This document shows, in pieces, positions 1-64,000 of a stretch of 64,000 nucleotides of DNA. The notes beneath the pieces are model-generated. The model was not told the DNA's origin and did not search any database. It saw only the letters and a program-made list of their open reading frames with translations. The position numbers and the translations under genes were made by a program. The stretch is taken from IMG/VR virus record IMGVR_UViG_3300021088_000008, positions 9,219 through 73,218 of that record; one strand, 5' to 3'. Position 1 is the stretch's first letter. Every line of letters begins with the position of its first letter. This stretch comes from a virus.

Positions 1-2
1 GC

Positions 3-1076
3 GGCGATCGAACCACGCTGTATTTTTTCGATGAGGAGGCCCACCACCCGCGCCAGGAGCTCGTAGCAGCTGCTCTATCGCAGACGACCAATTGCCAGAT
101 CGGGATGAGCTCGGTCCGCGGCATGAACAACCTGTTCGCGCAGAAGCGCTGGGGCGGAAAAATCGACGTCTTCATTTTCGATTGGCGTGAGGACCCACGC
201 AAAGATGAGGCCTGGTACGAACGCCAGTGCGAAGACTTGGACCCAGTCATCGTCGCCCAGGAGATCGACCGGGACTATTCGGCCTCGATCCATGGTGTGG
301 TCATCCCGGGCCTGTGGGTGCGCGCGGCGATCGACGCCAAGAAAAAGCTCGGCATCGCGCCATCGGGCAAGAAGGGCGTTGCGTTCGACGTCGCCGACGA
401 GGGGGACGACAAGAACGCGATCGCGCGCTGCGAGGGGACCGAGGTCGTCGAGACCGACGAATGGAGCGGCAAAGGCGGCGATATCTTCTCGTCGACGGAA
501 TACGTCTTCGATGTCTGCGATGAGAACGGATACCCCGAGTTCCGATACGATGCCGACGGCATGGGCGCCGATGTCCGCGGTGACGCCCGGGTGATCAACG
601 AGCGCCGCGTCAAGAACAAGGCGCGGGTGATTCGGGCGATCGGCTACCGTGGCTCGGAGAGCGTCTATGACCCTGAAGGGATCGTCGAGGGCACCATTGG
701 CTCAGAGGGCGACGCCGGCCGCACCAACCAAGACTATTTCGGGAATCACAAGGCGCAATCGTGGTGGTCGCTACGGAAGCGGTTCCAGCGGACTTATCGC
801 TGGGTCGAGACCGGCGTGACGTGCGCGCCGGACGATATCATCTCGCTGAATTCCGAGAATCCGAACCTGATGAAGCTCGTCGCAGAGTTGAGCCAAGCCA
901 CGTACAAGCAAAACGAGGTCGGTAAGATCATCATTGAAAAGAAGCCGAATGGCCGGAAGAGCCCGAACCAGGCCGACGCTGTTGTGATCCATTACGCGCC
1001 GATGGAGCAGCCACCGGTCGAGATCACGATGGACATGCTGAGGCAGATCGCGCAGGCAGGCGCACGGAGAAGATAG
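3..1076 (+). CDS. terL: Terminase large subunit, 5'-truncated by the window edge
   Basis: Frame open from nt 3 (GDRTTLYFFDEEAH, Walker B-like). C-terminal RNase H-like nuclease motifs AFDVADEGDDKNA, YDADGMG and KSPNQADA. Upstream of the portal. Confidence 0.9.
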   Translation, partial: GDRTTLYFFDEEAHHPRQELVAAALSQTTNCQIGMSSVRGMNNLFAQKRWGGKIDVFIFDWREDPRKDEAWYERQCEDLDPVIVAQEIDRDYSASIHGVVIPGLWVRAAIDAKKKLGIAPSGKKGVAFDVADEGDDKNAIARCEGTEVVETDEWSGKGGDIFSSTEYVFDVCDENGYPEFRYDADGMGADVRGDARVINERRVKNKARVIRAIGYRGSESVYDPEGIVEGTIGSEGDAGRTNQDYFGNHKAQSWWSLRKRFQRTYRWVETGVTCAPDDIISLNSENPNLMKLVAELSQATYKQNEVGKIIIEKKPNGRKSPNQADAVVIHYAPMEQPPVEITMDMLRQIAQAGARRR

Positions 1077-1140
1077 ACATCGAGGATAAATTTCCCCATA
1101 ATTGTTCGGATCGTCCCTCTATAAAGAATGGTGACCCCAC

Positions 1141-1440
1141 ATGTCGATTGCTGAAAAAACCTCGGATGCCTGCATGGAACGAGAGTTGAACCTCTTGGAA
1201 GACGGAAAGCTTCCGCCCGACATCTGGATTTCTGATGAAAAATGGTTTCCTTATGCTGTGCCTGGGGCTGTGCATCACATCGAAGTCGCCAACGCTCGAC
1301 ATTGCACGATAAATATGATCACGCCAAGTAGGTCTGATCCATTGAAGAAATACTCTCAATTCTATCTCTCGATGGTTCAGATGGCGAAGAACTTGAAAGA
1401 CGTCGGACGGCTGAAGTTTCACGGAAGTGCCGAAGGTTGA
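1141..1440 (+). CDS. Hypothetical protein (AT-richer insert)
   Basis: 99-aa ORF after terL, visibly lower GC than its flanks, no recognisable motif. Confidence 0.5.
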   Translation: MSIAEKTSDACMERELNLLEDGKLPPDIWISDEKWFPYAVPGAVHHIEVANARHCTINMITPSRSDPLKKYSQFYLSMVQMAKNLKDVGRLKFHGSAEG

Positions 1441-1739
1441 TCACCGATTCGGAATGGCTGGCGATGCTCGATATCTATCGCGCCGACGAGAAGCCGGCGC
1501 GGAAATCTGGGAATAGGCCGCGCGCGGCGCTGGACACGGGGGACAAATCTCCCTATATCGTTTGACGGCCCAGACGGTAGCCGACGCACCAAGGCCATTT
1601 AGCGGGTAAGTTCGGTGGGACTATCGAGTGCAGCCCCGGCCAGACGAAGGCGACACCGCATTCGATCTCACGCGGTAGAAGACCGCGGACCTCCATGCTG
1701 GCGGTGGGCCCTCCAAGTCGCCGCTGGCATGGATCAACG

Positions 1740-1782
1740 AAGGCGGCCGAGAAAGCGCCCCCAGCTCGGCCGCCTTTTTGTT
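1740..1782 (+). terminator. Intrinsic terminator-like hairpin
   Basis: AAGGCGGCCGAG-loop-CTCGGCCGCCTT followed by TTTGTT. Confidence 0.7.
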
Positions 1783-1937
1783 CCATGTTTCCTCCGTCTA
1801 GGAGCTTACGCGCGGAAGGCAAAAGACGGTGCGACACCTGCATAGTGGTGTGGCTTAGGGAAGGACTGGCGGCCTTCGGGTGCGGCCCAGCGGTGGAGAG
1901 AACCGGTCCCTGCTATTCATTTCGGAGCTTGTTCGTC

Positions 1938-2150
1938 ATGAAACGGACCCGGAAGTACGTGATCAGACAGAAGCCTAGGCGGCATGTGTCGGTTTCGGTT
2001 GCTGCGGCGAAGAAGGGCTGGCGCACTCGGCGTAAGCTCGCGCGGGCGGCGCCGCCTATTCTGCTCCGCCTGCTGGACGAGGTTCAAGCCGAAAGACGAC
2101 GGGGACGCGGCCTGACCCGCCGGCTTGAATCCATCCGACTTTGCAGATAG
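1938..2150 (+). CDS. Small basic Arg/Lys-rich protein
   Basis: ATG at 1938 with GGAG about 10 nt upstream. MKRTRKYVIRQKPRR...AAKKGWRTRR. Confidence 0.35.
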   Translation: MKRTRKYVIRQKPRRHVSVSVAAAKKGWRTRRKLARAAPPILLRLLDEVQAERRRGRGLTRRLESIRLCR

Positions 2151-2261
2151 AAAAAGAAAGCCCGGCTCGAGTTTGCGACTCGGCCGGGCAAATCCGCAGG
2201 CATCCTTGGCAGGGTTTGCGGAAGTTGGTCAGATCTTTGAATAGACGCAAGCATGCTCTTT

Positions 2262-2811
2262 TTCAAGATCAAAATGTTCAAAAATGTTCAAAAAGTTCAA
2301 AGATGCCTGCCAGCCCGGCTATCGCCGATTGAGCCTCGGATCATCCTTCATCGCAAAGCGAGCCTCGCCGTAGAACGGAGCGAGGGAGTAACGGCGAGCG
2401 GGAACTTCACCTTCCGACCGCGATCGATTGCCGCCAAGGGGATCGATCGGAAACTGAGGCAAGTACGGCATTTTTGTTTCCTGTTTGCGGGAGAGTGATT
2501 CGCAAGCCCGGGCGGCTGGCCCCCGATATCACGGGCACCTCAGCTCTACTCGCTGCCACCCTCGGGGTGGAATGCTTGGTACCTCAACCGCATGGCATAG
2601 ATGCCGGGTCTTGCGGAAGGACGGCTATGCCTTTAACAGTTCAAAGAATGTTCAAATGTTCAAAGCCGGGGTGATTCGATGGCGCGCGGCGGATTTCGGA
2701 AAAACAGCGGACCGAAGCTTGATGCAGATGGAAAGGCATTGAAGCCGTACAAGCGTCGCGATGGGGAAAGTTCAGAGAGTTCAAACGGGGAAAGTTCAAA
2801 CGTTGTTCAAA
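2262..2811 (+). repeat. Three clusters of GTTCAAA-type direct repeats
   Basis: GTTCAAA at 2276, 2286, 2295; 2639, 2650, 2658; 2779, 2794, 2805. GTTCAGA at 2770. GGGGAAAGTTCA occurs twice (2763, 2787). Confidence 0.85.
2360..2635 (+). ncRNA. Candidate structured non-coding RNA
   Basis: Nested complementary segments: CGGCGAG 2392 / CTCGCTG 2549, CTGAGG 2454 / CCTCAG 2538, GCCCG 2506 / CGGGC 2532, GGCATAG 2594 / CTATGCC 2625, plus local hairpins. No convincing ORF. Strand assumed. Confidence 0.4.
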
Positions 2812-5800
2812 TGCGTGCGGCCAAGGCTGTGCCGGCCGAGCCAAAGGCCGAAGATGACCCTGCGATCAATCCCCGCGCCTGGGCGATGATGCTCCCTGAG
2901 ATCGAGGAGATCAGCCGGCGGTATTCGGCGAAGAAAGAGCGGACGTCGGCCGACAACCCGTTCCAACTGCCAGCGTTCCCCAAGGCCGCGGTTCCATCCG
3001 ATCCCAAGCTGCTGATGGCGCAGGACAGCGCCCTAACGGCAAATCTGGGGTTCGCCTCGAATCAGTGGCTCGCCGGCGGCGATGGCGGGTTCGCCGGCGA
3101 AGGGTTCATGTTCTTGGGCTACACCTACCTGTCGGAGCTCGCGCTGCGCCCCGAGTACCGCGTCATGGCCGAGACGATCGCGGATGATGCGACCCGGAAA
3201 TGGATTGATTTCGACGTCGTTGGCGATGAGAAGACGCAGCAGGAGGACCGCGAGAAGGACCCGGCCGGCTACGACGAGCGCATGGCCGATCCAGACGAGC
3301 GCAAGAAGCGCGTCAACGGCGCCGGCAAGACGGACAAGGTCAAGGCGCTGCAGGACGACCAGCTGCGCCTGGCGGTCCGCGACCGCTATTACGAGCAGGC
3401 GCGCAACGGCGGATTCTTCGGCCGCAGCCATCTCTTCCACGACATCCGAACCAACGATTCGGACGACATCAACGTCGAGGAGCTCAAGAACCCGATCGGG
3501 AATGGCCGCGACGCGCTCAGCAAGACCAAGGTTCCGATAGGATCGTTCAAGGCGCTGAAGACGATCGAGCCCATGTGGGCCTACCCGCTGATGTACAACG
3601 CCGCATATCCGTGGCGCCAGGACTGGTACAATCCGCAAGTCTGGTACGTGAACGGCCAGGAGTTTCACGGCTCGCGGTTGCTGACATTCATTCCGCATCC
3701 GGTGCCGGACATGCTCAAGCCGGCCTACGCGTTCGGCGGGCTCAGCCTAACCCAGATGGCGAAGCCGTATGTCGACCGCTGGGTCACCACCGTCTCGAGC
3801 GTGAACGCGCTGATCCACTCGTTCTCGGTCATGGTTCTCGCGACCGATCTGTCGACGCTGATGCAGCCAGGCAACATGGCCGCACTGATGGCGCGCCTCG
3901 CGATGTTTAATATGTTGCGCGATAATCAGGGCGTTTTTGCCATCAACAACAAGACTGAGGACTTCAAGAACGTCTCGGCCTCGCTGGCCGGCTTGCACGA
4001 GCTCCAAGCGCAAAGTCAGGAGCATATGTGTGTTCAGGCCGGAACCCTAATCGAGACGGACCGCGGTCCAGTCCCGATTGAGGGCATGACCACAAATGAT
4101 CAGGTGTTGACCCGTAATGGCTTTGCTTCTATCAACTGGATAGGAGTTACCGGGCACGTCGACACTTTGATCAGAATCGAGGCTGGCGACTCCATTATCT
4201 CGGTCACGAAAGAGCACCCGATATGGTCGGAGACAGCCGACGATTTTGTCGCTGCGAAGAATGTGAATCCTTCCCACCGCCTCTTCGTGCTCGAAACCGT
4301 AAGCCCGGGAAATATGGGTCGTCCATCGCTTGGCGAGGTCGATGGTGGTGGCATACGAAAGAGGGCTATTACCGCGGTCCTATCCCGGACGGCTATGAAA
4401 TCCATCATGGCGATGAGGATGGCACCAACAACGAATGGGGCAATCTTGAGTTGCTCACCTATTCAGAACATCAGGCTCGCCACATTCGGATTGGATTCAA
4501 CGTCTACGATCGAACATACGCGAAAAAATGCGTGGTTTGCGGCGATGGTTTCACGAGCGTTTTCGTGGGTGAGAGATCTCGGTATTGCTCTCAATCCTGC
4601 AAATCAAAAGCCCTCAAAATTCGACGTGGCTGGAAACCTAGGCGGGATCCGAAGCGGTGCGAATGTTGCGGAGATATGTTCACGCCAATACGTAAAAGCA
4701 CCACTAGATTTTGTTCTGACAGATGCTATCAGCGCGACGGATACCGGAAACGCCGTGGCTCACTCGACAAGAGATGCCTCCATTGCGGCGGGAAATTCAC
4801 CCCAAAGCGAATCGATTGCAGATGCTGTTCTCCTGCGTGCAACCGCTCGCTCATTAACCAAAATCGGCGCGTTCAACGTGCCGCGACAGCCCGTCTATAA
4901 CATCTCAGTTGCGAACGGATTTTTGCCAGAATTCTTCGCCAACGGAATCCTTGTTCATAATTGCTCCGTCAATCGGATCCCGCTCGTCAAGTTCACTGGA
5001 ATCCAGCCTGCTGGGCTGAATGCATCGTCGGAAGGCGAGCTTGAGTGTTATGACACTACCATTGAGGGCTATCAGGCGCGCGTCCTCGACGGCAACCTGA
5101 GAACCACCATTAACCTCGAGCAACTCTCGTTGTGGGGCGAAATAGATCCGGAAATTACGCACCGATGGGAAAAGTTGCGACCGATTACGGAAGCCGAGCG
5201 CGGCCAGAAGCAAAAGGACGACGCGGACACCCGTGAGAAGTACGTCGACATGGGTTCGTTCTCGCCGCAGGAGATCCGCAAGATCGCGATCGAGGATCCG
5301 GAGTTGCCGTTTGGGGGGTTGGATCCGGATGACGTTCCGAAGCCGCCGGCGGAGGAGGGCCTGCTCGGGCCTGGCGCGGGCGCCGCGGCGACCGAGTTCG
5401 AGAAAGAGGCCAGCGGCCAGGGCGGCGACAAGCCCGACAAGGGAGGCGGGGCTAGCGATGCCGTCCTCCCTTTCCTCGCGGGCGACGCTGAGTTCGTGGA
5501 ATCGGACCACCCGCGCGCGCCAGACGGCAAGTTCGGAAGTGGCGGGGGAGCATCAGCGCCGGCCGAGCATCCCCATGGGAGCACGCCGAAATTCCACGCA
5601 ATGGTCACCAAGCACAAGATTCCAGAGGCGGCCAGTGAAGTCGCTAAGTCGGCGCGCGCGCTCAAACAGAAGCAAAGCACCGTTGCCAAATACGCGAAGT
5701 ACATCACTTCCCTCAACGAGAAGGTGGACGAGATTACGAATTCATCCTCTTCGCCGGATCAGCTCATCTCGTTGCGCGACTTGGCTGAGGCTCCGACACC

Positions 5801-6554
5801 CGACGAAATTAACGATTTCGCGCGCGGTCTGGTCCGTGAGGGCAAGGTCAAGGACGTCCTTGGATTCGAGGACGATAAGGATGGATTCAAGGACTTGATG
5901 GAGGAGCTCAGCCCGCAGGAGAAGCAAGACCTGATGATGCTCAAGGGGCGGCTGGAGGCGCTTTACCCGAAGGCATTCGAAGCGGCAAAGGAGACCCGTA
6001 AGATCGCGCTCGAGACCGAGAAGGCGATGAAGGTCATGCGGAAGCGGATCGACAAGTCGCCATCGTATGACGATTTCGATGACCCCGACGATATCGAGCA
6101 TCTCTATGCTGACCAGATGGCTACGCTCTTTGATCAGGACCCGGAAGACCTCGATGATCTGATCGGCGTCACGAGCTATCTCGCTGATGAGCCAATATCG
6201 GCCGAATATGCCGAAATCCTCCACGGTCAGAAGGAGGACATCGACGAATCGGCCGCCGAGCGGCGACGGTTCGACGCGCTCTCAGAAGAGGAGCAGGCGG
6301 AGGAATTGGCGGAAAAGGCCGAGAAAGAGCGACTAGATAAGGCGATGGAGGACAAGCACCGAGAGTTGACCATCGAAATCGCCATGCGAGACGGCTGGAA
6401 ACCGGAATTCAATGACATCGGCAGCGTGACGAATCGGCCTGAGAGCGTGAAACAGGTCGCGTCATCGCCGACCAGCATCGGGAAGATGTACCGATTCCTG
6501 AAGGCATCCGGCGTTGAGATCCCAGAGGCCGGGAAGCGATTCCTGGATTGGTGA
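2679..6554 (+). CDS. Portal protein (DUF1073 family) precursor with an intein and a ~355-aa C-terminal extension
   Basis: Follows terL. Motifs F(L)GYTYLSELALRPEYR, PDMLKPAYAFGGLSLTQ, RDNQG and IPLVKFTGIQPAGLNASSEGE are typical of DUF1073 portals. Confidence 0.9.
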   Translation: MARGGFRKNSGPKLDADGKALKPYKRRDGESSESSNGESSNVVQMRAAKAVPAEPKAEDDPAINPRAWAMMLPEIEEISRRYSAKKERTSADNPFQLPAFPKAAVPSDPKLLMAQDSALTANLGFASNQWLAGGDGGFAGEGFMFLGYTYLSELALRPEYRVMAETIADDATRKWIDFDVVGDEKTQQEDREKDPAGYDERMADPDERKKRVNGAGKTDKVKALQDDQLRLAVRDRYYEQARNGGFFGRSHLFHDIRTNDSDDINVEELKNPIGNGRDALSKTKVPIGSFKALKTIEPMWAYPLMYNAAYPWRQDWYNPQVWYVNGQEFHGSRLLTFIPHPVPDMLKPAYAFGGLSLTQMAKPYVDRWVTTVSSVNALIHSFSVMVLATDLSTLMQPGNMAALMARLAMFNMLRDNQGVFAINNKTEDFKNVSASLAGLHELQAQSQEHMCVQAGTLIETDRGPVPIEGMTTNDQVLTRNGFASINWIGVTGHVDTLIRIEAGDSIISVTKEHPIWSETADDFVAAKNVNPSHRLFVLETVSPGNMGRPSLGEVDGGGIRKRAITAVLSRTAMKSIMAMRMAPTTNGAILSCSPIQNIRLATFGLDSTSTIEHTRKNAWFAAMVSRAFSWVRDLGIALNPANQKPSKFDVAGNLGGIRSGANVAEICSRQYVKAPLDFVLTDAISATDTGNAVAHSTRDASIAAGNSPQSESIADAVLLRATARSLTKIGAFNVPRQPVYNISVANGFLPEFFANGILVHNCSVNRIPLVKFTGIQPAGLNASSEGELECYDTTIEGYQARVLDGNLRTTINLEQLSLWGEIDPEITHRWEKLRPITEAERGQKQKDDADTREKYVDMGSFSPQEIRKIAIEDPELPFGGLDPDDVPKPPAEEGLLGPGAGAAATEFEKEASGQGGDKPDKGGGASDAVLPFLAGDAEFVESDHPRAPDGKFGSGGGASAPAEHPHGSTPKFHAMVTKHKIPEAASEVAKSARALKQKQSTVAKYAKYITSLNEKVDEITNSSSSPDQLISLRDLAEAPTPDEINDFARGLVREGKVKDVLGFEDDKDGFKDLMEELSPQEKQDLMMLKGRLEALYPKAFEAAKETRKIALETEKAMKVMRKRIDKSPSYDDFDDPDDIEHLYADQMATLFDQDPEDLDDLIGVTSYLADEPISAEYAEILHGQKEDIDESAAERRRFDALSEEEQAEELAEKAEKERLDKAMEDKHRELTIEIAMRDGWKPEFNDIGSVTNRPESVKQVASSPTSIGKMYRFLKASGVEIPEAGKRFLDW
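4029..4961 (+). mobile_element. Intein (311 aa, portal residues 451-761)
   Basis: Block A CVQAGTLIETDRG, block B VTKEHPIW, block F VYNISV, block G FFANGILVHN followed by +1 Cys. Removing it restores a portal-like QSQEHM-CSVNRIPLVK. Confidence 0.93.
4223..4900 (+). CDS. HNH endonuclease with three CxxC...CSxxC zinc-finger repeats, nested out of frame inside the intein
   Basis: GPIPDGYEIHHGDEDGTNNEWGNLELLTYSEHQARH, then CVVCG..YCSQSC, CECCG..FCSDRC and CLHCG..CCSPAC. Frame is -1 relative to the portal. Confidence 0.85.
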   Translation: MVGDSRRFCRCEECESFPPPLRARNRKPGKYGSSIAWRGRWWWHTKEGYYRGPIPDGYEIHHGDEDGTNNEWGNLELLTYSEHQARHIRIGFNVYDRTYAKKCVVCGDGFTSVFVGERSRYCSQSCKSKALKIRRGWKPRRDPKRCECCGDMFTPIRKSTTRFCSDRCYQRDGYRKRRGSLDKRCLHCGGKFTPKRIDCRCCSPACNRSLINQNRRVQRAATARL

Positions 6555-6557
6555 GGA

Positions 6558-7199
6558 TCAGCGAGGCTTGATTGAGGTCATTGCAGCGCGGCCGATATAC
6601 TCGGCATAAGCCGGTGGGATCGCCTGGGTGATCTCGCGCCAGTTCATCCAATCGATGCCCATGGCATCGCGAGCTTCGCCGATCGATCGTGCCCTCGGGA
6701 TTCTGTAACCGTCCCCGAAGTGACCTTGCGGATGCTCGCCATATACTCCCACGAGCCGCTTGCCGCGGCACGAGCATTTCTTCCATATGCAGCAACCGAA
6801 GCTAGTTTCGAAGAGCCGATGGCGGCGAACGCCAAGGCCGAAGTGGGTACCGCATAGCGTCATCGCGTTGCGCAGAGGCGCCCCGATCACGTTCTCGATC
6901 ACGGTCATCGGGCATGCGGCCAGCAATTTCCGCACATCGGCAATCAGCGAAACATGGGAATTATCGTTCCACGAAGCGTTGAATCCGACATGCGCCTGAC
7001 ATGGAGGGCTCGCCCATACCAAATCGAAACGCTGTAAATCGAATGGCAGCCGAAGCGCGTCGGCCTGCACGAATCGGAACGGATAAGCAGGCTGCGGTTT
7101 ACTGTCGACGCCGATCAAGTCGAATCCGGCCCGATGCAATCCCATGGATGCACCACCGGCGCCGCAGAACAGATCAAGAGCAATAGGCCTGTGGTTCAC
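6558..7199 (-). CDS. DNA cytosine-5 methyltransferase (short phage type)
   Basis: Motif I LDLFCGAGG, motif IV SPPCQ, motif VI ENV, RRHRLF and C-terminal QAIPPAYAEYIG. Confidence 0.88.
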   Translation of the reverse strand: MNHRPIALDLFCGAGGASMGLHRAGFDLIGVDSKPQPAYPFRFVQADALRLPFDLQRFDLVWASPPCQAHVGFNASWNDNSHVSLIADVRKLLAACPMTVIENVIGAPLRNAMTLCGTHFGLGVRRHRLFETSFGCCIWKKCSCRGKRLVGVYGEHPQGHFGDGYRIPRARSIGEARDAMGIDWMNWREITQAIPPAYAEYIGRAAMTSIKPR

Positions 7200-7390
7200 A
7201 GCAGGTCCTCTTTCCTGAGCTTCCCGGCGATCAGCAGCTCAATCACCTTCGCAACGAGCTTCGGGACTGGACCATCGCCGGCTGCGATTCGCTGCGCCTG
7301 CCGGCGGCCGATCCCGAAATACAGGGCGGCGCCGACGATCGTGATGCCGAGGCTTTTCAGGGCGGCGCGGTATTTGGCGGGGGTCATCAA
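7196..7390 (-). CDS. Small HTH DNA-binding protein
   Basis: MTPAKYRAALKSLGITIVGAALYFGIGRRQAQRIAAGD..PVP, XRE/Cro-like pattern. Confidence 0.7.
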   Translation of the reverse strand: MMTPAKYRAALKSLGITIVGAALYFGIGRRQAQRIAAGDGPVPKLVAKVIELLIAGKLRKEDLL

Positions 7391-7695
7391 CTCAGGATCT
7401 CGGTGAGGACCGAGGCCAGCGGGACGGGCGGCAAGCGATTGTCATACAGAAGCTTGCTGGTATCCAAGAAGCCCGTGAATGCGTCGAACTTGTTGCTGAG
7501 TGGCTGATCCCAGACGCGGCCGTTATAGGAGATGTGCCCGATGGTCTCGGTGGTGCCAGCGATATAGACGTTGACTGGGCGGAAGGTGGAGCATCCCTCG
7601 CCGCTCTCGTCTCGGATCTCGCAGTAGCATTCCGATAGCCACTTCAGATCGCCTTGGTGCATTTCACCGCGGATATTGGCGTAGAATTTGGTCAT
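7387..7695 (-). CDS. Hypothetical phage protein
   Basis: AAGGA RBS, motif IGHISYNGRVW, 4-bp overlap with the next gene. Confidence 0.65.
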   Translation of the reverse strand: MTKFYANIRGEMHQGDLKWLSECYCEIRDESGEGCSTFRPVNVYIAGTTETIGHISYNGRVWDQPLSNKFDAFTGFLDTSKLLYDNRLPPVPLASVLTEILS

Positions 7696-7777
7696 GGTGT
7701 GATCCTTCAGTTCGCTGTTACCAGCATGAAGATGGCGTAGAGCATTGCGACGGTGACGGAGGCGGCGAGGAGGTCCA

Positions 7778-7960
7778 TCACTTGGCCTCTTCGAGATTTA
7801 TTGCCGCTCGCAGTTCCTGTTGGAACTTGTACAGTTCAAAAAGGGCATGGCCTTCTCGGCTTTCATAGCCGTAATTGCCAGGAGCGCCGAACGCTGCATG
7901 GATCTGCAGGATTTGCAAATCCGCCTTTCTGGCTGCTTCAAGTAGGGTCATCGGTGCCAT
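7778..7960 (-). CDS. Hypothetical protein
   Basis: ATG at 7960 with GGAG RBS, downstream of a sigma70-like promoter. Confidence 0.55.
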   Translation of the reverse strand: MAPMTLLEAARKADLQILQIHAAFGAPGNYGYESREGHALFELYKFQQELRAAINLEEAK

Positions 7961-7985
7961 AATGCGCTCCCGTTTCGATGACCAA

Positions 7986-8013
7986 ACCATACGCCCTCCC
8001 GAGAATACGTCAA
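7986..8013 (-). promoter_or_regulatory. Sigma70-like promoter for the antisense cassette
   Basis: On the minus strand, TTGACG-N16-TATGGT upstream of 7960. Confidence 0.45.
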
Positions 8014-8097
8014 TAGGTCGCATCAATAAATCGTAGATATTTATCCCCGATTGTGCAATATGGGCGGAACGGCGATAATGACCGAATGGAGGTTCCA

Positions 8098-9339
8098 ATG
8101 ACCGACCCAGCAATCCACGATGAGGCCTCGCGCCAGGCGAGCGGGCCGGCCGACGCCATCCGAGACGCGCACGACAATCTCAAGGCGGGGATTGAGATCA
8201 TGGGATGCGTTCATGACATCCCGCCCCAGATCCACAAAGCCATGCACGCGCTGAGCTATGCGGTGAAGGCGGCCGCCGCTCTGCCGACAGCTCCAGAACC
8301 CGGTTGGTTGCAGCCGGCGTTGGATTCTGCGGCTAAACGGGCCAATGCAATGCCGGATTGGATGGTTAGGCGAGATGCTGCTCCTCCCGCGGTGAAGATG
8401 TCGGCTGATGCGCCAACATTCCAGCGTCGCGCTCAGGATTGGATGATGGCTACGTTCTCCATGGAAGTCTGTCGCGACACCATCGAGCGCAATCACCGCT
8501 TTCTTGAAGAGGCGCTTGAGCTCGTACAAGCTCTTGGATGCACCGCCAGTGAGGCACATCAGCTTGTCGATTACGTCTATGGCCGTGACCAGGGAGAGGT
8601 CAACCAGGAGATCGGCGGCGTCATGGTGACATTGGCCGCGCTGTGCTTGGCGAACGATCTTGATATGCATCAGGGGGGCGAAACCGAATTGGCGCGCGTC
8701 TGGACCAAGATTGATCAGATCCGGGCGAAGCAGGCATCGAAACCAAAACATTCTCCGTTGCCTCAGACAGCCGACGCCAAGGCAGAGCCGCTGCGGAGCA
8801 ATAACGTTTTGATGCGTGATATAGCGGACACATTCGAAAAGGTCCGTATCGTACTTCGTTGGACAGTGAAAAATGCGCGCAAGGTCGGCCCCATGTATAG
8901 TCACGCCAATACTGCGATGTGGGCGCTAACCGAAACCGAAAAGAAACTGATTTCCATTCTCGCCGCCCCTCCCGCCGTGGACAGAGCCGCGCTCGCTCAG
9001 GCAATTCGCAAAGCACTCATTGAAAACTGGCGAGAAGACCTAGGGGCCAAGTGGGACGAGGATGTGCTGCTCACTGGCTGCCGAAAGGTTGGCGGCGGGC
9101 GCGGCTATCAAAACGCCGAGGAAGCAGCCCAAAATCTGGCATTGGATGCCGCTGATGCTGTCATCAAACTCCTGCCAACAGACGTGGACAGAGTGGCGGT
9201 GATCGAGGCGGGAAAACAAGCGAAATTCAGAGGTAGCGAAGGAGGATGGTTCGGGGTTACACCAGACCATAATAATCCGGATTCGTTCGAATATCGCACC
9301 ATCTACGCCCTCGCCGATGCCAAGGGGGATGGGAAGTGA
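8098..9339 (+). CDS. Mosaic protein with a MazG-like NTP pyrophosphohydrolase domain
   Basis: ERNHRFLEEALELVQA...QEIGGVMVTLAALC (EExxE pattern of all-alpha NTP-PPases). GGAGG RBS before ATG 8098. Confidence 0.7.
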   Translation: MTDPAIHDEASRQASGPADAIRDAHDNLKAGIEIMGCVHDIPPQIHKAMHALSYAVKAAAALPTAPEPGWLQPALDSAAKRANAMPDWMVRRDAAPPAVKMSADAPTFQRRAQDWMMATFSMEVCRDTIERNHRFLEEALELVQALGCTASEAHQLVDYVYGRDQGEVNQEIGGVMVTLAALCLANDLDMHQGGETELARVWTKIDQIRAKQASKPKHSPLPQTADAKAEPLRSNNVLMRDIADTFEKVRIVLRWTVKNARKVGPMYSHANTAMWALTETEKKLISILAAPPAVDRAALAQAIRKALIENWREDLGAKWDEDVLLTGCRKVGGGRGYQNAEEAAQNLALDAADAVIKLLPTDVDRVAVIEAGKQAKFRGSEGGWFGVTPDHNNPDSFEYRTIYALADAKGDGK

Positions 9340-9536
9340 GCGAAGAACAGAAAGATGCAATCTACGCGGCATATCTCGGAATATGCGTTCTAAAAACCAT
9401 GTTTCGCAGGGTCGGACTAACGTTAGGTCAGCAACGCTCTGCAGATTTGCTGACTGAACTGAGCGACACCTTCCCATGGCTCGCTGAGCGAGTGGCGCTT
9501 TCCGCACTTCGCTCTGCCGATGGAGACAAAAAGTGA
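9336..9536 (+). CDS. Hypothetical protein
   Basis: GTGA overlap with the upstream stop, 66 aa. Confidence 0.5.
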   Translation: MSEEQKDAIYAAYLGICVLKTMFRRVGLTLGQQRSADLLTELSDTFPWLAERVALSALRSADGDKK

Positions 9537-9612
9537 GACACTGGCCGCCAGAGCCGGCGGCGCTGGCTATCTGTTACGGGAGGGCATGGTGAAAATTGCA
9601 GGAGATTGGCCG

Positions 9613-9954
9613 ATGATCCTTCCCCGCCGCCAGTTTCTCGCTGGCTTGGCTACTACTCTGGCGGCTCCTGCGATCGTGCGGGCTGATTCGTTGATGAAGC
9701 TGCCAAGGCCTTCATTGATACGGATGGGCCAAATATCGGCCACCATCCGCACGAAGATGATCCCACCTCAAATGACCGCCAAAGAAGCTCACGAATGGCT
9801 TCACAATGCCCTTCAGCATGCGCTTTTTGAGGCCATGCAGACCAAGGGGCCGATTCGTCACTCCAATTCCGGGTGGGATATTCTTCAGGCCGCGGCAGAA
9901 TCTGCAATGAGCGGCCTGCCTCCAACCTACAATGTAGAGGTCACCGTCAGGTGA
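9613..9954 (+). CDS. Protein with a twin-arginine-like signal peptide
   Basis: MILPRRQFLAGLATTLAAPAIVRA, GGAG RBS. Confidence 0.6.
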   Translation: MILPRRQFLAGLATTLAAPAIVRADSLMKLPRPSLIRMGQISATIRTKMIPPQMTAKEAHEWLHNALQHALFEAMQTKGPIRHSNSGWDILQAAAESAMSGLPPTYNVEVTVR

Positions 9955-11000
9955 GGGCAGCCAAGGGAAAAATACTGCGGCCCGTACATCCCAATGTCGG
10001 CGTGTCGGTTGAGTACCGCCGCCGCCTCGACGACCTGATTGCAGATATGCAGGCATCCTACGAATTCTGGCTGACCGCGGCCTACCGCGCGAATCAGCCC
10101 GAGATCGCCCAGGACAAGGCGCCCGACACCGGCGCGCCGGCGCGCGTGACCGCGGTACAGGCCGAGATCGGCTCGCGGAATGTGGTGTGGCTGGCCTACG
10201 TCGACGGGCGGCCGCTAATGGACCGCCGCGGCGCGCTGCGGACGTTCCGGAGCCGGGATGCGGCTGAGACCGGAGGGTTGCGCAGCAGCGGCCTGAACAT
10301 GGTCCTGACCAAGCCGGTGCCGCTCGGTGGGCGCCTTGATCCGGTGTCGCTGGCGAACCTGCCGGTCGAGTTTACCCCCGCCCAGAACCTGCAGGAGACC
10401 ATCGACAAGCTCGGCGCGCGATGGGAGGCGCGATTCGACGAGGCTGCGCCGAAGCTCGCCCGGTGGTTCGCGCAGACCGCCGGCAAGCGGTCCGATGACG
10501 GGCTCAAGAAGGTGCTGCGGGACGGCGGAATGTCGGTGCGGTTTGACATGACCCCGGTCATGCGGGATGTCATGCACGCGACGGTCGCCGAAAATGTTTC
10601 TCTGATCAAGTCGATCGGATCGCAGTACCACTCAGAAATCACCGGGATGGTCATGCGCTCGGTCTCAACCGGACGCGATGTCGGCGGTCTGACCCGCGAA
10701 CTCGAGCAGCGGTTTGGCGTCACGCGCCGGCGGGCCGCCTTGATTGCGCACCACCAAAACAACCTAGCAACGAGCAGCTTCGTTCGGGTCAGGCAGATTC
10801 AAGCGGGGCTGCAGGCTGTATGGCTGCATTCGCATGGTGGGAAGGAGCCCCGCCCTACGCATCTTGCCAACTCCGGCAAGACCTATGACCCGGCCAAGGG
10901 CTGGTTCGATAGCGACCCCAAAGTTCGGAGGTTCATCTGGCCTGGCCAACTCATTAACTGCCGATGCGTGAGCCGCACGGTTGTTCCCCGTTTCTCATAG
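9951..11000 (+). CDS. Minor head protein (MuF / SPP1 gp7-like)
   Basis: ENVSLIKSI, RRAALIAHHQNN, WLHSHGGKEPRPTH and PGQLINCRC. GTG start overlaps the upstream stop. Confidence 0.85.
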   Translation: MRAAKGKILRPVHPNVGVSVEYRRRLDDLIADMQASYEFWLTAAYRANQPEIAQDKAPDTGAPARVTAVQAEIGSRNVVWLAYVDGRPLMDRRGALRTFRSRDAAETGGLRSSGLNMVLTKPVPLGGRLDPVSLANLPVEFTPAQNLQETIDKLGARWEARFDEAAPKLARWFAQTAGKRSDDGLKKVLRDGGMSVRFDMTPVMRDVMHATVAENVSLIKSIGSQYHSEITGMVMRSVSTGRDVGGLTRELEQRFGVTRRRAALIAHHQNNLATSSFVRVRQIQAGLQAVWLHSHGGKEPRPTHLANSGKTYDPAKGWFDSDPKVRRFIWPGQLINCRCVSRTVVPRFS

Positions 11001-11011
11001 GAGGCTTTTCA

Positions 11012-11398
11012 ATGTTCAAGATGGCAGTAGCAGTTGCGGCGACCATGTGGGTGTGCCTGTCTATCTTCCTCGTAGAGGCGTATGTTCATCGCGCTCAGGC
11101 CCGCGATGACGGCCGCTACGCCGGATCACCGCTTAAGCCATGGTTCGACCACCTCTCAAGCGGCAAGGGGCTCTGCTGCAGCGATGCAGACGGTACCGCG
11201 CTTTCCGATGTCGACTGGGATTCCAGGGACGGGAAATATCGCGTACGCATTGATGGCGATTGGTACGACGTTCCGCCCGATGCGGTAATCACCGAGCCCA
11301 ACCGCGCCGGTCGGACGATGGTGTGGCCATTTCCGATGTGGGATGGCACCAAGCACGGGTATGGAATCAGATGCTTCATGCCAGGGAGCATGACATGA
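11012..11398 (+). CDS. Exported Cys-containing protein
   Basis: AGGAGG RBS, hydrophobic N-terminus ending AQA, WFDHLSSGKGLCCSDADG...IRCFMPG. Confidence 0.75.
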   Translation: MFKMAVAVAATMWVCLSIFLVEAYVHRAQARDDGRYAGSPLKPWFDHLSSGKGLCCSDADGTALSDVDWDSRDGKYRVRIDGDWYDVPPDAVITEPNRAGRTMVWPFPMWDGTKHGYGIRCFMPGSMT

Positions 11399-11631
11399 GC
11401 GACGACCGATATCCCAAAGCCCGAGAAGAACTCGAGGTCGAGAACCGCGAACTCCGCGCGGCCGTGGCGCGCCTTCAGGCCTCGGTCGGATCGCTGCAGG
11501 CGACGATCATCGCCAGAGAGACTGAGATCGGCAACCTGCGGCATCCGAAGCCGGCCCCGCGCGTGCTGGACAAGAACGCGAAGGACAGGTTCGATCGGCC
11601 GGCGTATTCGGCACGGAGGTACCCGCTATGA
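11395..11631 (+). CDS. Small coiled-coil protein
   Basis: ATGA overlap, heptad-like LEVENRELRAAVARLQ. Confidence 0.6.
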   Translation: MSDDRYPKAREELEVENRELRAAVARLQASVGSLQATIIARETEIGNLRHPKPAPRVLDKNAKDRFDRPAYSARRYPL

Positions 11632-11948
11632 GCGACGCGAAGGTGCGATTTGAGACGCTGGAATACGAGGCCGCCACGGTTGGCCAGGAGCAGACTTTCG
11701 GATTCAACTGTCCGATCCACGACCGGCGCTGCGAGGGGCTCGTGATCGCCGGAAAGACAACGCTTCCGCGCGATCCGCAGGGCCAGAACGGAGGTATCGC
11801 GCAATGGGATTGGGATGGCCAGCGCGAGCACCCAACGTTCACTCCGTCCGTCAATTGCGGCAAATGCTGGCACGGCTACATCCGCGCCGGGCGCACGGTC
11901 GATTGCCAGGGCCACGATGAGCCAGATATTCCGAGGACCAGCACATGA
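11628..11948 (+). CDS. Cys/His metal-binding protein (DUF6527-like)
   Basis: FNCP..C, WDWDG..EHPTFTPSVNCGKCWHGYIRAG. Confidence 0.65.
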   Translation: MSDAKVRFETLEYEAATVGQEQTFGFNCPIHDRRCEGLVIAGKTTLPRDPQGQNGGIAQWDWDGQREHPTFTPSVNCGKCWHGYIRAGRTVDCQGHDEPDIPRTST

Positions 11949-12187
11949 CCGCCCCGGCTAGATGCGCTATCCAGGTTTCCAAGATGGATGTCGGATTCTT
12001 CTGGTGTCGCGTCGCGACGATCCCGGGTGTCAGCGAGGCCGAAGCTGAAGCTTTCCAATCTCGGACCCTGGTCGGAGAGCGGCTGCTCGAGGTCGAGCGC
12101 TTGGTGATCGAGGCGCGCGAGGCCCTGTTTCAGGCCACGGTCCCAGGCGCTCAGGACTGGATGCCGACGAAGCGATCGATGAACTGA
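11945..12187 (+). CDS. Hypothetical protein
   Basis: ATGA overlap, GAGGA RBS. Confidence 0.5.
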   Translation: MTAPARCAIQVSKMDVGFFWCRVATIPGVSEAEAEAFQSRTLVGERLLEVERLVIEAREALFQATVPGAQDWMPTKRSMN

Positions 12188-12240
12188 CGGGAACTTTTGT
12201 TCCTGCGGCGAATTGGCTCAGTTCACCGGAGGACTACGCT

Positions 12241-12492
12241 ATGTCCTGCTTTTCTCTCGATTTTATGGAGCGTGTGTGCATCCTGGTCGTCATCTGCATG
12301 GGCTTGTGGGCGATCATCAAGCTGTTCCTGCCTTTCCTGATGGCGCACTTGCCGCCACTCGTCGTTCAGATCATCAACATCGTCATTTGGGTCGTGATCG
12401 CGATCATCTGCATCGTCATCATCTTCGCGCTGCTGTCATGCCTCGTCGGCGCCATGGGAGGGCTGGGCGGATTGAGCCATCCCTTTCGCTGA
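12241..12492 (+). CDS. Small two-TM membrane protein
   Basis: GGAGG RBS and two long hydrophobic segments. Confidence 0.7.
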   Translation: MSCFSLDFMERVCILVVICMGLWAIIKLFLPFLMAHLPPLVVQIINIVIWVVIAIICIVIIFALLSCLVGAMGGLGGLSHPFR

Positions 12493-12645
12493 GAACGGCC
12501 AGGAGTGCATCGATACCCAAAGCGACGCGCCAGATTGCATTCCGCCGATCCCGAAGGGACCGAGGTCGATTTGTCGTGGATGTTGATTGCGGTATACCGC
12601 CGAAGGCGTAGGCTGCGCTCGGTGATTGGACTGCCAGAGCTCCTT

Positions 12646-12677
12646 GGCCCCGGTTTTGAACCCGGGGCCTTTTTCTT
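12646..12677 (+). terminator. Intrinsic terminator
   Basis: GGCCCCGG-TTTTGAAC-CCGGGGCC followed by TTTTTCTT. Confidence 0.75.
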
Positions 12678-12695
12678 GCGTGGAACCTCGCCGCC

Positions 12696-13967
12696 GTGAT
12701 AGAGGCGATGATGCTCTCACTCGCCCCGAACGCTGCCATCCCCGCCGGCCTCCGCCGCAAGACCGCCTTTGATGCATCGGGGATCACCAAACATGCAGCT
12801 GGGGTGCTGTTTGTTGCGCCGGATGGCGATATCCTGCTGCTGCGCCGCACCGGGACGCCAGGCCAGGACAACTTCGTCGGGCATTGGTCCCTGCCGGGCG
12901 GCGGCGTCGAGGAGGGCGAGACACCCGAGATCGGCGCAGCGCGCGAGGCCAAGGAAGAGATGGGCGTCGACACCGACCCCAAGAGCTTCAAGGTCCTCGA
13001 CCAGAAGGTCACCCCAACCGGGATGGCGTTCCACACTTTCGCCCAGCCGGTCGAGAAGAAATTCTGGCCGCAACTGAACGACGAGCACAACGGCGCCGGC
13101 TGGTTTCCGCTGAGCGAGTTGCCGAGGCCGATCCACCCCGCGGTCGAGGCGATGCTCAAGAGCAAGCTCGGCGATGACCTGGGCGGCGCGCGCGACGGGC
13201 TGGTTGCATGGTCGAAACTTGCCGATGAAGAGGCCGAACGCGGCCGTGCGGCAGACGCTTGCCCGACCTGCGGCGGGACTGGTGAGCTCGCAGGCCCTGG
13301 CTGCAAGTGCGAGGACTGCGGCGGGACCGGAAAGAAACTCGGAGCGACTGATTCGGTCTTCCTGATCGCCATGGACCGGGACAGCGTCCGATCCTTCGAC
13401 CGTGATGGCCGCATGCGGGTTGCCATTGCCAATCTGAGCAAAGAGCAGATCAGGCCCTATGTCGGTCGAGAAATTCCCGGCTGGGATGACGCAACCCAGA
13501 CCCACAAGTTGGGATTGGATCCGGACAAAATCTACAATCTCTATTGTCCTGGTGAGGAATTGGAAAAAGCGGCAGAAACCTTCAATGGGATTCAGCTTCT
13601 CAAGAAGCACACGCCGGTGAATGCAGAGGATCATAAAAAAAACGACATCATTGGGACGACCGGAACGAATGCGAAATTCAATTCTCCGTTCTTGCAAAAT
13701 AGCTTGGTTGTTTGGACGCAAGAAGGAATCGACCTCATCGAATCCGAGGAGATGAAGGAATTGAGTTGCGGGTATTTTTATGTACCGTTGATGAACCCTG
13801 GTGTTTTCAAGGGAGAGCCTTTCGACGGAATCATGACGCAACTATCCGGCAACCATTTAACGATTGTCGGCGATGGTCGAGCTGGATCGGAATGTCAGGT
13901 AGAGGATTCTGCCGTAGAATTGCAGTGGGCCGCGATCGAGCGGGCAATGATGGACATGACGACATGA
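12696..13967 (+). CDS. Nudix hydrolase + CxxCxGxG zinc finger + DUF2213 putative prohead protease fusion
   Basis: Complete Nudix box GGVEEGETPEIGAAREAKEEMGV. CPTCGGTG..CEDCGGTG. DUF2213 motifs YVGREIPG, KELSCGY and GNHLTIVGDGRAG. Confidence 0.85.
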   Translation: MIEAMMLSLAPNAAIPAGLRRKTAFDASGITKHAAGVLFVAPDGDILLLRRTGTPGQDNFVGHWSLPGGGVEEGETPEIGAAREAKEEMGVDTDPKSFKVLDQKVTPTGMAFHTFAQPVEKKFWPQLNDEHNGAGWFPLSELPRPIHPAVEAMLKSKLGDDLGGARDGLVAWSKLADEEAERGRAADACPTCGGTGELAGPGCKCEDCGGTGKKLGATDSVFLIAMDRDSVRSFDRDGRMRVAIANLSKEQIRPYVGREIPGWDDATQTHKLGLDPDKIYNLYCPGEELEKAAETFNGIQLLKKHTPVNAEDHKKNDIIGTTGTNAKFNSPFLQNSLVVWTQEGIDLIESEEMKELSCGYFYVPLMNPGVFKGEPFDGIMTQLSGNHLTIVGDGRAGSECQVEDSAVELQWAAIERAMMDMTT

Positions 13968-14158
13968 TCGACGCCCGCGCCATCCGAATTTCCCTCAATC
14001 TGACACAAGAACAATTCGCAAAGCGCTTCAGCCTGAATTTGGCTACGATACGCGAATGGGAGCAGCATCGTCGCGAGCCCACGATGCATGCAAGAGTCCT
14101 TCTCGCCATCATCGCGTACGCTCCCGAAGTCGTCGATCAGGCGCTTCGAGGCGGCTAA
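13964..14158 (+). CDS. XRE-family HTH protein (HigA/MqsA antitoxin-like)
   Basis: IRISLNLTQEQFAKRFSLNLATIREWEQHRREP..ARVLLAII..PE.V. Confidence 0.75.
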   Translation: MIDARAIRISLNLTQEQFAKRFSLNLATIREWEQHRREPTMHARVLLAIIAYAPEVVDQALRGG

Positions 14159-14237
14159 TAATCTGACGCACTATCAGATTTTCCCAAAATAAGCGAAAGA
14201 TTGCGGCATCAATCCCCGAATCCTCCGAGGGAGATGA

Positions 14238-15302
14238 GTGGGTAAGCTCGGTGACGAACTCCGGAAAAAGTACAAAACGCCCCGGGAAGCCCTGCGGGCG
14301 CTTGGCCTTGATGAAGCCCTACTCGACATCTCCCGCCTCGCTTATGATGGAGCAAATCCGATGAAGGCAACCAGGTTCGGCGCGGTCGCGCTCTCGATGA
14401 CCGCGGCGCACGTCGCGCCGCTTCTGGCGATGGACCAGAAGGTGGTCCTGCCGAAGGATCTGTTCGCTCCCCTGACGACCAAGAACTTCAAGGCCGGCCG
14501 CGACAAGCTTCTGGCCGGCGTCCGTCTGGCGCTGGACGGCAAGCTGCGGAAAGGCCTCGCCCTCGACGGCAGCATGCAGAACTTCGCCAAGGCGATCGAC
14601 GCCTTCAACGAGAACATGAGCGGCGCCGGCGTCGACGAGGAGGCCCCGAAGCCCGAGGAGATGGAGAACGCGGCCACGGTCGGCCCGCTCGACGTCACGG
14701 AGCCCCGCAAGGAGCCCGGCGAGAAGGGCTTCGATGCCGAGCCGTTCAAGAACTTCCTCCGCGAAAAGGGCATGGGTGAGGACGACATCATGAAGGCGTG
14801 CGACATGATGCCGAAGTCCGACATCACCGGCGACGCCGAGGAGACCCCGGAAGAAAAGGCCGCCCGGGAGAAGAAGGAAAAGGATGCCGCCGCAGCAAAG
14901 GACGCCGAGATGAAGGACATGGTCAGCAAGCCGGCGATGGATGCCGCCCTCAAGGCTCAGGCCAGCGAATTCCAGAAAGAGTTGACCAAGGTGCGCGACA
15001 ACGAACGCGGCGTCCGCGCGGCAATCGCCGAGGTCCATCCCTGGGTCGGCGAGCTTCCGGCGACCATGGCGTTCGATACCGCCGCCGACGTCCACCGCCA
15101 CGCGCTCGTGATGCGCGGCGTCGATGGCGCCAAGACGCTGCACGCCGATGCGCTGTTGCCGATCCTGAAGACGTTGCCGAAGAACGGCGCCCGGGCTCCC
15201 GAAAACAACGGCGGTGGCGAGCATATTGCCATGGATTCATCCGACCGCGCTGCGGTTGTCGCTCTGGCTCCCGATTTCGCCAACATCTCGACCACGCTCT
15301 GA
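14238..15302 (+). CDS. Capsid scaffolding protein (putative)
   Basis: Charged helical protein between protease and capsid genes with many A-x-D motifs. C-terminus VHPWVGEL..AFDTAADVHRHAL resembles DUF2213 C-terminal regions. Confidence 0.7.
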   Translation: MGKLGDELRKKYKTPREALRALGLDEALLDISRLAYDGANPMKATRFGAVALSMTAAHVAPLLAMDQKVVLPKDLFAPLTTKNFKAGRDKLLAGVRLALDGKLRKGLALDGSMQNFAKAIDAFNENMSGAGVDEEAPKPEEMENAATVGPLDVTEPRKEPGEKGFDAEPFKNFLREKGMGEDDIMKACDMMPKSDITGDAEETPEEKAAREKKEKDAAAAKDAEMKDMVSKPAMDAALKAQASEFQKELTKVRDNERGVRAAIAEVHPWVGELPATMAFDTAADVHRHALVMRGVDGAKTLHADALLPILKTLPKNGARAPENNGGGEHIAMDSSDRAAVVALAPDFANISTTL

Positions 15303-15367
15303 CCGCGTAGCGAAACGGACTTTTTATTAATTCCGGGGTTCGCCCCCATCGACGAAGGAGTCAAATC

Positions 15368-16333
15368 ATGAGCGGAACGGGCGGCTGGCAGGTCCAAGTG
15401 GCCGTGCAACCTGCGGCATTTATTCCAGGCAATCGAACGAGTGTGAATCCGCTCTTCAGTTTCGATGCCGGCCCTGGCGGGCTGGTATCTGGAGCGTCGC
15501 TCTTCGTCGGCCGTTTCGCGTGGGTGACCCCGCCGCTGGATCCGAACGGTGGCCCGACCATCGCGAACAGCTTCGGCAACGGGCCTCCGAATGGCTTCCT
15601 GCTTGGCGTGCAGCAGGCACTGAACACGACGTTCCTCTCAAATGCCGGCTTGCAAGTCCAACCAGGCGCTCAGACGGCGCTGCAGATCGCCGGCGACTTC
15701 GCAGTTCAGAACGACGGTACTACCGAGGCTGAGTACGGCCAGAAAGCATTCGCATTCGTTGCTACCGGCAAGGTGGCGTTCGCACCGACCGGGACAGCCT
15801 TCGGTGGCGCCTCGGCGACGACCAGCACCATCGCTCCGGCCACGTTCTCGGTGACCGGTTCGATCTCCGGCAATATCATGACGGTCACGAACGTCGGTTC
15901 TGGCACCGTCACACCTGGAGCTGCAATTTCCGGCACTTCGATACCGACCGCACCGGCTCCGCTGATCGTGGCCCAATTGACTGGAACTCCCGGAGGAGTG
16001 GGAACATATTCCCTTAACGTGGGTGAGATCACGGCCGCATCAGAGACGATTTCAGGCACCTATGGAATCCTGACCATCGGTACCGCGACCGGAACATTCG
16101 CGGTGGGGGATGTGCTTACTGGCCCGACTGTCGTGGCTGGCACCACGATCACCGCCAATATCACGGGCACGGGCGGCACGGGCGGAACGATGGCCGTGAA
16201 TCCGACCCAAACCGTCACATCGAATACGATTGTAGCCAGCCTCGCGGTCGAAACCGCCTTCTACGCGCGCTCGACTGGCCTGCCGCTCGAGCCCGTGAAG
16301 ATCAGTTCGTTCAAGGACGCCGGCGGTAACTGA
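15368..16333 (+). CDS. Head decoration / cement protein with two beta-rich modules
   Basis: Directly upstream of the capsid gene. AGPGGLVSG..VGRFAW motif and Gly/Thr-rich modules. Confidence 0.7.
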   Translation: MSGTGGWQVQVAVQPAAFIPGNRTSVNPLFSFDAGPGGLVSGASLFVGRFAWVTPPLDPNGGPTIANSFGNGPPNGFLLGVQQALNTTFLSNAGLQVQPGAQTALQIAGDFAVQNDGTTEAEYGQKAFAFVATGKVAFAPTGTAFGGASATTSTIAPATFSVTGSISGNIMTVTNVGSGTVTPGAAISGTSIPTAPAPLIVAQLTGTPGGVGTYSLNVGEITAASETISGTYGILTIGTATGTFAVGDVLTGPTVVAGTTITANITGTGGTGGTMAVNPTQTVTSNTIVASLAVETAFYARSTGLPLEPVKISSFKDAGGN

Positions 16334-16398
16334 TAGGGTTGTCACTTTTTGACGTCTCGTTTGAGGCGGATTGAAACGGGAAAGCAGGAGCTTCATCG

Positions 16399-17511
16399 AT
16401 GGACCGGAACCAAGCAATCGCCGAGTTTAACAAGGTGAGGCACGTCCTTAACCACGAGGGCGGGGTTATTTTCGATGGCGCCCGAATGTTCATTCCCGAT
16501 GAGTGGAAGAACACGGGGGACAAGTCGCTCAGACAAATGGCGTTCGATGCCGCCGGCACCTTGGGCACCGATCCGAATGCGGCGCTCCCCGCGATGCTCA
16601 CCACCGGCATCAGCCCGGATGTGATCCGGTTCGTATTTGCCCCGCTGCAGATCGCCAAGATCCTCGGTGGTGAGCGCAAGGTCGGCGACTGGCTGATGGA
16701 AACCTACATCTTCCCGGTCATCGAGGAGAACGGCGAAGTTTCCAGCTACGACGATTATTCGAACAACGGCCGCACCGGCATCAACTTCAATTACCCGCAA
16801 CTCCAGTCCTATCTGTTCCAGACCTTCGTCAACTACGGCGAGCGGGAGACCGAGCGCGCCGGCTTGATGCGGATCAACTACGTCGGCGAACTCACCAGCG
16901 CTGCGGCCGGATTGCTCAATCGATTCGGAAACCTCGGATATGCCTTCGGCCTGGCTGGCCTGCAGAACTACGGCTTGATCAACAACCCGTACCTCTCGGC
17001 GTTTTTGACGCCCGCCATCAAGGCGTGGGGCGGGACATCATGGTTCAACGCCGGCTCGCCGGCCGCAACTGCCAACGAGGTCTACAACGACATCCTGGCG
17101 GTGGTCGAGCAGATCATCAATCAGACCAACAGTGCGGTTGAGATGGACTCGCCGATGACGCTGGCGCTATCGCCGCAGTCGCAACTTGCCCTGGAATTCG
17201 CGAACTCGTTCGGCGTCTTCGTCAAGGATCTCCTGAAGCGCGGCTTCCCGAACATGAAAATTGTCCCCGCGCCGCAGTACGGGCAGAAAACCACCAACAA
17301 CACCCAGGGCGATTCCGCCATCGGGAACGTGTTTCAGATCATCGTCGATAACATCGATGGCGGCAAAGTCGCCTATCCAGCCTACAACGAGAAGCTCCGC
17401 GCACACAAACTGATCCCGCAGGCCTCAAGTTGGCTGCAGAAATACACGAGCGGGATCTTCGGAACGGTTTGCCGCATGCCAGTTGGCATCGCCGGCATGC
17501 TCGGAGTTTAG
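16399..17511 (+). CDS. Major capsid protein (DUF2184 family)
   Basis: GERKVGDW, GEVSSYDDYSNNG, QSYLFQT, YGERETERAG and LQNYGLINNP. 370 aa at the expected position. Confidence 0.88.
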   Translation: MDRNQAIAEFNKVRHVLNHEGGVIFDGARMFIPDEWKNTGDKSLRQMAFDAAGTLGTDPNAALPAMLTTGISPDVIRFVFAPLQIAKILGGERKVGDWLMETYIFPVIEENGEVSSYDDYSNNGRTGINFNYPQLQSYLFQTFVNYGERETERAGLMRINYVGELTSAAAGLLNRFGNLGYAFGLAGLQNYGLINNPYLSAFLTPAIKAWGGTSWFNAGSPAATANEVYNDILAVVEQIINQTNSAVEMDSPMTLALSPQSQLALEFANSFGVFVKDLLKRGFPNMKIVPAPQYGQKTTNNTQGDSAIGNVFQIIVDNIDGGKVAYPAYNEKLRAHKLIPQASSWLQKYTSGIFGTVCRMPVGIAGMLGV

Positions 17512-17548
17512 CGTTGCAATAATGATTGGGGTGATGTAAGACACCCGA

Positions 17549-18505
17549 ATGAACGCAAAAACCGGTACCGACAAAACGTGCCCCGCTTGCGGGGCATTGT
17601 TTTATGTGCAGGCCCATCGCGCCACGGGGGCCAAATTCTGTTCAATGAAATGCCTTTGGGCCGGGCGCCGCCCGCGCCCTGGGCCAGAGCTTCCCGTTAC
17701 TCTGGTCTGCGCCAATTGTGGGAAGGAATTTCCTGTTCGACCTTATCGCAAGGATATTGCCAAGTTCTGCTCTCCGCGATGTGGTGCGCTTTTCAGTGGC
17801 GACAAACTAAAAAAGGCGAGAGCAGCAAAGCGAAGGCCAGGCGTAAAAACTTGTTCAAAGTGTAAAATCGAGAAACCGCACTCCGATTTCTGGAAACACT
17901 CCACGAGTTCTGACAGGATGCGCGGCGTCTGTATTCCGTGCCGTCAATCCGTTCACGATCAATGGATGGCTGCAAACCCTGGAAAGAAATTGGAGGCGGA
18001 TCGTCGCTATTATGCAGAACATGCCGTTCAATTGAACGAATCCTCTCGGGCCAAATATGCTGCGAATCCAGAGCCTTTCTCCGAGCGTAACCGGGCGTGG
18101 CGCGCAGCTAACCCAGAAAAGGTAACGGCATCTAATATTCGAAAGCGGGAAAAGCACGGCGATAAGTTGCGCGCTGGAAAGCGTGCGCATTACCGGAAAA
18201 ACAGCGCCATTTATAAAGCCCGAGCCGTTGCAAGGATGAAGCACATTAAGATCGCGACGCCGCCGTGGGCCGACATGGCGAAGATCTTCGCGATCTACGC
18301 CGAGTGCGAGCGCCTGACGAAAGAAACCGGTATTCCGCATCATGTCGACCACATTTACCCGTTGCGGGGAAGAACGATGTGCGGACTCCACGTCGAGGGA
18401 AATCTGCAGATCCTGCACGCCGTTGTAAATCTGAGGAAATCGAATAGAGTTCACGGAGACGATGGGGTGCCAGATTATTCCCTTCCAGGTGAAAATTGTG
18501 TATGA
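17549..18505 (+). CDS. Free-standing HNH homing endonuclease with zinc-finger repeats
   Basis: CPACG..FCSMKC, CANCG..FCSPRC, CSKC..CIPC. C-terminal ATPPWAD..HHVDHIYPLRG..CGLHVEGNLQIL..NLRKSN. Confidence 0.88.
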   Translation: MNAKTGTDKTCPACGALFYVQAHRATGAKFCSMKCLWAGRRPRPGPELPVTLVCANCGKEFPVRPYRKDIAKFCSPRCGALFSGDKLKKARAAKRRPGVKTCSKCKIEKPHSDFWKHSTSSDRMRGVCIPCRQSVHDQWMAANPGKKLEADRRYYAEHAVQLNESSRAKYAANPEPFSERNRAWRAANPEKVTASNIRKREKHGDKLRAGKRAHYRKNSAIYKARAVARMKHIKIATPPWADMAKIFAIYAECERLTKETGIPHHVDHIYPLRGRTMCGLHVEGNLQILHAVVNLRKSNRVHGDDGVPDYSLPGENCV

Positions 18506-18540
18506 AGCCTTCGAGGGCTTCATGACAGAGGGAAGAGATC

Positions 18541-19230
18541 ATGTCGACACTGACGGCCAAGCAGAAGCGAGCGGAGCGTGAGGATCGTCTGCGGGCCGAG
18601 GGCGCCGCGCAGGCCCGGGCCGAAATGGCAGGCACCGCTCCACGCGAATCCAATGGCCCGACATCCGAGCAAATCCAGGCGCTGAATCAGAAGGCGTTCG
18701 CTGATCCTGGCGCCGTTGCGGCCGCCTCCGGGGGTGTCGCGCAGCCCCAGCGCGCTGGCGCAAAGGTAATCGTCGCCTGCAAGATCGGCGTGCCGTACGT
18801 CAACCTGCAGCTTTGCGAGATGATCGAGGTCAACGAGGAGACGCAGACTGGATCACGGAAACGGATGCAGGCTCGGCGGACCGGCTCGGTGGTCCGGCTT
18901 CGCGGCACGGCCTATCCTCGAGGCGCGAAGCCATCGGAATTTCCCGACCCTCCGGTCATGGTCGGCGGCGCCGCGCTCAACTACGGGATCGACAAGGACT
19001 GGTTCGATCAATGGCTTGACCAGAACAAGCGCAGCGCGCTCGTGATGAATGGGTTGATCTTCGCCCACGAAAAAGAGGATATGGTGCGCGGGCAGGCAAC
19101 CGAACAGGCATCCATTTTGAGTGGCCTGGAGCCGATCAATCCGAAGTCGGATCCGCGCATCAGGGCGTTCGCCAAGCCCACCCGGGAAGAGGTCAGCGAT
19201 GTTGAAACCAGACCAAGAAAAGGCGTCTAG
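18541..19230 (+). CDS. Head-associated protein (paralog 1)
   Basis: VIVACKIG..VRLRG..IDKDWFDQWLDQNK..NGLIFA, post-capsid position. Confidence 0.7.
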   Translation: MSTLTAKQKRAEREDRLRAEGAAQARAEMAGTAPRESNGPTSEQIQALNQKAFADPGAVAAASGGVAQPQRAGAKVIVACKIGVPYVNLQLCEMIEVNEETQTGSRKRMQARRTGSVVRLRGTAYPRGAKPSEFPDPPVMVGGAALNYGIDKDWFDQWLDQNKRSALVMNGLIFAHEKEDMVRGQATEQASILSGLEPINPKSDPRIRAFAKPTREEVSDVETRPRKGV

Positions 19231-19555
19231 CGAGGTGCAGCCGGAACGGAAGATGGTGCGCATCGCCTGCCGCATCCCGAACGGTGTCGCAATCCGTCTC
19301 TCGAAAGTGGGTTGGGATGACGGCACAGGCGTCAAGCCGACGGTCCATGATGGTCCCGGCATCCGGCTTAACGGCCCTTCCCCGCTGCACACGGGCGCCG
19401 GCAACACCAGCCCGGAAGATCTTGAGCCCGGGATCACGGACGTCGATGCGGAATGGTGGGGCAAATGGCTGGCGCAGAACAAGCTGAATCCGGCCGTCGA
19501 ACTCAAGCAGATCTTCCTCCTCGAGGAGGACACGAAGCCAAACCCTACGCTGTGA
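19199..19555 (+). CDS. Head-associated protein (paralog 2)
   Basis: VRIACRIPNG..IRLNG..VDAEWWGKWLAQNK..QIF. Confidence 0.7.
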   Translation: MLKPDQEKASSEVQPERKMVRIACRIPNGVAIRLSKVGWDDGTGVKPTVHDGPGIRLNGPSPLHTGAGNTSPEDLEPGITDVDAEWWGKWLAQNKLNPAVELKQIFLLEEDTKPNPTL

Positions 19556-19908
19556 CCTTCGCGGAGACGCTCGCGAAGAGTCAGGAACTGGACCGCGTTC
19601 TGGCGGCGCCTTTGAAGGATGGACGGATGCCTCAGGAGATCGGTGGGAAGCGGTTGGCGGGGGAGCTCGGCGCGATGTTTTCCCAGATCCAACAGGTGGT
19701 GGACAAGGCCAAGCTCGGCGTGGCGGCGGCCGCGTCGGAGTTGATGGAGGAGGTTCGCGGCGTCGAGGCGATTGAGAAGGCAGTGCGATCGGAGACCGCC
19801 GCAGTGCGCGCGTTCAAGGCACAGATGCTCGGCGACAACGCGCTGGCCGGCGAGAACGAGGACAAGGCCGAGCAGGAACCCAAAGTCACCGGTCAGGCTG
19901 CGGAATGA
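19552..19908 (+). CDS. Hypothetical helical protein
   Basis: GTGA and ATGA overlaps with its neighbours. Confidence 0.55.
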   Translation: MTFAETLAKSQELDRVLAAPLKDGRMPQEIGGKRLAGELGAMFSQIQQVVDKAKLGVAAAASELMEEVRGVEAIEKAVRSETAAVRAFKAQMLGDNALAGENEDKAEQEPKVTGQAAE

Positions 19909-20408
19909 CAACGCCAGCGATCACATTCGTTTTCACGGATTGGACCGCGCAATTCGGCGAGTTCTCGGCTGTGAACCCGGTGGCGGCGCAGGCGTGGTTC
20001 AACCGGGCCACCAATTTCTGCAGCAACGATACCTGCAACCCGGCCTATCAGCAGGATCCGACCGGCGGGATACTGACGGGGCTGCTCTACCTGCTGACGG
20101 CACACATTGCCTGGCTCAACGCGCCGCGGGATGCGTTCGGCAATCCGGCAGCGACCGGCCAGCCGGCCCCGCCGATCGTGGGGCGAATCAATACGGCATC
20201 GGAAGGCTCGGTCTCTGTCGGCGCCGATATGGGCGACGCAAATGAGGGCTCCCCGTCGCAGGCCTGGTACATGCAGACGAAGTACGGCAGCGAGTTCTGG
20301 TACGCCAGCGCAACTTACCGGACCGGGTTCTACGTCGCCCAGCCGACGATCCTGCCTGAGAATAGCCTGTTTTTCCCGTATGGACCCCGCTGGCGCGGCG
20401 GATATTGA
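19905..20408 (+). CDS. Head-tail adaptor (DUF4054 family)
   Basis: LLYLLTAHIAWL, VGRINTASEGSVSV and WYMQTKYGSEFW. Confidence 0.85.
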   Translation: MTTPAITFVFTDWTAQFGEFSAVNPVAAQAWFNRATNFCSNDTCNPAYQQDPTGGILTGLLYLLTAHIAWLNAPRDAFGNPAATGQPAPPIVGRINTASEGSVSVGADMGDANEGSPSQAWYMQTKYGSEFWYASATYRTGFYVAQPTILPENSLFFPYGPRWRGGY

Positions 20409-20419
20409 AGGAGACTGAA

Positions 20420-20764
20420 ATGAGAATCGATTGGTCAGTTGCGGATGAATCCATCCGATTTATTCGGTTTCAAGCCACCAACGTGACCTTATCGTTGCGT
20501 GATCTTGACGAGCTTGAAATGTGCACTGCAACCGAAGTTCTAGCCGAAATGCATTTTGGATCTCCAGAGAATCTGTTCTCGGGACTTGATGGCCAGCATA
20601 AGGTCGTGAGATGGGCTTCAATCCACATCCTGTGCAGGAAGCCAAAGGGATACCCTCGACTACAGAGGAATTGGCTGAAATACAGCCTTTCCGACAGCGA
20701 TCAGGTTGTAGATTCCGAGGGAAATCGTGCGCGATGGGATGATGATCAGGTAGCCGCTGCCTAA
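20420..20764 (+). CDS. Hypothetical protein (AT-richer insert)
   Basis: AAGGAG RBS, atypical composition. Confidence 0.5.
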   Translation: MRIDWSVADESIRFIRFQATNVTLSLRDLDELEMCTATEVLAEMHFGSPENLFSGLDGQHKVVRWASIHILCRKPKGYPRLQRNWLKYSLSDSDQVVDSEGNRARWDDDQVAAA

Positions 20765-21298
20765 ATGCCCGTCCGCGGCGGGAACAAATTCCAGGCCCAA
20801 CTGCAGAAGATGGCAGGCGCCGTGACGTCGGCTCAGACCGTCAAGGTCGGATTCCTTGAGAACGCGACCTATCCGAACGGGACCAAAGTCGCGATGGTGG
20901 CCAGCATCCAAGAGTTCGGCGCCCCCCGCGCTGGCATTCCCCCGCGGCCGTTCTTCCGAAACATGATCGCGGCCAAGAGCCATGAATGGGGCCCGGCCGC
21001 TGGCGCGCTGCTGGTCGCCAATGGCTACGATGCCACCGCGACGCTCAACATGGTCGGCGAGGGCATCGCCGGGCAGTTGCGGCAATCGATCGTGGATACG
21101 AATGCACCGCCTCTCAGCCCGGTCACGCTGGTCCTGCGCGAGTTTTTCTGGACGAATCCTTGGGACATTCGTGCTAGAGATGTCGCAGCGGCTCGCGACT
21201 TGGTCGCCCAGGGTCATACGGCTTCGGCCGGCACCTCGACCAAACCTTTGGTCTGGACAGGAATGCTTCTGGGATCGATTGACCACGAAGTGACGTGA
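20765..21298 (+). CDS. Neck / tail-completion protein
   Basis: VKVGFLENATYPNGT..VASIQEFG..IPPRPFFR..KPLVWTG.L..SI. Confidence 0.8.
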   Translation: MPVRGGNKFQAQLQKMAGAVTSAQTVKVGFLENATYPNGTKVAMVASIQEFGAPRAGIPPRPFFRNMIAAKSHEWGPAAGALLVANGYDATATLNMVGEGIAGQLRQSIVDTNAPPLSPVTLVLREFFWTNPWDIRARDVAAARDLVAQGHTASAGTSTKPLVWTGMLLGSIDHEVT

Positions 21299-21319
21299 AC
21301 CCAACCTGAGGAGGGTCCT

Positions 21320-21829
21320 ATGGATCTCGATAGCTTCTATGCCGACTACCGGGCCTTCAAGGCGCGCGTTGCTCCGATGATTGATGATTGGGAGCGGGTG
21401 AATGCGGAACCGGCGATCAGCGCCGAGCTCGCGGCCCAGATCAATGCGCCTCTGCCGCCGAGCAACCCGATGACGCCGCTTGGTGGCGACCACGTGCTGG
21501 CGGCAACGCCAGCCGCGCCGAGCGCCGCGGCTCCGCTGCTGCCCGCCGCACCGACCGTCCGCGGCGAATCAGCGCCCGCGCTCCAGTCCGGCGGCCCGAC
21601 CATCCAGCAGTGGGTTGCGGCCGGCTACAAGGCCAGCGCCTATCCGCCGTCGCCATACGCGTCCCAGAGCTCGCCAGAGGACGTGGCCGCCGCACAGGCT
21701 GCCGAGGTCGAGGCTGCGGCCGCCAAGGCTCCCGCGCCGCCTACCCCGCCGACCGATGAGGCCGCGGCCGCCGCCGCCCTCCAGGCCGAGATCCACAAGC
21801 CGCTTCCGCCGACCTCCGCCGTCGGGTAA
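21320..21829 (+). CDS. Pro/Ala-rich protein
   Basis: GAGGAGG RBS, core GPTIQQWVAAGYKASAYPP. Confidence 0.65.
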   Translation: MDLDSFYADYRAFKARVAPMIDDWERVNAEPAISAELAAQINAPLPPSNPMTPLGGDHVLAATPAAPSAAAPLLPAAPTVRGESAPALQSGGPTIQQWVAAGYKASAYPPSPYASQSSPEDVAAAQAAEVEAAAAKAPAPPTPPTDEAAAAAALQAEIHKPLPPTSAVG

Positions 21830-21875
21830 TTCTGACTGATGACGCCCAAAATCCGACCTGAAGGAGACTGATCGA

Positions 21876-22484
21876 ATGGCCGCCGCATCTCTCACGCTTT
21901 TCTCGTCTATTGGCGATGTCGCAATCCCAAATTTGAGTTCGAAGGGATTCACGTTCGGATCCGGCGGCTCCCTCATGGGTGGAGAGGGCAACATCTACCG
22001 CGAGATTCTCAATCCCGGACGCAATCCCGGCGGTCTAGCGGCCGACAATGTCATTGCGGCTTACCTGCTGTCGGCAAGTTCATTCGACGCCGCCGGCCGA
22101 GGCGTCAATCTTCTCGCGCAGGGCAGCGTTGCCAATAATGCCAATTCCAAAGAGATGAAAATCTATTGGGGATGTACGACGGCGGTGATCGGATCAACCG
22201 TTACCGGCGGCACCGTGATTGCCGATAGTGGAGCATACACGACGGCGGCGGCCGTCGGTTGGTCGCTTGAGGCCAATGTGTTCAAATACGGAAATCCAGG
22301 CTCGAATACCCAGTTGGCGCTGCACATGAGCGCTCAGATTGGTTCCACGGTAGGATCCCTGTTGGTTCCAACGCCTCTGACCACGCCAGAGAATGCCGGC
22401 ATTTTGATCGCGGTGACGGGTAATGCTGCTACAGCATTGACCAACATCGTGCAGTCGTTCTTCGAAGTTAATGCGATGAACTGA
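21876..22484 (+). CDS. Beta-rich putative virion protein
   Basis: AAGGAG RBS, Gly/Ala/Thr-rich beta composition. Confidence 0.65.
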   Translation: MAAASLTLFSSIGDVAIPNLSSKGFTFGSGGSLMGGEGNIYREILNPGRNPGGLAADNVIAAYLLSASSFDAAGRGVNLLAQGSVANNANSKEMKIYWGCTTAVIGSTVTGGTVIADSGAYTTAAAVGWSLEANVFKYGNPGSNTQLALHMSAQIGSTVGSLLVPTPLTTPENAGILIAVTGNAATALTNIVQSFFEVNAMN

Positions 22485-22509
22485 TTCCTGAGATGATGGG
22501 AGGCGGCCG

Positions 22510-23196
22510 GTGAACCTGCATGGTCTGGTCGGTCCCTACGTCGGTTCGGTCAACCCTCTGATCCCTGTCACAGTCCAGATCAGCACCGGGCCCGGCCCGC
22601 AGAACCCAGACGGCAGTCAGGTGCCTTCGTTCGCGACCCCTGGCGCAATCACTGCCTCGGTCTCGGGCGATGTCCTCACCGTCACCAACGTCGCCAGCGG
22701 GGTTCTGCAGCCCGGCCAAACGCTATCCGACGCCGGGGCGCTGCTGCCGACCACCACGATCACGTCTCAGTTGACGGGAACCGCCGGGGGCCTCGGGACG
22801 TACCTCCTCAGCCAGATCCAGCCGGCGCCGATCGCCTCGGAGGCGATGACCACCGCGCTCAATCTGATCGGGCAGGTCCAGCCGATCTCAACGCCGGATT
22901 TGAAGCAGCTCGAGGGGATCAATCTCGGCGGCGTCCATTGGAAAATTTACCTGTCCGGCGAGGTCGATGCTATCGTGCGGCCGGAGCGGAAGGGCGGGGA
23001 CCTCGTCACGATCGGATCCGGTCGACATCAGGGAGTCTGGCTTGTGGTTGGAGTCCTGGAGCAGTGGCCGGATTGGTGCGTCGCAGGAATCGTGCTGCAA
23101 AATGACGCTGTTGTTACCGCGCCAGTTGCTCCGTTCTCGCCTTCGCTGGACTTCTCCGACCCGAGAAATTCACAGTTCTTGCCAGGCATCACATGA
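22510..23196 (+). CDS. Head closure protein with an inserted beta module
   Basis: MNLHGLV..VNP, QVQPIS, R.ERKGGDLV and WLVVGVLEQWPDWC. Confidence 0.75.
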   Translation: MNLHGLVGPYVGSVNPLIPVTVQISTGPGPQNPDGSQVPSFATPGAITASVSGDVLTVTNVASGVLQPGQTLSDAGALLPTTTITSQLTGTAGGLGTYLLSQIQPAPIASEAMTTALNLIGQVQPISTPDLKQLEGINLGGVHWKIYLSGEVDAIVRPERKGGDLVTIGSGRHQGVWLVVGVLEQWPDWCVAGIVLQNDAVVTAPVAPFSPSLDFSDPRNSQFLPGIT

Positions 23197-24734
23197 AGAA
23201 CATTCTCGCAAGCCTCGTGCTCCTCATCCTTTCCGCCGTTCCGGTAATGGCGGACTATCTCGCCAAGGATGCCAACGGCAATATCATCACGCTCAAAGCG
23301 GGGGTTCTTGGTGGCAATGTGCTTCCGTGGGTGTCTCCCGTGGATGGGACCGGAACAGCCTACGGGACGGTCAGCAATCCGTTCGCCGTCGCGCCCGGAA
23401 CCGGCGCGTCATTTCCGGTCACCGGAACATTCTGGCAGGCGACGCAGCCAGTTAGCGCGGCATCGCTTCCGCTACCGGCCGGTGCGGCGACGTCAGCCCT
23501 CCAGAGTTCGACCATCACGGCGCTCGGCTCGCCGTTCCAGGCCGGCGGCAACATTGGTAACACCTCATTCGGGATCTCGGGCACGCTCCCCGCATTCGCT
23601 GCAACGCCGACGTTCAACTGCGGGAGCGGATGTTTCCAGGCGACGCAGCCGATATCAGGAACGGTCACTGCGGCGCAGGCGACCGCAGCCAACCTGAATG
23701 CGACCGTGGTGGGGACCGGAACGTTCGCAGTTCAAGCTGCCCAATCAGGAACATGGAACATCGGCAGCATCACGACTCTGCCGGCATTGGTGGCGGGCTC
23801 GGCGATCGTCGGAAAGGTCGGCATCGACCAAACCACGGTCGGCACGACCAACGGCGTATCGCTTGCCCAGATCGGAGCCAACACAATCTCGACTGGCGCG
23901 GGTGCAACGGGCACCGGAACGCAGCGGGTAGGCGTCGCGCAGGACACCACCACCGTCGCCGGGTCGGCGCCGGGTACCGCAGGAACGCCCTCTGCTAACG
24001 TCGTAACGGTGCAGGGCGCTGCGTCGATGACACCGGTGGCGGTTAACGGAGCATCCAGCAATGCGTCATCTGGCGTGGCGACAAGCTCGACGAACGTCCC
24101 GACGGTCGCTTACAACTATGGATTCAATGGATCAACGTGGGACCCGGCCAAGAGCAAAGCCGCGAGCACGCAGGCGGCATTCACGGATACAGCGATAGTC
24201 GCTGATCCCCGACCTAATAGCGCCGCGACGATTTCCGGCACCACGACGAATCCAACGACAGGCGCCTATACGCTGACGGCGACCACGACCGCATACACTG
24301 CGGGACAATTGATCGCAAACAACGGCACCGCAGGTTCGGTTACGAACCCGAGTTTTTCCATTGCCAACTCGGGAGGTGGCGCCGCTATTCCGAGACTGCG
24401 ATTGATCAGCAACGACACGACATCGACGGCATGGGCTGCGCAGACGGTCCAGGTCGATCTTTGGTCCGCCGCTCCGACATGGACAAATGGCGATAGAGGC
24501 GCATGGTTGCCGCTGACGGGTAGTGCTTCGCATCTCGGGTCATTCACTTGCGTTTTCCCATCTGCCGAATGGGGTGACGGCATCGCGACCGAATGCTCAC
24601 CCGTAGTGGGGAACTTCTCTCTTTCGGCTCTCGCGTCAGGATCAACAATATACGCGTCGTATAAGGCCGTCACCGGATCTGGTGTCACCGGAGCGTCCAA
24701 GACCTTCACACTGATTGCAGAGGAAATGAACTGA
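23193..24734 (+). CDS. Fibre-like protein with a Sec-type signal peptide
   Basis: MKNILASLVLLILSAVPVMA|D. Repeats FWQATQPVS / FQATQPIS, VGKVGIDQTT. Thr/Gly/Ala-rich. Confidence 0.7.
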   Translation: MKNILASLVLLILSAVPVMADYLAKDANGNIITLKAGVLGGNVLPWVSPVDGTGTAYGTVSNPFAVAPGTGASFPVTGTFWQATQPVSAASLPLPAGAATSALQSSTITALGSPFQAGGNIGNTSFGISGTLPAFAATPTFNCGSGCFQATQPISGTVTAAQATAANLNATVVGTGTFAVQAAQSGTWNIGSITTLPALVAGSAIVGKVGIDQTTVGTTNGVSLAQIGANTISTGAGATGTGTQRVGVAQDTTTVAGSAPGTAGTPSANVVTVQGAASMTPVAVNGASSNASSGVATSSTNVPTVAYNYGFNGSTWDPAKSKAASTQAAFTDTAIVADPRPNSAATISGTTTNPTTGAYTLTATTTAYTAGQLIANNGTAGSVTNPSFSIANSGGGAAIPRLRLISNDTTSTAWAAQTVQVDLWSAAPTWTNGDRGAWLPLTGSASHLGSFTCVFPSAEWGDGIATECSPVVGNFSLSALASGSTIYASYKAVTGSGVTGASKTFTLIAEEMN

Positions 24735-25792
24735 TGCGACGACGATCTTTCATCGCAGCAGCACTGGCAGCATCCGCGCTGCTGGCGCTTGGGTGGCTGG
24801 GGTCGGCGGATGCGGTCTCTGGAAGCCGGTTGCTTCTGCTTGGGGGACCCCCTGGATGGGTCCAAAAAGGTGCGATCATTGATGAGGTTTTTACAACTTC
24901 TCAGTATTACCCGCGCCCGATCGCGCAGGAACTAGTCGATACCAGAGCTTCATCCAAATTTCTTACGCCAACGAACGGAGTGCTTGTTTCTATCGGGAAT
25001 AACGTGCTGCCACTTAGCAGCGCTGGTTTGTTGGTTGAACCGTCCGCGACAAATGGCGCGCTTCAGTCTCAAAACTTCTCTGCGACGTGGGCAGGAGCTC
25101 ACAGCGGGATCGCCACGGCAAATGCCACAACGGCACCGGATGGAACTACGACAGCAAGCAAGATTGCTTATGGGTCGGCGACGAACCAAAACTATCTGTT
25201 TGCGCAAGCTCAGACTTACGTCACGTCATCGGGGTATATCGTTTATACTTACGCCAAAGCAGCGGACTACAATTTTCTGGCGCTTGTGACGTTCGACGGA
25301 ACCGACAATTTCGGTGTCATCTATAATTTGAGCACTGGAGCAGTTGTCGGAAATATCACCAACGCGCCGGTAGGAACGATAACGGCAAGCGGCTCGTCCG
25401 CATTAGCAAATGGTTGGTATCTTTGCTGGTTCGCATTCACCGCGACAAATACCGGCTCGGCGTCGTTCGGCATCCAGGCAGGGCCGCAGCAAAGCAACAG
25501 CCAGAATATCAATACCCCCGGCGCTGGGGCGACCGGGAGTGGAATCTATGTTTGGGGTTATCAGAGCATGCTCGGATCGCTGCCATCGTCATACACTCCA
25601 ACCACAACATCGACCGCTCCGCGCGCTGCCGACTCAATCGTCATTCAAAGAACTGGTATCGGGCGCATCGTTTTCACATTCGACAATGGGAGCACGCAGA
25701 CGATCTCTGGCATCAACCCTGCGGCTCAATACACTATCCCGACAAACCTGAACCGCGCGCTGATCACCCGAATAACGGGATATGCATCGTGA
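24734..25792 (+). CDS. Spike/fibre-like protein with a Tat-like signal
   Basis: MRRRSFIAAALAASALLALG. GLLVEPSATN, APDGTTTASKI and PSSYTPTT..RAAD, as seen in phage spike/fibre domains. Confidence 0.7.
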   Translation: MRRRSFIAAALAASALLALGWLGSADAVSGSRLLLLGGPPGWVQKGAIIDEVFTTSQYYPRPIAQELVDTRASSKFLTPTNGVLVSIGNNVLPLSSAGLLVEPSATNGALQSQNFSATWAGAHSGIATANATTAPDGTTTASKIAYGSATNQNYLFAQAQTYVTSSGYIVYTYAKAADYNFLALVTFDGTDNFGVIYNLSTGAVVGNITNAPVGTITASGSSALANGWYLCWFAFTATNTGSASFGIQAGPQQSNSQNINTPGAGATGSGIYVWGYQSMLGSLPSSYTPTTTSTAPRAADSIVIQRTGIGRIVFTFDNGSTQTISGINPAAQYTIPTNLNRALITRITGYAS

Positions 25793-27237
25793 AGTGGGGC
25801 CTAGCTTTATTTATGCTCGCCTTCGCCCAGGACGCGAGCGCTCAATCGATGTCGCTGACGTTTCCGACATCGCTCACGATGGCATCAGGCCTACCGCTGC
25901 CATTCACGGGCGTCACCATATCCGATCCGAATCCAAATGCGACAACGGACACGGTCACGATTTTAATGAGCGGATCGGCTGGAGGAACACTGAGCGGTCC
26001 TGGCTTGACGGGGTCTAACCCCTATACGCTGATCGACGCGCCGGCCAATATCACGGCGGATCTGCAGGCCCTGACATACACCCCTGCGGTCGTTGGAAAC
26101 ACAAATGCGATTTTCGATATCTCGGTGTTTAGCACAGCAATCGCCACCTTGCAGCCTTCGGCGGCAGAGGTACAGATTCAAAATATCAATCTGACCGATG
26201 AGGTACCGTACCCAGCGCCGTCCTGTACGTTTGTCTCGAGAAACTTCAAGGGCGTCAATATTTCCGGGGCGGAAAACACTTACCCGGCAACGTCGCAATT
26301 CAATTATATCTACCCTGCGAATGTGGAACTGGATTACTTCGCATCGAAGGGATTCGGGCTGATTCGCATGCCGGTCCAAATCCGCCGCGTGCAAGAGTTT
26401 TCCTATGGCGACCTTGATCCCATCGGGCGCACCGACGAACCGGCTGTATCCGGGTCGGTGCCGGGAACGCAAACCAACCTATTGGCGATGAAGTCAGTTT
26501 TTGATCACGCATGTGCCGACAACCTCTATGTCGTGATTGATTCGCACGATTACGGTTACATTCAGGATACGAACACCAATACGTCTAGACCGATCGGATC
26601 CGATCCCGAGGCAACAGCGCAGTTCAAGGATTGGTGGATTCGGGTATCGACCAAATTTAGCAATTACCCAAACTTGATCTTTGGGATTATGAATGAACCA
26701 TATGCGCAGACGCCCGGACAGTGGCAAGTGGGCGCGGTCGCGGCCATCAACGGCATTGCGCAGGTAACGACTTCGCGGATGGTGTTCATCCCAGGTACAT
26801 CGTACACAGGTGGACATTCCTGGGTTTCGAGCGGAAACGCTGCAGCATGGGCTGGCTACGTTCCGCCAGCAGGGATGCAAATCGCGTTCGAGATGCACGA
26901 ATATCTTGATAGCGATTTTTCCGGATCGCATGCGGTTTGCGCTGGCAATGGTTCGGCGCCGATGACAGCAGCAACCGCATGGGCACAAGCGAATGGGTTT
27001 AAGATTTGGATCGGAGAAATCGGCTGGTCGCAAGATCCGAGCTGTCCTCCTGACGCCGCAAATCTGATGGGCTATTTCACGGCAAACGAACCCACATATC
27101 TCGGGTGGGCTTACTGGGTTGGCGGCAGTCAGGCGTTCTACGGCTCGTATATGTACACCGTGCAGCCGACCGGCTATCCAACCGGACCGTTTGCGGATAA
27201 GCCGCAGATGTCGGTCCTCATTGGAAATCTGAATTGA
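25789..27237 (+). CDS. GH5 glycoside hydrolase (endoglucanase-like) with signal peptide and N-terminal beta domain
   Basis: GVNISGAE, IDSHDY, acid/base MNEP, HEYLDSDFSG, nucleophile IGEIG, GWAYW. GTG start overlaps the upstream stop. Signal ends ASA|Q. Confidence 0.88.
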   Translation: MKWGLALFMLAFAQDASAQSMSLTFPTSLTMASGLPLPFTGVTISDPNPNATTDTVTILMSGSAGGTLSGPGLTGSNPYTLIDAPANITADLQALTYTPAVVGNTNAIFDISVFSTAIATLQPSAAEVQIQNINLTDEVPYPAPSCTFVSRNFKGVNISGAENTYPATSQFNYIYPANVELDYFASKGFGLIRMPVQIRRVQEFSYGDLDPIGRTDEPAVSGSVPGTQTNLLAMKSVFDHACADNLYVVIDSHDYGYIQDTNTNTSRPIGSDPEATAQFKDWWIRVSTKFSNYPNLIFGIMNEPYAQTPGQWQVGAVAAINGIAQVTTSRMVFIPGTSYTGGHSWVSSGNAAAWAGYVPPAGMQIAFEMHEYLDSDFSGSHAVCAGNGSAPMTAATAWAQANGFKIWIGEIGWSQDPSCPPDAANLMGYFTANEPTYLGWAYWVGGSQAFYGSYMYTVQPTGYPTGPFADKPQMSVLIGNLN

Positions 27238-27251
27238 TCGGAAATTGAAAC

Positions 27252-27626
27252 ATGACGAAATCAAGTTTGAAAACATGGCTCGGTATCGCCTACGTCGTGA
27301 TCGGGCTGATCATGTTTGCCTCAGCAGCTTTTTCTCAGGGCATCACCGATCAGCCCATGGTTCCGCTCGGATATTGCCAACTTACCGCGCCGGCCGCCGC
27401 AACCAAACTATCGACTTGCGCTGGCGGTATTCCAGCCAACGCAAGGATGGTTTACATCTACGTGGAGACTGGCGCGGTTCGATATCGCGATGATGGCGTT
27501 GCGCCGACAGCCGCGATTGGCATGCCGATAGCTGTTGGTGGGACGCTATTTTACACGGGGACATTGAGCAGCTTTCAGGTTATCCAGCAGGCGGCATCAG
27601 TGGTAAATATTCTGTTTTATCGATGA
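27252..27626 (+). CDS. Small exported beta protein
   Basis: Signal-like N-terminus ending AFS|Q, VRYRDDGVAPTAAIGMP. Confidence 0.7.
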   Translation: MTKSSLKTWLGIAYVVIGLIMFASAAFSQGITDQPMVPLGYCQLTAPAAATKLSTCAGGIPANARMVYIYVETGAVRYRDDGVAPTAAIGMPIAVGGTLFYTGTLSSFQVIQQAASVVNILFYR

Positions 27627-28372
27627 CGCCGTCTCCGACCCAGTCAAACGTCTTCGCGCAACTCCGAAGCTTCCTGCTGGCGGTGCTACCTTCGGGTGTC
27701 GTGGTCGTTCCAGCGCAGCAGAACCGGGTGCCTGAGCCTGCCGGGGTCGACTTCGTCGTAATGACGCAGATCCGACAGGAGCGGCTTGAGACTAACGTCG
27801 ATGGCTACGCCGACGGCGTGTTCACAGGTTCGATCGCTGGCCCGACGATGACGATAACCGCGGTGAACCCCAAATTTCCGAACGCGCAGATCGGGGTCGG
27901 CAGCACGATCTTCGGCGTCGGGATCGCGGCGGGGACCTCGGTGAGCGCGATCCTGACCGGAACCGGCCAGATCGGGACCTACACCGTGACGCCGTCCCAG
28001 ACCGTTGGGCCTCTGACCATCTCGACCGGCACAAAGCAAATCATGATGCCGACCAAGCATACGATCCAGATCGACTTCCACAGTGCTGATTTGAGTTCGG
28101 CCGGGGATATGGCGGCGACCGTGAGCGCACTATTCCGGGATGAATTCGCCGTGCTCCAATTCCAGGGACAATCGCCCTATTACGGCGTCGCGCCGCTTTA
28201 CGCCGACGATCCACGCCAGATCCCTTGGACCAACGATCAGCAACAGATCGAATGGCGCTGGACCTTGGACGCTTTGCTCCAATCGAACATCGTGATACAG
28301 GTTCCTCAGCAGTTCACAGATTCCGTGGTTCTCACGCCGGTAAGCGTCGATGCAAAATATCCCCTGCCTTAG
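27623..28372 (+). CDS. Tail terminator / neck protein with an inserted beta module
   Basis: QQNRVPEP, RLETN, IQIDFH and PLYADDPRQ..QQIEWRW. Upstream of the sheath. Confidence 0.75.
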   Translation: MTPSPTQSNVFAQLRSFLLAVLPSGVVVVPAQQNRVPEPAGVDFVVMTQIRQERLETNVDGYADGVFTGSIAGPTMTITAVNPKFPNAQIGVGSTIFGVGIAAGTSVSAILTGTGQIGTYTVTPSQTVGPLTISTGTKQIMMPTKHTIQIDFHSADLSSAGDMAATVSALFRDEFAVLQFQGQSPYYGVAPLYADDPRQIPWTNDQQQIEWRWTLDALLQSNIVIQVPQQFTDSVVLTPVSVDAKYPLP

Positions 28373-28384
28373 GAGGACACCGCT

Positions 28385-30382
28385 TTGACGACGATCCCAG
28401 CCTCGTTGTTTGTAAACGTCGTCCCGTCCGTCCTCTCGACCGTCGGCCAGGCCGTCAGTCTCAACGGCCTGATCCTGACTGGCAGCAACCGGGTCCCATT
28501 GGGGGCCGTCTATAGCTTCGCGAGCGCCACGGCGGTCGCCGCGTTCTTCGGGTCGTCCTCCCAGGAAGCCCTGATGGCCGGCGGCGGCAGCGGCAAGGGG
28601 GCGGGCTATTTCGGCGGATTCGCCAACTCCAATTCGCTGCCGGGAGCGCTGCTGTTCGCCCAATACAATGCCGCCGCCGTCGCGGCGTATCTGTGGGGTG
28701 GGAATGCCGGTGCGGCGCTGACGCTGGCGCAACTGCAGGCCCTGAACGGGTCCCTCAATATCGTCATGGACGGCTACGCGCACGCGATCGCGTCAATCAG
28801 CCTTTCCTCGGCAAACAGCTTCTCCGCCGCAGCGGCCGCGATCCAGGCGGCCTTCACCGACCCCACCGAGGCCTCATTTACCGCGGCGATCGGGGCCACC
28901 TTCACCGCGACGCAGGCCGGAACGAACATGACGACGTCGGCCGTCACCGGGCTGATTTCGATCGGCGACACCATTACCGGGACCGGTGTCGCGGCGAACA
29001 CAACGATCATTTCCCAGACCTCCGGGACCACGGGCGGCGCTGGCGTCTACGTCACCAGCGTGAGCGGCACCGCCTCCGGTGCGGCGTGCATCGGCTCGAG
29101 CACTGTCCTCAATGTCACGGTGGAATCGGTTGTCTCCCTGGCGGTCGGTCAGACCGTGGTCGGGGCCGGGGTCACGGGCGCGCCGACGATCACCGCGCAG
29201 ATCACCGGGCCCGCCGGTGGCGTGGGGACTTATCGCCTCAGCGGCGCACAACAGCAGGTCGCCAGCGAGGCCATGACGGCGATTGCGACGGCTCCCCTGG
29301 TCACCTTTGATTCGCAATCCGGCGCGTTTGTGATCACCTCGGGGATCACCGGCGCGGCCTCGACCTCGGCTTTCGCCACCGGGACGCTGGCGGCCTCGCT
29401 GCTGCTGACCTCGGCGACCGGCGCGTTTCTGTCGCAGGGCGCTGCGGCGGTGACGCCAGCGAGCGCCATGAACGCCGTGGTTGCGATCACCACGAACTGG
29501 GCGACCTATACGACCACGGTTGATCCGGATGGCGGCGTCGGCAACACGCTCAAGCAAGCCTTTGCCGCTTGGAAAAACTCGTTCCCGAATCGCTACATGT
29601 ACGTGGCTGGCGATACCGATGTGCTGGCCCGGTCGAACCCGCCGCAGGCTGAAACCCTGGGGCAGGTATTGGCCGGGAACGGGGATTCCGGGACGTTCCC
29701 GATCTCCGAATTAACCGATCTCAATCAAGCCGCTTTCGTGATGGGAATCGCGGCATCGATCAATTTCAACCAGAAAAACGGCCGCACCGATTTTGCCTTC
29801 CGCAGCCAGACAGGACTCGTTTCCGATGTCGTCTCCGGACAGACTGCGATCAACATCGGGGGTAATCCGCAGGTGCTCGGCGACCGCGGCAACGGGTACA
29901 ATTATTACGGCGCGGTCGGCTCCGGAAATGCCAATTTCACGTGGCTGCAGCGTGGGATCGTCACCGGACAATTTCTCTATGCCGACAGTTACGTCAATCA
30001 GATCTGGCTCAACAGCAACTTGCAACTCGCGCTGCTGAATCTCCAAAACAACTTGCTATCGATCCCGTTCAACACAATCGGCGCTGCATTAATCGAGGCC
30101 GCGCTAGCGTCTCCGATCCAGGCTGGATTGGATTTCACTGCCTTCGCACCCGGCACCATTTCGCCGGCGCAGATCGCCGCAGTGAATTCGCAGGCCGGGG
30201 CCAACGCCGGCAACCCCAGCCTCAACATCACCGATACGCTGCAGGCCCAGGGCTACTACCTCCAGGTCCTGCAGCAGGCGACCAACATTCGGCTGAACCG
30301 CGGACCATGGGCGATCACATTCTGGTACCTTGATAGGGGCTCAGCGCAAAGCATCAGCCTGTCCAGCGTCGCCATCCAATGA
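28385..30382 (+). CDS. Tail sheath protein (DUF3383 family) with two inserted beta modules
   Basis: TIPASLFVNVVPSVL, ASINFNQKNGR..FAFRSQ, GYNYYG, DSYVNQIWLN, WYLDRGS. AGGAGG RBS with TTG start. Confidence 0.88.
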   Translation: MTTIPASLFVNVVPSVLSTVGQAVSLNGLILTGSNRVPLGAVYSFASATAVAAFFGSSSQEALMAGGGSGKGAGYFGGFANSNSLPGALLFAQYNAAAVAAYLWGGNAGAALTLAQLQALNGSLNIVMDGYAHAIASISLSSANSFSAAAAAIQAAFTDPTEASFTAAIGATFTATQAGTNMTTSAVTGLISIGDTITGTGVAANTTIISQTSGTTGGAGVYVTSVSGTASGAACIGSSTVLNVTVESVVSLAVGQTVVGAGVTGAPTITAQITGPAGGVGTYRLSGAQQQVASEAMTAIATAPLVTFDSQSGAFVITSGITGAASTSAFATGTLAASLLLTSATGAFLSQGAAAVTPASAMNAVVAITTNWATYTTTVDPDGGVGNTLKQAFAAWKNSFPNRYMYVAGDTDVLARSNPPQAETLGQVLAGNGDSGTFPISELTDLNQAAFVMGIAASINFNQKNGRTDFAFRSQTGLVSDVVSGQTAINIGGNPQVLGDRGNGYNYYGAVGSGNANFTWLQRGIVTGQFLYADSYVNQIWLNSNLQLALLNLQNNLLSIPFNTIGAALIEAALASPIQAGLDFTAFAPGTISPAQIAAVNSQAGANAGNPSLNITDTLQAQGYYLQVLQQATNIRLNRGPWAITFWYLDRGSAQSISLSSVAIQ

Positions 30383-30394
30383 GGAGGATCTGAA

Positions 30395-30823
30395 ATGGGC
30401 GTTATCACCGCATCCGATGTCGTGCTGACGCTGACGCAGGCGCTGCTCTATCCGACGCCACAGCAGCTTCAGGGATTTGCGGCGGATGACGTCTTCGACA
30501 TTCCCGCGATCAAGTCGATCGAGTCGACGATGGGCGTCGATGGCGTCCTATCGGCCGGCTTCGTTTTCGTTGAGATTCCTTGGGATATCGTGCTGCAGGC
30601 GGATTCGGCCTCGAACGCGATCTTCGATCGGATCTGGGGTCAGCAGCAGGCGACAAAATCGACCTATCAATTGTTCGGGTCAGTGAAAATTCCGGGCACG
30701 TCGACGAAGATCGCACTGACCGCGGGGTTCTTGAGCTCCTACAAGGCGCCGTCCGCCAAGAAGGTACTCCAGCCCCGGCGCTACCAGATGATCTTCCAGA
30801 GCATGGCGGTTGCGCCGGCATGA
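30395..30823 (+). CDS. Tail tube protein
   Basis: LQGFAADD, MGVDGVLSAGFV and LQADS. Follows the sheath. Confidence 0.82.
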   Translation: MGVITASDVVLTLTQALLYPTPQQLQGFAADDVFDIPAIKSIESTMGVDGVLSAGFVFVEIPWDIVLQADSASNAIFDRIWGQQQATKSTYQLFGSVKIPGTSTKIALTAGFLSSYKAPSAKKVLQPRRYQMIFQSMAVAPA

Positions 30824-31020
30824 CCGAGGCCTGCCCGCGCTGCGGCGATGCGTGGCATCATCCGCTGATCCAATGTCCATACGTCAAGGCGGTCACGTTC
30901 GCCGATGATGGGGTTCGGATCGTCCGCGTGGAATTCCTGACGCTGGCGGATATGCCGCAGGTCCGCGGCGCGCCCGGCGCCGACCAGCCCGACGATTACC
31001 CCAAACTCGGAAGGTCCTGA
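30820..31020 (+). CDS. Small zinc-binding protein
   Basis: CPRCG..H..CPYVKAV, ATGA overlap. Confidence 0.55.
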   Translation: MTEACPRCGDAWHHPLIQCPYVKAVTFADDGVRIVRVEFLTLADMPQVRGAPGADQPDDYPKLGRS

Positions 31021-31496
31021 TGGCGAGACAGAGCCAATTGGTAACGGTCCCGAGTTTCCCCGGCACCCGCAACCGGGACCTCGGCAAGCTGTTTCTCATC
31101 ACCGAGTGGCCAGCCGCGCGCGCCGAGGAATGGGGTCTCCGGATGACCTTGCCCCCCACCACGCCGCCGGGCTCTCTCCCGATGGATCTGGCCGGCATCG
31201 GGATGGAGGGGATCGCAATCCTCGGGATCAACACCTTCCTGCGCGGCAGCATGGAAGCGGCTGAACTGATCCCGCTGCTGAACGAACTGCTAGAATGCGT
31301 CCGGATCATCCTGGACAAGAAAAACATGGAGGTTTCGCAGGAGATCACGTCGCCCGACGATATCGAGGAAGTCGCAACCCGCCTCTGGCTGAGAAGCGAG
31401 GTGATAAAACTCCACACAAATTTTTCACCGGCCGACGCCCTGTCGGCCTTGATCTCCTCGATTATGACGACGTCCCCGGTCTCCGCGAGTACGTGA
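31020..31496 (+). CDS. Tail assembly chaperone (gpG-like)
   Basis: RDLGKLFLITEWPA..AEEW, DIEEVATRLWLR..LH..F. Between tube and tape measure. Confidence 0.8.
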   Translation: MARQSQLVTVPSFPGTRNRDLGKLFLITEWPAARAEEWGLRMTLPPTTPPGSLPMDLAGIGMEGIAILGINTFLRGSMEAAELIPLLNELLECVRIILDKKNMEVSQEITSPDDIEEVATRLWLRSEVIKLHTNFSPADALSALISSIMTTSPVSAST

Positions 31497-31663
31497 ACGT
31501 TCCGCCGCGGATCGGCATCCTGATTTCCCACGACAAATCGCTGATCGGGCCGCTGACGCAAACGCTCAGCCTTCGTGATATGTATGACCTGCTCGAGGTG
31601 ATTCAGATTGATGCCTTCAATGACCGCGCAGTCGAAGCGCACAGGAAGAGGAACGAGCGTTGA
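31418..31663 (+). CDS. -1 frameshift extension of the tail chaperone (gpGT-like)
   Basis: In-frame heptamer A AAT TTT (31418-31424). The -1 frame is open to 31663 (YVNVPPRIG..LRDMYDLLEVI). Confidence 0.7.
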   Translation, partial: KFFTGRRPVGLDLLDYDDVPGLREYVNVPPRIGILISHDKSLIGPLTQTLSLRDMYDLLEVIQIDAFNDRAVEAHRKRNER

Positions 31664-33132
31664 GCACCGTGATCGACTCCCTCGTTGTCGAACTTGGCCT
31701 TGACCCCAGGAAATTTACCGAAGGTCAACGCGAAGCCTTGGCTGCATTCAAGAAAACGCAGGAGGGTGCTGAAGAGTTCGGCAAGGACATTGACGCGCAG
31801 GGCCTGAAATTCACCGAGATCTTTGGGGCCATCAAAAAGGGACTCCTCGGTGCGGCCGGCGCGATCGGCGGCTATGAAGGCCTGGCGATCATCAACCACC
31901 TCAACAATATGGACGCCGCGACTGGGCGGTGGGCGAAGACGATCGGCACGAACGTCGAGAATCTGTCGACATGGCAGGGAATGATCCGGCAGGTCGGAGG
32001 ATCTGCCGAAGAGGCGACGGCGACAATGTCGGCGCTGCAGGACCAGATCAACAACGTCCGCATGGGCAGCGGCATGTTCGATAACCAGTTCGGCTTCCTG
32101 CTCAACAAGATCGGCGGCGCGCAGGGGAAAAACGCCGATCAGATCATGCGGGAACTCCAGGCGTATTTCGCCAACCAGATCTCATCCGGACAAATGACTC
32201 CGGCCGATGCGGCGACTCAATTGCGGTGGGTCCCCGGCATGAACCAGAACATGATCAACGTGATGCTCTCCAACCTTCAGAAGTTGGAGGCTGCGGCCAA
32301 GGCGGCCGGTACCGCGACGAAGGAAAGCGCAGCGGAGGCGATCGCATATCAGGAGAGCCTGAATCAGTTGTCCATCTCGGCGGAAGGCCTTGAGCGCGTG
32401 CTGGTCGTGAAACTGACGCCTTCGCTGGTTCAGTTCCTCGATCGCACGAAGCAGATCATCCAGGAACTCAGTCGGGGCATCTTCATTTCGCCGGACAGTT
32501 GGCTGGGGAAGCTCCTTGGCCGCACGCCAGCGCCAGCTGCCGTACCATCATCAGGGGAAGGGGCATCATTCAACGATCGGTTCGGAGCGGCGGGCGGCGG
32601 CGCGCCGGCGGGCGGCACGACCCGCGGCGACCGCAACAACAACCCGGGGAACATCAAGTTTGGTCCATTCGCCCAGGCGCACGGCGCCACCGGCCAGGAT
32701 GAGCGCGGCTTTGCGATCTTCCCGACGCCATCCCTCGGCGGGGCCGCCCAGGTCGCGCTGGTCACCGGAACGTCCTACAGCGGCCTGACGCTGGACCAGT
32801 TCGCGGCCCGGTACGCCGAGGGCAGCCAAGCATGGGAAGGGACCGTCGGCGGCGCTTTGGGAATCAGGGGCGGCGACATCGTCAACAATCAGGACCCGAG
32901 GCTGATTGATGCGATCCGCCGCGCCGAGGGGACGAGCCAGGGCGCCCGAGGCGCGGCCGCAGCGCGTGGCGGAGGCTCGACCAGCACTTCAACGTCGACA
33001 TCCGAGGTCAATATCGGGAACATCCACGTCAACGCGCCAAATGCGACCGATGCCGACGGGATCGCGCGCGAGATCGGCCCGGCGATGAAGCGGTCGGCGA
33101 TCACGTCCCCAGCAAATTCAGGGCTGGTGTGA
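31660..33132 (+). CDS. Tape measure protein with a C-terminal lysozyme-like domain
   Basis: VIDSLVVELGLDP N-terminus, helical body, RGDRNNNPGNI..FAIFPT..YA. Confidence 0.8.
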   Translation: MSTVIDSLVVELGLDPRKFTEGQREALAAFKKTQEGAEEFGKDIDAQGLKFTEIFGAIKKGLLGAAGAIGGYEGLAIINHLNNMDAATGRWAKTIGTNVENLSTWQGMIRQVGGSAEEATATMSALQDQINNVRMGSGMFDNQFGFLLNKIGGAQGKNADQIMRELQAYFANQISSGQMTPADAATQLRWVPGMNQNMINVMLSNLQKLEAAAKAAGTATKESAAEAIAYQESLNQLSISAEGLERVLVVKLTPSLVQFLDRTKQIIQELSRGIFISPDSWLGKLLGRTPAPAAVPSSGEGASFNDRFGAAGGGAPAGGTTRGDRNNNPGNIKFGPFAQAHGATGQDERGFAIFPTPSLGGAAQVALVTGTSYSGLTLDQFAARYAEGSQAWEGTVGGALGIRGGDIVNNQDPRLIDAIRRAEGTSQGARGAAAARGGGSTSTSTSTSEVNIGNIHVNAPNATDADGIAREIGPAMKRSAITSPANSGLV

Positions 33133-33133
33133 C

Positions 33134-33754
33134 ATGGCAGATGTGCCGCAGCTTCCCGGCGTTCCGGACCTCTCGAGCTACAGCGCGAGCGATATCGTGC
33201 TGCTGGCGGCGGATGTCGCGACGGCGATATTTGGTGGGTCATTTGGGTCGCCATGGGGTATTTTTCTCGATGGGCAGCAGGCGTTCGAATACAATTCCGT
33301 GGTTGATTTCGACTACAAGCAGGATTTCCCCGTTTCAGACTATCAGCTCGAGGACGGCGGGTTTCAGAGCTACGACAAGGTTCAACTGCCGTTTGACGTT
33401 AAGGTCCGCGTGGCCTCCGGAGGTGCGGAATCCGATCGCGAGGCGCTTCTAACCTCGGTGCGCGCGGCCGCGAATATTCTCGATTTGTACGAGGTGGTTA
33501 CCCCAGAGCAAACCTACGAAAGCTGCAACATCACGCATGTGGATTTCAAGCGCACGGCGACGAATGGCGTCGGCCTGATCGTGATCGACATCTGGTTCGT
33601 TGAGATCCGGGTCACATCGACGTCGACCTATTCGAACACGCAACAGCCGGCGGTGGCGGGTCAACAGAACACGGGCAGCGTGGCGCCGACAACTCCGTCG
33701 AGCTCAGTCACCCAGGGCCTGACGGACAGCAGCGGCAACTCATTGGTGCAATGA
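33134..33754 (+). CDS. Baseplate / tail tube initiator protein
   Basis: WGIF, VSDYQLEDGGFQSYDKVQLP and LYEVVTPE. Confidence 0.75.
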   Translation: MADVPQLPGVPDLSSYSASDIVLLAADVATAIFGGSFGSPWGIFLDGQQAFEYNSVVDFDYKQDFPVSDYQLEDGGFQSYDKVQLPFDVKVRVASGGAESDREALLTSVRAAANILDLYEVVTPEQTYESCNITHVDFKRTATNGVGLIVIDIWFVEIRVTSTSTYSNTQQPAVAGQQNTGSVAPTTPSSSVTQGLTDSSGNSLVQ

Positions 33755-34074
33755 TGTCCCAGGTCATCCCCGTCCAGCCGATCCCGAACCAAACCTTTCA
33801 GGTCCAGGTCGCGAATCAGCCGTGCGTGATTGAGCTCCAGCAACTCGCCTATGGGATGTTTATGACCCTGTTCGTCGGCAATTCGTTGGTGGTCGGCGGC
33901 GTGATTTGCGAAAATCTCAATCGGATTGTGCGAGACGCCTATTTCGGATTCATCGGGGATTTTTGCTTTCTGGACACCCAAGGCGGCAGCAATCCATCGG
34001 ATCCGGTGTTCACCGGCCTCGGAACCCGCTATCAGTTGATCTATCTGGAGACCACCGACCTTCCGGGAGGCTGA
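33751..34074 (+). CDS. Baseplate protein
   Basis: PIPNQT, GFIGDFCFLDTQG..DP..GLGTRYQL.Y. Confidence 0.75.
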   Translation: MMSQVIPVQPIPNQTFQVQVANQPCVIELQQLAYGMFMTLFVGNSLVVGGVICENLNRIVRDAYFGFIGDFCFLDTQGGSNPSDPVFTGLGTRYQLIYLETTDLPGG

Positions 34075-34077
34075 CAC

Positions 34078-35100
34078 ATGGCGGATGGACCGACACGGGT
34101 CATCATCACTGGAGGAACGACCGACACCTCAACGATCGCGCCTCAACCTCCATTCCAGGGTCAGCAGAGCTTCGTCCAGCGCCTGATCGAATTGACGATC
34201 TCGCTCCAGGCAAATCAGCAGACCAACCAACCGAATAAATTCGCCGGGACCGATTCCGATACGATCACGCTGTCGGGGTTTCGGACGTCGGTTCGAATTG
34301 AGAACAGCGGCGGCGTGGATTGTAGCGCCACCGTCTCGATTTATGGACTGGCGCCGAACCTCGTGAATCAATTGTCGACGCTCGGCATGATTTTCGACAT
34401 GGTCCAGAAAAATAGCATCACGATATCCGCAGGGGATGCGCAGGCTGGGCTGACGCCTGTGTTCACGGGGACGATCGCCTTCGCGTTTCCGGACTTCAGC
34501 GGGATGCCGCAAGTGGCCATGCATTTCGAGTGCCGGACTGGACTGATCGCTGGGACGGTGCCGATCCCCGCATCGAGCTTCTCGGGCTCGACCGATGTGG
34601 CAACGATCATGGCCGGATTCGCTCGGCAGATCCCGGCCGGATTCGAAAATAACGGTGTCACGATCCAACTGCCCTCGAGCTATTTCCCGGGTACCTTGCG
34701 GGATCAGATCCGGGAATGCGCCGAGCACGCGCATATCAACGCCGAGATCCTGCCCGGCAGCGGAGGCCAGCAGGTCCTGGCGATCTGGCCGATCGGCAGC
34801 CAGCGCAACACCAACGGACCAGTCCCGCTGGTGTCGAAGGATACCGGCATGATCGGCGCGCCGAGCTTCGCGCCCAACGGCTATGCGGTCGTGAAATCGC
34901 TGTTCAACCCGCAAATCGCCTTCGGCGGTGTCATCCACATCACCAGCGTAGCGGTACCGCAGGCTAATCGCGATTGGGTAGTGCAGAGGCTATCGTTGGC
35001 GCTTGATTCGCTGGTCCCCAAGGGGCGCTGGGATGCAACGATGATCTGCTATCCCAAGGGATTCGCGGCGCCGGTCCCGCCGCAGGGGGGCGGCACGTGA
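34078..35100 (+). CDS. Baseplate hub protein
   Basis: IYGL..NQLSTLG, ISAGD, FENNGV, TGMIGAP and LFNP. Confidence 0.78.
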   Translation: MADGPTRVIITGGTTDTSTIAPQPPFQGQQSFVQRLIELTISLQANQQTNQPNKFAGTDSDTITLSGFRTSVRIENSGGVDCSATVSIYGLAPNLVNQLSTLGMIFDMVQKNSITISAGDAQAGLTPVFTGTIAFAFPDFSGMPQVAMHFECRTGLIAGTVPIPASSFSGSTDVATIMAGFARQIPAGFENNGVTIQLPSSYFPGTLRDQIRECAEHAHINAEILPGSGGQQVLAIWPIGSQRNTNGPVPLVSKDTGMIGAPSFAPNGYAVVKSLFNPQIAFGGVIHITSVAVPQANRDWVVQRLSLALDSLVPKGRWDATMICYPKGFAAPVPPQGGGT

Positions 35101-35852
35101 GCGACACCAGCTTCGGTTATGGTCACGAAACGCCGAATGATTCGGGATCCGATTATCGATCAATGCTGTTCGTCGCCCGGCAGGTTGTGGTTAAGATATC
35201 GACCATGGCACCGGTCAAGGTGCTGGCGGTCACCGCAGGCGCGGGAACGCCGCCCGCGGCCGGCACGGTGGACGTCCAACCCCTGATCAGCCAGATTGAC
35301 GGCAATGGCTACGGGACGCCCCACGGGACGGTGCATGGTATCCCCTGGTCGCGGGTCCAGGGCGGCAAGAATGCCATCATCTGCGACCCGGTGGTGGGGG
35401 ACATCGGGTTTATCGTCGCAGCCAGCCGCGATATGTCCAAGGTCAAGAACACCAAGGCCGCGGCGCTGCCGGGCTCGCGGCGCCGGTACAACCTCGCGGA
35501 TAGCGTCTATGTGGGCGCCATCCTCAATCCGGCCCCGACCTGCTACATCCAGTTCACGGCCGACGGTCATTTCAAGTTCGTCGATGTCGACGGAAATATG
35601 GTAGTCAGTTCATCGACAGGATGGTCAATCACCCCAAAGTCGGGCCAGCCGGTGACCATCAACGGAGCGCTCGTGGTGACGAACAACCTTCAGCTCGGCG
35701 GGACGATCACAAGCGAGGCGGGCGGAACGTATTTCGGCAACATCGTTCTCACCGGTACGGTCACAGCGGCCGACGTCATTGCCGGTGGCAAGAGCGGCGC
35801 AACTCATGAGCACTCCGATCCGCAGGGCGGCACCACGGGGCCGCCGATATGA
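35097..35852 (+). CDS. Baseplate central spike
   Basis: VDVQPL, QGGKNAIICDPVVGDIG, PGSRRRY, and C-terminal HEH metal-binding apex ending GGTTGPP. Confidence 0.85.
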   Translation: MSDTSFGYGHETPNDSGSDYRSMLFVARQVVVKISTMAPVKVLAVTAGAGTPPAAGTVDVQPLISQIDGNGYGTPHGTVHGIPWSRVQGGKNAIICDPVVGDIGFIVAASRDMSKVKNTKAAALPGSRRRYNLADSVYVGAILNPAPTCYIQFTADGHFKFVDVDGNMVVSSSTGWSITPKSGQPVTINGALVVTNNLQLGGTITSEAGGTYFGNIVLTGTVTAADVIAGGKSGATHEHSDPQGGTTGPPI

Positions 35853-36232
35853 GCACTACTTTGCTTCTTGACAGAACCCTGTGGGATTTGACCCTCGATA
35901 GTTCGGGGAACATCGCGGTCGCCAGCGAGCCATACTCCCTTGCGCAAGATGCCGCCTCGGCGATCAAGACGTTCATCGGGGAATGCTATTTCGATACGAC
36001 GATCGGCATCGATTATCTGGGCATCATCTTCGGCGGCAACCCTTCGTTGGCGCAGATCAAGGGGTTGTTCGTGGGCGCTGCGCTGACGGTGCCAGATGTC
36101 GGTTCGGCGGTATGCTTCATTTCATCGGTGAGCGGACGATCGATTTCAGGCCAGATCCAGGTCGTGAGCAAATCGACCGGTCAGACCTCGTTCGCCAGCT
36201 TCGCCGTCGTGAACCCGCAAGGAATCGGATGA
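35849..36232 (+). CDS. Baseplate wedge / sheath initiator protein
   Basis: [31 protein letters not shown]. Confidence 0.75.
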
Positions 36233-36233
36233 G

Positions 36234-38099
36234 ATGGCCGGAACGTCGGTTCCTCAGATCCAATGGACGTCGGCCGGGTTTCTGGCGCCATCGGGCCCGT
36301 CCGTGCTGGCAGGCGTGCAACTCGACATCAGCGGCGCGTTTGGGAGTGCCCTCAGCTACGGGCTGACGACACCACAGGGTCAGCTGGCGCAGTCATGGGG
36401 CGCGATCGTTGTCAATTCGTATTCCACCGCGGTCTATTACGCTCAACAGTTCGACCCGGCCTATGCGTCCGGCAGGTTTCAGGATGCGCTGGGGCGGCTG
36501 ATCCCCGGCTTCGCCCGGCAGCCTTCGGAGCCGACCGCACTCCAGATCATCTGCAACGGCGCGCAGGACGTTCAGATTCCGATCGGCGCCTTGGTCCAGG
36601 ACATCAACCTGAACCTCTATCAGTGCGTCCAGGCCGGCACGATCCCGGTCGGAGGCGCGATTACGCTGTCGTTTGCCGCGGTGGTGCCGGGCCCGCTGGC
36701 GGTCCCTGCCACGGTGACGCTGACGCAACTCATCCCCGGATGGGATTCTGCCACCGTGCTATCGGGCGCGATCGGGCGCAATGTCGAGAGTCGCGCGGCA
36801 TTTGAAACGCGGCGGCAGGACAGCGTCGCTGGCAACAGCTTCGGCCCGGTCGGCGCCATCATCGGCGCCGTCGCCGAGGTGCCGGGGGTGCTCGATTATT
36901 ACGGTGTTGCCAATCCCACGAACGGCACCGTGGTCATCAACGGGGTCTCCATCGCCGCCTATTCGACGTACATCTGCGTTGCCGGCGGCGCGCCGGCGGC
37001 CGTGGCGCAGGCGATTTGGTCCAAAAAGAGCCCGGGCTCGCCGATGGTGGGCAACACCACGGTGACGGTTTACGACTCCAACCCGCTGTATTCCGCGCCG
37101 GTTCCGTACCAGATCACCTATGAGATCCCGCCAGCGCTTCAGGTGCTGTTCAAGGTTGTGGTCGCTAACGGCCCGCTGGTCCCGTCGACATTCCAGACCC
37201 AGATCCAGAGCGCGATCCTCGCGGCGTTCTCGGGCCAATCCCTGCAGGCCAATTTCACCGGGTCGGTGGCGGGTACGACGTTGACGGTTTCCGCGGTGAA
37301 TTCTGGAACGCTGTCGATCGGCCAGACGATCGATGACCTCACCGGCAACCTGGTCGCCAATACGACGATCACCGGGTTCGGCACCGGGACCGGAGGAATC
37401 GGCACCTATTCTGTCAGCGTAGCGCAGACCGTCACCAGCGAGCCGATGACATCGGCGACCACCACCACCGGGACGACGATCCCGCGAGCACGGATCAATT
37501 CTCAGCTCTATGCGATCCAATATGTTCCCGCGGTGGCGGCATTGGGGACATGGGCGCAGGTCGCTGCGATCGGCATCGGATCAGCCAATGAATCCGATGC
37601 GGTGGTGGTTGGGAATATTTCCGGGAACAATCTGACGGTCACCGCGGTGACGTCAGGAACGTTGGTCACAAACGACGCGCTGTTCGACGTGCTGAATCTC
37701 ACACTGAATGCCACCTATATCACCGGCCAGACCAGCGGTACCCCGGGTGGAGTCGGCGTCTATACGGTCAATCAACCCCAGACGCTATTTGGCGCGACGT
37801 TCACGGGCACCGGATCAGGTTTTAACTTGACCGTTACGGCTGTGACCGGCGTGATTGTAAACGGCAATGTTCTGACCGGTACCGGCGTTCCGGCCAACAC
37901 CATCATCGTCAACCAAACCAGCGGCACGCCCGGCGGTGCTGGCGTTTACGTGACGAGCAACACCACGACGTCGAGCGGTGCGGCGCTCACCACCAACGGA
38001 GTCTTCACTGCGGCGTCGGCCGATCAGATCGTGATCCAGGTCAACGCGAATCAGGTGCCGCAACTCACCGCGGCGAACATTTTGGTTTCGCACACATGA
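36234..38099 (+). CDS. Baseplate J-like protein with three inserted beta modules
   Basis: [36 protein letters not shown] and [11 protein letters not shown]. Confidence 0.85.
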
Positions 38100-38773
38100 C
38101 GGACACAGGCGCGCCTTATCCGAAGTACGCCCCCGGCTTCACGCCCGGCTCGAATGCTATCGGGACTTTCGCCATAGGCGTGAGCCCATTGGGGATGATT
38201 CCGCCGTTCGATCCGTGGGACACCGTGATGTCCCAATATGCGAACTCACCAATCATCACCGGCCTGATCACATCGTTCAACGCTGCGATGGACCTGACGC
38301 AGTTCTACGAGCAGTTCCTCGAGAACGAAGTGGATATCACCACCGCCGTCGGCTATGGGCTCGATGTGCTAGGTCGGATCGTCGGTGTCACCCGCGTGCT
38401 GAAATTCTCCGGCTTGACGCCGAGCTTTGGGTTCAACGAGGCGAACAGTTGGACCGGATTCAACCAGGGCAGCTTCGCCAGCGGCTCATCGTCGGTGTCG
38501 AACTTCATCCTGCAGGATTCCGACTTCCGGCGGCTCATCCTGGCCAAAGCTGCAGGAAATATCTCCGACGGGTCAATCCAATCGACGAACAGCATCCTGC
38601 TGCAGCTTTTCCCCGGCCGCGGTACTGCCTACATCGCCGACAACCAGAATATGACGGCCACCTATACGTTCAGCTTTCCCCTGACACCGGTCGACCTCGC
38701 CATCCTGCAGACCCCTGGTGTCTTGCCCGATCCGGCTGGCGTCGGTATTAACATCACAGCCCCGCCGTCCTGA
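38096..38773 (+). CDS. Baseplate wedge protein (DUF2612 family)
   Basis: [24 protein letters not shown] and [11 protein letters not shown]. Confidence 0.85.
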
Positions 38774-38790
38774 TGGGAGAAAATTACCGC

Positions 38791-40005
38791 ATGAAGAACC
38801 GAATCATAGCGGCCCTTGTCGCGGCTCTGGCGCTGTTCACTGCGAGCGGCGCGGGCGCCATCCAACAGGCCAATGTCCCGCCAAAGTTCGCGCTGACCTG
38901 GGGCGCGTTTGCGGCTACCCCGTACATCCGATCGATTCCGCAGCCATCGCAGATCGGCATCACGAATTGTTCGGCGTCGCTCACGGACGGGTTTCCGCCG
39001 CTAACCTTCGTGCCTGCCGCAGCCGGCGGCTGCGCGCCGTTCGGGCAGGATTTCAACGGTATTCTTCGGCAGATCACGCAATGGGATCAGTGGACCTCCG
39101 CAGGCGGACCCACCTTCTATGATGCAACGTTCGCGACGGGTGCGGCGAATGGATACCCGAAAGGCGCTATTCTCCAATCCACGATCGTTCCGGGCGATTT
39201 CTGGTTATCGACCGCCGACAACAACACCTCAAATCCGGACACCGGCGGCGCGAATTGGGTGCCGTTGCCGAGCACATATCAGACCGGATCGATCGCATGG
39301 ACGTGGACGACTGTGCCCTCTGGATGGGTTAACCTGAACGCCTCGACTACGATAGGTAATGCGTCGTCCGGCGCGACAGTGGCCAACTCGACGACGCAAC
39401 TTCTGTACGTTCTGCTGTGGAACAATTGTTCCAACACGCAATGCCCGGTCACCGGAGGGCGCGGCGCGAATGCTGCGGCGGATTATGCCGCGAACAAGCA
39501 AATCTCTGTGTTCTCCATGGCCGGCTCCATGCAGATGGGGAACGACCAGGGCACAGGGGTTCTGAATAGCGTCCCGGTCATTTTCGGCGGCGGCCCGAAC
39601 TTCAATCTATCATTGATCGGCGAGGTCTTTCACACCAACACTGTCGGCGAACTCCCGGCGCACACGCACAACATCAACATCACGAGCAGCATCGAGAGTG
39701 CTGCCCACACACACACCGGATCAGGTACGACAGGAAACGATAGTCCGGATCATTTCCATTCGGTCGAGGGTTTCGGCGGCGGCGGTGCGAATGTCGCTGG
39801 CGGCGGCAGCTTCAACAATTCGAGCGTCAACACGTCAGGCGCCAATACGCGTCATCAGCACGCCTATTCGTTCACGACGAGCACCGAGAGCGCCAACCAC
39901 ACGCATGTCGTCAACGGCGCCACCGATGGCGGTAATGGACTTTTCAACACGCCGGCCAATAACACGCCTCGAGCCATGATCGGCATATGGATTATCAAGC
40001 TATGA
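38791..40005 (+). CDS. Tail fibre protein with a Sec-type signal peptide
   Basis: MKNRIIAALVAALALFTASGAGA|I. Fibre N-domain ASLTDGFPPLT..GQDFNGIL..GYPKGA, collar-like region, HxH repeats (HTH, HTH, HFH, HQH, HTH). Confidence 0.82.
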   Translation: MKNRIIAALVAALALFTASGAGAIQQANVPPKFALTWGAFAATPYIRSIPQPSQIGITNCSASLTDGFPPLTFVPAAAGGCAPFGQDFNGILRQITQWDQWTSAGGPTFYDATFATGAANGYPKGAILQSTIVPGDFWLSTADNNTSNPDTGGANWVPLPSTYQTGSIAWTWTTVPSGWVNLNASTTIGNASSGATVANSTTQLLYVLLWNNCSNTQCPVTGGRGANAAADYAANKQISVFSMAGSMQMGNDQGTGVLNSVPVIFGGGPNFNLSLIGEVFHTNTVGELPAHTHNINITSSIESAAHTHTGSGTTGNDSPDHFHSVEGFGGGGANVAGGGSFNNSSVNTSGANTRHQHAYSFTTSTESANHTHVVNGATDGGNGLFNTPANNTPRAMIGIWIIKL

Positions 40006-40883
40006 AACTCGCATCCCTGATCTTCGCCACCGTCATCATGTCGATTTTTTCGACTGGATTGGAGGCGGAACCCGCAAAGATTCTGAAATCCCAAGTGGGC
40101 CCGACGTTTCAGGCGGACGTCGCGGCCTATGCCAAGGAAATGATGGATTGGAAGGCTCACATGGCTGCGGTCGCTGCAGACAAGGCTGCCGGCGTGCCGA
40201 AGGAAAAGGCCCATGCGCCCTTCCCGCCGCCAATAGCTCCTGCCGACGTCGCCGCGGCGGTCGACGATACGGGCACACCGAACTATGTCATCGTCGACGA
40301 TGGCCCGACACCGGATCAAGTTCTTGCGGCGAAGAAACAGGCGCTGATCAGCGAGATCCAGGAGGCCGAGGTAGCGCAGATCGAGAAAGTCATCCCGGCG
40401 GCGAAGCTTCGCGCCGCCGAGTTTCGAGCCGCCGACATACAGGTGGCGGATGCCGCGGCAGTTGAGCAATCGCTGCGCGCGGTTGACAATGAGCGGAACA
40501 AGTTGGCCGCTCTCAATAGCCAGCAAGAGAAAATTGAAATGAAGTTGGCGGCCGAGCAGCCGGGACTGATCGGAGCGGCCATGCAATCTATGACCGGGCT
40601 CGGCGCGGTGATTGCCTCTGATCTGGCGGCAGCAAAAGCGCTTGATCAGCCGATCGCCGATCAGGCCGCGGTGGTGAAGCAGGCCGAGGCCGCCTACGCC
40701 GACCGGCCAGCCCTAATGGCGAAGACCAGATCACCCGCCGATCACGCCTTCATGCTGGCGCGAGAGGCCAACAGGAAGACGGTCGAATCGATTCACCGAT
40801 GGGCGGCGCAGGCGATGTCCGATGTTGCCGATCTGACCACGGCGAATGTCGATGCGTGGAAACTGCCACCGTTCCAGAACTGA
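40002..40883 (+). CDS. Helical fibre-associated / assembly protein with signal peptide
   Basis: MKLASLIFATVIMSIFSTGLEA|E. Directly downstream of the fibre gene. Confidence 0.6.
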   Translation: MKLASLIFATVIMSIFSTGLEAEPAKILKSQVGPTFQADVAAYAKEMMDWKAHMAAVAADKAAGVPKEKAHAPFPPPIAPADVAAAVDDTGTPNYVIVDDGPTPDQVLAAKKQALISEIQEAEVAQIEKVIPAAKLRAAEFRAADIQVADAAAVEQSLRAVDNERNKLAALNSQQEKIEMKLAAEQPGLIGAAMQSMTGLGAVIASDLAAAKALDQPIADQAAVVKQAEAAYADRPALMAKTRSPADHAFMLAREANRKTVESIHRWAAQAMSDVADLTTANVDAWKLPPFQN

Positions 40884-40892
40884 GGGGAATCG

Positions 40893-43103
40893 ATGCGCCA
40901 TTTCAAAGCGGCCCTCTTCGCGTTGCTGGCGCTCCTGCCGAGCGCCGCGCTGGCGCAAAGTCTGCCGCCATGGCCGATCACGACATATGGATATGTTGCG
41001 AGCCCGGCGCAGTGGGGCGTGCTCGCCACCATGAAGCAAGACTACCTCGGCGCACCTCCGGTCTTGACGTCCGGCGGAATCATGACCGGCGAGTTGACCA
41101 CGGCGCCCGCGACTGCATCGAGGTCGGGATTCAATTGTCCTCCTGGCGTGGCGCCGACGTCACCTGTCAACGGTGATATTTGGTGTACCAATGCCGGTGT
41201 GTTCTCTCAAGTTAACGGATCGACGATCGGTCCGCTGATAGGTGGCGGATCATCAACATTCACGGGAACGTCTCCCATTGTTCCGACGTTTCCAGGCGGA
41301 GGCGTCGTTAATTACGCATTCAATTTCTCGGTTTCAAATACGTTCCTGGCGAATCAAACCGGGCAGGGCGCGACCACGACTCAGCCAGGATGGTATGCAC
41401 AGATCTCCGGAGACACATTCGCTCGTGCGCGCATCGGTCCCAATTCGGCTGATGTTGCGGCAGTAAGCTTCGGACCGGGCAATGCCGCGCGAGACACCCA
41501 CATTGAGAGAGCGGCGCCAGCTACGTTGCGCCTTGGATCCACCGATGCAGCGGCTCCGATCGCCCAAACGCTTATCGTGCAGAACGTCATCGCTGGAACG
41601 TCAAATACGGCTGGAACAAATCTAACGATTAATGGGTCACAGGGGACTGGAACCGGTGGCGGCGGCTCCATTATCTTTCAGGTTGCCCCGTCCGGAAGCA
41701 CTGGGACCGCACAGAATGCACTGTCTCCGGCCCTGACTCTGAACAGTTCTAAGTTGGCAACATTCGGTGGTCACGTCTCAATTGAAGGAGTTACGTCCGC
41801 CGGGGCCACCGGCACCGGAAATTTGGTGTTTGGATCGTTACCGACGATATCAACGCCGACTATCGCAGGCGGCGCGCTATCTGGCACATTCTCAGGAACG
41901 CCAACATTCTCTGGCGCGAATTTCCTAACCCTGTCAAATCTTGCGCAATCGTCGGCCGGCGCCCAATTCCTCGGTGTTTCCGGAGCATCTACCGCTAACT
42001 ATGCGCCATTCACGCTGGCTAGCCTCGCCAATTTGGCTTCTCCTAGCCCGACGCTTGATCTGATCCCGATCACCGACCATACGACCGGAACCATAAAAAA
42101 CGTGACGCCAGCCGCGATCGCAGGATCGGTGGTTTCCGGTGTCGCGACCCTGAACAGCCAGACCGGGAACCTCGTCGGATGGACGCCGCCGCAGGGGCGC
42201 CTCAGTCTCAGCACCGCAGCAGTCATGACCGCGAGCGTTGCCGGCGCTACGGCTATCAACTATGTGGCTTACACCGGCCACAACGTTCCGATCTACAACG
42301 GAACTGCCGTCGTGCAGGCCCAGATCTGCGCAGCGAATACTATCGGGAATTGCTTGCTATCCGTGACGCTCGGGAGCAACTGGCTAGCCAGCACGTTCTA
42401 TGATTGGCTGATCGCATGGAACAGTGGAACGCCAACACTGTGCAGCGTCGCATGGACCAATTCGACGACGCGGGCGACGGCGCTCACCCCGATAGATGGC
42501 CTGAACACCAATGCGTCGTCATTCACATGCGCCACCGGCAACAGCACAAGCATCACCGTTCCAGCAAACCAGGGAACTTACGTCGGGACGTGCGAAACTG
42601 GATTGGCCGGACAGTTTAATCACATCTATGGCGGCACGGCTGCCGGCGGCACGGCGGCCTTCATAGGGTGCTGGAATGCCTTCAACCGGATCCAGCAGCG
42701 AACAATCGTCAGCGATACAACGGCATCATGGACCTATGCCGTCGCACTCACGTGGCGCGCCGCAAACGCCGGGCTGCCGGCCCACGTACAGGGAACATTC
42801 GTGAGAGGCCTCGCAGAGGATAGCCTTGTGGGAACCTACTATGGGTTCTCGCAGCCGGGCGCCGGATCGGCATCTGCCGTCGGCGTTGGATTGGATTCCA
42901 CAACGACGCCATGCGGGATAACGATGCCGGCCACACAAGCTGCCGTCAATCAGGCCGTAACAGCGAACTGCGCTTCGATTCCAGGGATTGGCGCTCATGT
43001 CATGGCCGCCCTCGAATGGAACTTCAATACGACTGCTGGTACGTTCTACGGACTTCCGAATGCTGGCGGTCAAACCGGACTTGAAATGGTCTTCTCATAC
43101 TGA
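40893..43103 (+). CDS. Long fibre-like protein with signal peptide
   Basis: MRHFKAALFALLALLPSAALA|Q. KQDYLG, PTSPVNGDIW, TGTGNLVF and PQGRLSL..GTYVGT..WNAFNR. Confidence 0.75.
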   Translation: MRHFKAALFALLALLPSAALAQSLPPWPITTYGYVASPAQWGVLATMKQDYLGAPPVLTSGGIMTGELTTAPATASRSGFNCPPGVAPTSPVNGDIWCTNAGVFSQVNGSTIGPLIGGGSSTFTGTSPIVPTFPGGGVVNYAFNFSVSNTFLANQTGQGATTTQPGWYAQISGDTFARARIGPNSADVAAVSFGPGNAARDTHIERAAPATLRLGSTDAAAPIAQTLIVQNVIAGTSNTAGTNLTINGSQGTGTGGGGSIIFQVAPSGSTGTAQNALSPALTLNSSKLATFGGHVSIEGVTSAGATGTGNLVFGSLPTISTPTIAGGALSGTFSGTPTFSGANFLTLSNLAQSSAGAQFLGVSGASTANYAPFTLASLANLASPSPTLDLIPITDHTTGTIKNVTPAAIAGSVVSGVATLNSQTGNLVGWTPPQGRLSLSTAAVMTASVAGATAINYVAYTGHNVPIYNGTAVVQAQICAANTIGNCLLSVTLGSNWLASTFYDWLIAWNSGTPTLCSVAWTNSTTRATALTPIDGLNTNASSFTCATGNSTSITVPANQGTYVGTCETGLAGQFNHIYGGTAAGGTAAFIGCWNAFNRIQQRTIVSDTTASWTYAVALTWRAANAGLPAHVQGTFVRGLAEDSLVGTYYGFSQPGAGSASAVGVGLDSTTTPCGITMPATQAAVNQAVTANCASIPGIGAHVMAALEWNFNTTAGTFYGLPNAGGQTGLEMVFSY

Positions 43104-43114
43104 GGTAAGATTTC

Positions 43115-44050
43115 ATGCTATATGCTCGGATCATCGTTCTTCTATTTCTCGCCTTCATCATCAGCCCGGCACTAGCGCAGCGCGGTTCATCATCGCCCGA
43201 TCCTAACCAATTGAATACGAACTTTCCCGTTAGCATCGGATGTACGATCAATCCAAATGTCAATGCCGTAACGCTGCAAGCCAGCCAGATTCCAAATCCG
43301 GCCAACCATTATCTTGTTGCGATCGTCGACGGGCAGTCCAACGGCACCAACATCATCCCCACGACCTACACGCCAACGAACGCGTCTGCTATCCTGCAGA
43401 TGAACATCGGTGATGGAGGTGTCTATTCGATTTCGGACCCGGTTCTTGGGACATGCCTCAACGCGGCTGGTTCTGGTTGGAGTATGCTGCAGCTTTTTGA
43501 CGCCTTGATCACGGCGGGTAAATTCGACCACGTCCTCGTTGAGCCTATCAACGTCGATGGCACGGCGGTTGCCGACCACGCGAGCGGATTTCTTCAAGGC
43601 AGGTTGGCTACGGCAATCAATCGTCTCGCCGCGAAGGGCTGGGTTGCCGGAACCAACATCACAGTGATCGTGATCTGGATGCAGGGCGAGAGTGACAATC
43701 TAGCGGGAACCACTCAGGCAAATTACACGAGCACATTGAACTCTCTTATCGCGCAGAGCCGAGCCGCCGGGTTTGCTGGGCCATGGTTTGTTCCGGAAGA
43801 AACTTGGGATAACGGTGCGGCATCGACCGCCGTGCAGCTTGCACAGACGAGTGTATCACCAAGCGGCGTGATCAACACTTCCGCGAGCGTCTATCCGGGC
43901 CCCAACCTTGACGCTCTGGTTGGATCGATATGCACAGGGTCGGCGGCATGTCGACAGGCCGATAATACGCACTTCACGACCGCAGCACGTGCTAATGTCA
44001 CGTCGGTATGGCAGACCGCACTTCACGCCGCATTGCCATCCATTTTTTAG
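43115..44050 (+). CDS. SGNH/SASA-type carbohydrate esterase with signal peptide
   Basis: GQSN, WMQGESD and DNTHF motifs. Signal ends ALA|Q. Confidence 0.82.
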   Translation: MLYARIIVLLFLAFIISPALAQRGSSSPDPNQLNTNFPVSIGCTINPNVNAVTLQASQIPNPANHYLVAIVDGQSNGTNIIPTTYTPTNASAILQMNIGDGGVYSISDPVLGTCLNAAGSGWSMLQLFDALITAGKFDHVLVEPINVDGTAVADHASGFLQGRLATAINRLAAKGWVAGTNITVIVIWMQGESDNLAGTTQANYTSTLNSLIAQSRAAGFAGPWFVPEETWDNGAASTAVQLAQTSVSPSGVINTSASVYPGPNLDALVGSICTGSAACRQADNTHFTTAARANVTSVWQTALHAALPSIF

Positions 44051-44059
44051 GAGTTTCCG

Positions 44060-44914
44060 ATGCGCCATCCTTTCGAGATCCTGAAGCCGGAATATTCGCA
44101 GTTGCTCTCTGCGATGGTGATCCGGAAGGAATGCCGCGCCGAGGTCGACCACGTCGCGATGAAGTTGGTCGGGTTCAAGCCTCGGTATCAGTCCGTGAGC
44201 GTGGCGACCGGCGTGCCGATCGTCTTCATGGCTACGCTATTCGAGCGCGAGGCCGGTTCTGATTTCACGAGAAACGCAGGTCAAGGCTGGCCTTTGAATA
44301 GCATATCGCGGGACATTCCCAAGAACGGACCCTTCCGGACGTGGGCAGATTCGGCGATTGCTGCGTACCATCTCAATGGACTCGATCGCGTTGGCGCGCC
44401 CAACTGGATCTGGGAATTGATCTGCTTCTATGGAGAACTTTTTAACGGGTTTGGACCGCGCGACGAGCATCATCAGCACACCAGCTATCTATGGGGAGGA
44501 ACGAACATTCAGACCCCTGGCAAATACGTGAGAGATCACGTTTACGATCCAACCGTGATGGACGAGCAGTTGGGTATCATCCCGGTCGCCCGCCGAATGG
44601 TCGAGATCGACCCGTCGCTGGCGTTGCCGAGCGCTGCGATCGCACCGCCGATCCATTCCGGCATTGCGGCGCCTGAGACCGGCGTCGATACGAAGTGGGT
44701 TCAGACCGCCCTGAACAAGATCGGCTGGGAGCCTCCGCTGCACGTCGATGGCAGCTATGGCGACAAGACGAAAAAGGCGGTGGAGCATTTCCAGCGTTCC
44801 TACAATCTCACGGTTGACTTCGCCGGGCCTGAGACTGTTGCCGCGCTCAAGGAAGCGCTGGCCGCGCTCGACGCGCCGAAGGAAGAGCCAGCGGCACCGA
44901 AGGTTGCGACGTGA
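44060..44914 (+). CDS. Endolysin (lysozyme-like domain + peptidoglycan-binding domain)
   Basis: ERE catalytic region, ELFNGFG, SYLWGGTN, GKYVRDHVYD. C-terminal WVQTALN..L.VDGSYG..TKKAV..FQ. Confidence 0.85.
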   Translation: MRHPFEILKPEYSQLLSAMVIRKECRAEVDHVAMKLVGFKPRYQSVSVATGVPIVFMATLFEREAGSDFTRNAGQGWPLNSISRDIPKNGPFRTWADSAIAAYHLNGLDRVGAPNWIWELICFYGELFNGFGPRDEHHQHTSYLWGGTNIQTPGKYVRDHVYDPTVMDEQLGIIPVARRMVEIDPSLALPSAAIAPPIHSGIAAPETGVDTKWVQTALNKIGWEPPLHVDGSYGDKTKKAVEHFQRSYNLTVDFAGPETVAALKEALAALDAPKEEPAAPKVAT

Positions 44915-45114
44915 GCCTGTCCAGGGCGGAGATGCTCCAGGCGGTCAAGGATGGTCTGATCGACGCGACCAAGTCGCGCGCGGCGAACTGCGCCACCAAC
45001 GGCATCGGCGAGGGCGTTCCCGCCGCTGCGGCGCAGTTCGAGAACGGCATGAAAGAGCTGAAAGACGCTTACGTCGCGTTCTGCGCCGTGATAGACAGAA
45101 TTTTCCCCGAATAG
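44911..45114 (+). CDS. Hypothetical protein
   Basis: GTGA overlap, 67 aa. Confidence 0.5.
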   Translation: MSLSRAEMLQAVKDGLIDATKSRAANCATNGIGEGVPAAAAQFENGMKELKDAYVAFCAVIDRIFPE

Positions 45115-45123
45115 GAGATCCTG

Positions 45124-45840
45124 ATGCGCCGACTTCTCATCGTACCGGCCCTGCTGCTGTCCTTGGTTCTGCCGGCGGCCGCGCAGTTCAACAACATCCA
45201 TCCCGAAGGCGTTCCAATGCCGACTTCGGCCGATGTGGTCGCGTCCCAGAGGGTGGGTGGTCCGGTCGCGATCGGCCAGGCGCAGTTGCAGAAGGACGAT
45301 GGCGGCAAGGTTGCGCTGATCTCGGCGCCGGCACCGCCCTCTGGAGGCCTGATCCAGTTTTCCGCCTTCGGCTGGCTTGAGCCGTACGTCGACTCGGCCG
45401 CCAATGCCTTGATCCTGGCGCTCGTCGGGTACATGGCAACCGTGCTCAAGACGAAATGGAATATCGACCTCGATCAGGGGCATCGCAACGCGCTGACGAC
45501 GTTCCTGCAGAACCGCGCTGCATCGCTGATCTCCGATGGCGCCGTTAGAATGAGCGGTAAGTCCGTGCAGGTCGATAACGCGATGCTGGCGCGCGCGGCA
45601 AATCAGGCGTCGCTGGCAATACCCGGCGTGCTGAAGCGATTCGGCCTGACCCCGGACGTGGTCGCCGCCAAAATCATCGACGCCATCCCGCAGACGACCG
45701 CGGGAGCTGCCATCATCGCCGACGCGCACAAGGACAGCCCGGAGCCGCCGGTAACGGTCACCGACCGCCCCATTGTGCCCTCGGCGAACGCCGCACCGAG
45801 CTTCCTCGTTCCCCCCACGGCGCCGCTGACGGCTGCATGA
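45124..45840 (+). CDS. Membrane protein, possible holin-like
   Basis: AGGAG RBS, signal peptide plus internal TM segment, next to the endolysin. Confidence 0.55.
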   Translation: MRRLLIVPALLLSLVLPAAAQFNNIHPEGVPMPTSADVVASQRVGGPVAIGQAQLQKDDGGKVALISAPAPPSGGLIQFSAFGWLEPYVDSAANALILALVGYMATVLKTKWNIDLDQGHRNALTTFLQNRAASLISDGAVRMSGKSVQVDNAMLARAANQASLAIPGVLKRFGLTPDVVAAKIIDAIPQTTAGAAIIADAHKDSPEPPVTVTDRPIVPSANAAPSFLVPPTAPLTAA

Positions 45841-46079
45841 ACCGGGTCATTGCGGCGCTGCTGGCCTCGGTGGCGCCTGCGGCCGCGGCCGAGCACATGG
45901 TGATGTTTTCGGTCGCTCCGGATTGCTGCACCACCACCGCTCAGGTCCGCGGCGTGCCATTCTCTCTGGATTCGGGACAGCGGTTTTGGATCCCGCAATC
46001 GTGGTCCAAAGATGCTATCGAGGCCGGCTATCATCCCTGCGGCCGCTATGGCTGCGAGCAGCCCAATGAGCGGCGGTGA
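45837..46079 (+). CDS. Small exported Cys-rich protein
   Basis: MNRVIAALLASVAPAAAA|E, 4 Cys. Confidence 0.5.
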   Translation: MNRVIAALLASVAPAAAAEHMVMFSVAPDCCTTTAQVRGVPFSLDSGQRFWIPQSWSKDAIEAGYHPCGRYGCEQPNERR

Positions 46080-46196
46080 TGCAGAAATGGCACGGTGGGA
46101 GATAATCTGACCCGAATTGCCGCATTTCCTCTTCGACCTGACGTGGTCGGCGCGTACCTTCCCGCGCATTCCGTCACCCCCTTGAGAGGACACCCC

Positions 46197-46937
46197 ATGA
46201 AGAACTTCCTCCGCATTGCGGCGATCGCCGCAGCTTTCCTGGCCGGTCCCGCGCTCGCTGCGGACCTTGCCGTGAAGGCGCCAGCAGCCCCCGTCTTCAC
46301 CGGATACCCGTTCGGCACCTCCGGCTTCTACGCCGGCATCTTCACGGAGGCGGGCGGCGGCCCGGTGGTCGCCAGTGTCCCCGGCGTCAATCCGGCTAGC
46401 CTGACCACGACCACAGCAGGTGTTGGCCTGAATGCCGGCTATGCCTGGGGCAGCAAGACCAGCATGTTCGCCTATGCGATCGAGGGCAAAGTCTCCGCGA
46501 CCAATTTCAACGGCGCGAATCAGGGTTTCTCGGTCTCAGGTCCAGTTTCGTTCGAGGGTACCGGTCTGATCTGGACGCCCGTTTCAACCATCCAGAATGC
46601 ACTCGGGCTGCTGAGCCTGCCGAATCCGTTCAGCAGCGTCGCGCCCTTCCCGCTACTCCCGGTCGGCGTGACCGCCAGCAATGTCCAAACCGGGTTCGGC
46701 GCCGGCTTCCGCGCCGACGACGTGACGGTGGCATTTCTCGGCGCCGGATCGAACAAGGTCTGGTCGTTCTCGCCCAAGATCGAGTTCGACCTGATGGAAC
46801 AGCTCAGCAACGGTTCGGCCGTTCGCGAATATGTCGAGACCGTATTTCAAAATAAGGGCGTCACGTTCGGCGGCCCGGTCGGAGTAACGTCGACCGTGGG
46901 CACGAAGTATCTCGCCGGCGTCGCCGTCGAGTTCTGA
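46197..46937 (+). CDS. Outer-membrane beta-barrel protein (RopB/Omp25-like)
   Basis: Signal ending ALA|ADLAVKAP, SGFYAG, GLNAGYAW, alternating beta strands, C-terminal Phe. Confidence 0.75.
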   Translation: MKNFLRIAAIAAAFLAGPALAADLAVKAPAAPVFTGYPFGTSGFYAGIFTEAGGGPVVASVPGVNPASLTTTTAGVGLNAGYAWGSKTSMFAYAIEGKVSATNFNGANQGFSVSGPVSFEGTGLIWTPVSTIQNALGLLSLPNPFSSVAPFPLLPVGVTASNVQTGFGAGFRADDVTVAFLGAGSNKVWSFSPKIEFDLMEQLSNGSAVREYVETVFQNKGVTFGGPVGVTSTVGTKYLAGVAVEF

Positions 46938-47062
46938 TCGGATCGCGCGCGTCGCGCGAATCATGACAACTGATGCAACCGGCCTTGATTCCATATATGC
47001 AGGAATCAGGGCCGTTTGTTTTTGGTCGCCCAGGACAATTTCGGAGAGTAGGATGCTACCCG

Positions 47063-47359
47063 ATGACCCTGGAGAACTTGGGCGATTTTCTCGAAAAAGT
47101 GTTCGCGTTCATCGCAGCACATGGGATCGCTGGAGCCTTCGCGATCCTGTGGGTGTCCGCGGAGTTCAGGTGGTGGATGGAACGGGACGAGCGGAAATCG
47201 GCGCAGGCCGAGTTGAAGCAGGTGTCGAGAGACACCACCGAATCAATGAACGACACCGCGAGCGCAATCGACAAGATGGCCGAAGCGCAGCGATCGACGA
47301 ACGGAATTTTCGATCGAGTTCTAAACGTGAAGCCGACGAACGGGCGAGGCCGGCGATGA
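47063..47359 (+). CDS. Membrane protein (holin-like candidate)
   Basis: N-terminal TM followed by a coiled coil. Confidence 0.55.
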   Translation: MTLENLGDFLEKVFAFIAAHGIAGAFAILWVSAEFRWWMERDERKSAQAELKQVSRDTTESMNDTASAIDKMAEAQRSTNGIFDRVLNVKPTNGRGRR

Positions 47360-47541
47360 CCACGTGGGTGAGGCTCTGGGAAAAGCTGACGGGGCGTCCC
47401 CATCGGCTTAACGATTCGGAGCGCGTGCACGTCGCACGACAGCGGCTGAAAGAGCGAACCTCCATCCTGTCGGCCAAACTTGACCCTCTCATTGCCATCG
47501 CAATCTACTTCACTACCGACGATCAGAAGGAAGATGAATGA
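47356..47541 (+). CDS. Hypothetical protein
   Basis: ATGA overlaps on both sides. Confidence 0.5.
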   Translation: MTTWVRLWEKLTGRPHRLNDSERVHVARQRLKERTSILSAKLDPLIAIAIYFTTDDQKEDE

Positions 47542-47981
47542 TGCAGGCCTTGATCGCTCTCAACGAATACGCGAACACAGAGTCGGCCATCGTCGCTGTG
47601 ATTATGCTCCTCGTTTTGTTCGTCTACATTTACGAGCTGTTCCGGCTTCTGAGCGGGCATCTCAGCCCGATCAAGTTCGAACGATTCGACGAAGATGACA
47701 TATATCAATGCCTGATTGGCGTCGCTGGGATGCTGTGCTTCGAGGGCGCCGGCGCCGCCATCACGCGGGTCACCGTCTGGTATTGGCGCCGGATCGGGAT
47801 CGGAGGTGGGGGCGGTCCTATGAACTCCACCCAGGTCACGCTGATGATCATCGGGGCGTTCTTCCTGATCATCGGGCGCGTCGGGGTGACCTATTTCCTG
47901 ACGCAACGCGCGCTCGGGAATTGGCCGTGGATGCTGTCGGTCGCGGCCGTTGTAGTCTCGACGGCATGGTATTGGGGTTAA
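47538..47981 (+). CDS. Four-TM membrane protein
   Basis: Four hydrophobic segments. Confidence 0.65.
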   Translation: MMQALIALNEYANTESAIVAVIMLLVLFVYIYELFRLLSGHLSPIKFERFDEDDIYQCLIGVAGMLCFEGAGAAITRVTVWYWRRIGIGGGGGPMNSTQVTLMIIGAFFLIIGRVGVTYFLTQRALGNWPWMLSVAAVVVSTAWYWG

Positions 47982-47985
47982 ATCG

Positions 47986-48558
47986 ATGGCCGCCACCACA
48001 GCGACTACGATAATCCGTCCAGATCCAGATCCGACGCTGCTTACGACGGAAAACCTGCGTCGTGAGATTGCCAATCTTAAAGAACTCAGCGATACGAAAT
48101 TTGGCGGAGTAAGTAACTCCATAGGATCACTTCATGATCTGTTCACCGCCGAGTTGGATAAGTTGGCAAGCGTTACGGCGGAACGATTCACTGCTGTTGG
48201 GGCTCAGTTCACGGAACGCGATACGCGAACAGATCAGCGGGCTGGGGATACCAAACTGGCCGTTGATGCCGCATTTGCCGCCGCCAAAGAAGCAACAGCG
48301 GAAATCAAAACAGGATTCACGAAATCCATTGATGCGCTGCAGACTTTGATTACGGCGAATACCAAGGCCGCGGATGACAAGATTGATGATCTCAAGGAGC
48401 GGCTCACGACGATGGAAGCTAGAACCCAGGGGATAGGATCTGCAAATCAGGATAATCGGGCTCTAGTATTCGCGGTCATCGGATCCGTATTCGGCGTGAT
48501 AGCGCTTTTCATCGCAGCCGGATCTCTGATCACCGCGATAATCTCTCATAGCCATTGA
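47986..48558 (+). CDS. Coiled-coil protein with a C-terminal TM
   Basis: Heptad pattern, KIDDLKERLTTME, terminal hydrophobic helix. Confidence 0.7.
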   Translation: MAATTATTIIRPDPDPTLLTTENLRREIANLKELSDTKFGGVSNSIGSLHDLFTAELDKLASVTAERFTAVGAQFTERDTRTDQRAGDTKLAVDAAFAAAKEATAEIKTGFTKSIDALQTLITANTKAADDKIDDLKERLTTMEARTQGIGSANQDNRALVFAVIGSVFGVIALFIAAGSLITAIISHSH

Positions 48559-48582
48559 AGAGCGACGTCGGGGAATGGGGAA

Positions 48583-48771
48583 ATGGCCTCGGTGCAATGG
48601 AAGTGCCTTGCCAACGTCTCAAGGAACGGCGACGAGATGTTCTTGCTGAAGCCGGACCCGCCGGACGGCGGATCGCATCTGATGGGCCAGATTTCAAAGG
48701 CAATCGTTCAATTCGCGATCGGCGAGACCTGGGAGGTCACATTTCGTAAGGTCGAGCCGGAGGCGCCTTGA
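48583..48771 (+). CDS. Hypothetical protein
   Basis: 62 aa, end of the late operon. Confidence 0.45.
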   Translation: MASVQWKCLANVSRNGDEMFLLKPDPPDGGSHLMGQISKAIVQFAIGETWEVTFRKVEPEAP

Positions 48772-48940
48772 GCCAATCGACCCTTCGAATCCACGATCCG
48801 CACCGGTAGCCCCCGCTCCGAACCTCATTGTCGATGCAGCACACTGCTTTCATCACGTCATCCTCTGGAACCGAAATTGATTTGTTCCACCTGCCGCAGT
48901 TCGAGCAGGATCGATGCCCGATCGGATCAAGAGCGCTCAC
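48737..48940 (-). CDS. Small Cys-rich protein
   Basis: CSNCGRW..C..C..W. Confidence 0.45.
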   Translation of the reverse strand: MSALDPIGHRSCSNCGRWNKSISVPEDDVMKAVCCIDNEVRSGGYRCGSWIRRVDWLKAPPARPYEM

Positions 48941-49077
48941 TTGCCCAATTTCCCCAACCTATCGCGCATGACCGGCGGCGGATTGCCCATAAGAACCGCC
49001 TGCCAAAAAGCAAGCGTGATGCCGATTGGTATCATGATCCATGCGGTGGGGTCGAATATGCTGTTGCGGTTCATTGG

Positions 49078-49620
49078 TTACCTCTTCAGGCTGTTCGGCG
49101 GCAGCCGCTGCAGGATGCTGGAGATATCGTCGAGGTCCATCGGATGGATGGCACGACCCTCAGGCGCAGGGCGCGCTGCGGGCTGCTCCTCGATCGGGGG
49201 CGGCTTGGGAAGAACGCCGCCGGCGGCGGCATCGGCTTGGACCACATAAAGCAGCGCCTGCACGATGACCGAGAAACTTGCCCGGAGCCCCTGCGCCTGG
49301 CCGTGAAAGTCCAGGGCGCGCCGCTTCTCGTCGTCGGCCTCCTCGACCAGGAACGCGACTTTTTCCCGGAGCTCGCGCTCGAGCGCGTCAACCCGTTCGC
49401 TGAGGCGCAGGTTCTCCTGCCGGTCCCGCTCGGCGGCGAGGCGGGCCTCATCGCGTTCCAGCCGCATCTCCTCCCAGCTGGCGGCGAGGTCCTCGGCGGC
49501 GCGGAGGATCGGATTGTCGCGGGTGCGGGGAACCGTGCGGACCGATTCCGGATCTGGCATGGAAAGGACGGCCTCGGCCATCTGGCGGTCGCGAAGTCGC
49601 TCGACAAAGGGTGGTGCCAT
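49078..49620 (-). CDS. Coiled-coil hypothetical protein
   Basis: AGGAG RBS, heptads. Confidence 0.65.
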   Translation of the reverse strand: MAPPFVERLRDRQMAEAVLSMPDPESVRTVPRTRDNPILRAAEDLAASWEEMRLERDEARLAAERDRQENLRLSERVDALERELREKVAFLVEEADDEKRRALDFHGQAQGLRASFSVIVQALLYVVQADAAAGGVLPKPPPIEEQPAARPAPEGRAIHPMDLDDISSILQRLPPNSLKR

Positions 49621-49746
49621 GGGGAACTCCTGTTTCAGGGGTGATGCCCCAGCGGAGGCCGCTGGGCGCGGTTGGTGTTGAGGTAGGCCACCATAGCGGC
49701 CGGTTCGGAATGACGCGCATGGGCCAGAATGTGGCCCGACGTCGGT

Positions 49747-50433
49747 CTATTTGGCGGAAACGTCGTCGTCGAGGATGGGGCCAAGCGCGGAAAGGACCGT
49801 TACCGGTATATCGTTCCGGTCCATGTGGAGTTCGCTGGCCTTGATCCGGGCGAGGTCCTGGGTCCCGGGCGCGGGACTGGCATTGAGGTCGGCGTACTGG
49901 CGCTGGAACTCGTCGTATTCGGGCGTACCGGGCTTGATCTCGGTCACCGGCTTGTCGGGGGTCCGCTCATTCGCCTTGGCGAGGAGTTCCTTGATGATCG
50001 CCTGCCGGGAGGTCTCGACCGATCTCGCGACGCCGTCGAGAATCGCAATGTCGCTAGCGATCCGGAGCCGCAAAGATGCCGATCCGAAGTCCCACGGGAT
50101 CATGACCATGTTGTCGATGCCGCCCTGTTTCACGACGATAATGTGGCCGTCCATGTTCCTCAGCGCCGTGGCCATCGCGGCCGCTTGGGCAATCGTGATC
50201 TTGCCGGCGGTCTCCGCTTTCGCCGCGATCGGGATGAAAATGAGGACCGCGATAAAGATCAGCATCAGGATTGCCGCAGTAATCGCCGCCGCATAGCCGA
50301 CGATCACCGACGCGCGGTGGATCAACGCCGCATCGCTCAGCAATTCCTCATCGACAAACGAGGGCCGCGCGGTTCTAAATGGCCCTCGGCGGATCGGGTA
50401 TCGGCTCATATCGACCGTATGCTCGTTCTTCAT
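49747..50433 (-). CDS. Membrane-anchored hypothetical protein
   Basis: AAGGA RBS, TM segment ending AKA. Confidence 0.65.
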   Translation of the reverse strand: MKNEHTVDMSRYPIRRGPFRTARPSFVDEELLSDAALIHRASVIVGYAAAITAAILMLIFIAVLIFIPIAAKAETAGKITIAQAAAMATALRNMDGHIIVVKQGGIDNMVMIPWDFGSASLRLRIASDIAILDGVARSVETSRQAIIKELLAKANERTPDKPVTEIKPGTPEYDEFQRQYADLNASPAPGTQDLARIKASELHMDRNDIPVTVLSALGPILDDDVSAK

Positions 50434-50471
50434 TGGACGTTCCTTTAGTTGGCTTACTGGATTCTATGGGT

Positions 50472-50860
50472 TCAGGCCTCAATCATCTTTTCGAGATAAT
50501 CGGCAAGCGACCTCCGTTGTTCGGCAGTCAATTGCATCACCGAGCGACACGAAATCCCTGAGGCTTCGTTAGGAATGAAACGACGTCGTTAAAATCTCCT
50601 GTCGATGTCTCCGAGTTGTCCATGATCCCAAGCAGATCATTCGTCGTCACGCCGAGATGGGCGGCGACCTCTTTGATGCGTCCGGAGCCGACTTTGTTCA
50701 CCCCCATTTCGTACTTCTGAATCTGCTGGAAACTGACCCCGATCTTATCGCCTAGATCGGTCTGGCTGATCTTCTTCGACAATCGGTGCAGGCGGATACG
50801 AGCGCCGATCTCTTTGTCGGCCGCAGTCGGGGATCGCGCGGCGTGCTGTGATGTCGTCAT
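50472..50860 (-). pseudogene. XRE-family HTH regulator with an apparent 3' frameshift
   Basis: IGARIRLHR..SQTDLG..IGVSFQQIQKYEMG.N. Stop at 50537, while a typical terminal helix VMQLTAEQRRSLADYLEKMIEA continues in another frame to 50472. Confidence 0.6.
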
Positions 50861-50903
50861 TTCATTCTCCTAGTGATGCTGCTGAACCCGCAGCGGGTTT
50901 GGA

Positions 50904-51563
50904 TTAAGGCCGCTTCCATTTCCGCAATTCGGTTCCTTCTGGGACGCGGTTGCGGCCGCGCGCGAGAGGGTGGATAGGACTTCCATCGGATGTCGTTCCG
51001 ATGCAATGCCATGTCGGCGGGATCGGAACGCAGCCATACTCGGTGTCCTGAACCCGCATGCAGACGCCGACCAGGAAGTTATCCAGGTCGACCGGGTCGG
51101 GGCCGAGACCCCAAGCGGCGACGCAGGTCGTATCCTCGGTGATCAACCCTGAGATGACGCGCTGATTGTGCAGGAAGGCCGACCAACTTCCGCGGTCGAT
51201 GCCGGTTTCCCAGAGTGGCATGCCGAGAGCTTCGTGGGCCTTATGATCGAATGTGCGCCGCCAAGCGTGCAGATCCTTGGGTTTCGACGCGATGAAAGGG
51301 TAGACGTTCGTGACCGTCATCGACCCGTACCCCCACGAATAGCTGAACTGCATCATCCGGAGCGTCGTCGGGTCGTCGCGCTTTCCATCGGCATCAGACG
51401 CGTTGAACAGATTCCAGAGGATGCGGGGCCCGGCACCCCAGGCGCGCGTCATGGACCATCGGTAGGGGCCTTCGATGTCGGCCGATCGGATGATTGGCTC
51501 CGACGGTCGCGGATGTTGCCGGGGCTCGACAGCGCCGGCGAATAGCCCGAGCTGCTCGGTCAT
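50904..51563 (-). CDS. DUF1643-family protein
   Basis: YRWSMTRAW, NASDAD..DDPT, NVYPFIASKP, VAAWG and GSPIHPL. Confidence 0.75.
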   Translation of the reverse strand: MTEQLGLFAGAVEPRQHPRPSEPIIRSADIEGPYRWSMTRAWGAGPRILWNLFNASDADGKRDDPTTLRMMQFSYSWGYGSMTVTNVYPFIASKPKDLHAWRRTFDHKAHEALGMPLWETGIDRGSWSAFLHNQRVISGLITEDTTCVAAWGLGPDPVDLDNFLVGVCMRVQDTEYGCVPIPPTWHCIGTTSDGSPIHPLARGRNRVPEGTELRKWKRP

Positions 51564-51769
51564 ATCGCCTCCAGCCGCTCGCGGATGAAAATTTCGGTCT
51601 GGTCGAACACCACCGCGAACGCGCGATGCGAATGGTGCAGCCGAACCGTCTTCTCCGTTCGGACGAACGTGCATCCATTGTGTTGGATCACGAAGCAGAT
51701 CTCGGGGACCTGGACCTTGCCGACCCGGCGGTCGCGCTCGTCGATCAGGACTGCGGTTCGTGTGGTCAT
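51560..51769 (-). CDS. Hypothetical protein
   Basis: ATGA overlaps, GGAG RBS. Confidence 0.5.
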   Translation of the reverse strand: MTTRTAVLIDERDRRVGKVQVPEICFVIQHNGCTFVRTEKTVRLHHSHRAFAVVFDQTEIFIRERLEAI

Positions 51770-52092
51770 GGTCTCCACTTTCCTTCGATGTTGATCTCGC
51801 CGCCGCGTGCGGCCGACCACGCAAGGAAATCGACCTGTTGTCCGGTGAACGGGACTGGCATCGTCCAATCTGTGCAGTCGGATACCTGTAAGACCTGTCG
51901 ATAATAGAGATCACGCGTCAGTCGGCAGGCCCTGGAGCCGTCTGGATGTGTGATCCATTCTCCAGCGCGGGCGATCGGAATATGCTGATCGGCCATATCG
52001 ACCGGAATCGGTCTTGGAGAAAAATAAGCGTATCCCGATATGATCACGATAGCTGACAACAAAAGAACTGAAAATTCGACGGGGGTCTTCAT
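51766..52092 (-). CDS. Membrane-anchored hypothetical protein
   Basis: N-terminal TM. Confidence 0.5.
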   Translation of the reverse strand: MKTPVEFSVLLLSAIVIISGYAYFSPRPIPVDMADQHIPIARAGEWITHPDGSRACRLTRDLYYRQVLQVSDCTDWTMPVPFTGQQVDFLAWSAARGGEINIEGKWRP

Positions 52093-52517
52093 GACCTTTT
52101 CCTTTTCGGGAATGGACGGCTCGGTATCTTCGCCTTGTGCTTCGGGGAGCGCTCTAGCCGGACGGCTTTCCTGAACTCTTTGCGTTCGGCCCTCATGTCG
52201 GCTTGCGCGGCGTATTCCTCGAAATACTTCATTGCAAGCTTGAACGGGTCAATTCCGTGACGTGACCACCACACAAGCTCGTCGCCGAAATCGTGTTGTG
52301 CCATGTGATGCGCATGCTTGAGCGGAAGCGCCCAACAATCCGAAGGTTTTTCGGACATGCCTGTGGGGCGCTTGCCATGCAGCACAGAGCCCGCGCGCAG
52401 ATGCGCCGCGTCGGACGGCGCTGGCGATCCGCATCCACAAGCGCACGGCTGTTTGCGAAGCCACGCCAGATAGCCGGGACAGACGATGCGTGGCTGCTTT
52501 TGGCGCAACTCAGTCAT
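52089..52517 (-). CDS. DUF968-like HNH-fold protein
   Basis: YLAWLRKQPCACGC..DAAHLR..GM..KPSD.WALPL...HH..QH. Confidence 0.7.
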   Translation of the reverse strand: MTELRQKQPRIVCPGYLAWLRKQPCACGCGSPAPSDAAHLRAGSVLHGKRPTGMSEKPSDCWALPLKHAHHMAQHDFGDELVWWSRHGIDPFKLAMKYFEEYAAQADMRAERKEFRKAVRLERSPKHKAKIPSRPFPKRKRS

Positions 52518-52549
52518 TGCTTCGCCCTCTTCCATTTCCAGTTTGAAAT

Positions 52550-52774
52550 CTAGTCTTCATACCAATCGAATGGCGGTTCCTGCCCGCAATTGTCGCAATA
52601 CGTTCCATCGCGATGACGGTTAAAATCGTGATCGGGGCAGTGATCCGGGCAATAGGTGCGCCGAAACAGGTAGGCCCAGAGGCCGCGCGGATCGTAACTG
52701 ATGACGCCTGCGCTTGATCCGCATACTCGGCATCGCGACATCAACCGATTCGTGATTTGAAGGCGCGGCATCAT
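52550..52774 (-). CDS. Small Cys/His-rich protein
   Basis: CRVC, CPDHC and CDNCG. Confidence 0.5.
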   Translation of the reverse strand: MMPRLQITNRLMSRCRVCGSSAGVISYDPRGLWAYLFRRTYCPDHCPDHDFNRHRDGTYCDNCGQEPPFDWYED

Positions 52775-52855
52775 TTCTTCCTTCCGCCGGACCTGATTTT
52801 CTTCGCCCCTTGCGTCTTAGCAATCTGGGCTCTGAGGTCCGAGGTCGAGGGCTTT

Positions 52856-53107
52856 TTACCCTTCGCCTGCTTCCCCTCGCGCAGTGCCTTCAATTGAAGT
52901 TCCTTCACTCCCGGCGGTGGCGACATCGGTCTTCTCCTGTTTTGGCTTCGGATTGCAGATATCACATCGCTTCGAGCAGTACCGGCACCACGGATCATCC
53001 TGATCAACGCAGCATCCGTCAATGCAATCATTCACCCGGCCTTCGCCACCGCAATTCCAGCACTCGCTGTCGTCAAGATCGTCATCGTATTCGTGCGGGT
53101 CGCTCAT
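52856..53107 (-). CDS. Small zinc-finger protein
   Basis: CWNCGGEG..C..C..CDIC. Confidence 0.55.
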   Translation of the reverse strand: MSDPHEYDDDLDDSECWNCGGEGRVNDCIDGCCVDQDDPWCRYCSKRCDICNPKPKQEKTDVATAGSEGTSIEGTARGEAGEG

Positions 53108-53694
53108 GCTCCGAGTTCCTGCTTGGCCTCTTGATAGGCAACATTGAGTTCTGCCATGAGGCTGTCGTTACCGCCCGCATCTGGATGGCGGTTCCTGGCC
53201 TTCTCCCGGAAGATTTCCGTGATATCGCCACGCCAATCCGGTTTGACACCGAACACCTCGCGCCAAGGCTTCTTCCAATCTGGCGGAGCGATGGCGGCAA
53301 AGCCGGCGAAGGCGCGCTCCATCATGACGGACCCGCCATGGCGCTCGATTGATCGGATTGATTCAATCGTGAGAACCAAAGACCGCATGTTTTCCCATGG
53401 AGTCCAATAGCGATCACGGGCCATGGAGAGCGGCCGCTTTTTCAAATTGAAATAGATCGCTACGCCAGGATCGTCATAGCGACGCTTGGCTGCGTCGGAA
53501 TACGGCAGCCCGTCCTGCCGGACTGGGACATTCGATGAGACGATGACGTCCGTGGCGCCGAGCAACCGAAGCTCGCGCTGGAGTTCCTTGATTTGGTTGT
53601 AGGTATTGCCGCCAAACCTTGACTTCCCGCGCTGCGACCATGTTGAGCGCGGCCAGCCGGCGGGCCAGTGAAGCGGATAAGATTCCATGGTCAT
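53104..53694 (-). CDS. J-domain-containing phage protein
   Basis: YPLHWPAGWPR, DPGVAIYF, and a C-terminal J-domain with HPD (HPDAGG..MAELNVAY). Confidence 0.8.
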   Translation of the reverse strand: MTMESYPLHWPAGWPRSTWSQRGKSRFGGNTYNQIKELQRELRLLGATDVIVSSNVPVRQDGLPYSDAAKRRYDDPGVAIYFNLKKRPLSMARDRYWTPWENMRSLVLTIESIRSIERHGGSVMMERAFAGFAAIAPPDWKKPWREVFGVKPDWRGDITEIFREKARNRHPDAGGNDSLMAELNVAYQEAKQELGA

Positions 53695-54020
53695 TATGCT
53701 GATCCTTCCCCATAAGCCTCAAGCGCTTGACGAATATGATGCCAATTAGCGACCACGACATTCGCGACCGCGACCATCTTGCCTTCGTCGTACCAGCCAT
53801 GCGAGGTCTTGGCCGCCTTCATCCGAAACATGACCTTTTCAAGCTCGGTGAGTGCGGCGCTGTTCGGGAGCTTCGACCGCGCGCGCAGATCCGCGGCAAT
53901 CGCCGTGAGCGCTTCGAACATCTCCGCATTGCCTGCCGGCTCGCCTCGCCTCCGGTGCGCGATGATGACTTGCTCGATCGCTTCGATCTGCTGCGCCAGT
54001 GTCGATACGTTCAGGCTCAT
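53694..54020 (-). CDS. Hypothetical protein
   Basis: TLAQQIEAIE motif, operon context. Confidence 0.55.
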   Translation of the reverse strand: MSLNVSTLAQQIEAIEQVIIAHRRRGEPAGNAEMFEALTAIAADLRARSKLPNSAALTELEKVMFRMKAAKTSHGWYDEGKMVAVANVVVANWHHIRQALEAYGEGSA

Positions 54021-54027
54021 GATACGC

Positions 54028-54213
54028 TCATCTCAATTTTATTGGTTCGATTGAACGCAATTCAATTTTATGGAAGGCATAAGGCGGCTTCGGCCCCTCC
54101 CACGAAACAAATGAAAAGTCACTATTGAATACGCTGATTACTCGATCCTGCTGCTTCAGTAGAAGATCTACCAGCATGAGGTCCGTCGTAACTATCTTGA
54201 TCTCAGTCGGCAT
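54028..54213 (-). CDS. Hypothetical protein
   Basis: TAATG coupling with the upstream gene. Confidence 0.4.
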   Translation of the reverse strand: MPTEIKIVTTDLMLVDLLLKQQDRVISVFNSDFSFVSWEGPKPPYAFHKIELRSIEPIKLR

Positions 54214-54761
54214 TAGGCACTCCTCCCCGCGTTTTGCTTCAACTCTGCCGGCGTCGTCCTAGCCATTGAGGCAGCTCGAGCCAGGACAGCATCCTTGCTC
54301 GCCTGGAACCTATCTTTATGCATTCTGTTCGGCCCATACATCGCCTGGGATTCCGGCGTGTAGACGATCGCAACCGAGCCGTTAATCTTCACAATCGTGG
54401 CTTTGTCCTGCACCTTCAGCACGTCTCGTAGCACCCTGGCATCGGCGGCCGTGTTGAGTTCGTAACGGGTCTGGGTGCAAAACCCCTCCATGCAGAGACA
54501 CCACGCGCGCAGATGCTCCACCGAATCAAATTCCTGAGCGTATTCTTCGGCCAGGTTGTCGAAGGCCTCGGTGAGCGATGCGAAATAGTGGTTGTGCGAT
54601 GCCAGCGAACGATTCTCGACCAGCATGAGAGGATATTCTTCGTTGACGACAAACTGCGAAGCGCAAAGCCGTTCGAACCGCGGAAGCGGGATCATGTGCT
54701 GACCATCCCAAATGCAGATGATTGGTCGGAGCTTCGCGCTACGTGGTTTGCCGGCCGGCAT
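54213..54761 (-). CDS. Recombination-region protein (NinB-like candidate)
   Basis: RSLASHNHYFA, EHLRAWCL and FQASKDAVL. Downstream of the exonuclease. Confidence 0.6.
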   Translation of the reverse strand: MPAGKPRSAKLRPIICIWDGQHMIPLPRFERLCASQFVVNEEYPLMLVENRSLASHNHYFASLTEAFDNLAEEYAQEFDSVEHLRAWCLCMEGFCTQTRYELNTAADARVLRDVLKVQDKATIVKINGSVAIVYTPESQAMYGPNRMHKDRFQASKDAVLARAASMARTTPAELKQNAGRSA

Positions 54762-55030
54762 CAGGTCCGTTCCCGCTCTTTCAGCATGGCCTCTGCGACG
54801 TCATAGGCCCATTTCGCCGCGACGGACGGCTTGTTGAACTCGCGAGCCGATCCGGCGAGGACCTGGCCGGCGAACCAATCACGGAGCCTCATCCCGTAAT
54901 AGTGAGCCGGACCGCCGCCGTATTGGCCATCTCCGCTTGGAAACGCAGGACCGCCATCTCCAATTTGTCGCTGTTCTGGCAGAGGGCCGAAGGATTTTTC
55001 CTCATCCTTATCCGGATTGAACATGCCCAT
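54761..55030 (-). CDS. Conserved small phage protein
   Basis: DGGPAFP..GMRLRDWFAGQ..AYDVAEAML.ER. Confidence 0.75.
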   Translation of the reverse strand: MGMFNPDKDEEKSFGPLPEQRQIGDGGPAFPSGDGQYGGGPAHYYGMRLRDWFAGQVLAGSAREFNKPSVAAKWAYDVAEAMLKERERT

Positions 55031-55713
55031 TATCCTGCTTCTCCCATGTCTCTGATCTGCTTGACTAGCGTCTTCAGATCGAAATTGAACCGCTCAACTT
55101 CGTTAGAAAGTTCCTTGATAAAGGCATCATCTCGATAGACGCGGACGTCCACCGCTGGCATTGCATGATGGTGATAGATTGTCAGATCCCACCAACTGCG
55201 ATCGCAAACCCAGATATTTCCCTGGATCTGACAGCGATGTTCTGCCGGCATCGATGCGGGGCGCTGCAACATCGGGATCAGAACATGAGCCTCGGTCGCG
55301 ATCTTGATCTCAAGGCCGCCATCGAATCCAATTAACCCGTCTGGCGACGCTCCACATTGCTTCAATCCGGAGAAGTTCTTGACGAACCCGACTTGGCGAA
55401 CGAGGGCTTTCTTGCGCCGGGCGTAGGAATCGCGCGCTTCGGCCTCAAGCGCATTGCCTTTGTCCATCGCGCCGTTGCGGAATCCTTCCGATCCGGGTTC
55501 GCCGGTTATCAATTCTGCGGCAAGACGGTGAAGCAATTTCGTTCTCGTCATCGACGGTCCGCCGTCGCGACCATTTGCCATGATCGTCGAAAAATTCGAT
55601 GCCGTGGGGATGCCGAGACGGAGCATTCTCCATTCATCGGTTCCCTGCTGGCAATCATAGATCACCAATTGGCTCTTCGGCGCGATGGCAGCGGCGGTTG
55701 CTTTCTTAGCCAT
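55030..55713 (-). CDS. YqaJ / lambda-exonuclease family recombination nuclease
   Basis: QGTDEW..RLGIPTASNF, G.ALE.EAR, GASPDGL, LEIK and QIQG. Confidence 0.9.
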   Translation of the reverse strand: MAKKATAAAIAPKSQLVIYDCQQGTDEWRMLRLGIPTASNFSTIMANGRDGGPSMTRTKLLHRLAAELITGEPGSEGFRNGAMDKGNALEAEARDSYARRKKALVRQVGFVKNFSGLKQCGASPDGLIGFDGGLEIKIATEAHVLIPMLQRPASMPAEHRCQIQGNIWVCDRSWWDLTIYHHHAMPAVDVRVYRDDAFIKELSNEVERFNFDLKTLVKQIRDMGEAG

Positions 55714-56599
55714 GACGTTCCTTCGCCTGCTTGTTCGCGTGGAAATCCTCGCAGGCCTTCACCGCGGCATCGAAGAGATTCGCCGGGAGGTCTGCGGTTT
55801 TCTCGATGCCGTAGTGCTCGTGAAATTTGGCGAGGGAGACGCCGCACCAATTGATCTTTTCCAGCAGAGTTTCCTTTTGCGCGGCCGTGATCGTTGGGAC
55901 ATGGTCTGGGACCTCGGCCAGGCCGCCGCCCTTGGCGGGCTTGAAGTTGCCCTGATGACCATCGGTATCGATATCTTCCGGCGCCTCACTCACGATATTC
56001 AAAAGAGCAATCGTGCAGTAACGGCGCCCGTAGGACATCGAAGAACCCCAACCTTGGACATTATTCTTCGACCCAGATGCTTCGGCCGGCAGCGGAAAGG
56101 ACGTGGTCCGACTGTGTCCCATCTCATGCTCAAGGATGCCACGCACAATGATGCGAGCGCCGTCTGTGCTGGGCTCCGTCGAGAACGAGAGACTGAAGCC
56201 GTGCCGCTTCAATGGAGCCGCCACGGCCTTCATGATGGCGTTGAACGTCGCGTATGGGGTGGCCTGCTGAACCTTTCCAGACCTTTCACCACTGCTGTCT
56301 TTGGCTCGGATCTCAATCTTCCCATCGCGGCGAATTGCCGGAATTTCGTTCTGGAGTTTGATGAATGCAGCGGTGAATGCTTTCTGTGAATCGCGCTCTT
56401 CGATCTGACGCGACATATCCAGCAGCGCTTGCATTTTCTGGACGTCGCACCGGGGATCGGCCGCTGCCTGGGCAATGACGGCCAGGAGGCTCTTCGGTTC
56501 GGGGACGACAGCCAGATTTCGCCGACTGGTCTCATCCGTCGCATTCGGAACCCGGACGCGCTCTTTCGTCGGCGTGATGTCTTTCATCTCGGCGGCCAT
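55706..56599 (-). CDS. erf: ERF-family single-strand annealing protein
   Basis: YATFNAI, HGFSLSF, L.H..GH, and QGWGSSMSYGRRY..ALLNI..DTDG. Confidence 0.88.
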   Translation of the reverse strand: MAAEMKDITPTKERVRVPNATDETSRRNLAVVPEPKSLLAVIAQAAADPRCDVQKMQALLDMSRQIEERDSQKAFTAAFIKLQNEIPAIRRDGKIEIRAKDSSGERSGKVQQATPYATFNAIMKAVAAPLKRHGFSLSFSTEPSTDGARIIVRGILEHEMGHSRTTSFPLPAEASGSKNNVQGWGSSMSYGRRYCTIALLNIVSEAPEDIDTDGHQGNFKPAKGGGLAEVPDHVPTITAAQKETLLEKINWCGVSLAKFHEHYGIEKTADLPANLFDAAVKACEDFHANKQAKERHG

Positions 56600-56931
56600 C
56601 AGAAGGGGATATCGTCGCAGTAGTCGCGCGCGGCATCGAGCGCTAGCTTGAGGCGCGGAAACGGATCATCTGCACCATCCTTGATGAGCCCGGCCGCCCC
56701 CAGACATTCACCTGCCGCTCGAAACAATTCGGCGAACTTCGGCATCGCGTTCTTGGCCTCTTGTTCCAGCCGATACACCCTCCCCTGCAGGCTCACGGTT
56801 TCCCGCTCGGCCTGCTGCGCCCGCATTTCGGCGTCGGATTGCCGCTCGGTCGCCTGGCGCGCGTTGTGATGCGAATCCAGTAGCGCTTCAAGGACTTTGT
56901 CGAAGGCTTCCTCGCCGCTGAAACAATCCAT
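56599..56931 (-). CDS. Hypothetical protein ending DDIPF
   Basis: GGAG RBS, acidic SSB-like C-terminal tip. Confidence 0.6.
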   Translation of the reverse strand: MDCFSGEEAFDKVLEALLDSHHNARQATERQSDAEMRAQQAERETVSLQGRVYRLEQEAKNAMPKFAELFRAAGECLGAAGLIKDGADDPFPRLKLALDAARDYCDDIPF

Positions 56932-56983
56932 GTTGATTCTCCGTTTTCAAGTTTGAGGTGATAATTTACACCGTCGCTGCGGC

Positions 56984-57325
56984 TTAGTCCACAGAAACCA
57001 TCGGATATCCGCTATTCGTAGATCTGGCGAAAACAGCGGAAATGGTTCGAGGGTGTGAGACGATCGATCCGGTGACCCCATCGGCCGCCATCTTGACCGG
57101 TTCCTGCCAGGGCTTCCCGGTCTGGTCGATGAACGGCGCCAGCGCTTTGGCATCCTTCGACGGGATGTAGCCGACGTGCTGTCCGTCGATCCAGACCATC
57201 ACGGCATTTGGGTCATATTGATTCTTGGGCTCCCGAACCAGGGTGACCGGGACGCCCGGCAATGTGCCGGCGAGATACGGGTCAAGCCCGCGGTGCTTCT
57301 GGCCTACGATCGAATATTGCTTCAT
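56984..57325 (-). CDS. HIRAN-domain protein
   Basis: IVGQKHR..LVREPKNQYDPNAVMV..HVGYIP. Confidence 0.82.
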   Translation of the reverse strand: MKQYSIVGQKHRGLDPYLAGTLPGVPVTLVREPKNQYDPNAVMVWIDGQHVGYIPSKDAKALAPFIDQTGKPWQEPVKMAADGVTGSIVSHPRTISAVFARSTNSGYPMVSVD

Positions 57326-57663
57326 GACTCCTCTTCTCCCTTCGTTCGTTCTTCGATTCGGTTCAAAGCATAGCCGTAAAGCCAACTTGAACCATCGACG
57401 TAGAGACGCCGAGATTTGAATGGCCGCCCCTCGCACACTTGGTCGGGATCGTCGCCTGGGATATCGACTTCGAACCGATCACCATTTGGCTTCACGAACG
57501 AGAACCCAAACCATCCCCCGGCCACATCGTCTGCGGCCGATTGGCGAAATACGGTTGCGCGATCAATTTCGAGGTCATCGCAAATCCGATCGCAGATGAT
57601 CATGGCGTTCGCTTCGGTGGCGCCAGATTTTGCTTCAGTACCTGGGTTGATGATGATTATCAT
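57322..57663 (-). CDS. Hypothetical protein
   Basis: GAGGAG RBS, RLYVDGSSWL. Confidence 0.6.
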   Translation of the reverse strand: MIIIINPGTEAKSGATEANAMIICDRICDDLEIDRATVFRQSAADDVAGGWFGFSFVKPNGDRFEVDIPGDDPDQVCEGRPFKSRRLYVDGSSWLYGYALNRIEERTKGEEES

Positions 57664-57674
57664 GTCTTTTCTCC

Positions 57675-58016
57675 TCAAAGGTCGACATCGTCGAAGATTG
57701 ACCGCGCGCCGCGGTCGTCCAGCAAAGTCCCATCGGCGGCGTATTTCGGTGCGCCGTTGGGGTGTTTCTCGGCGGCCTGCGCCGCGTACATCGCGCGGAC
57801 TTCTTCGCCATAGTCGGGCGGGTCGTCCACGGCGCCATGGGTGTTCCGAGCGAACGCGTCGCAAGTCTGGCGCTCGGTCGCATAGCGGCCCTTCATGACA
57901 CCGGTTCCGAGGCACATTGCTACGACTTCGCCGGCCTGGACCATTGCCACCATCTCGGACCAATAGCGGCAGCCGCTGCAGTTCCTATCGCCAATCCATC
58001 CGGTGCGCGCCATCAC
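57675..58016 (-). CDS. Cys-rich hypothetical protein
   Basis: CSGCRYWSEM..AMCL..TC. Confidence 0.55.
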   Translation of the reverse strand: MMARTGWIGDRNCSGCRYWSEMVAMVQAGEVVAMCLGTGVMKGRYATERQTCDAFARNTHGAVDDPPDYGEEVRAMYAAQAAEKHPNGAPKYAADGTLLDDRGARSIFDDVDL

Positions 58017-58164
58017 TTCACCTTTCCGCCGGCGCCGATGATCGCATCGACGGCTATTTTTCTGATCTTGAAATACTCATCGCTGCCGAGCGGCGCCCCT
58101 TGCGCGAAGATGATCAGATTGATCTCGTTGAGAGCGTCGATCAGTTTTTTCTCGGCGGTCGTCA

Positions 58165-59094
58165 TCAATACACCTTGGAGCGTGGCTTCTTGCCGAATCG
58201 CGCGCCGGCGATCTGAACCGAAGTATCGTTGCTGTATCCGACGCTTTCAGCATATTTGTTGAGGGCGGTTTCCAGCGCAGCCATCGGGATGTAGGGGCGC
58301 AGCTTTTCGAGGTCGAGCAACTTGCGATCGGTGATCTCCCGGAATTTCTCGGACGCCATGCCGGACAGGATTCCGTCATCGCTACGGTTCCGCATGATAT
58401 CCGTCGCCGTCGCCAAGGTATCAACGTACGTATCCTCAGCCCTCCCGGTCGATACCGCCGCCTCGACGCGGGCCTCTGACAGTGCTTCTGAGGCGGCCTG
58501 GGCGGCCTGGGCGGCTTCCTCAGCCTCCTGCGCCCGAGCGGCGCGGCTCGCGTCCGTCCTGGCGCGCTCGGCCTTCAGACGGGCTTCCTCGGCAGCGGCA
58601 GCGGCGGCGGCGGCCTCCCGCCGGGCCTTGTCCTCGGCTTCCTGCTTCGCCCTGGCGATCTTGGCAGCTTCCTCGGCCTCGCGGCGGCGGCGCTCTTTCT
58701 CGGCCTCGAGCACGGCGGTATCGTATTCGGTCAGAATCCGGTTAAGGCGATCGCCTTCGCCTTCCCTGGCCTTCTTGTCCTTGCGGCCAAGTTTGTCGAG
58801 GAGCATCCCGAACCAACCGTTCACGCCGCGCTGACGCTCCAGATGTGGGGCGACTTCGGACTCCCGCACGCCATTGATGCGCTTATAGGCGTCGCGCATG
58901 TCCTTGATCAGACCGGTGACGACATCACGATTGTCCTTGGTTACGACCTCAATCGGCTCCGATTTCGCGGTGAGTTCCTCGACAGTCTCTTCGAGGTAGG
59001 CATAATCGCTCTTGAGGCGGTCGACCTCGTTCTTGGCGAAGTCAACAACTTGGACGTTGTCGCCGATCCCGGCGCGTGGATTTAGATCAGACAT
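58165..59094 (-). CDS. Long coiled-coil protein
   Basis: ATG at 59094, GIGDN motif, Ala/Glu/Arg-rich helix. Confidence 0.7.
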   Translation of the reverse strand: MSDLNPRAGIGDNVQVVDFAKNEVDRLKSDYAYLEETVEELTAKSEPIEVVTKDNRDVVTGLIKDMRDAYKRINGVRESEVAPHLERQRGVNGWFGMLLDKLGRKDKKAREGEGDRLNRILTEYDTAVLEAEKERRRREAEEAAKIARAKQEAEDKARREAAAAAAAAEEARLKAERARTDASRAARAQEAEEAAQAAQAASEALSEARVEAAVSTGRAEDTYVDTLATATDIMRNRSDDGILSGMASEKFREITDRKLLDLEKLRPYIPMAALETALNKYAESVGYSNDTSVQIAGARFGKKPRSKVY

Positions 59095-59131
59095 TGGTTC
59101 TTTTCCTTCGAAAAATGGCTGGCGCTGTTCG

Positions 59132-59707
59132 TCAGATCGGCATGTCGTCGTCGCCGATCGAAGCGGCATCGACGGCGGGCGGAGCGGCGATCGGCATCGC
59201 ATACTTCTCCGGAACCGCAGCCTCGATTCCCATCGGGCCATCGGTGCCGAGATCGGATGCGGCAACGGTTGCCGGATCTTTCCAATCTGGATGCCAATTC
59301 GGAAGGGTCGGCTGAATGAGAACCGGGCCGCTTCCGTCCATGTGTTCGATCTGGCCGGGCAGTGGGGGAGGCTCGACGTACGCTTCAAGCTCGTTCGCGT
59401 CGATCGTATACATGCCGCCCGCGTCTTCGCCTGTCTCGCACTTGACCCAAACGTATGGATCGCTAACGCCGCAAATAGTGCCTGGGCCATCAAATTCGAG
59501 GCTTTTCACCGTCTCGCCGACCTCCCAATTGCGGGAGTAAATCGAATGGATTTCGGAGACGGTCATGAAGAATTTATTGGTCTCATACCCGACGATCTCG
59601 AAATAGCATTGGATGTCGGGCTCGTCTTTGTAAGCATCGCGCTTCGCCCGCGCTTGAACGAGGACGATGTCCCCCTTGCGGGGAAGGTAGCCTTCAGGAA
59701 GTGGCAT
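59132..59707 (-). CDS. Hypothetical protein
   Basis: AAGGA RBS, SH3-like N-terminus, acidic Pro-rich tail. Confidence 0.6.
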   Translation of the reverse strand: MPLPEGYLPRKGDIVLVQARAKRDAYKDEPDIQCYFEIVGYETNKFFMTVSEIHSIYSRNWEVGETVKSLEFDGPGTICGVSDPYVWVKCETGEDAGGMYTIDANELEAYVEPPPLPGQIEHMDGSGPVLIQPTLPNWHPDWKDPATVAASDLGTDGPMGIEAAVPEKYAMPIAAPPAVDAASIGDDDMPI

Positions 59708-59759
59708 CGGAGTTGTCCTTTGGTTGGTGGTGGATGATGGAGCGTTGCGGCGATCGCAA

Positions 59760-59969
59760 TCACAGCAACATCAGCAAGAGTTCCTCGGCACCATAGACCT
59801 TCGGCTCGCCGCATTCCTCACATTCGTATTCGCATGCATCGGGTTCAACGCTTTCGGCCTCGGCGCCGCAGGCGATGCAAAATCCTGGGTTGTCGAGGGA
59901 TGACTGATGGCGCGCAACGGCTTCTTGGATGCGCTCTAACGTGATTGAAATGTGGTGCTTCAAGGTCAT
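59760..59969 (-). CDS. Small zinc-ribbon protein
   Basis: GFCIACG..VEPDA..YECEECG..VYGAEEL. Confidence 0.7.
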   Translation of the reverse strand: MTLKHHISITLERIQEAVARHQSSLDNPGFCIACGAEAESVEPDACEYECEECGEPKVYGAEELLLMLL

Positions 59970-60115
59970 GGCGGGGTTCCCTTAGATCAGGCCGACGTAC
60001 ATCGCGCCGCAAACGGCGAGGGCCGTGGCGGTGGCGCCGAGCGCCAAAAAGTAAAGGGCCGCACCGAGGCAAACCCTCTGCACGACCTCTAAAGTGTCAA
60101 GAATGTTGTTGTTGC

Positions 60116-60505
60116 TCATTTCGATTCTCCAGCGATATCGACCTGAGAAAAGAACGACACCTTGGTTCGGTACGGCATGCCGTGCTTCAGCATGAGGGCG
60201 CCGATATCCGTCTTAATTTCGTCCCCGAGTTCAACGCCGGGCGTCAGAACGTAGATCCCGACTGTTCTTCCCTGCTCCACCAATTCCCCAAAATGGAAAT
60301 CTCGGCATACGGATCGGAGGATGCGGCAGATCGGCCAATAGATCTGCTCCGAGATGCCAACATTGAAGCCATCCGGAACGATTTTGAGGCCAGTTCTTTT
60401 CAGTTCACGCAAGATGCCGATGACATCGCAGGATTGCCCGCCGCCCGCATCGATCGCACGGGCGATTGCCTCATTCAAATTGTCTGGGTTTTGCTCGTTG
60501 CTCAT
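60116..60505 (-). CDS. Hypothetical protein (first gene of the leftward operon)
   Basis: AAGGGG RBS, no HTH recognisable. Confidence 0.55.
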   Translation of the reverse strand: MSNEQNPDNLNEAIARAIDAGGGQSCDVIGILRELKRTGLKIVPDGFNVGISEQIYWPICRILRSVCRDFHFGELVEQGRTVGIYVLTPGVELGDEIKTDIGALMLKHGMPYRTKVSFFSQVDIAGESK

Positions 60506-60544
60506 CTCAATCGCCCCTTTCCCGGGTTACGTTGCCCGATCAAC

Positions 60545-60628
60545 CTAGGGATAATTCTCCCTTGTGTCCACAACAATTTTGAAATTTCCGGGTTGTCGAT
60601 TTGTTCCACGGGTGCTAGACGATCGGGC
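60545..60628. promoter_or_regulatory. Divergent promoter region
   Basis: Rightward TTGTCG(60593)-N17-TAGACG, 7 nt before ATG 60629. Leftward TTGTTG-N17-TATCCC. Confidence 0.45.
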
Positions 60629-60913
60629 ATGTCAGAACAAACAATGCGCCAAAATCTATTCGTGATCGCCCAGGCCTATGCCGAGGCGACCGGGCTTTCG
60701 ATGGTGACCGTGGGCAAGAAAATCCATGGAAATGGGGACTTTTTCGGCGAGTTCCTCAACGGCGACATCTCGTGCGGCGTCAATACGTACTACCATCTGG
60801 TGAATCGGTTCCGGGCCAGATGGCCGAAGGGCGCGCCGTGGCCGAAAACGCGCCCAATCGGAAGTCTGGGGAAAAAAATCGACGCAGGCTTCGTGGACGA
60901 CAAGCGCTCGTAG
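60629..60913 (+). CDS. Cro-like DNA-binding protein
   Basis: AYAEATGLSMVTVGKKIHGNGDFF..WPKGAPWP. First gene after the strand switch. Confidence 0.7.
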   Translation: MSEQTMRQNLFVIAQAYAEATGLSMVTVGKKIHGNGDFFGEFLNGDISCGVNTYYHLVNRFRARWPKGAPWPKTRPIGSLGKKIDAGFVDDKRS

Positions 60914-60948
60914 CGCCCGATTCGCGAATCCGATAGGGATTGCGAATC

Positions 60949-61158
60949 ATGGAAAATCTGATGGAAGACCCCCAAGACACTGTCTGGATCAGCATCCCGT
61001 TGGACCCGCTGACGGCCGCGCGCCTGCGGAACCTGTCGGACGTTTGCCATGCGGACCCGATCGGCGTAGCAGCGTCCCTTCTTCACGACGTGCTTGCCGA
61101 AGACGATGAAGCGCACAGCCCCTCTGGCGCCGAGGCTGGCGCCATCACGATCAACTGA
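60949..61158 (+). CDS. Small protein (ribbon-helix-helix-like)
   Basis: ISIPLDP..RL..L..AASLLHDVL. Confidence 0.55.
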   Translation: MENLMEDPQDTVWISIPLDPLTAARLRNLSDVCHADPIGVAASLLHDVLAEDDEAHSPSGAEAGAITIN

Positions 61159-61180
61159 ACCCCAACCCTGAGAGGACGAC

Positions 61181-61720
61181 ATGGCGAGACCAAAAGCCGA
61201 GACCACCGTAGGTGAAGCGTTCGAGACGACCATCATTTTCCCGCCGAAGTCGGTCGTCGAGGAACTCGCAGAAGCGAAGCGCCAGACCAAGAAGCGTACG
61301 CAATCGGCGAACGGCACGCTCGGCGAGAAGATCGGGAAGGCTGTCGAGGAGAAACACCTGGACCGCAAGGCTTTCTCGATCGCCTGCCAGCTCGACGCGA
61401 TGGACGATGAGCGCTTGCACATCACGTTCCATTCGCTCCTCAAGTATTGCGAGGATCTCGGCGTGACGCGGCGGGCGACCGCCCAGGAGGAATTGTTCGA
61501 GCCTGGCGCCGATGCGGAGCCCGAGGCCAAAATCGCCGACACGAAGCCCAAGAAGGGCGCCGCGAAGCCCGACAAGAAGCCGGAACCCAAGCCGAGCAAG
61601 AAGAACGGCAAGGAGCAGAGCCCGGCCGAAAAGGAAGCGCTGCTAGCGAAGGTGGGCCGCGGCAGGGATGTCGCCGAGACCGCCGGCAACGATGATGTGA
61701 AGAAACACCCGCTGAACTGA
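61181..61720 (+). CDS. Putative DNA-binding protein (GapR-like helical core) with a Lys/Pro-rich tail
   Basis: GAGGA RBS, KAVEEKHLDRKAFSIACQLDAMD. Confidence 0.55.
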   Translation: MARPKAETTVGEAFETTIIFPPKSVVEELAEAKRQTKKRTQSANGTLGEKIGKAVEEKHLDRKAFSIACQLDAMDDERLHITFHSLLKYCEDLGVTRRATAQEELFEPGADAEPEAKIADTKPKKGAAKPDKKPEPKPSKKNGKEQSPAEKEALLAKVGRGRDVAETAGNDDVKKHPLN

Positions 61721-61724
61721 CCCG

Positions 61725-62264
61725 ATGGATGCCCAGCGAATGCTCCCGACGAGCGGCAATAAGAAGCGTTCAACGATCTCGCGCGGGGACGTTGAACGCT
61801 TGCTTCGGTATGAGCAGGAAACCGGCCATTTTTATTGGCGGGTGACTAATTCAAATCGGGCCAAGGCAGGCTCCCTTGCTGGGAGTAGTTTGCGCCACGG
61901 TCATGTCAGCATCAATATCAACGGAAAAAGATATCTTGCCCATCGGTTGGTGTGGCTAATAACTTACGATGCTTGGCCTCCAGACGAGATTGATCATAAA
62001 AATGGAGACGCAGGCGACAATCGAATCGACAACCTCAGAATTGCGACGCATGCAGAGAATATGCGGAATTGTCGCAAACGTTCTGATAATATCAGCGGAT
62101 TTAAGGGAGTAGATTGGCGCCACGATAAGGGAAAGTGGCGCGCTAAGATCCATCTCAATGGTAAAAGTCTTCACCTCGGTTATTTTCAGACTGCTGAGGC
62201 TGCTCATATCGCTTATTGCTCTGCTGCCGATAGGCACCACGGAGAATTTGCGAGATTTTCATGA
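61725..62264 (+). CDS. HNH-AP2 homing endonuclease
   Basis: YLAHRLVW..EIDHKNG..DNRIDNLR.AT..EN..N and SGFKGV..KWRAKI..HLGYF..AE.AH.AY..HGEFA. Confidence 0.92.
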   Translation: MDAQRMLPTSGNKKRSTISRGDVERLLRYEQETGHFYWRVTNSNRAKAGSLAGSSLRHGHVSININGKRYLAHRLVWLITYDAWPPDEIDHKNGDAGDNRIDNLRIATHAENMRNCRKRSDNISGFKGVDWRHDKGKWRAKIHLNGKSLHLGYFQTAEAAHIAYCSAADRHHGEFARFS

Positions 62265-62821
62265 GCGAACAACCTATCCTTCCTTTGCTCAATTGGCCTG
62301 CTCTTGTGCTGGGTGATATATTTGTCTGCTTCGAGCTGCAGGGGCCGCCGGCGCACAAGGCGCGGCACCGGTCCCGGCTGGTGATTCCGCGGGAGGTATG
62401 GGTTCACACGGCGCGGAGTTCTTTCATCCCGAAGGAAAACGTCAAGAAGCTCTTCATCCAGCAATATCCGGACCCTGGCACCGAGAAAGCCGAGAAGGTC
62501 CTCGCCGAGGCGGCGGCACTGTTCATGCGCGGGCGCGCGCCGACCGAGAACCCGGTGGCGCTGCTGGTCCACGTCTACAAGGCGATTCCCGAAAGTTGGT
62601 CCAAGACCGATAAAGCCAAGGCGCGCGCGGGCGCGATCTTGCCGACGTCAAAACCCGATGGCGACAATTTTTTGAAGTTGGTTCAGGATTCGCTGAATCA
62701 AATCGTCTGGCGGGACGATAGCCAGGTCGTCGACGCGAGGGTGATCAAGCGCTATGACCCGATGCCTGCCATGCGTATCGAAGTTCGGGAATTCCTGCCG
62801 CCATGTCCACCGCCTATCTGA
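62261..62821 (+). CDS. rusA: RusA-family Holliday junction resolvase
   Basis: PTSKPDGDNFLKLVQDSLNQIVWRDDSQVV. Confidence 0.88.
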   Translation: MSEQPILPLLNWPALVLGDIFVCFELQGPPAHKARHRSRLVIPREVWVHTARSSFIPKENVKKLFIQQYPDPGTEKAEKVLAEAAALFMRGRAPTENPVALLVHVYKAIPESWSKTDKAKARAGAILPTSKPDGDNFLKLVQDSLNQIVWRDDSQVVDARVIKRYDPMPAMRIEVREFLPPCPPPI

Positions 62822-63126
62822 CGCAAGTTCTGGTCACGATCTCCAAGGCATGTCGGCCCAACAGCCCGGTGGCGGGTCGGGATTGGGCGAACGTCAAGCC
62901 TCGCGGCAGGTCCATCCCTTGCTTCACGGCCGCACTGGCGGCACTGGCGCGGGCCGGGCTGATCCACCGGAGGGGCTGGCTCGTGAAACTTTCCCCGCTC
63001 GGATACGAACTGGTCGAGCGCTGGCGGACCGCTGAAGCCGCTCGGCGCCGCCGCCTGCCGCTTTGGGCTCCGGTGCGTCCTGATCCAGAGAGCGCATTCG
63101 CCGGCCTCGGGGATAAATCTTCATGA
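62803..63126 (+). CDS. Winged-helix-like hypothetical protein
   Basis: LAALARAGLI..VKLSPLG. Confidence 0.4.
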   Translation: MSTAYLTQVLVTISKACRPNSPVAGRDWANVKPRGRSIPCFTAALAALARAGLIHRRGWLVKLSPLGYELVERWRTAEAARRRRLPLWAPVRPDPESAFAGLGDKSS

Positions 63127-63143
63127 AATTTTGCATTCCCCTC

Positions 63144-63173
63144 TTGACTGGATAGTCCATTTGGCCCTATGTT
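63144..63173 (+). promoter_or_regulatory. Sigma70-like promoter
   Basis: TTGACT-N18-TATGTT upstream of 63221. Confidence 0.5.
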
Positions 63174-63220
63174 GCGTTTGCCGACAGGGCAATGGTGCCC
63201 GCCAGAGATGGAGACGACAG

Positions 63221-63454
63221 ATGATCTCAATTTCCGGAAATACCTACGCAGTCCGAACTCAGCTCGCCGCATTGGGTGGAAAGTGGAATGCCGCTACCAA
63301 GCAATGGATGGTGCCCGCCGATCGCGCTGCTGAAGCTCGGAAGCTGGTAGCCGGCGCGGCCAAAACATCCAATCGAAACGGCGGATTGCGGTACAAGGAT
63401 GGCATGTCGTATTACGACCGCAATGGCTGCTTCGTTCTCGGCGATGATGATTGA
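63221..63454 (+). CDS. Small phage protein (DUF5710-like)
   Basis: GNTYAVRTQLAALGGKWNAATKQW, GGAG RBS. Confidence 0.7.
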   Translation: MISISGNTYAVRTQLAALGGKWNAATKQWMVPADRAAEARKLVAGAAKTSNRNGGLRYKDGMSYYDRNGCFVLGDDD

Positions 63455-63464
63455 GGAGGGCAAC

Positions 63465-63713
63465 ATGACTCGACATACGATCAACGGATCAACTGTGACG
63501 ATCCAATACGAGAACTATGCTCCGTTGCACCTGCTGAGCAGCGGTCCTCGTAACGGCCCCGCGGCCGAGGGATATGCCATCTATTGTGGTGTTCCCAGCC
63601 CAAGTAACCGCAGGCTCAATTTCTCGTTTCTCCCGCACTACGCTGGGTTATTCCCGACCGAGGCAGAGGCTCTCGCGTGGTGTGAGGCTCATCTGCATTG
63701 CGTTTCAGCCTGA
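63465..63713 (+). CDS. Hypothetical protein
   Basis: GAGGAGG RBS. Confidence 0.6.
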   Translation: MTRHTINGSTVTIQYENYAPLHLLSSGPRNGPAAEGYAIYCGVPSPSNRRLNFSFLPHYAGLFPTEAEALAWCEAHLHCVSA

Positions 63714-63925
63714 TGACTCCCGCTGAGCTAAAATCCATCCGCCACAGCCTCGGCCTCAGTGCCGAGGCCTTTGCTCGGTTGGTGCGCGTCGCGAGCGGGC
63801 GTGCGGTGCGGCGCTGGGAAGCTGGCGATCGGGATATCCCCGGCCCAGTCGAGGTGATTGCGGAGGGACTTCGCGACAGCAGTTTGCTGCGGGGGCATTT
63901 CGGCGTCTCCATCATCTCGGAATAG
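63713..63925 (+). CDS. XRE-family HTH protein
   Basis: MTPAELKSIRHSLGLSAEAFARLV..RAVRRWEAGDRDIPGPV. Confidence 0.8.
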   Translation: MTPAELKSIRHSLGLSAEAFARLVRVASGRAVRRWEAGDRDIPGPVEVIAEGLRDSSLLRGHFGVSIISE

Positions 63926-64000
63926 GCAGGAACAAAATCTCATGGCGACCAAGCTCAAGACCCTGGTCAAAGCGCATAGATGGGCGCGCGAATCGAATGA

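Follow-up and report, generated by a model that had tools for sequence, protein, structure and literature searches.

In textbook inteins, the homing endonuclease is an in-frame domain. Intein nucleases read out of frame have been described by the Gogarten lab in two preprints of 2025-26 (bioRxiv 10.1101/2025.01.02.630785 and 10.64898/2026.09.14.751524), both of which credit Gorbalenya 1998 with first proposing non-canonical inteins. The few papers on out-of-frame nucleases call such forms rare. In the first preprint (Gosselin), the splicing blocks flank a same-strand endonuclease ORF in "reading frame 3" relative to the intein, and the host frame remains free of stops; the interrupted genes are essential to the phages, the large terminase gene among them. 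Its authors propose that a free-standing endonuclease gene invaded the intein.

Here we analyse a portal gene within a 64,000-nucleotide stretch of viral DNA (the window; positions 9,219 to 73,218 of IMG/VR record IMGVR_UViG_3300021088_000008). In this gene, the homing endonuclease of an intein is very probably encoded by an ORF of its own, nested in the -1 frame, and does not form part of the intein protein. Strand, position between the splicing blocks, open host frame and essential host gene are all as in the Gosselin inteins (bioRxiv 10.1101/2025.01.02.630785). However, the out-of-frame nucleases of that preprint are endonuclease VII-like and the HNH nucleases it describes are all in frame, whereas the HNH of the window is out of frame. 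Its hosts are actinophages, and portal is absent from the four non-canonical host proteins that it lists, supplementary tables aside.

Three other systems share part of the layout. The mycobacteriophage DNA methylase insertion ShiLan (Arsenault et al., Genes 2025, PMC11855218) also hides an out-of-frame HNH; there the stop codon falls at the very end of the insertion, and the distribution is patchy and homing-like. Unlike the complete intein of the window, ShiLan is described as having no Hint or splicing domain, and its in-frame reading is thought to stay in the methylase; because a complete Hint domain brackets the HNH ORF in the window, the filler read in the portal frame could be spliced out. 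The cyanobacterial dnaX intein (Phillips et al., bioRxiv 10.64898/2026.09.14.751524; +2 ORF) has its endonuclease in the same relative frame, with low dN/dS in that frame and a raised value in the host frame over the overlap, and no in-frame relatives are reported for it. That nuclease is a LAGLIDADG enzyme in a bacterial chromosomal gene, whereas ours is an HNH in a phage packaging gene. Finally, the fractured genes of Dassa et al. (NAR 2009, PMC2677866) place a separate nuclease gene at the position of the endonuclease domain, its 3' end overlapping the C-terminal intein part, and include a phage terminase among their hosts; they consist of two host ORFs with GIY-YIG or Vsr-like nucleases, in contrast to the continuous host frame and HNH of the window. 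The HNH family of portal and terminase inteins presented below is thus apparently a new and widespread addition to the out-of-frame intein nucleases already described.

The portal intein and its nested reading frame

The host frame is laid out as follows:

2679..6554, plus strand: portal precursor ORF, a continuous frame of 1291 aa with the intein and 980 aa after presumed splicing
4029..4961, plus strand: host-frame intein of 311 aa, beginning with C1 and closing with the terminal Asn; +1 Cys at 4962-4964
4029..4301, plus strand: Hint domain, N-terminal half (aa 1-91), which contains block B; pLDDT 91-97, residues conserved across 14 inteins
4302..4829, plus strand: host-frame filler, intein aa 92-267, open and without predicted structure
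4830..4961, plus strand: Hint domain, C-terminal half (aa 268-311), which contains blocks F (PVYNISV) and G (NGILVHN); pLDDT 84-96, with conserved residues

The portal ORF matches Phage_portal_3 in Pfam (E 1.1e-50), and the intein interrupts this match precisely, with profile positions 11-264 in the N-extein and 267-355 in the C-extein directly past it. An initial annotation, made from the sequence alone, had read a complete intein here, and each of its features lies where it was placed: the N-terminal nucleophile C1 (4029-4031), block B T60-K-E-H63 (4206-4217), VYNISV, and the C-terminal ILVHN followed by Cys (4947-4964). Among 14 aligned inteins, T60, H63, H310 and N311 are invariant. All 311 host codons are free of stops, and the portal frame is unbroken over 2679-6554, so the fractured-gene layout of two host ORFs with intein halves is absent at this locus.

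An AlphaFold model of the host-frame product shows a Hint domain (aa 1-91 and 268-311) flanking a disordered filler of 176 residues with pLDDT 29-41 and no secondary structure. Searching the PDB with the intein model in Foldseek gave 10 matches at E <= 1e-3, all of them inteins, Hedgehog or BIL domains; the TM-score to 3ifj_A, normalised to the target, is 0.77. The Pfam profile Hint_2 scores 27.8 bits on this intein, against a cut-off of 28.4, and some relatives score above it (30.1, 30.9 and 29.8 bits); PHROG families gave no match for the host-frame intein. Sequence and model together identify the portal insert as a class-1-type intein that is predicted to splice.

The nested frame contains these features:

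4223..4900, plus strand: ORF of the predicted HNH endonuclease, nested in the intein in the -1 frame; 225 aa and a TAA stop
4397..4483, plus strand: HNH catalytic core EIHH...NN...NLELL...EH..RH, HNH aa 59-87
4529..4840, plus strand: three zinc-ribbon-like CxxC...CxxC modules (4529-4600, 4658-4726 and 4775-4840), HNH aa 103-126, 146-168 and 185-206

Open from 4118 onward, the -1 frame has no start codon before the ATG at 4223 and ends with a TAA at 4898-4900 that falls within the block F host codons Tyr-Asn (TAT AAC). Both frames are therefore stop-free over the overlap, as first reported, and the third frame has 16 stops across the intein stretch. In Pfam, the -1 product scores 40.7 bits against HNH_3 (E 1.8e-10; the cut-off is 24.8) over residues 50-84, covering profile positions 11-45 of 46 and missing positions 1-10. 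It also matches 18 PHROG families, led by the HNH endonuclease family phrog_15471 (1.4e-19). HNH_3 matches all 14 aligned relatives, and H61, H62, N70, N74 and H83 are invariant in the 14.

I-HmuI is an intron-encoded enzyme and is not known to have CxxC zinc ribbons. The profile of our HNH family aligns with it (1u3e, E 0.0011) across the HNH core, a likeness to the I-HmuI-type HNH_3 homing endonucleases. The ribbons, modelled with pLDDT 74-92, are presumed to bind DNA, and the cysteines of modules 1 and 2 are invariant or nearly so across 14 relatives. The HNH-frame model as a whole has a pTM of 0.30, and its first 50 residues are poorly predicted; submitted in full to Foldseek, it had no PDB match at E <= 1e-3, the top hits being zinc-finger arrays at E ~0.01. 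Motifs and profiles thus agree with the earlier reading of 4223-4900 as an HNH with three zinc fingers and a stop in block F, and we assign the nested ORF to the HNH_3 nucleases.

The copy in the window is not a typical one. The initial annotation had noticed that the helix before GPIP looks shortened, and indeed 17 residues directly before GPIP, found in 13 of 13 aligned relatives, are missing. Three of these positions are nearly invariant among the 13, and with them goes the segment N-terminal to the core (LHR..WE.H), leaving the HNH domain incomplete. The loss of this common segment makes the activity of the nuclease uncertain, and this copy may be weakened or inactive. A stronger version of that view holds that the layout is real in the family and that the nuclease was recently inactivated in the window, leaving the intein as a splicing-only passenger and the -1 ORF to decay. 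The deletion speaks for it, as do an HNH_3 match that begins only at profile position 11 and a 73-kb virus record with no second copy or target. Against it, the 225 codons of the -1 ORF show no other damage, all residues invariant in the 14-member alignment are still there, the deletion leaves both frames in register, and the ββα core EIHH...NN...NL...EH is retained. We regard recent inactivation as possible but doubtful.

Because the contig is metagenomic, at ~9x depth, two compensating indels in it could in principle mimic two frames. An independent assembly of run X1, possibly the source sample, aligns to 3900-5100 with neither gaps nor mismatches, and a 227-nt contig of a different study agrees at every position of 4589-4815. 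The compensating indels that would undo the initial annotation are absent from reads and assemblies alike, and dozens of independent assemblies and finished phage genomes share the frame relation. We rejected an assembly or sequencing artefact, which has a vanishingly small probability on this evidence.

Recurrence and selection across relatives

A single-protein pattern scan of genome contigs found no relative, and an alignment-based scan was needed. All 17 of 17 related loci from viruses and genomes have the HNH frame nested within a longer frame that is open at +1, with the third frame closed. The best 80 of 266 metagenome relatives gave the same nesting at 61 loci and an HNH in its own ORF only at the other 19; at none was the HNH in frame or nested in the other frame. 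The frame relation is kept down to 27-35% identity. Leaving out 4 duplicates, as well as 8 loci that were ambiguous or truncated, gave 67, which fall into 53 elements (<80% HNH identity); a regular-expression search found the intein end ...N|C/S in 51 of the 53. At E <= 1e-5, the host ORFs matched Phage_portal_3 (18), Terminase_6N (10) and Terminase_3 (9). By sequence, the element of the window thus belongs to a large family of inteins in portal and large-terminase genes, with the HNH always at -1 in the intein-associated copies examined.

Cultured phages carry the layout as well: in phiCDHM19 (Clostridium) and Highwayman (Acinetobacter), the nesting is identical in TerL genes and the nested gene is unannotated. 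Vibrio phage 1.245.O holds a relative in split form, with the host gene as two ORFs bearing intein halves; its geometry is the same and stops in the filler make it a natural split intein. Near the 19 metagenome loci with an own ORF only, a crude regular-expression check found a Hint motif at 4, three of them in another frame, and none at 15. Free-standing relatives have about three times fewer stops in the host-equivalent frame than in the other (sums of 84 vs 277 over 19 loci).

Both frames are also under distinguishable selection. Substitution rates were computed on a frame-agnostic DNA alignment, and a protein-guided alignment agrees. In the site-a group, which has its inteins at the same insertion site as the window, the peak upstream of the HNH start lies at the host third position (0.60). 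Over the dual-coding overlap, rates are low and flat at all three codon positions (0.25-0.30 in the first 90 nt). In the middle, the peak lies at the HNH third position (0.58 vs 0.31 and 0.34 at the others), and at the intein end it is back at the host third position (0.575). The site-b group, at a second insertion site, has a matching pattern. One short segment carries invariant residues of both proteins:

4245..4265, plus strand: dual-coding core, 21 nt, encoding host F73, V74, A76, N78 and V79 together with HNH C9, C11, E13 and C14, all invariant in 14 inteins

Constraint on the -1 frame, proposed at the outset as a check, is evident in the middle, where pN/pS is 0.43 and 0.34 in the HNH frame against 1.24 and 1.29 in the host frame, and where amino-acid identity is 0.54-0.63 against 0.32-0.375. 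Together with the disorder in the model, the host-frame ratios bear out the initial description of this stretch as filler without a nuclease. The substitution patterns thus point to purifying selection on the host frame over the Hint blocks and on the -1 frame over the middle.

Chance could leave a host frame open. For the window alone, shuffling the synonymous codons of the HNH ORF 5000 times left the host frame without stops in 12.7% of trials (P = 0.127), which is not significant, so that here the two-frame layout exceeds chance only weakly. Across the family it clearly does: 15 of 15 inteins have no stop in the host frame, where synonymous shuffles expect 0.5-2.5 each, and their third frames contain 2-27. 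These inteins are related by descent and are therefore not independent trials. The expectation that homologs keep both frames open is thus upheld by the nested loci and the stop-free host frames alike.

These data also bear on the idea that the -1 ORF is a relic, an HNH that was once in frame and was displaced by an indel before a second indel restored the portal frame. This is a plausible decay route for an endonuclease domain in an essential gene, and the open host frame of the window, taken alone, is not very improbable. It does not account for a frame relation that recurs at the 17 and 61 loci and at low identity with no in-frame relative, for purifying selection on the -1 frame and not on the host frame, or for conserved start and stop codons. 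Recurrence and selection led us to reject the relic, and we consider it very improbable.

Start codon, expression and mobility

The HNH start codon is built from host codons, ATG 4223 being formed by Ile-Trp (ATA TGG). In 7 of 8 site-a sequences, ATG arises from A-ending Ile or Val codons before TGG; at site b, it arises from A-ending Lys, Arg or Leu codons before TGC in 5 of 6 inteins, the remaining one having GTG. The alignments thus indicate that the -1 start codon is conserved through third-base choice in host codons. Upstream lies a candidate ribosome-binding motif:

4209..4214, plus strand: Shine-Dalgarno-like AAAGAG, purine-rich, 8 nt 5' of the HNH ATG, made by the block B Lys-Glu codons; putative function

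Relatives have AAGGA, GAAGAG or GGAGGAG at this position. The AAAGAG motif is weak, and its counterparts are weaker still or badly spaced in several site-b relatives. We found no sigma-70-like promoter in 3800-5100 and no Rfam family in positions 1-9000. That the HNH start adjoins block B fails as a family-wide rule, since distant members start elsewhere: block B could be located in 35 of the 53 elements, and 24 have a start codon between -45 and +30 nt relative to its His codon, ATG in 20 of them.

The HNH ORF is probably translated from its internal ATG. Programmed -1 frameshifting from the portal frame would instead produce a fusion of N-extein, Hint-N and HNH and no free nuclease. The -1 frame is already open from 4118, 5' of the ATG, and the weakness of Shine-Dalgarno-like motifs in several relatives would suit such a route. 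Yet the start codon is conserved at homologous positions through host third-base choices, several relatives have a -1 stop just a few codons 5' of it, and start contexts read by eye showed no conserved slippery heptamer. We judge frameshifting improbable.

The distribution of the element suggests mobility. Intein-free alleles of site a read QEHMAAVHRIPL across the junction, and the portal gene of the window has a further, vacant site:

5022..5027, plus strand: empty second insertion site (site b), GLNA|SSEGE, where relatives hold a second two-frame intein

Among close portal relatives, occupied and empty sites alternate: site a is empty in loci L012-L014, site b is empty in the window and L004-L010, and L002 is filled at both. 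From this patchy occupancy of two portal sites among near relatives we infer homing; the pattern fits what would be expected of it, with site-specific cleavage a putative step.

The nested HNH might instead serve the phage, for example as a terminase cofactor in DNA packaging. Free-standing HNH relatives do sit between the large terminase and portal genes of Pseudomonas phage PAE1, Sphaerotilus phage SN1 and Lactobacillus phage CL2, and packaging-associated HNH proteins adjoining terminase genes are known (PMC3592412). However, near-identical portal exteins occur both with and without the element, and two copies sit in one portal, which fits a selfish element and not an essential factor, and the gene always accompanies a Hint domain, at several insertion sites. 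A packaging role is accordingly quite improbable.

Recurrence, selection, disorder and the conserved start make the original proposal, a filler that is spliced out and a nuclease that is a separate product, the best-supported reading, with both translation and splicing deduced from the DNA. On this nested-nuclease reading, ribosomes in the portal frame would make a 1291-aa precursor whose Hint domain would assemble from aa 1-91 and 268-311. The 176 intervening residues would form an unstructured loop; prediction and comparison suggest that its sole constraint at the amino-acid level is to contain no stops. Splicing would release the 980-aa portal. From the same mRNA, the 225-aa HNH_3 nuclease would initiate at ATG 4223, terminate in block F, and cut or nick intein-free portal alleles of co-infecting phages. 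Repair would then copy the entire two-frame element into the cut allele, completing homing. We speculate that the layout uncouples the nuclease dose from the portal dose.

The family in phage packaging genes

Of the intein-HNH units, at least 53 of them distinct and spread over portal and two kinds of large terminase genes, none has the nuclease in frame. Out-of-frame coding might then be the fixed design of a large, old mobile-element family in phage packaging genes, a proposition that we hold to be evenly balanced. Since invariant residues of both proteins fall on the same 21 nt, Hint and nuclease would, on a fixed design, have moved as a co-adapted unit. Stop-codon asymmetry may be what imposes the constant -1 geometry.

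If the design is indeed fixed, the relatives would form a living series from free-standing nuclease gene through two-frame intein to split intein. For models of endonuclease gain by inteins, and of the origin of split inteins, the family offers a living intermediate. The out-of-frame form is the rule in this family, which is common in phage sequences from soil, water and gut. The family provides a clean natural case of one DNA stretch with two proteins under selection, and allows tests of how a mobile element sets its nuclease dose apart from an abundant host protein. Because cultured phages phiCDHM19 and Highwayman carry the nested layout, such experiments are possible. There is a practical side for annotation as well: gene callers overlook the nested nucleases, and portal and terminase precursors are reported with ~180 meaningless residues.

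The portal intein and its nested HNH reading frame

The source record of the window, a virus of 73,218 bases rated complete, encodes a portal protein interrupted by an intein, and a second open reading frame lies within that intein at -1 relative to the portal frame (hereafter the host frame).

2679..6554, + strand: portal ORF, 1291 aa (Pfam Phage_portal_3, E 1.1e-50)
4029-4961, + strand: intein, read in the host frame; its insertion point is site a
4223-4900, + strand: nested HNH ORF, read in the -1 frame

The intein splits the Phage_portal_3 profile exactly, with positions 11-264 matched before residue 450 and positions 267-355 from the first residue after 4961. In the host frame it consists of 311 stop-free codons that open with Cys, carry T-K-E-H at 4206-4217, and close with PVYNISV and NGILVHN, followed by Cys; this reading matched no PHROG family. 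Free of stops from 4118 onward, the -1 frame has its first start codon (ATG) at 4223 and terminates with TAA at 4898-4900; the third frame contains 16 stops. For the -1 product, Pfam HNH_3 scores 40.7 bits (cut-off 24.8) and 18 PHROG families are hit, the top one being a family of HNH endonucleases (1.4e-19); the product has three CxxC...CxxC modules. All the sequence features given in the initial annotation at 4029-4961 and 4223-4900 were confirmed. Directly ahead of GPIP, the window HNH lacks 17 residues that are present in 13/13 aligned relatives and include three nearly invariant positions, and its HNH_3 match begins at profile position 11. The remainder of the HNH ORF is intact; this copy may be inactive, which we consider less likely than not.

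We rejected an assembly artefact because two other sequences agree with the window. Run X1, possibly the source sample, was assembled separately and shows neither gaps nor differences from the window over 3900-5100, which disposes of the indels raised as a concern in the initial annotation. A contig of 227 nt from another study matches the window identically over 4589-4815. When the codons of the window HNH ORF were shuffled synonymously, the host frame stayed stop-free in 12.7% of 5000 trials. By itself the window is not statistically compelling, and the two-frame case rests on its relatives. The host frame is stop-free in 15/15 inteins, for which shuffling predicts 0.5-2.5 stops each; their third frames hold 2-27 stops.

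Recurrence of the layout and selection in two frames

Using three aligned HNH ORFs as the pattern, a search recovered 14 viral contigs and three genome loci: a pair of copies in an Acetobacteraceae MAG and a single one in Asaia astilbis (on the same contig as one viral locus). At all of these loci (17/17), the frame that matches HNH is enclosed by a far longer open one that runs one position ahead of it, with the third frame closed. In each case the enclosing frame can be read as an intein (C or S at position 1, TxxH-P, VY(N/D), ...HN|S/C), and the host genes are Phage_portal_3 portals or large terminases. Scanning metagenomes gave 266 relatives. Of the 80 best, the -1 nesting recurs in 61, and 19 have only their own ORF; in-frame placement inside a long ORF and nesting in the remaining frame were each seen in none. 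Both frames stay open in the nested homologs, a point that the initial annotation had proposed to check. Some loci occur in more than one collection, so these counts are not all independent; leaving out eight ambiguous or truncated loci and four duplicates, we kept 67 loci, which reduce to 53 elements below 80% HNH identity. The intein ends 1-79 nt (median 55) past the HNH stop in 51/53 elements, as located by regular-expression search. Host families at E <= 1e-5 comprise portals (18) and two terminase families (10 and 9). In four loci whose HNH ORF is not nested (L053, L054, L062 and L073), a crude regular-expression check found a block-B-like splicing motif in the +2 frame of three and a block-G motif in the +1 frame of one, which may point to other split or differently framed layouts.

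For selection, seven site-a inteins and six inteins from a second portal site (site b) were aligned as DNA without regard to frame, and pairwise differences were counted per codon position.

Pairwise differences per codon position in site-a inteins (host position 2 is HNH position 3)
Region; host position 1; host position 2; host position 3
Before HNH start; 0.34; 0.23; 0.60
First 90 nt of overlap; 0.25; 0.28; 0.30
Middle; 0.31; 0.58; 0.34
Last 30 nt of HNH ORF and Hint-C; 0.165; 0.18; 0.575

Site b parallels site a, and a protein-guided alignment agrees with the frame-agnostic one. In the middle region, Nei-Gojobori pN/pS is 0.43 and 0.34 for the HNH frame versus 1.24 and 1.29 for the host frame, which is the -1-frame constraint that the initial annotation had proposed to test for. 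The two ends are therefore under selection as Hint (splicing domain) protein and the middle as HNH protein, with a short overlap under selection as both. Within nt 4245-4265, host residues F73, V74, A76, N78 and V79 and HNH residues C9, C11, E13 and C14 are all invariant in 14 sequences.

Predicted products and their probable translation

AlphaFold modeled the host-frame product (14-sequence alignment) with pLDDT of 91-97 over aa 1-91 and 84-96 over aa 268-311, and the filler between them (aa 92-267) at 29-41 without secondary structure. Searching the PDB with this model using Foldseek gave 10 matches at E <= 1e-3, all of them inteins, Hedgehog or bacterial intein-like domains. The HNH-frame model has a mean pLDDT of 73.6 that peaks over the zinc ribbons, and it had no significant match in a PDB fold search. 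The HNH family profile aligns to the homing endonuclease I-HmuI (E 0.0011), and HNH_3 is matched by 14/14 ORFs.

The start of the HNH ORF is conserved. At site a, the -1 ATG is formed in 7/8 sequences from an Ile/Val codon ending in A followed by the Trp codon of H-P-(I/V)-W; in the eighth, an ATG lies four codons upstream. At site b, five of six inteins form it from Lys, Arg or Leu codons ending in A and a conserved Cys codon; the sixth uses GTG. Block B codons upstream of the start are purine-rich (AAAGAG in the window; AAGGA, GAAGAG or GGAGGAG in relatives). The HNH stop falls within the block F Tyr-Asn/Tyr-Asp codons in 22/53 elements and nearby in the remainder. We found no promoter-like sites within the intein and, reading the start contexts by eye, no conserved slippery heptamer. 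Judging from these sequence features, the HNH protein is most likely made by internal initiation on the portal mRNA. The initial annotation had proposed that the intein splices out a filler while the -1 nuclease is a separate product; recurrence, two-frame selection, the disordered filler and the conserved start support this, with translation inferred. We conclude that the two-frame finding is real.

Related elements, insertion sites and portal neighborhood

A tblastn search of phage records returned 17, of which we looked at seven. Clostridium phage phiCDHM19 (L021 2029-2718) and Acinetobacter phage Highwayman (L022 2327-3001) carry the HNH in the -1 frame within their annotated large terminase CDS (end ...VSN|C or ...VHN|C); public annotation gives the terminase CDS only, leaving the nested 225-230-aa HNH ORF unannotated. 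phiCD119 has a similar layout, with its terminase annotated as three separate CDS. In Vibrio phage 1.245.O (L020, NC_055736.1, 2391-3431), only the first 78 nt of the -1 HNH ORF fall within the terminase CDS, the filler frame has 13 stops, and a 'hint domain protein' ORF in the terminase frame provides blocks F and G plus the C-extein. This split form has the same geometry and seems to be a natural split intein that arose from the two-frame form. Free-standing HNH relatives lie between the genes for the large terminase and the portal in Pseudomonas phage PAE1 (L003 2265-2882), Sphaerotilus phage SN1 (L023 2378-2995) and Lactobacillus phage CL2 (L025 1875-2498), the neighborhood that supplies the genes invaded by intein-borne copies.

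The general idea of out-of-frame intein nucleases is already in print. In actinophage inteins, Gosselin et al. (bioRxiv 10.1101/2025.01.02.630785) describe an endonuclease VII-like nuclease in 'frame 3' and antisense LAGLIDADG or VSR-like nucleases, but their HNH inteins are in frame, unlike those of the window family. The out-of-frame HNH of Arsenault et al. (PMC11855218) has zinc fingers and lies in a methylase insertion, which, as presented there, lacks the Hint domain surrounding the window HNH ORF. The dnaX intein of Phillips et al. (bioRxiv 10.64898/2026.09.14.751524) has a +2-frame LAGLIDADG and the same dN/dS contrast between frames as the window family; this preprint and that of Gosselin et al. 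credit Gorbalenya 1998. Dassa et al. (PMC2677866) report split inteins with free-standing nuclease genes. In the freely accessible main texts searched, we found no account of an out-of-frame HNH within a true intein or of such elements in portal genes. The two-frame portal intein belongs to a known but little-documented kind. New are its type of nuclease, the genes that host it, and evidence that in a widespread family the two-frame form is the norm.

Occupancy varies between related loci: L012-L014 have an empty site a (QEHMAAVHRIPL), the window (5022-5027) and L004-L010 have an empty site b (GLNASSEGE), and in L002 both are occupied. Such patchy occupancy among similar exteins is what homing predicts. 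In L002, just 20 codons separate the two inteins (2807-3643 and 3704-4666) of a single portal gene. Each contains a separate -1 HNH ORF, and their HNH proteins have diverged, with 35% versus 59% identity to the window HNH. Site-a inteins occur in two registers one codon apart, EHM|...N|(C/S)S in the window (4026-4031, 4959-4967), L007, L008 and L009 and EH(M/I)A|C...N|S in L002 and L004, and the empty allele reads EHMAAV. The L007 intein opens at 2807 with Ser (SLPRGT) versus Cys in the others.

A low-GC tract (0.50-0.57 versus 0.58-0.72 around it) spans about 3900-5250, spilling past the intein on both sides, and could be a co-conversion tract that arrived with the element. Past the portal domain, about 440 residues of the portal ORF (5235-6551) have no Pfam match; the portal ORF of L010 carries a NUDIX fusion, and among metagenome host ORFs one matches ART-PolyVal and one Zeta_toxin. 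Upstream, a weak terminase-like ORF (3..1076; Terminase_3C 23.2 bits, under the cut-off) is separated from the portal gene by 1.6 kb (1077-2678) whose longest ORF, of 151 aa, has no Pfam match and in which no Rfam family was found. Directly downstream, on the - strand, lies a C-5 cytosine DNA methylase-like ORF of 213 aa (6558-7199; DNA_methylase 25.5 bits, cut-off 22).

What the first reader, a model, noticed from the sequence alone, without database searches (positions are those of the whole stretch)
23193..44050. Tail-fibre and fibre-associated proteins carry signal peptides and even Cys counts: periplasmic folding of virion parts?
Seen: signal-like N-termini on 23193 (VMA|D), 24734 (Tat-like RRRSF), 25789 (ASA|Q), 27252 (AFS|Q), 38791 (AGA|I), 40002 (LEA|E), 40893 (ALA|Q) and 43115 (ALA|Q). 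Gene 38791 sits in the canonical fibre slot after DUF2612 and has the baseplate-attachment motif. Cys counts in the Sec-type proteins are 4, 4, 2, 4, 0, 10 and 4, all even. The Tat-like one has 1. Core proteins are odd (capsid 1, sheath 1, baseplate J 3) and have no signal peptide. Known: tailed-phage virions normally assemble in the cytoplasm, and an even-Cys bias marks exported disulfide-bonded proteins. Inference: receptor-binding parts are exported, oxidised by the host Dsb system and joined to particles at lysis, or they act as secreted accessory proteins.
Basis: partly seen in the sequence, partly recalled or inferred. Interest (0 to 1): 0.85.

Follow-up and report, generated by a model that had tools for sequence, protein, structure and literature searches.

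The report
Phage fibres made with export signals
A soil-type tailed phage and many uncultured relatives put secretion signals and paired cysteines on their tail fibres, head fibre and attached enzymes, which suggests these host-recognition parts mature outside the cytoplasm, something not described for tailed phages.

Summary
The window is 64 kb of a 73-kb myophage contig with a Bcep781/OP2/E217-type tail. All eight named genes start with an n-h-c leader, seven Sec-like and one twin-arginine, and the Cys counts are as stated.

The leaders are additions to known virion-appendage families. In the tail fibre (38791-40005), its downstream partner (40002-40883) and a second fibre or tailspike (40893-43103), the predicted AXA cut falls where leaderless homologs begin. 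Gene 24734 is a twin-arginine leader fused to a GTA head-spike-fibre domain.

Cysteines track the leaders across relatives:
- Fibre: Cys66/Cys87 occur in 30 of 37 leader-bearing loci and 0 of 105 leaderless loci.
- Second fibre: 41 even to 2 odd Cys counts with a leader, 3 to 5 without.
- All called locus proteins of 150 aa or more: 92 even to 11 odd with a leader, 464 to 583 without.
- 150 independent database representatives: 95 to 4 with a leader, 22 to 19 without.

Export into an oxidising compartment is therefore well supported. Docking onto particles at lysis is inferred only from retained anchor domains and matching leader status between partners. Caveats: a home-made predictor, related sequences, no experiment. 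Six literature searches found no description.

The parts
23193..24734 (+). 513-aa protein with a Sec-type leader (VMA|D) and 4 Cys. Function unknown. Variable cargo in the slot between head and tail genes.
   Evidence: Searches give the leader. No Pfam, PHROG, NCBIfam or PDB match. No match in four related virus records, including a 97-99% identical phage. Its start overlaps the stop of 22510 by 4 nt.
24734..25792 (+). Twin-arginine (Tat-type) leader fused to a GTA-type head-spike-fibre domain. 1 Cys.
   Evidence: RRRSF...ADA|V. NCBIfam NF048003 GTA_spike_fiber scores 107 bits against a cut-off of 36. PDB 6tb9 head spike fiber Rcc01080, E 2.3e-18. Close homologs P0123, P0124, P0126 and P0133 also carry RRx[FL][LI] leaders, while most of the 87 homologs have none.
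25789..27237 (+). Sec-type leader (ASA|Q), a conserved N-domain of about 130 aa, then a GH5 glycanase. 4 Cys.
   Evidence: Pfam PF00150, 2e-37. PDB cellulase 4w7u, 1.7e-43. Among the 40 homologs printed, those of about 470-520 aa that share its N-domain start with a leader in 18 of 19 by my script; the 19th (P0214) has one by eye.
27252..27626 (+). 124-aa protein with a Sec-type leader (AFS|Q) and 2 Cys. Function unknown.
   Evidence: In locus L148 an 85% identical leader heads a different 198-aa protein. Its stop overlaps the tail-terminator start by 4 nt.
38096..38773 (+). DUF2612 baseplate protein with no leader. Context: the gene that precedes the fibre in this tail type.
   Evidence: Pfam PF11041, 8e-48. 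110 homologs lie upstream of the fibre in the fetched loci.
38791..38859 (+). Leader-coding segment of the tail-fibre gene: 23 codons from the Met at 38791, predicted cut AGA|I.
   Evidence: Leaderless homologs start at the residue that aligns with the first mature residue.
38773..40005 (+). Tail fibre: leader, then an N-terminal baseplate-anchor domain, then a distal part with HxH repeats. 4 Cys (66, 87, 219, 224 in the numbering from 38773).
   Evidence: phrog_12796, 2e-28. tblastn to 134 cultured-phage records, all 25 listed starting at query residue 30-45. 725 database homologs. AF2 model with pLDDT 69, whose weak top Foldseek rows are phage fibres and tailspikes. HMM match to the Belisarius tailspike N-terminus, E 1e-3.
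40002..40883 (+). Fibre partner: 293 aa, leader LEA|E, 0 Cys. Family unknown, always directly after the fibre.
   Evidence: Found in 16 related loci. A leader is present in 4, all with leader-bearing fibres. It is absent in 12, all with leaderless fibres, and those proteins start at the mature N-terminus.
40893..43103 (+). Second fibre or tailspike-like protein ('P2'): leader ALA|Q, a conserved N-domain of about 120 aa, then a variable C-terminal part. 10 Cys.
   Evidence: 65 related loci, 51 with a leader and 14 without. 7603 cluster representatives at E<=0.001. The C-terminal part matches the tail spike of Pseudanabaena phage Pam5.
43115..44050 (+). 311-aa protein with leader ALA|Q and 4 Cys. 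Weak resemblance to an SGNH/SASA esterase.
   Evidence: Pfam PF03629 scores 23.3 bits, below its 24.8 cut-off. A 76% identical homolog with a leader lies in L005. No PDB match.
44060..44914 (+). Endolysin-like protein with a PG_binding_1 domain and no leader. Context: marks the end of the fibre module.
45124..46079 (+).
   Evidence: 45124 has homologs in 9 loci.

Best explanation
This phage makes its head-tail particle from ordinary cytoplasmic proteins. It sends its peripheral host-contact proteins across the inner membrane: the tail fibre, the fibre's downstream partner, a second fibre or tailspike, a head-fibre homolog and several enzymes.

Seven of these proteins carry Sec-type leaders. 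The head-fibre homolog carries a twin-arginine leader.

Signal peptidase would cut at an AXA site. That site lies where leaderless relatives have their initiator Met, so the mature protein keeps the standard virion-anchor N-terminus. In the periplasm the paired cysteines are oxidised.

The appendages would then meet fibre-less particles only when lysis breaches the inner membrane, or in the lysate, and dock through their conserved anchor domains. The anchor-less enzymes (GH5, SGNH-like, 23193, 27252) may instead stay free and act on envelope polysaccharide.

How firm each step is:
- Shown directly by sequence: the leaders, their exact position relative to homologs, and the cysteine pattern.
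- Strongly inferred: export and disulfide formation.
- Inferred only: docking to particles after export, its timing, and the role of host Dsb.
For: 1. The leaders are real N-terminal additions to known virion families.
- The fibre of Burkholderia phage vB_E177 starts exactly at the match start. So does the Acetobacter phage phiAO1 fibre.
- In 25 of 34 distinct leader-bearing fibres, the script placed an AXA site exactly 6 residues before the conserved PxKF. That is the position of the Met in leaderless homologs. The other 9 were motif mislocations by the script.

2. The same pattern holds in the second fibre, P2. Of 65 loci, 51 have a leader (50 by script, L084 by eye). The other 14 start directly at the conserved N-terminus.

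3. It also holds in the fibre partner, in 4 versus 12 of 16 loci.

4. Leader status is nested between the two fibres:
- fibre with and P2 with: 25
- fibre with and P2 without: 0
- fibre without and P2 with: 27
- both without: 14
The partner's status equals the fibre's in 16 of 16 loci.

5. Cysteines track the leaders.
- The fibre Cys66/Cys87 pair occurs in 30 of 37 leader-bearing and 0 of 105 leaderless loci (5 loci reclassified by eye).
- Among 121 database rows, 81 of 84 with an extension and 3 of 37 without have the pair.
- Fibre Cys parity is 73 even to 8 odd with a leader and 11 to 23 without.
- P2 has 1.27 versus 0.22 Cys per 100 aa, with parity 41:2 versus 3:5.
- With one row per C-terminal cluster and leader state, P2 is 23 even, 2 odd and 1 zero with a leader.
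- The best-populated Cys columns in the P2 N-domain co-occur in pairs, such as (5,26) and (41,46), with further likely pairs. All lie in leader-bearing proteins apart from one lone Cys.
- All called locus proteins of 150 aa or more: 92:11 with a leader and 464:583 without.
- In 150 independent representatives: 95:4 with and 22:19 without.

6. The genes sit inside the late operon. Their starts and stops overlap or lie 9-14 nt apart. There is no excess of promoter-like or terminator-like sites.

7. Anchor domains are conserved across both classes. The invariant columns span leader-bearing and leaderless fibres.

8. I recognised no leaderless fibre in the structural region that could serve the virion instead.
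Against: - There is no experimental datum, and SignalP was not available. Leader calls come from my own rules and a simple ORF caller, and 5 fibre loci and 1 P2 locus were reclassified by eye.
- The sequences are related. On a quick tree of 126 rows the leader state changes at least 6 times, but the Cys66/87 pair changes only twice. Only 1 independent contrast lies on supported branches. For that pair the association amounts to one or two events.
- Three database fibres have the Cys pair without a leader (P0093, P0097, P0119). They may be truncated gene calls, but I could not check.
- Seven leader-bearing fibre loci lack the pair.
- Virion disulfides can exist without export, as in cyanophage Pam3, whose fibres are disulfide-linked to the wedge (PMC9942802, passages).
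- A hydrophobic N-terminus can be a capsid-attachment peptide, as in the RcGTA head fibre, residues 2-10 (PMC7296036, passages).
- Docking after export faces a dilution and timing problem, and nothing here shows it.
- Residues 24-93 of the fibre model are of low confidence.
- 23193 is absent from near-identical phages. The slot it occupies holds non-homologous leader-bearing cargo in five relatives. That pattern fits accessory proteins.
Confidence: 0.55

Rival explanations
1. The proteins are exported but never become part of the virion. They act in the periplasm or after release as free enzymes and receptor-binding proteins. Possible roles are cutting or masking envelope polysaccharide so that progeny are not trapped on debris, or blocking superinfection.
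For: - GH5 and a weak SGNH-like match are enzymes with no recognisable anchor.
- 23193 is missing from a 97-99% identical phage.
- The head-tail slot carries non-homologous leader-bearing cargo in five relatives.
- Pantoea WceF is a known Tat-exported protein with a tailspike fold that is not part of a virion (PMC7949094, passages).
Against: - The fibre sits in the only fibre slot after DUF2612 and keeps the anchor domain at 40-60% identity to virion fibres.
- No leaderless fibre was recognised that could arm the particle.
- P2 has the conserved-N, variable-C build of receptor-binding proteins.
- 24734 is a homolog of a virion head fibre.
- The genes are translationally coupled to structural genes.
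Confidence: 0.25
2. Dual localisation. Part of each protein escapes export, or starts at an internal codon, and arms particles in the cytoplasm. The exported part serves as free enzyme or decoy.
For: In 6 of the 34 distinct leader-bearing fibres tabulated by the script, and in others by eye, the first mature residue is Met. This looks like the retained ancestral start, for example in L024, L027, L035, L050 and L083.
Against: - In the window the first mature codon of the fibre is ATC and that of P2 is CAG. No start codon lies nearby.
- The high and even Cys content argues that the functional form is oxidised.
Confidence: 0.08
3. The hydrophobic N-termini are not export signals. They would be membrane tethers, virion-attachment peptides of the RcGTA head-fibre kind, or untranslated sequence upstream of mis-called starts.
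For: - The N-terminus of the RcGTA head fibre is a hydrophobic repeat that plugs into the spike base (PMC7296036).
- No SignalP run and no experiment were possible.
Against: - The leaders have a basic n-region, an uncharged core of 9 or more residues and an AXA site in very diverged homologs. In 34 distinct fibres, position -1 is Ala in 29 and position -3 is Ala in 25.
- They sit upstream of the full conserved N-terminus rather than replacing it.
- Proteins that carry them are 89-96% even in Cys count, against 44-54% for the rest.
- GGAG or GAGG lies 11-15 nt before the leader starts of 24734, 38791, 40893 and 43115.
- No alternative start exists for the fibre.
Confidence: 0.07

Closest known systems
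Tail fibres of Bcep781 / OP2 / Obolenskvirus / phiE131-type myophages (phrog_12796)
   Same: Same gene position after DUF2612. Homologous N-terminal anchor domain (tblastn E 2e-21 to 3e-25, 40-50% identity; phrog 2e-28). Same tail type: DUF3383 sheath, E217_Gp32 tube and E217_GP41 hub.
   Different: The known fibres begin at the anchor domain. This one has a leader of about 23-29 aa and two conserved Cys pairs. All 25 listed rows of the 134 matching cultured-phage records align only from query residue 30-45.
RcGTA head spike fibre Rcc01080 (PDB 6tb9; NCBIfam NF048003)
   Same: 24734 carries the full spike-fibre domain. It lies next to head genes.
   Different: 24734 has a twin-arginine leader in front. 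No homolog of the spike base Rcc01079 was found by sequence. In RcGTA the hydrophobic N-terminus is an attachment peptide and not a leader (PMC7296036, passages).
Exported phage lysis proteins: Sec-exported endolysin of phage fOg44, SAR endolysins, T4 antiholin RI
   Same: Phage late proteins that use the host Sec system and wait in the envelope until the holin fires (review PMC6116005, passages).
   Different: Those are lysis proteins. Here the exported proteins are homologs of virion appendages.
Pantoea stewartii WceF
   Same: A Tat leader on a trimeric protein with a tailspike fold that cuts exopolysaccharide (PMC7949094, passages).
   Different: WceF is chromosomal and part of an EPS operon. 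That it lacks a virion adaptor domain is my recollection, not something I saw in the passages. Here the anchor domains are kept and the genes lie in a phage late operon.
Bdellovibrio MAT fibre proteins
   Same: A signal peptide, then a conserved N-domain of about 130 aa, then a variable phage-fibre-like part (PMC10769870, passages). P2 has the same build.
   Different: MAT proteins are cellular proteins of a predator. Homology of the N-domains was not tested.
Cyanophage Pam3 disulfide-linked tail fibres
   Same: Disulfides in fibre and baseplate matter for virion integrity (PMC9942802, passages).
   Different: The passages I read mention no export signal. Here the Cys pairs track the leaders.

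Membership tests
Bcep781/OP2-type myophage tail fibre (phrog_12796) | Gene directly downstream of the DUF2612 baseplate gene | tested here: met
   DUF2612 lies at 38096-38773 and the fibre ATG at 38773/38791. The order is the same in vB_E177 and in the fetched loci.
Bcep781/OP2-type myophage tail fibre (phrog_12796) | Homologous N-terminal anchor domain | tested here: met
   PHROG 2e-28 over residues 32-178. tblastn to 134 phage records. HMM match to the Belisarius tailspike N-terminus, 1e-3.
Bcep781/OP2-type myophage tail fibre (phrog_12796) | Protein begins at the anchor domain, with no leader | tested here: not met
   A 29-residue extension (23 from the Met at 38791) precedes the point where vB_E177 and phiAO1 fibres start.
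Bcep781/OP2-type myophage tail fibre (phrog_12796) | Present on the virion | not testable with these tools
   No cultured relative carries the leader.
Sec-type cleavable signal peptide | Basic n-region, uncharged hydrophobic core, small residues at -3 and -1 | tested here: met
   All seven Sec-type genes pass my rules. In 34 distinct fibre leaders, position -1 is Ala in 29 and position -3 is Ala in 25.
Sec-type cleavable signal peptide | Call by a trained predictor (SignalP), and export or cleavage shown | not testable with these tools
Tat (twin-arginine) signal peptide (24734) | RRx[FL][LI] motif before the hydrophobic core, kept in relatives | tested here: met
   RRSFI in the window, in L148 and in the slot protein of G001. 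RRELL, RRELI, RRGLI and RRLFL in P0124, P0133, P0123 and P0126.
GTA/phage head spike fibre domain (NF048003) | Score above the curated cut-off over the whole profile | tested here: met
   107 bits against a cut-off of 36, profile positions 1-182 of 182. PDB 6tb9, E 2.3e-18.
GTA/phage head spike fibre domain (NF048003) | Partner spike-base protein (Rcc01079-like) present | tested here: inconclusive
   22510 is a PHROG 'head protein' but has no sequence match to the solved base protein. No fold comparison was possible.
Glycoside hydrolase family 5 (25789) | Pfam PF00150 above the gathering score | tested here: met
   129.5 bits against 23.5. 34 PDB cellulases at E<=1e-3. Catalytic residues were not checked.
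SGNH/SASA esterase (43115) | Pfam PF03629 above the gathering score | tested here: not met
   23.3 bits against a cut-off of 24.8. No PDB match.
Exported disulfide-bonded proteins | Even Cys counts and co-occurring Cys columns tied to leader presence | tested here: met
Exported disulfide-bonded proteins | Paired Cys adjacent in three dimensions, or disulfides observed | not tested
   The structure tool returns no coordinates.
Phage moron (lambda lom/bor type) | Own promoter and terminator, set apart from neighbouring genes | tested here: not met
   Starts and stops overlap or lie 9-14 nt apart. Promoter-like sites: 1 and 3 found against 3.2 and 4.6 expected. Terminator-like sites: 8 and 1 found against 8.3 and 9.4 expected. 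None lies in an intergenic gap of the cassettes.

The most novel reading that the evidence does not exclude
A large group of uncultured myophages and Rhizobiales-type prophages builds virions in two compartments. Head, tail and baseplate form in the cytoplasm. Every host-recognition appendage (tail fibre, its partner, second fibre or tailspike, head fibre) is exported by Sec or Tat, trimmed by signal peptidase to the canonical anchor N-terminus, and disulfide-bonded in the periplasm. The appendages are added only when the holin opens the inner membrane. That would be a secretory-pathway maturation step for tailed-phage virion proteins.
Probability: 0.45. Interest if true: 0.9.

Novelty: new variant of a known kind. 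Interest (0 to 1): 0.8.

Why it matters
Textbook assembly of tailed phages is entirely cytoplasmic, and their receptor-binding proteins are taken to fold in a reducing compartment. If these fibres mature in the periplasm, several things follow:
- Assembly has a compartment boundary and a lysis-gated last step.
- Receptor-binding proteins can use disulfides for stability in soil.
- Annotation pipelines that treat a signal peptide as evidence against a structural role would misfile thousands of proteins. P2 alone has 7603 cluster representatives.
- Heterologous expression of such fibres and depolymerases would need periplasmic or oxidising hosts.

The question is directly testable, because P2-type leader-bearing genes sit in prophages of cultured Rhizobium, Bradyrhizobium and Labrys strains.

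Tried and rejected
Tools that gave no result:
- Complex prediction (DUF2612 alignment A2 with three copies of fibre residues 31-175): the queue was full 8 times. Three calls returned machine errors (93, 95, 103). No verdict was returned, so it says nothing either way.

Searches that were uninformative:
- Protein Atlas look-ups of 40002 and 23193.
- No Pfam, PHROG, NCBIfam or PDB match for 23193, 27252 or 40002. P2 (40893) had none either, apart from two PDB rows at E 0.027 and 0.78.
- Foldseek of the fibre model gave no match at E<=1e-3.
- Cultured-phage searches with P2 and 23193 found no N-domain relative.
- 22510 did not match the RcGTA spike base.

Readings rejected:
- Downstream true starts: no start codon for the fibre.
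- Moron-type independent transcription units.

Weak test: the independent-contrast test of leader against the Cys66/87 pair found only 1 supported pair. I therefore do not claim repeated co-evolution for that pair.

Literature: six searches for exported tail fibres or virion parts found no such report. Passages read in PMC12210884, PMC3556154, 10.64898/2026.03.17.712343 and 10.64898/2026.07.19.739414 were irrelevant.

Full report
WHAT THE WINDOW IS

The window is bases 9219-73218 of a single 73,218-bp virus record. It encodes these structural proteins:
- a portal-containing giant protein, a head morphogenesis protein, a NUDIX-protease fusion and a major head protein (PHROGs)
- a tail terminator, a DUF3383 sheath, an E217_Gp32-type tube, an E217_GP41-type hub and a DUF2612 protein (Pfam)
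- a baseplate wedge subunit

By tblastn its sheath and fibre are closest to Burkholderia phiE131/vB_E177, Bcep781, Xanthomonas OP2, Acinetobacter and Pseudomonas myophages, at only 33-50% identity. No close cultured relative exists. Near-identical and more distant uncultured relatives are in IMG/VR.

CHECK OF THE OBSERVATION

25789 starts with GTG. For the fibre, the ATG at 38773 overlaps the DUF2612 stop, but the ATG at 38791 has the GGAG.

I wrote a rule-based leader detector. It requires a basic n-region, an uncharged run of at least 12 residues with a 9-residue hydrophobic core, and an AXA-type site. I paired it with a simple + strand gene caller.

In the window it flagged 10 of 73 called ORFs, plus 23193, which that run's caller had dropped. 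All but one (11012) lie between 23193 and 46079. On 1278 core tail genes upstream of the fibre in 142 related loci it flagged 26, or 2%. The clustering is not chance.

Further leader-bearing genes lie at 45124, 45837 and, from an internal Met, 46095.

THE LEADERS ARE ADDITIONS TO VIRION-APPENDAGE FAMILIES

Tail fibre (38773/38791-40005)
- PHROG tail fibre 12796 aligns from residue 32 to profile position 3.
- All 25 listed rows of the 134 matching cultured-phage records align from query residue 30-45.
- In vB_E177 and phiAO1 the annotated fibre gene starts exactly at the match start.
- No ATG, GTG or TTG lies near the window's mature N-terminus.
- Of the 120 best database homologs plus the query, 84 have an extension of 11-31 residues and 37 have none.
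- In 142 fetched loci I read the DNA upstream of the conserved domain in frame. 37 have a leader: 32 by script, and L002, L003, L053, L062 and L072 by eye. 105 start at the conserved N-terminus.
- In 25 of 34 distinct leaders the script placed the AXA site exactly 6 residues before the conserved PxKF, which is the position of the Met in leaderless homologs. The remaining 9 were mislocated by my regular expression, and I did not recount them.

Fibre partner (40002-40883)
- It occurs in 16 loci.
- In 4 (L002, L003, L004, L006) it has a leader, and all four have leader-bearing fibres.
- In 12 it starts at the mature N-terminus, and all twelve have leaderless fibres.

Second fibre, P2 (40893-43103)
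- A conserved N-domain of about 120 aa is followed by variable C-terminal parts. 59 proteins fall into 32 C-terminal clusters.
- Of 65 loci, 51 have a leader (50 by script, L084 by eye). The other 14 start at the conserved N-terminus. Among them are prophages of Mesorhizobium and Shinella genomes, a Rhizobium MAG, and uncultured virus contigs.
- With the window included, the joint counts are: fibre with and P2 with, 25; fibre with and P2 without, 0; fibre without and P2 with, 27; both without, 14. Fisher p is 5e-4 and is not corrected for relatedness.

Head-fibre homolog (24734)
- It matches NCBIfam GTA_spike_fiber at 107 bits against a cut-off of 36.
- It matches the solved RcGTA head spike fibre at E 2.3e-18.
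- Its leader has the twin-arginine pattern, as do the close homologs P0123, P0124, P0126 and P0133, the L148 copy and an unrelated 709-aa protein in the same slot of G001.
- By my script only 3 of the 87 homologs have a leader. A few more have one by eye. Most have none.

GH5 protein (25789)
- Among the 40 homologs printed, those of about 470-520 aa that share its N-domain start with a leader in 18 of 19 by my script. The 19th (P0214) has one by eye.
- Overall 34 of 70 homologs were flagged.

CYSTEINES

Fibre
- The columns of window Cys66 and Cys87 hold Cys in 81 of 84 extension-bearing database rows and 3 of 37 extension-less rows.
- They hold Cys in 30 of 37 leader-bearing loci and 0 of 105 leaderless loci. 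Before my reclassification by eye the script's table was 27/5 versus 3/107.
- At the second pair, leaderless fibres have Phe and Cys where leader-bearing ones have Cys and Cys.
- Mature Cys parity is 73 even, 8 odd and 2 zero with a leader, and 11 even, 23 odd and 2 zero without. Two of 121 rows were dropped for having fewer than 300 mature residues.

P2, complete and non-identical rows
- 44 with a leader: 41 even, 2 odd, 1 zero, at 1.27 Cys per 100 aa.
- 12 without: 3 even, 5 odd, 4 zero, at 0.22 per 100 aa.
- With one row per C-terminal cluster and leader state: 23 even, 2 odd and 1 zero with a leader; 2 even, 3 odd and 2 zero without.
- In the P2 N-domain the best-populated Cys columns co-occur in pairs. 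Columns (5,26) occur together in 4 sequences and (41,46) in 8. Further likely pairs are (126,129), (150,167) and (159,176). Every one of these Cys is in a leader-bearing protein. Leaderless proteins have a single lone Cys.

Wider samples
- All called + strand proteins of 150 aa or more in the 142 loci, non-redundant: 120 with a leader (92 even, 11 odd, 17 zero) and 1313 without (464 even, 583 odd, 266 zero).
- An exhaustive search of 1.84 billion cluster representatives with P2 found 7603 at E<=0.001. Of the best 150, 99 have a leader by my rules (95 even, 4 odd). The other 51 are 22 even, 19 odd and 10 zero. Several of those 51 are leaders my rules missed.

LIMITS OF THE CYSTEINE ARGUMENT

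- On a quick tree of the fibre N-domain, the leader state changes at least 6 times but the Cys66/87 pair changes only twice. The tree had 126 rows. 17 of the 142 loci were left out because the alignment did not reach the N-terminus or the sequence was short. Only 1 independent contrast lies on supported branches. For that pair the link is one or two events.
- The stronger argument is the parity signal spread over many unrelated C-terminal domains and over all locus proteins.
- Disulfides can also form in virions without export, as in Pam3 (PMC9942802, passages).

GENE CONTEXT

- The leader-bearing genes are packed into the late operon. 23193, 24734, 25789, 27623 and 40002 overlap the preceding stop by 1-4 nt. 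The other junctions are 9-14 nt.
- Promoter-like and terminator-like sites are at or below shuffle expectation, and none sits in a gap of the cassettes. This argues against moron-type units.
- The slot between the PHROG 'head protein' 22510 and the tail terminator holds leader-bearing proteins in all five relatives examined, but the cargo differs. L148 has four, including the Tat and GH5 genes. G002 has one or two. G001 has two. L150 has one.
- 23193 has no match in four related records.
- In loci with leader-bearing fibres, 37 of 86 of the next three downstream genes have leaders. In loci with leaderless fibres, 38 of 263 do.

STRUCTURE

- The AF2 model of the fibre has mean pLDDT 69. The leader is modelled as a helix, residues 24-93 are of low confidence, and residues 100-290 are confident.
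- Foldseek against PDB gave no match at E<=1e-3. The top weak rows are the cyanophage A-1(L) tail fibre, Acinetobacter phage tailspikes and the Pa193 baseplate-fibre complex.
- A profile search matched the N-terminus of the Belisarius tailspike at E 1e-3.
- No coordinates are returned, so Cys-Cys distances could not be measured.

HOW IT MOST LIKELY WORKS

The leader sits exactly in front of an otherwise complete anchor N-terminus. Cleavage would therefore regenerate the N-terminus that leaderless relatives use to attach to the particle.

The nested pattern fits a rule that everything distal to an exported part must also be exported. P2 is exported in more lineages than the fibre. The fibre is never exported without P2. 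The partner always follows the fibre.

I therefore favour export, oxidation, and docking onto fibre-less particles when the inner membrane is breached or in the lysate. Both would make late docking physically plausible.

The enzymes without anchors may stay free. Host Dsb involvement, the timing and the docking itself are inference.

COMPARISON WITH WHAT IS KNOWN

- Phages are known to export lysis proteins by Sec (PMC6116005, passages).
- Bacteria export proteins with a tailspike fold (WceF, PMC7949094).
- Bdellovibrio exports fibre proteins built as signal peptide, conserved N-domain and variable fibre (PMC10769870).
- I found no report of exported virion appendages in tailed phages in six searches. 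The library is open-access only and supplements were closed.

VERDICT

Export and disulfide formation are well supported by comparison. Virion docking is unproven. I rate this a new variant of a known kind, with high interest.

Noticed in passing
window 17549-18505 (+): A 318-aa ORF with 15 Cys in CxxC-like spacing lies between the major head gene and 18541. It has no Pfam match. The caller found no ORF for it in the 97-99% identical relative, where the gap between capsid and 18541 homologs is about 110 nt (L145). It may be a mobile zinc-ribbon or homing-endonuclease-type insertion.
   Followed up: partly
window 15368-16333 (res 227-296), 22510-23196 (res 46-105), 28385-30382 (res 161-234), 36234-38099 (res 335-409); L150:7375-7968: A module of about 70 aa (phrog_21413 / phrog_38233 'tail fiber protein') recurs in a minor head protein, the head protein 22510 and the baseplate wedge. 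The leader-bearing slot protein of L150 matches the sheath at residues 161-234, and 22510 matches presumed sheath proteins in other loci. I did not test whether the sheath segment is the same module. It may be a shared surface-decoration domain.
   Followed up: partly
L148:4507-5103 and L148:7612-8004; window 27252-27626: An 85% identical leader over 27 residues heads two different mature proteins (198 aa and 130 aa) in one relative. This suggests cassette exchange just downstream of the leader.
   Followed up: no
window 2739-6554 (+) and 12696-13967 (+): Two unusual fusions. One is a 1271-aa protein that combines portal with minor-head and DNA-pilot matches. The other is a NUDIX hydrolase N-domain fused to the head maturation protease.
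   Followed up: no
window 46095-46937 (+), Met at 46182: From an internal Met the ORF begins with a canonical leader ending ALA|A. It has no Pfam or NCBIfam match. It is another exported protein just after the lysis region.
   Followed up: partly
window 53104-59493 (-): An early-region recombination module on the minus strand, with an Erf-like annealing protein and RecE-like exonuclease. No integrase turned up among the ten ORFs of 48877-60913 scanned, nor among the structural-region proteins scanned earlier, although relatives occur as prophages in Bradyrhizobium and Rhizobium genomes.
   Followed up: partly
proteins P0279, P0281, P0324, P0326, P0337: Long (689-1204 aa) leaderless proteins with few Cys share the central region of P2 (residues about 160-310), in 3-5 matched stretches each. 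That region may be a widespread fibre-shaft module.
   Followed up: no
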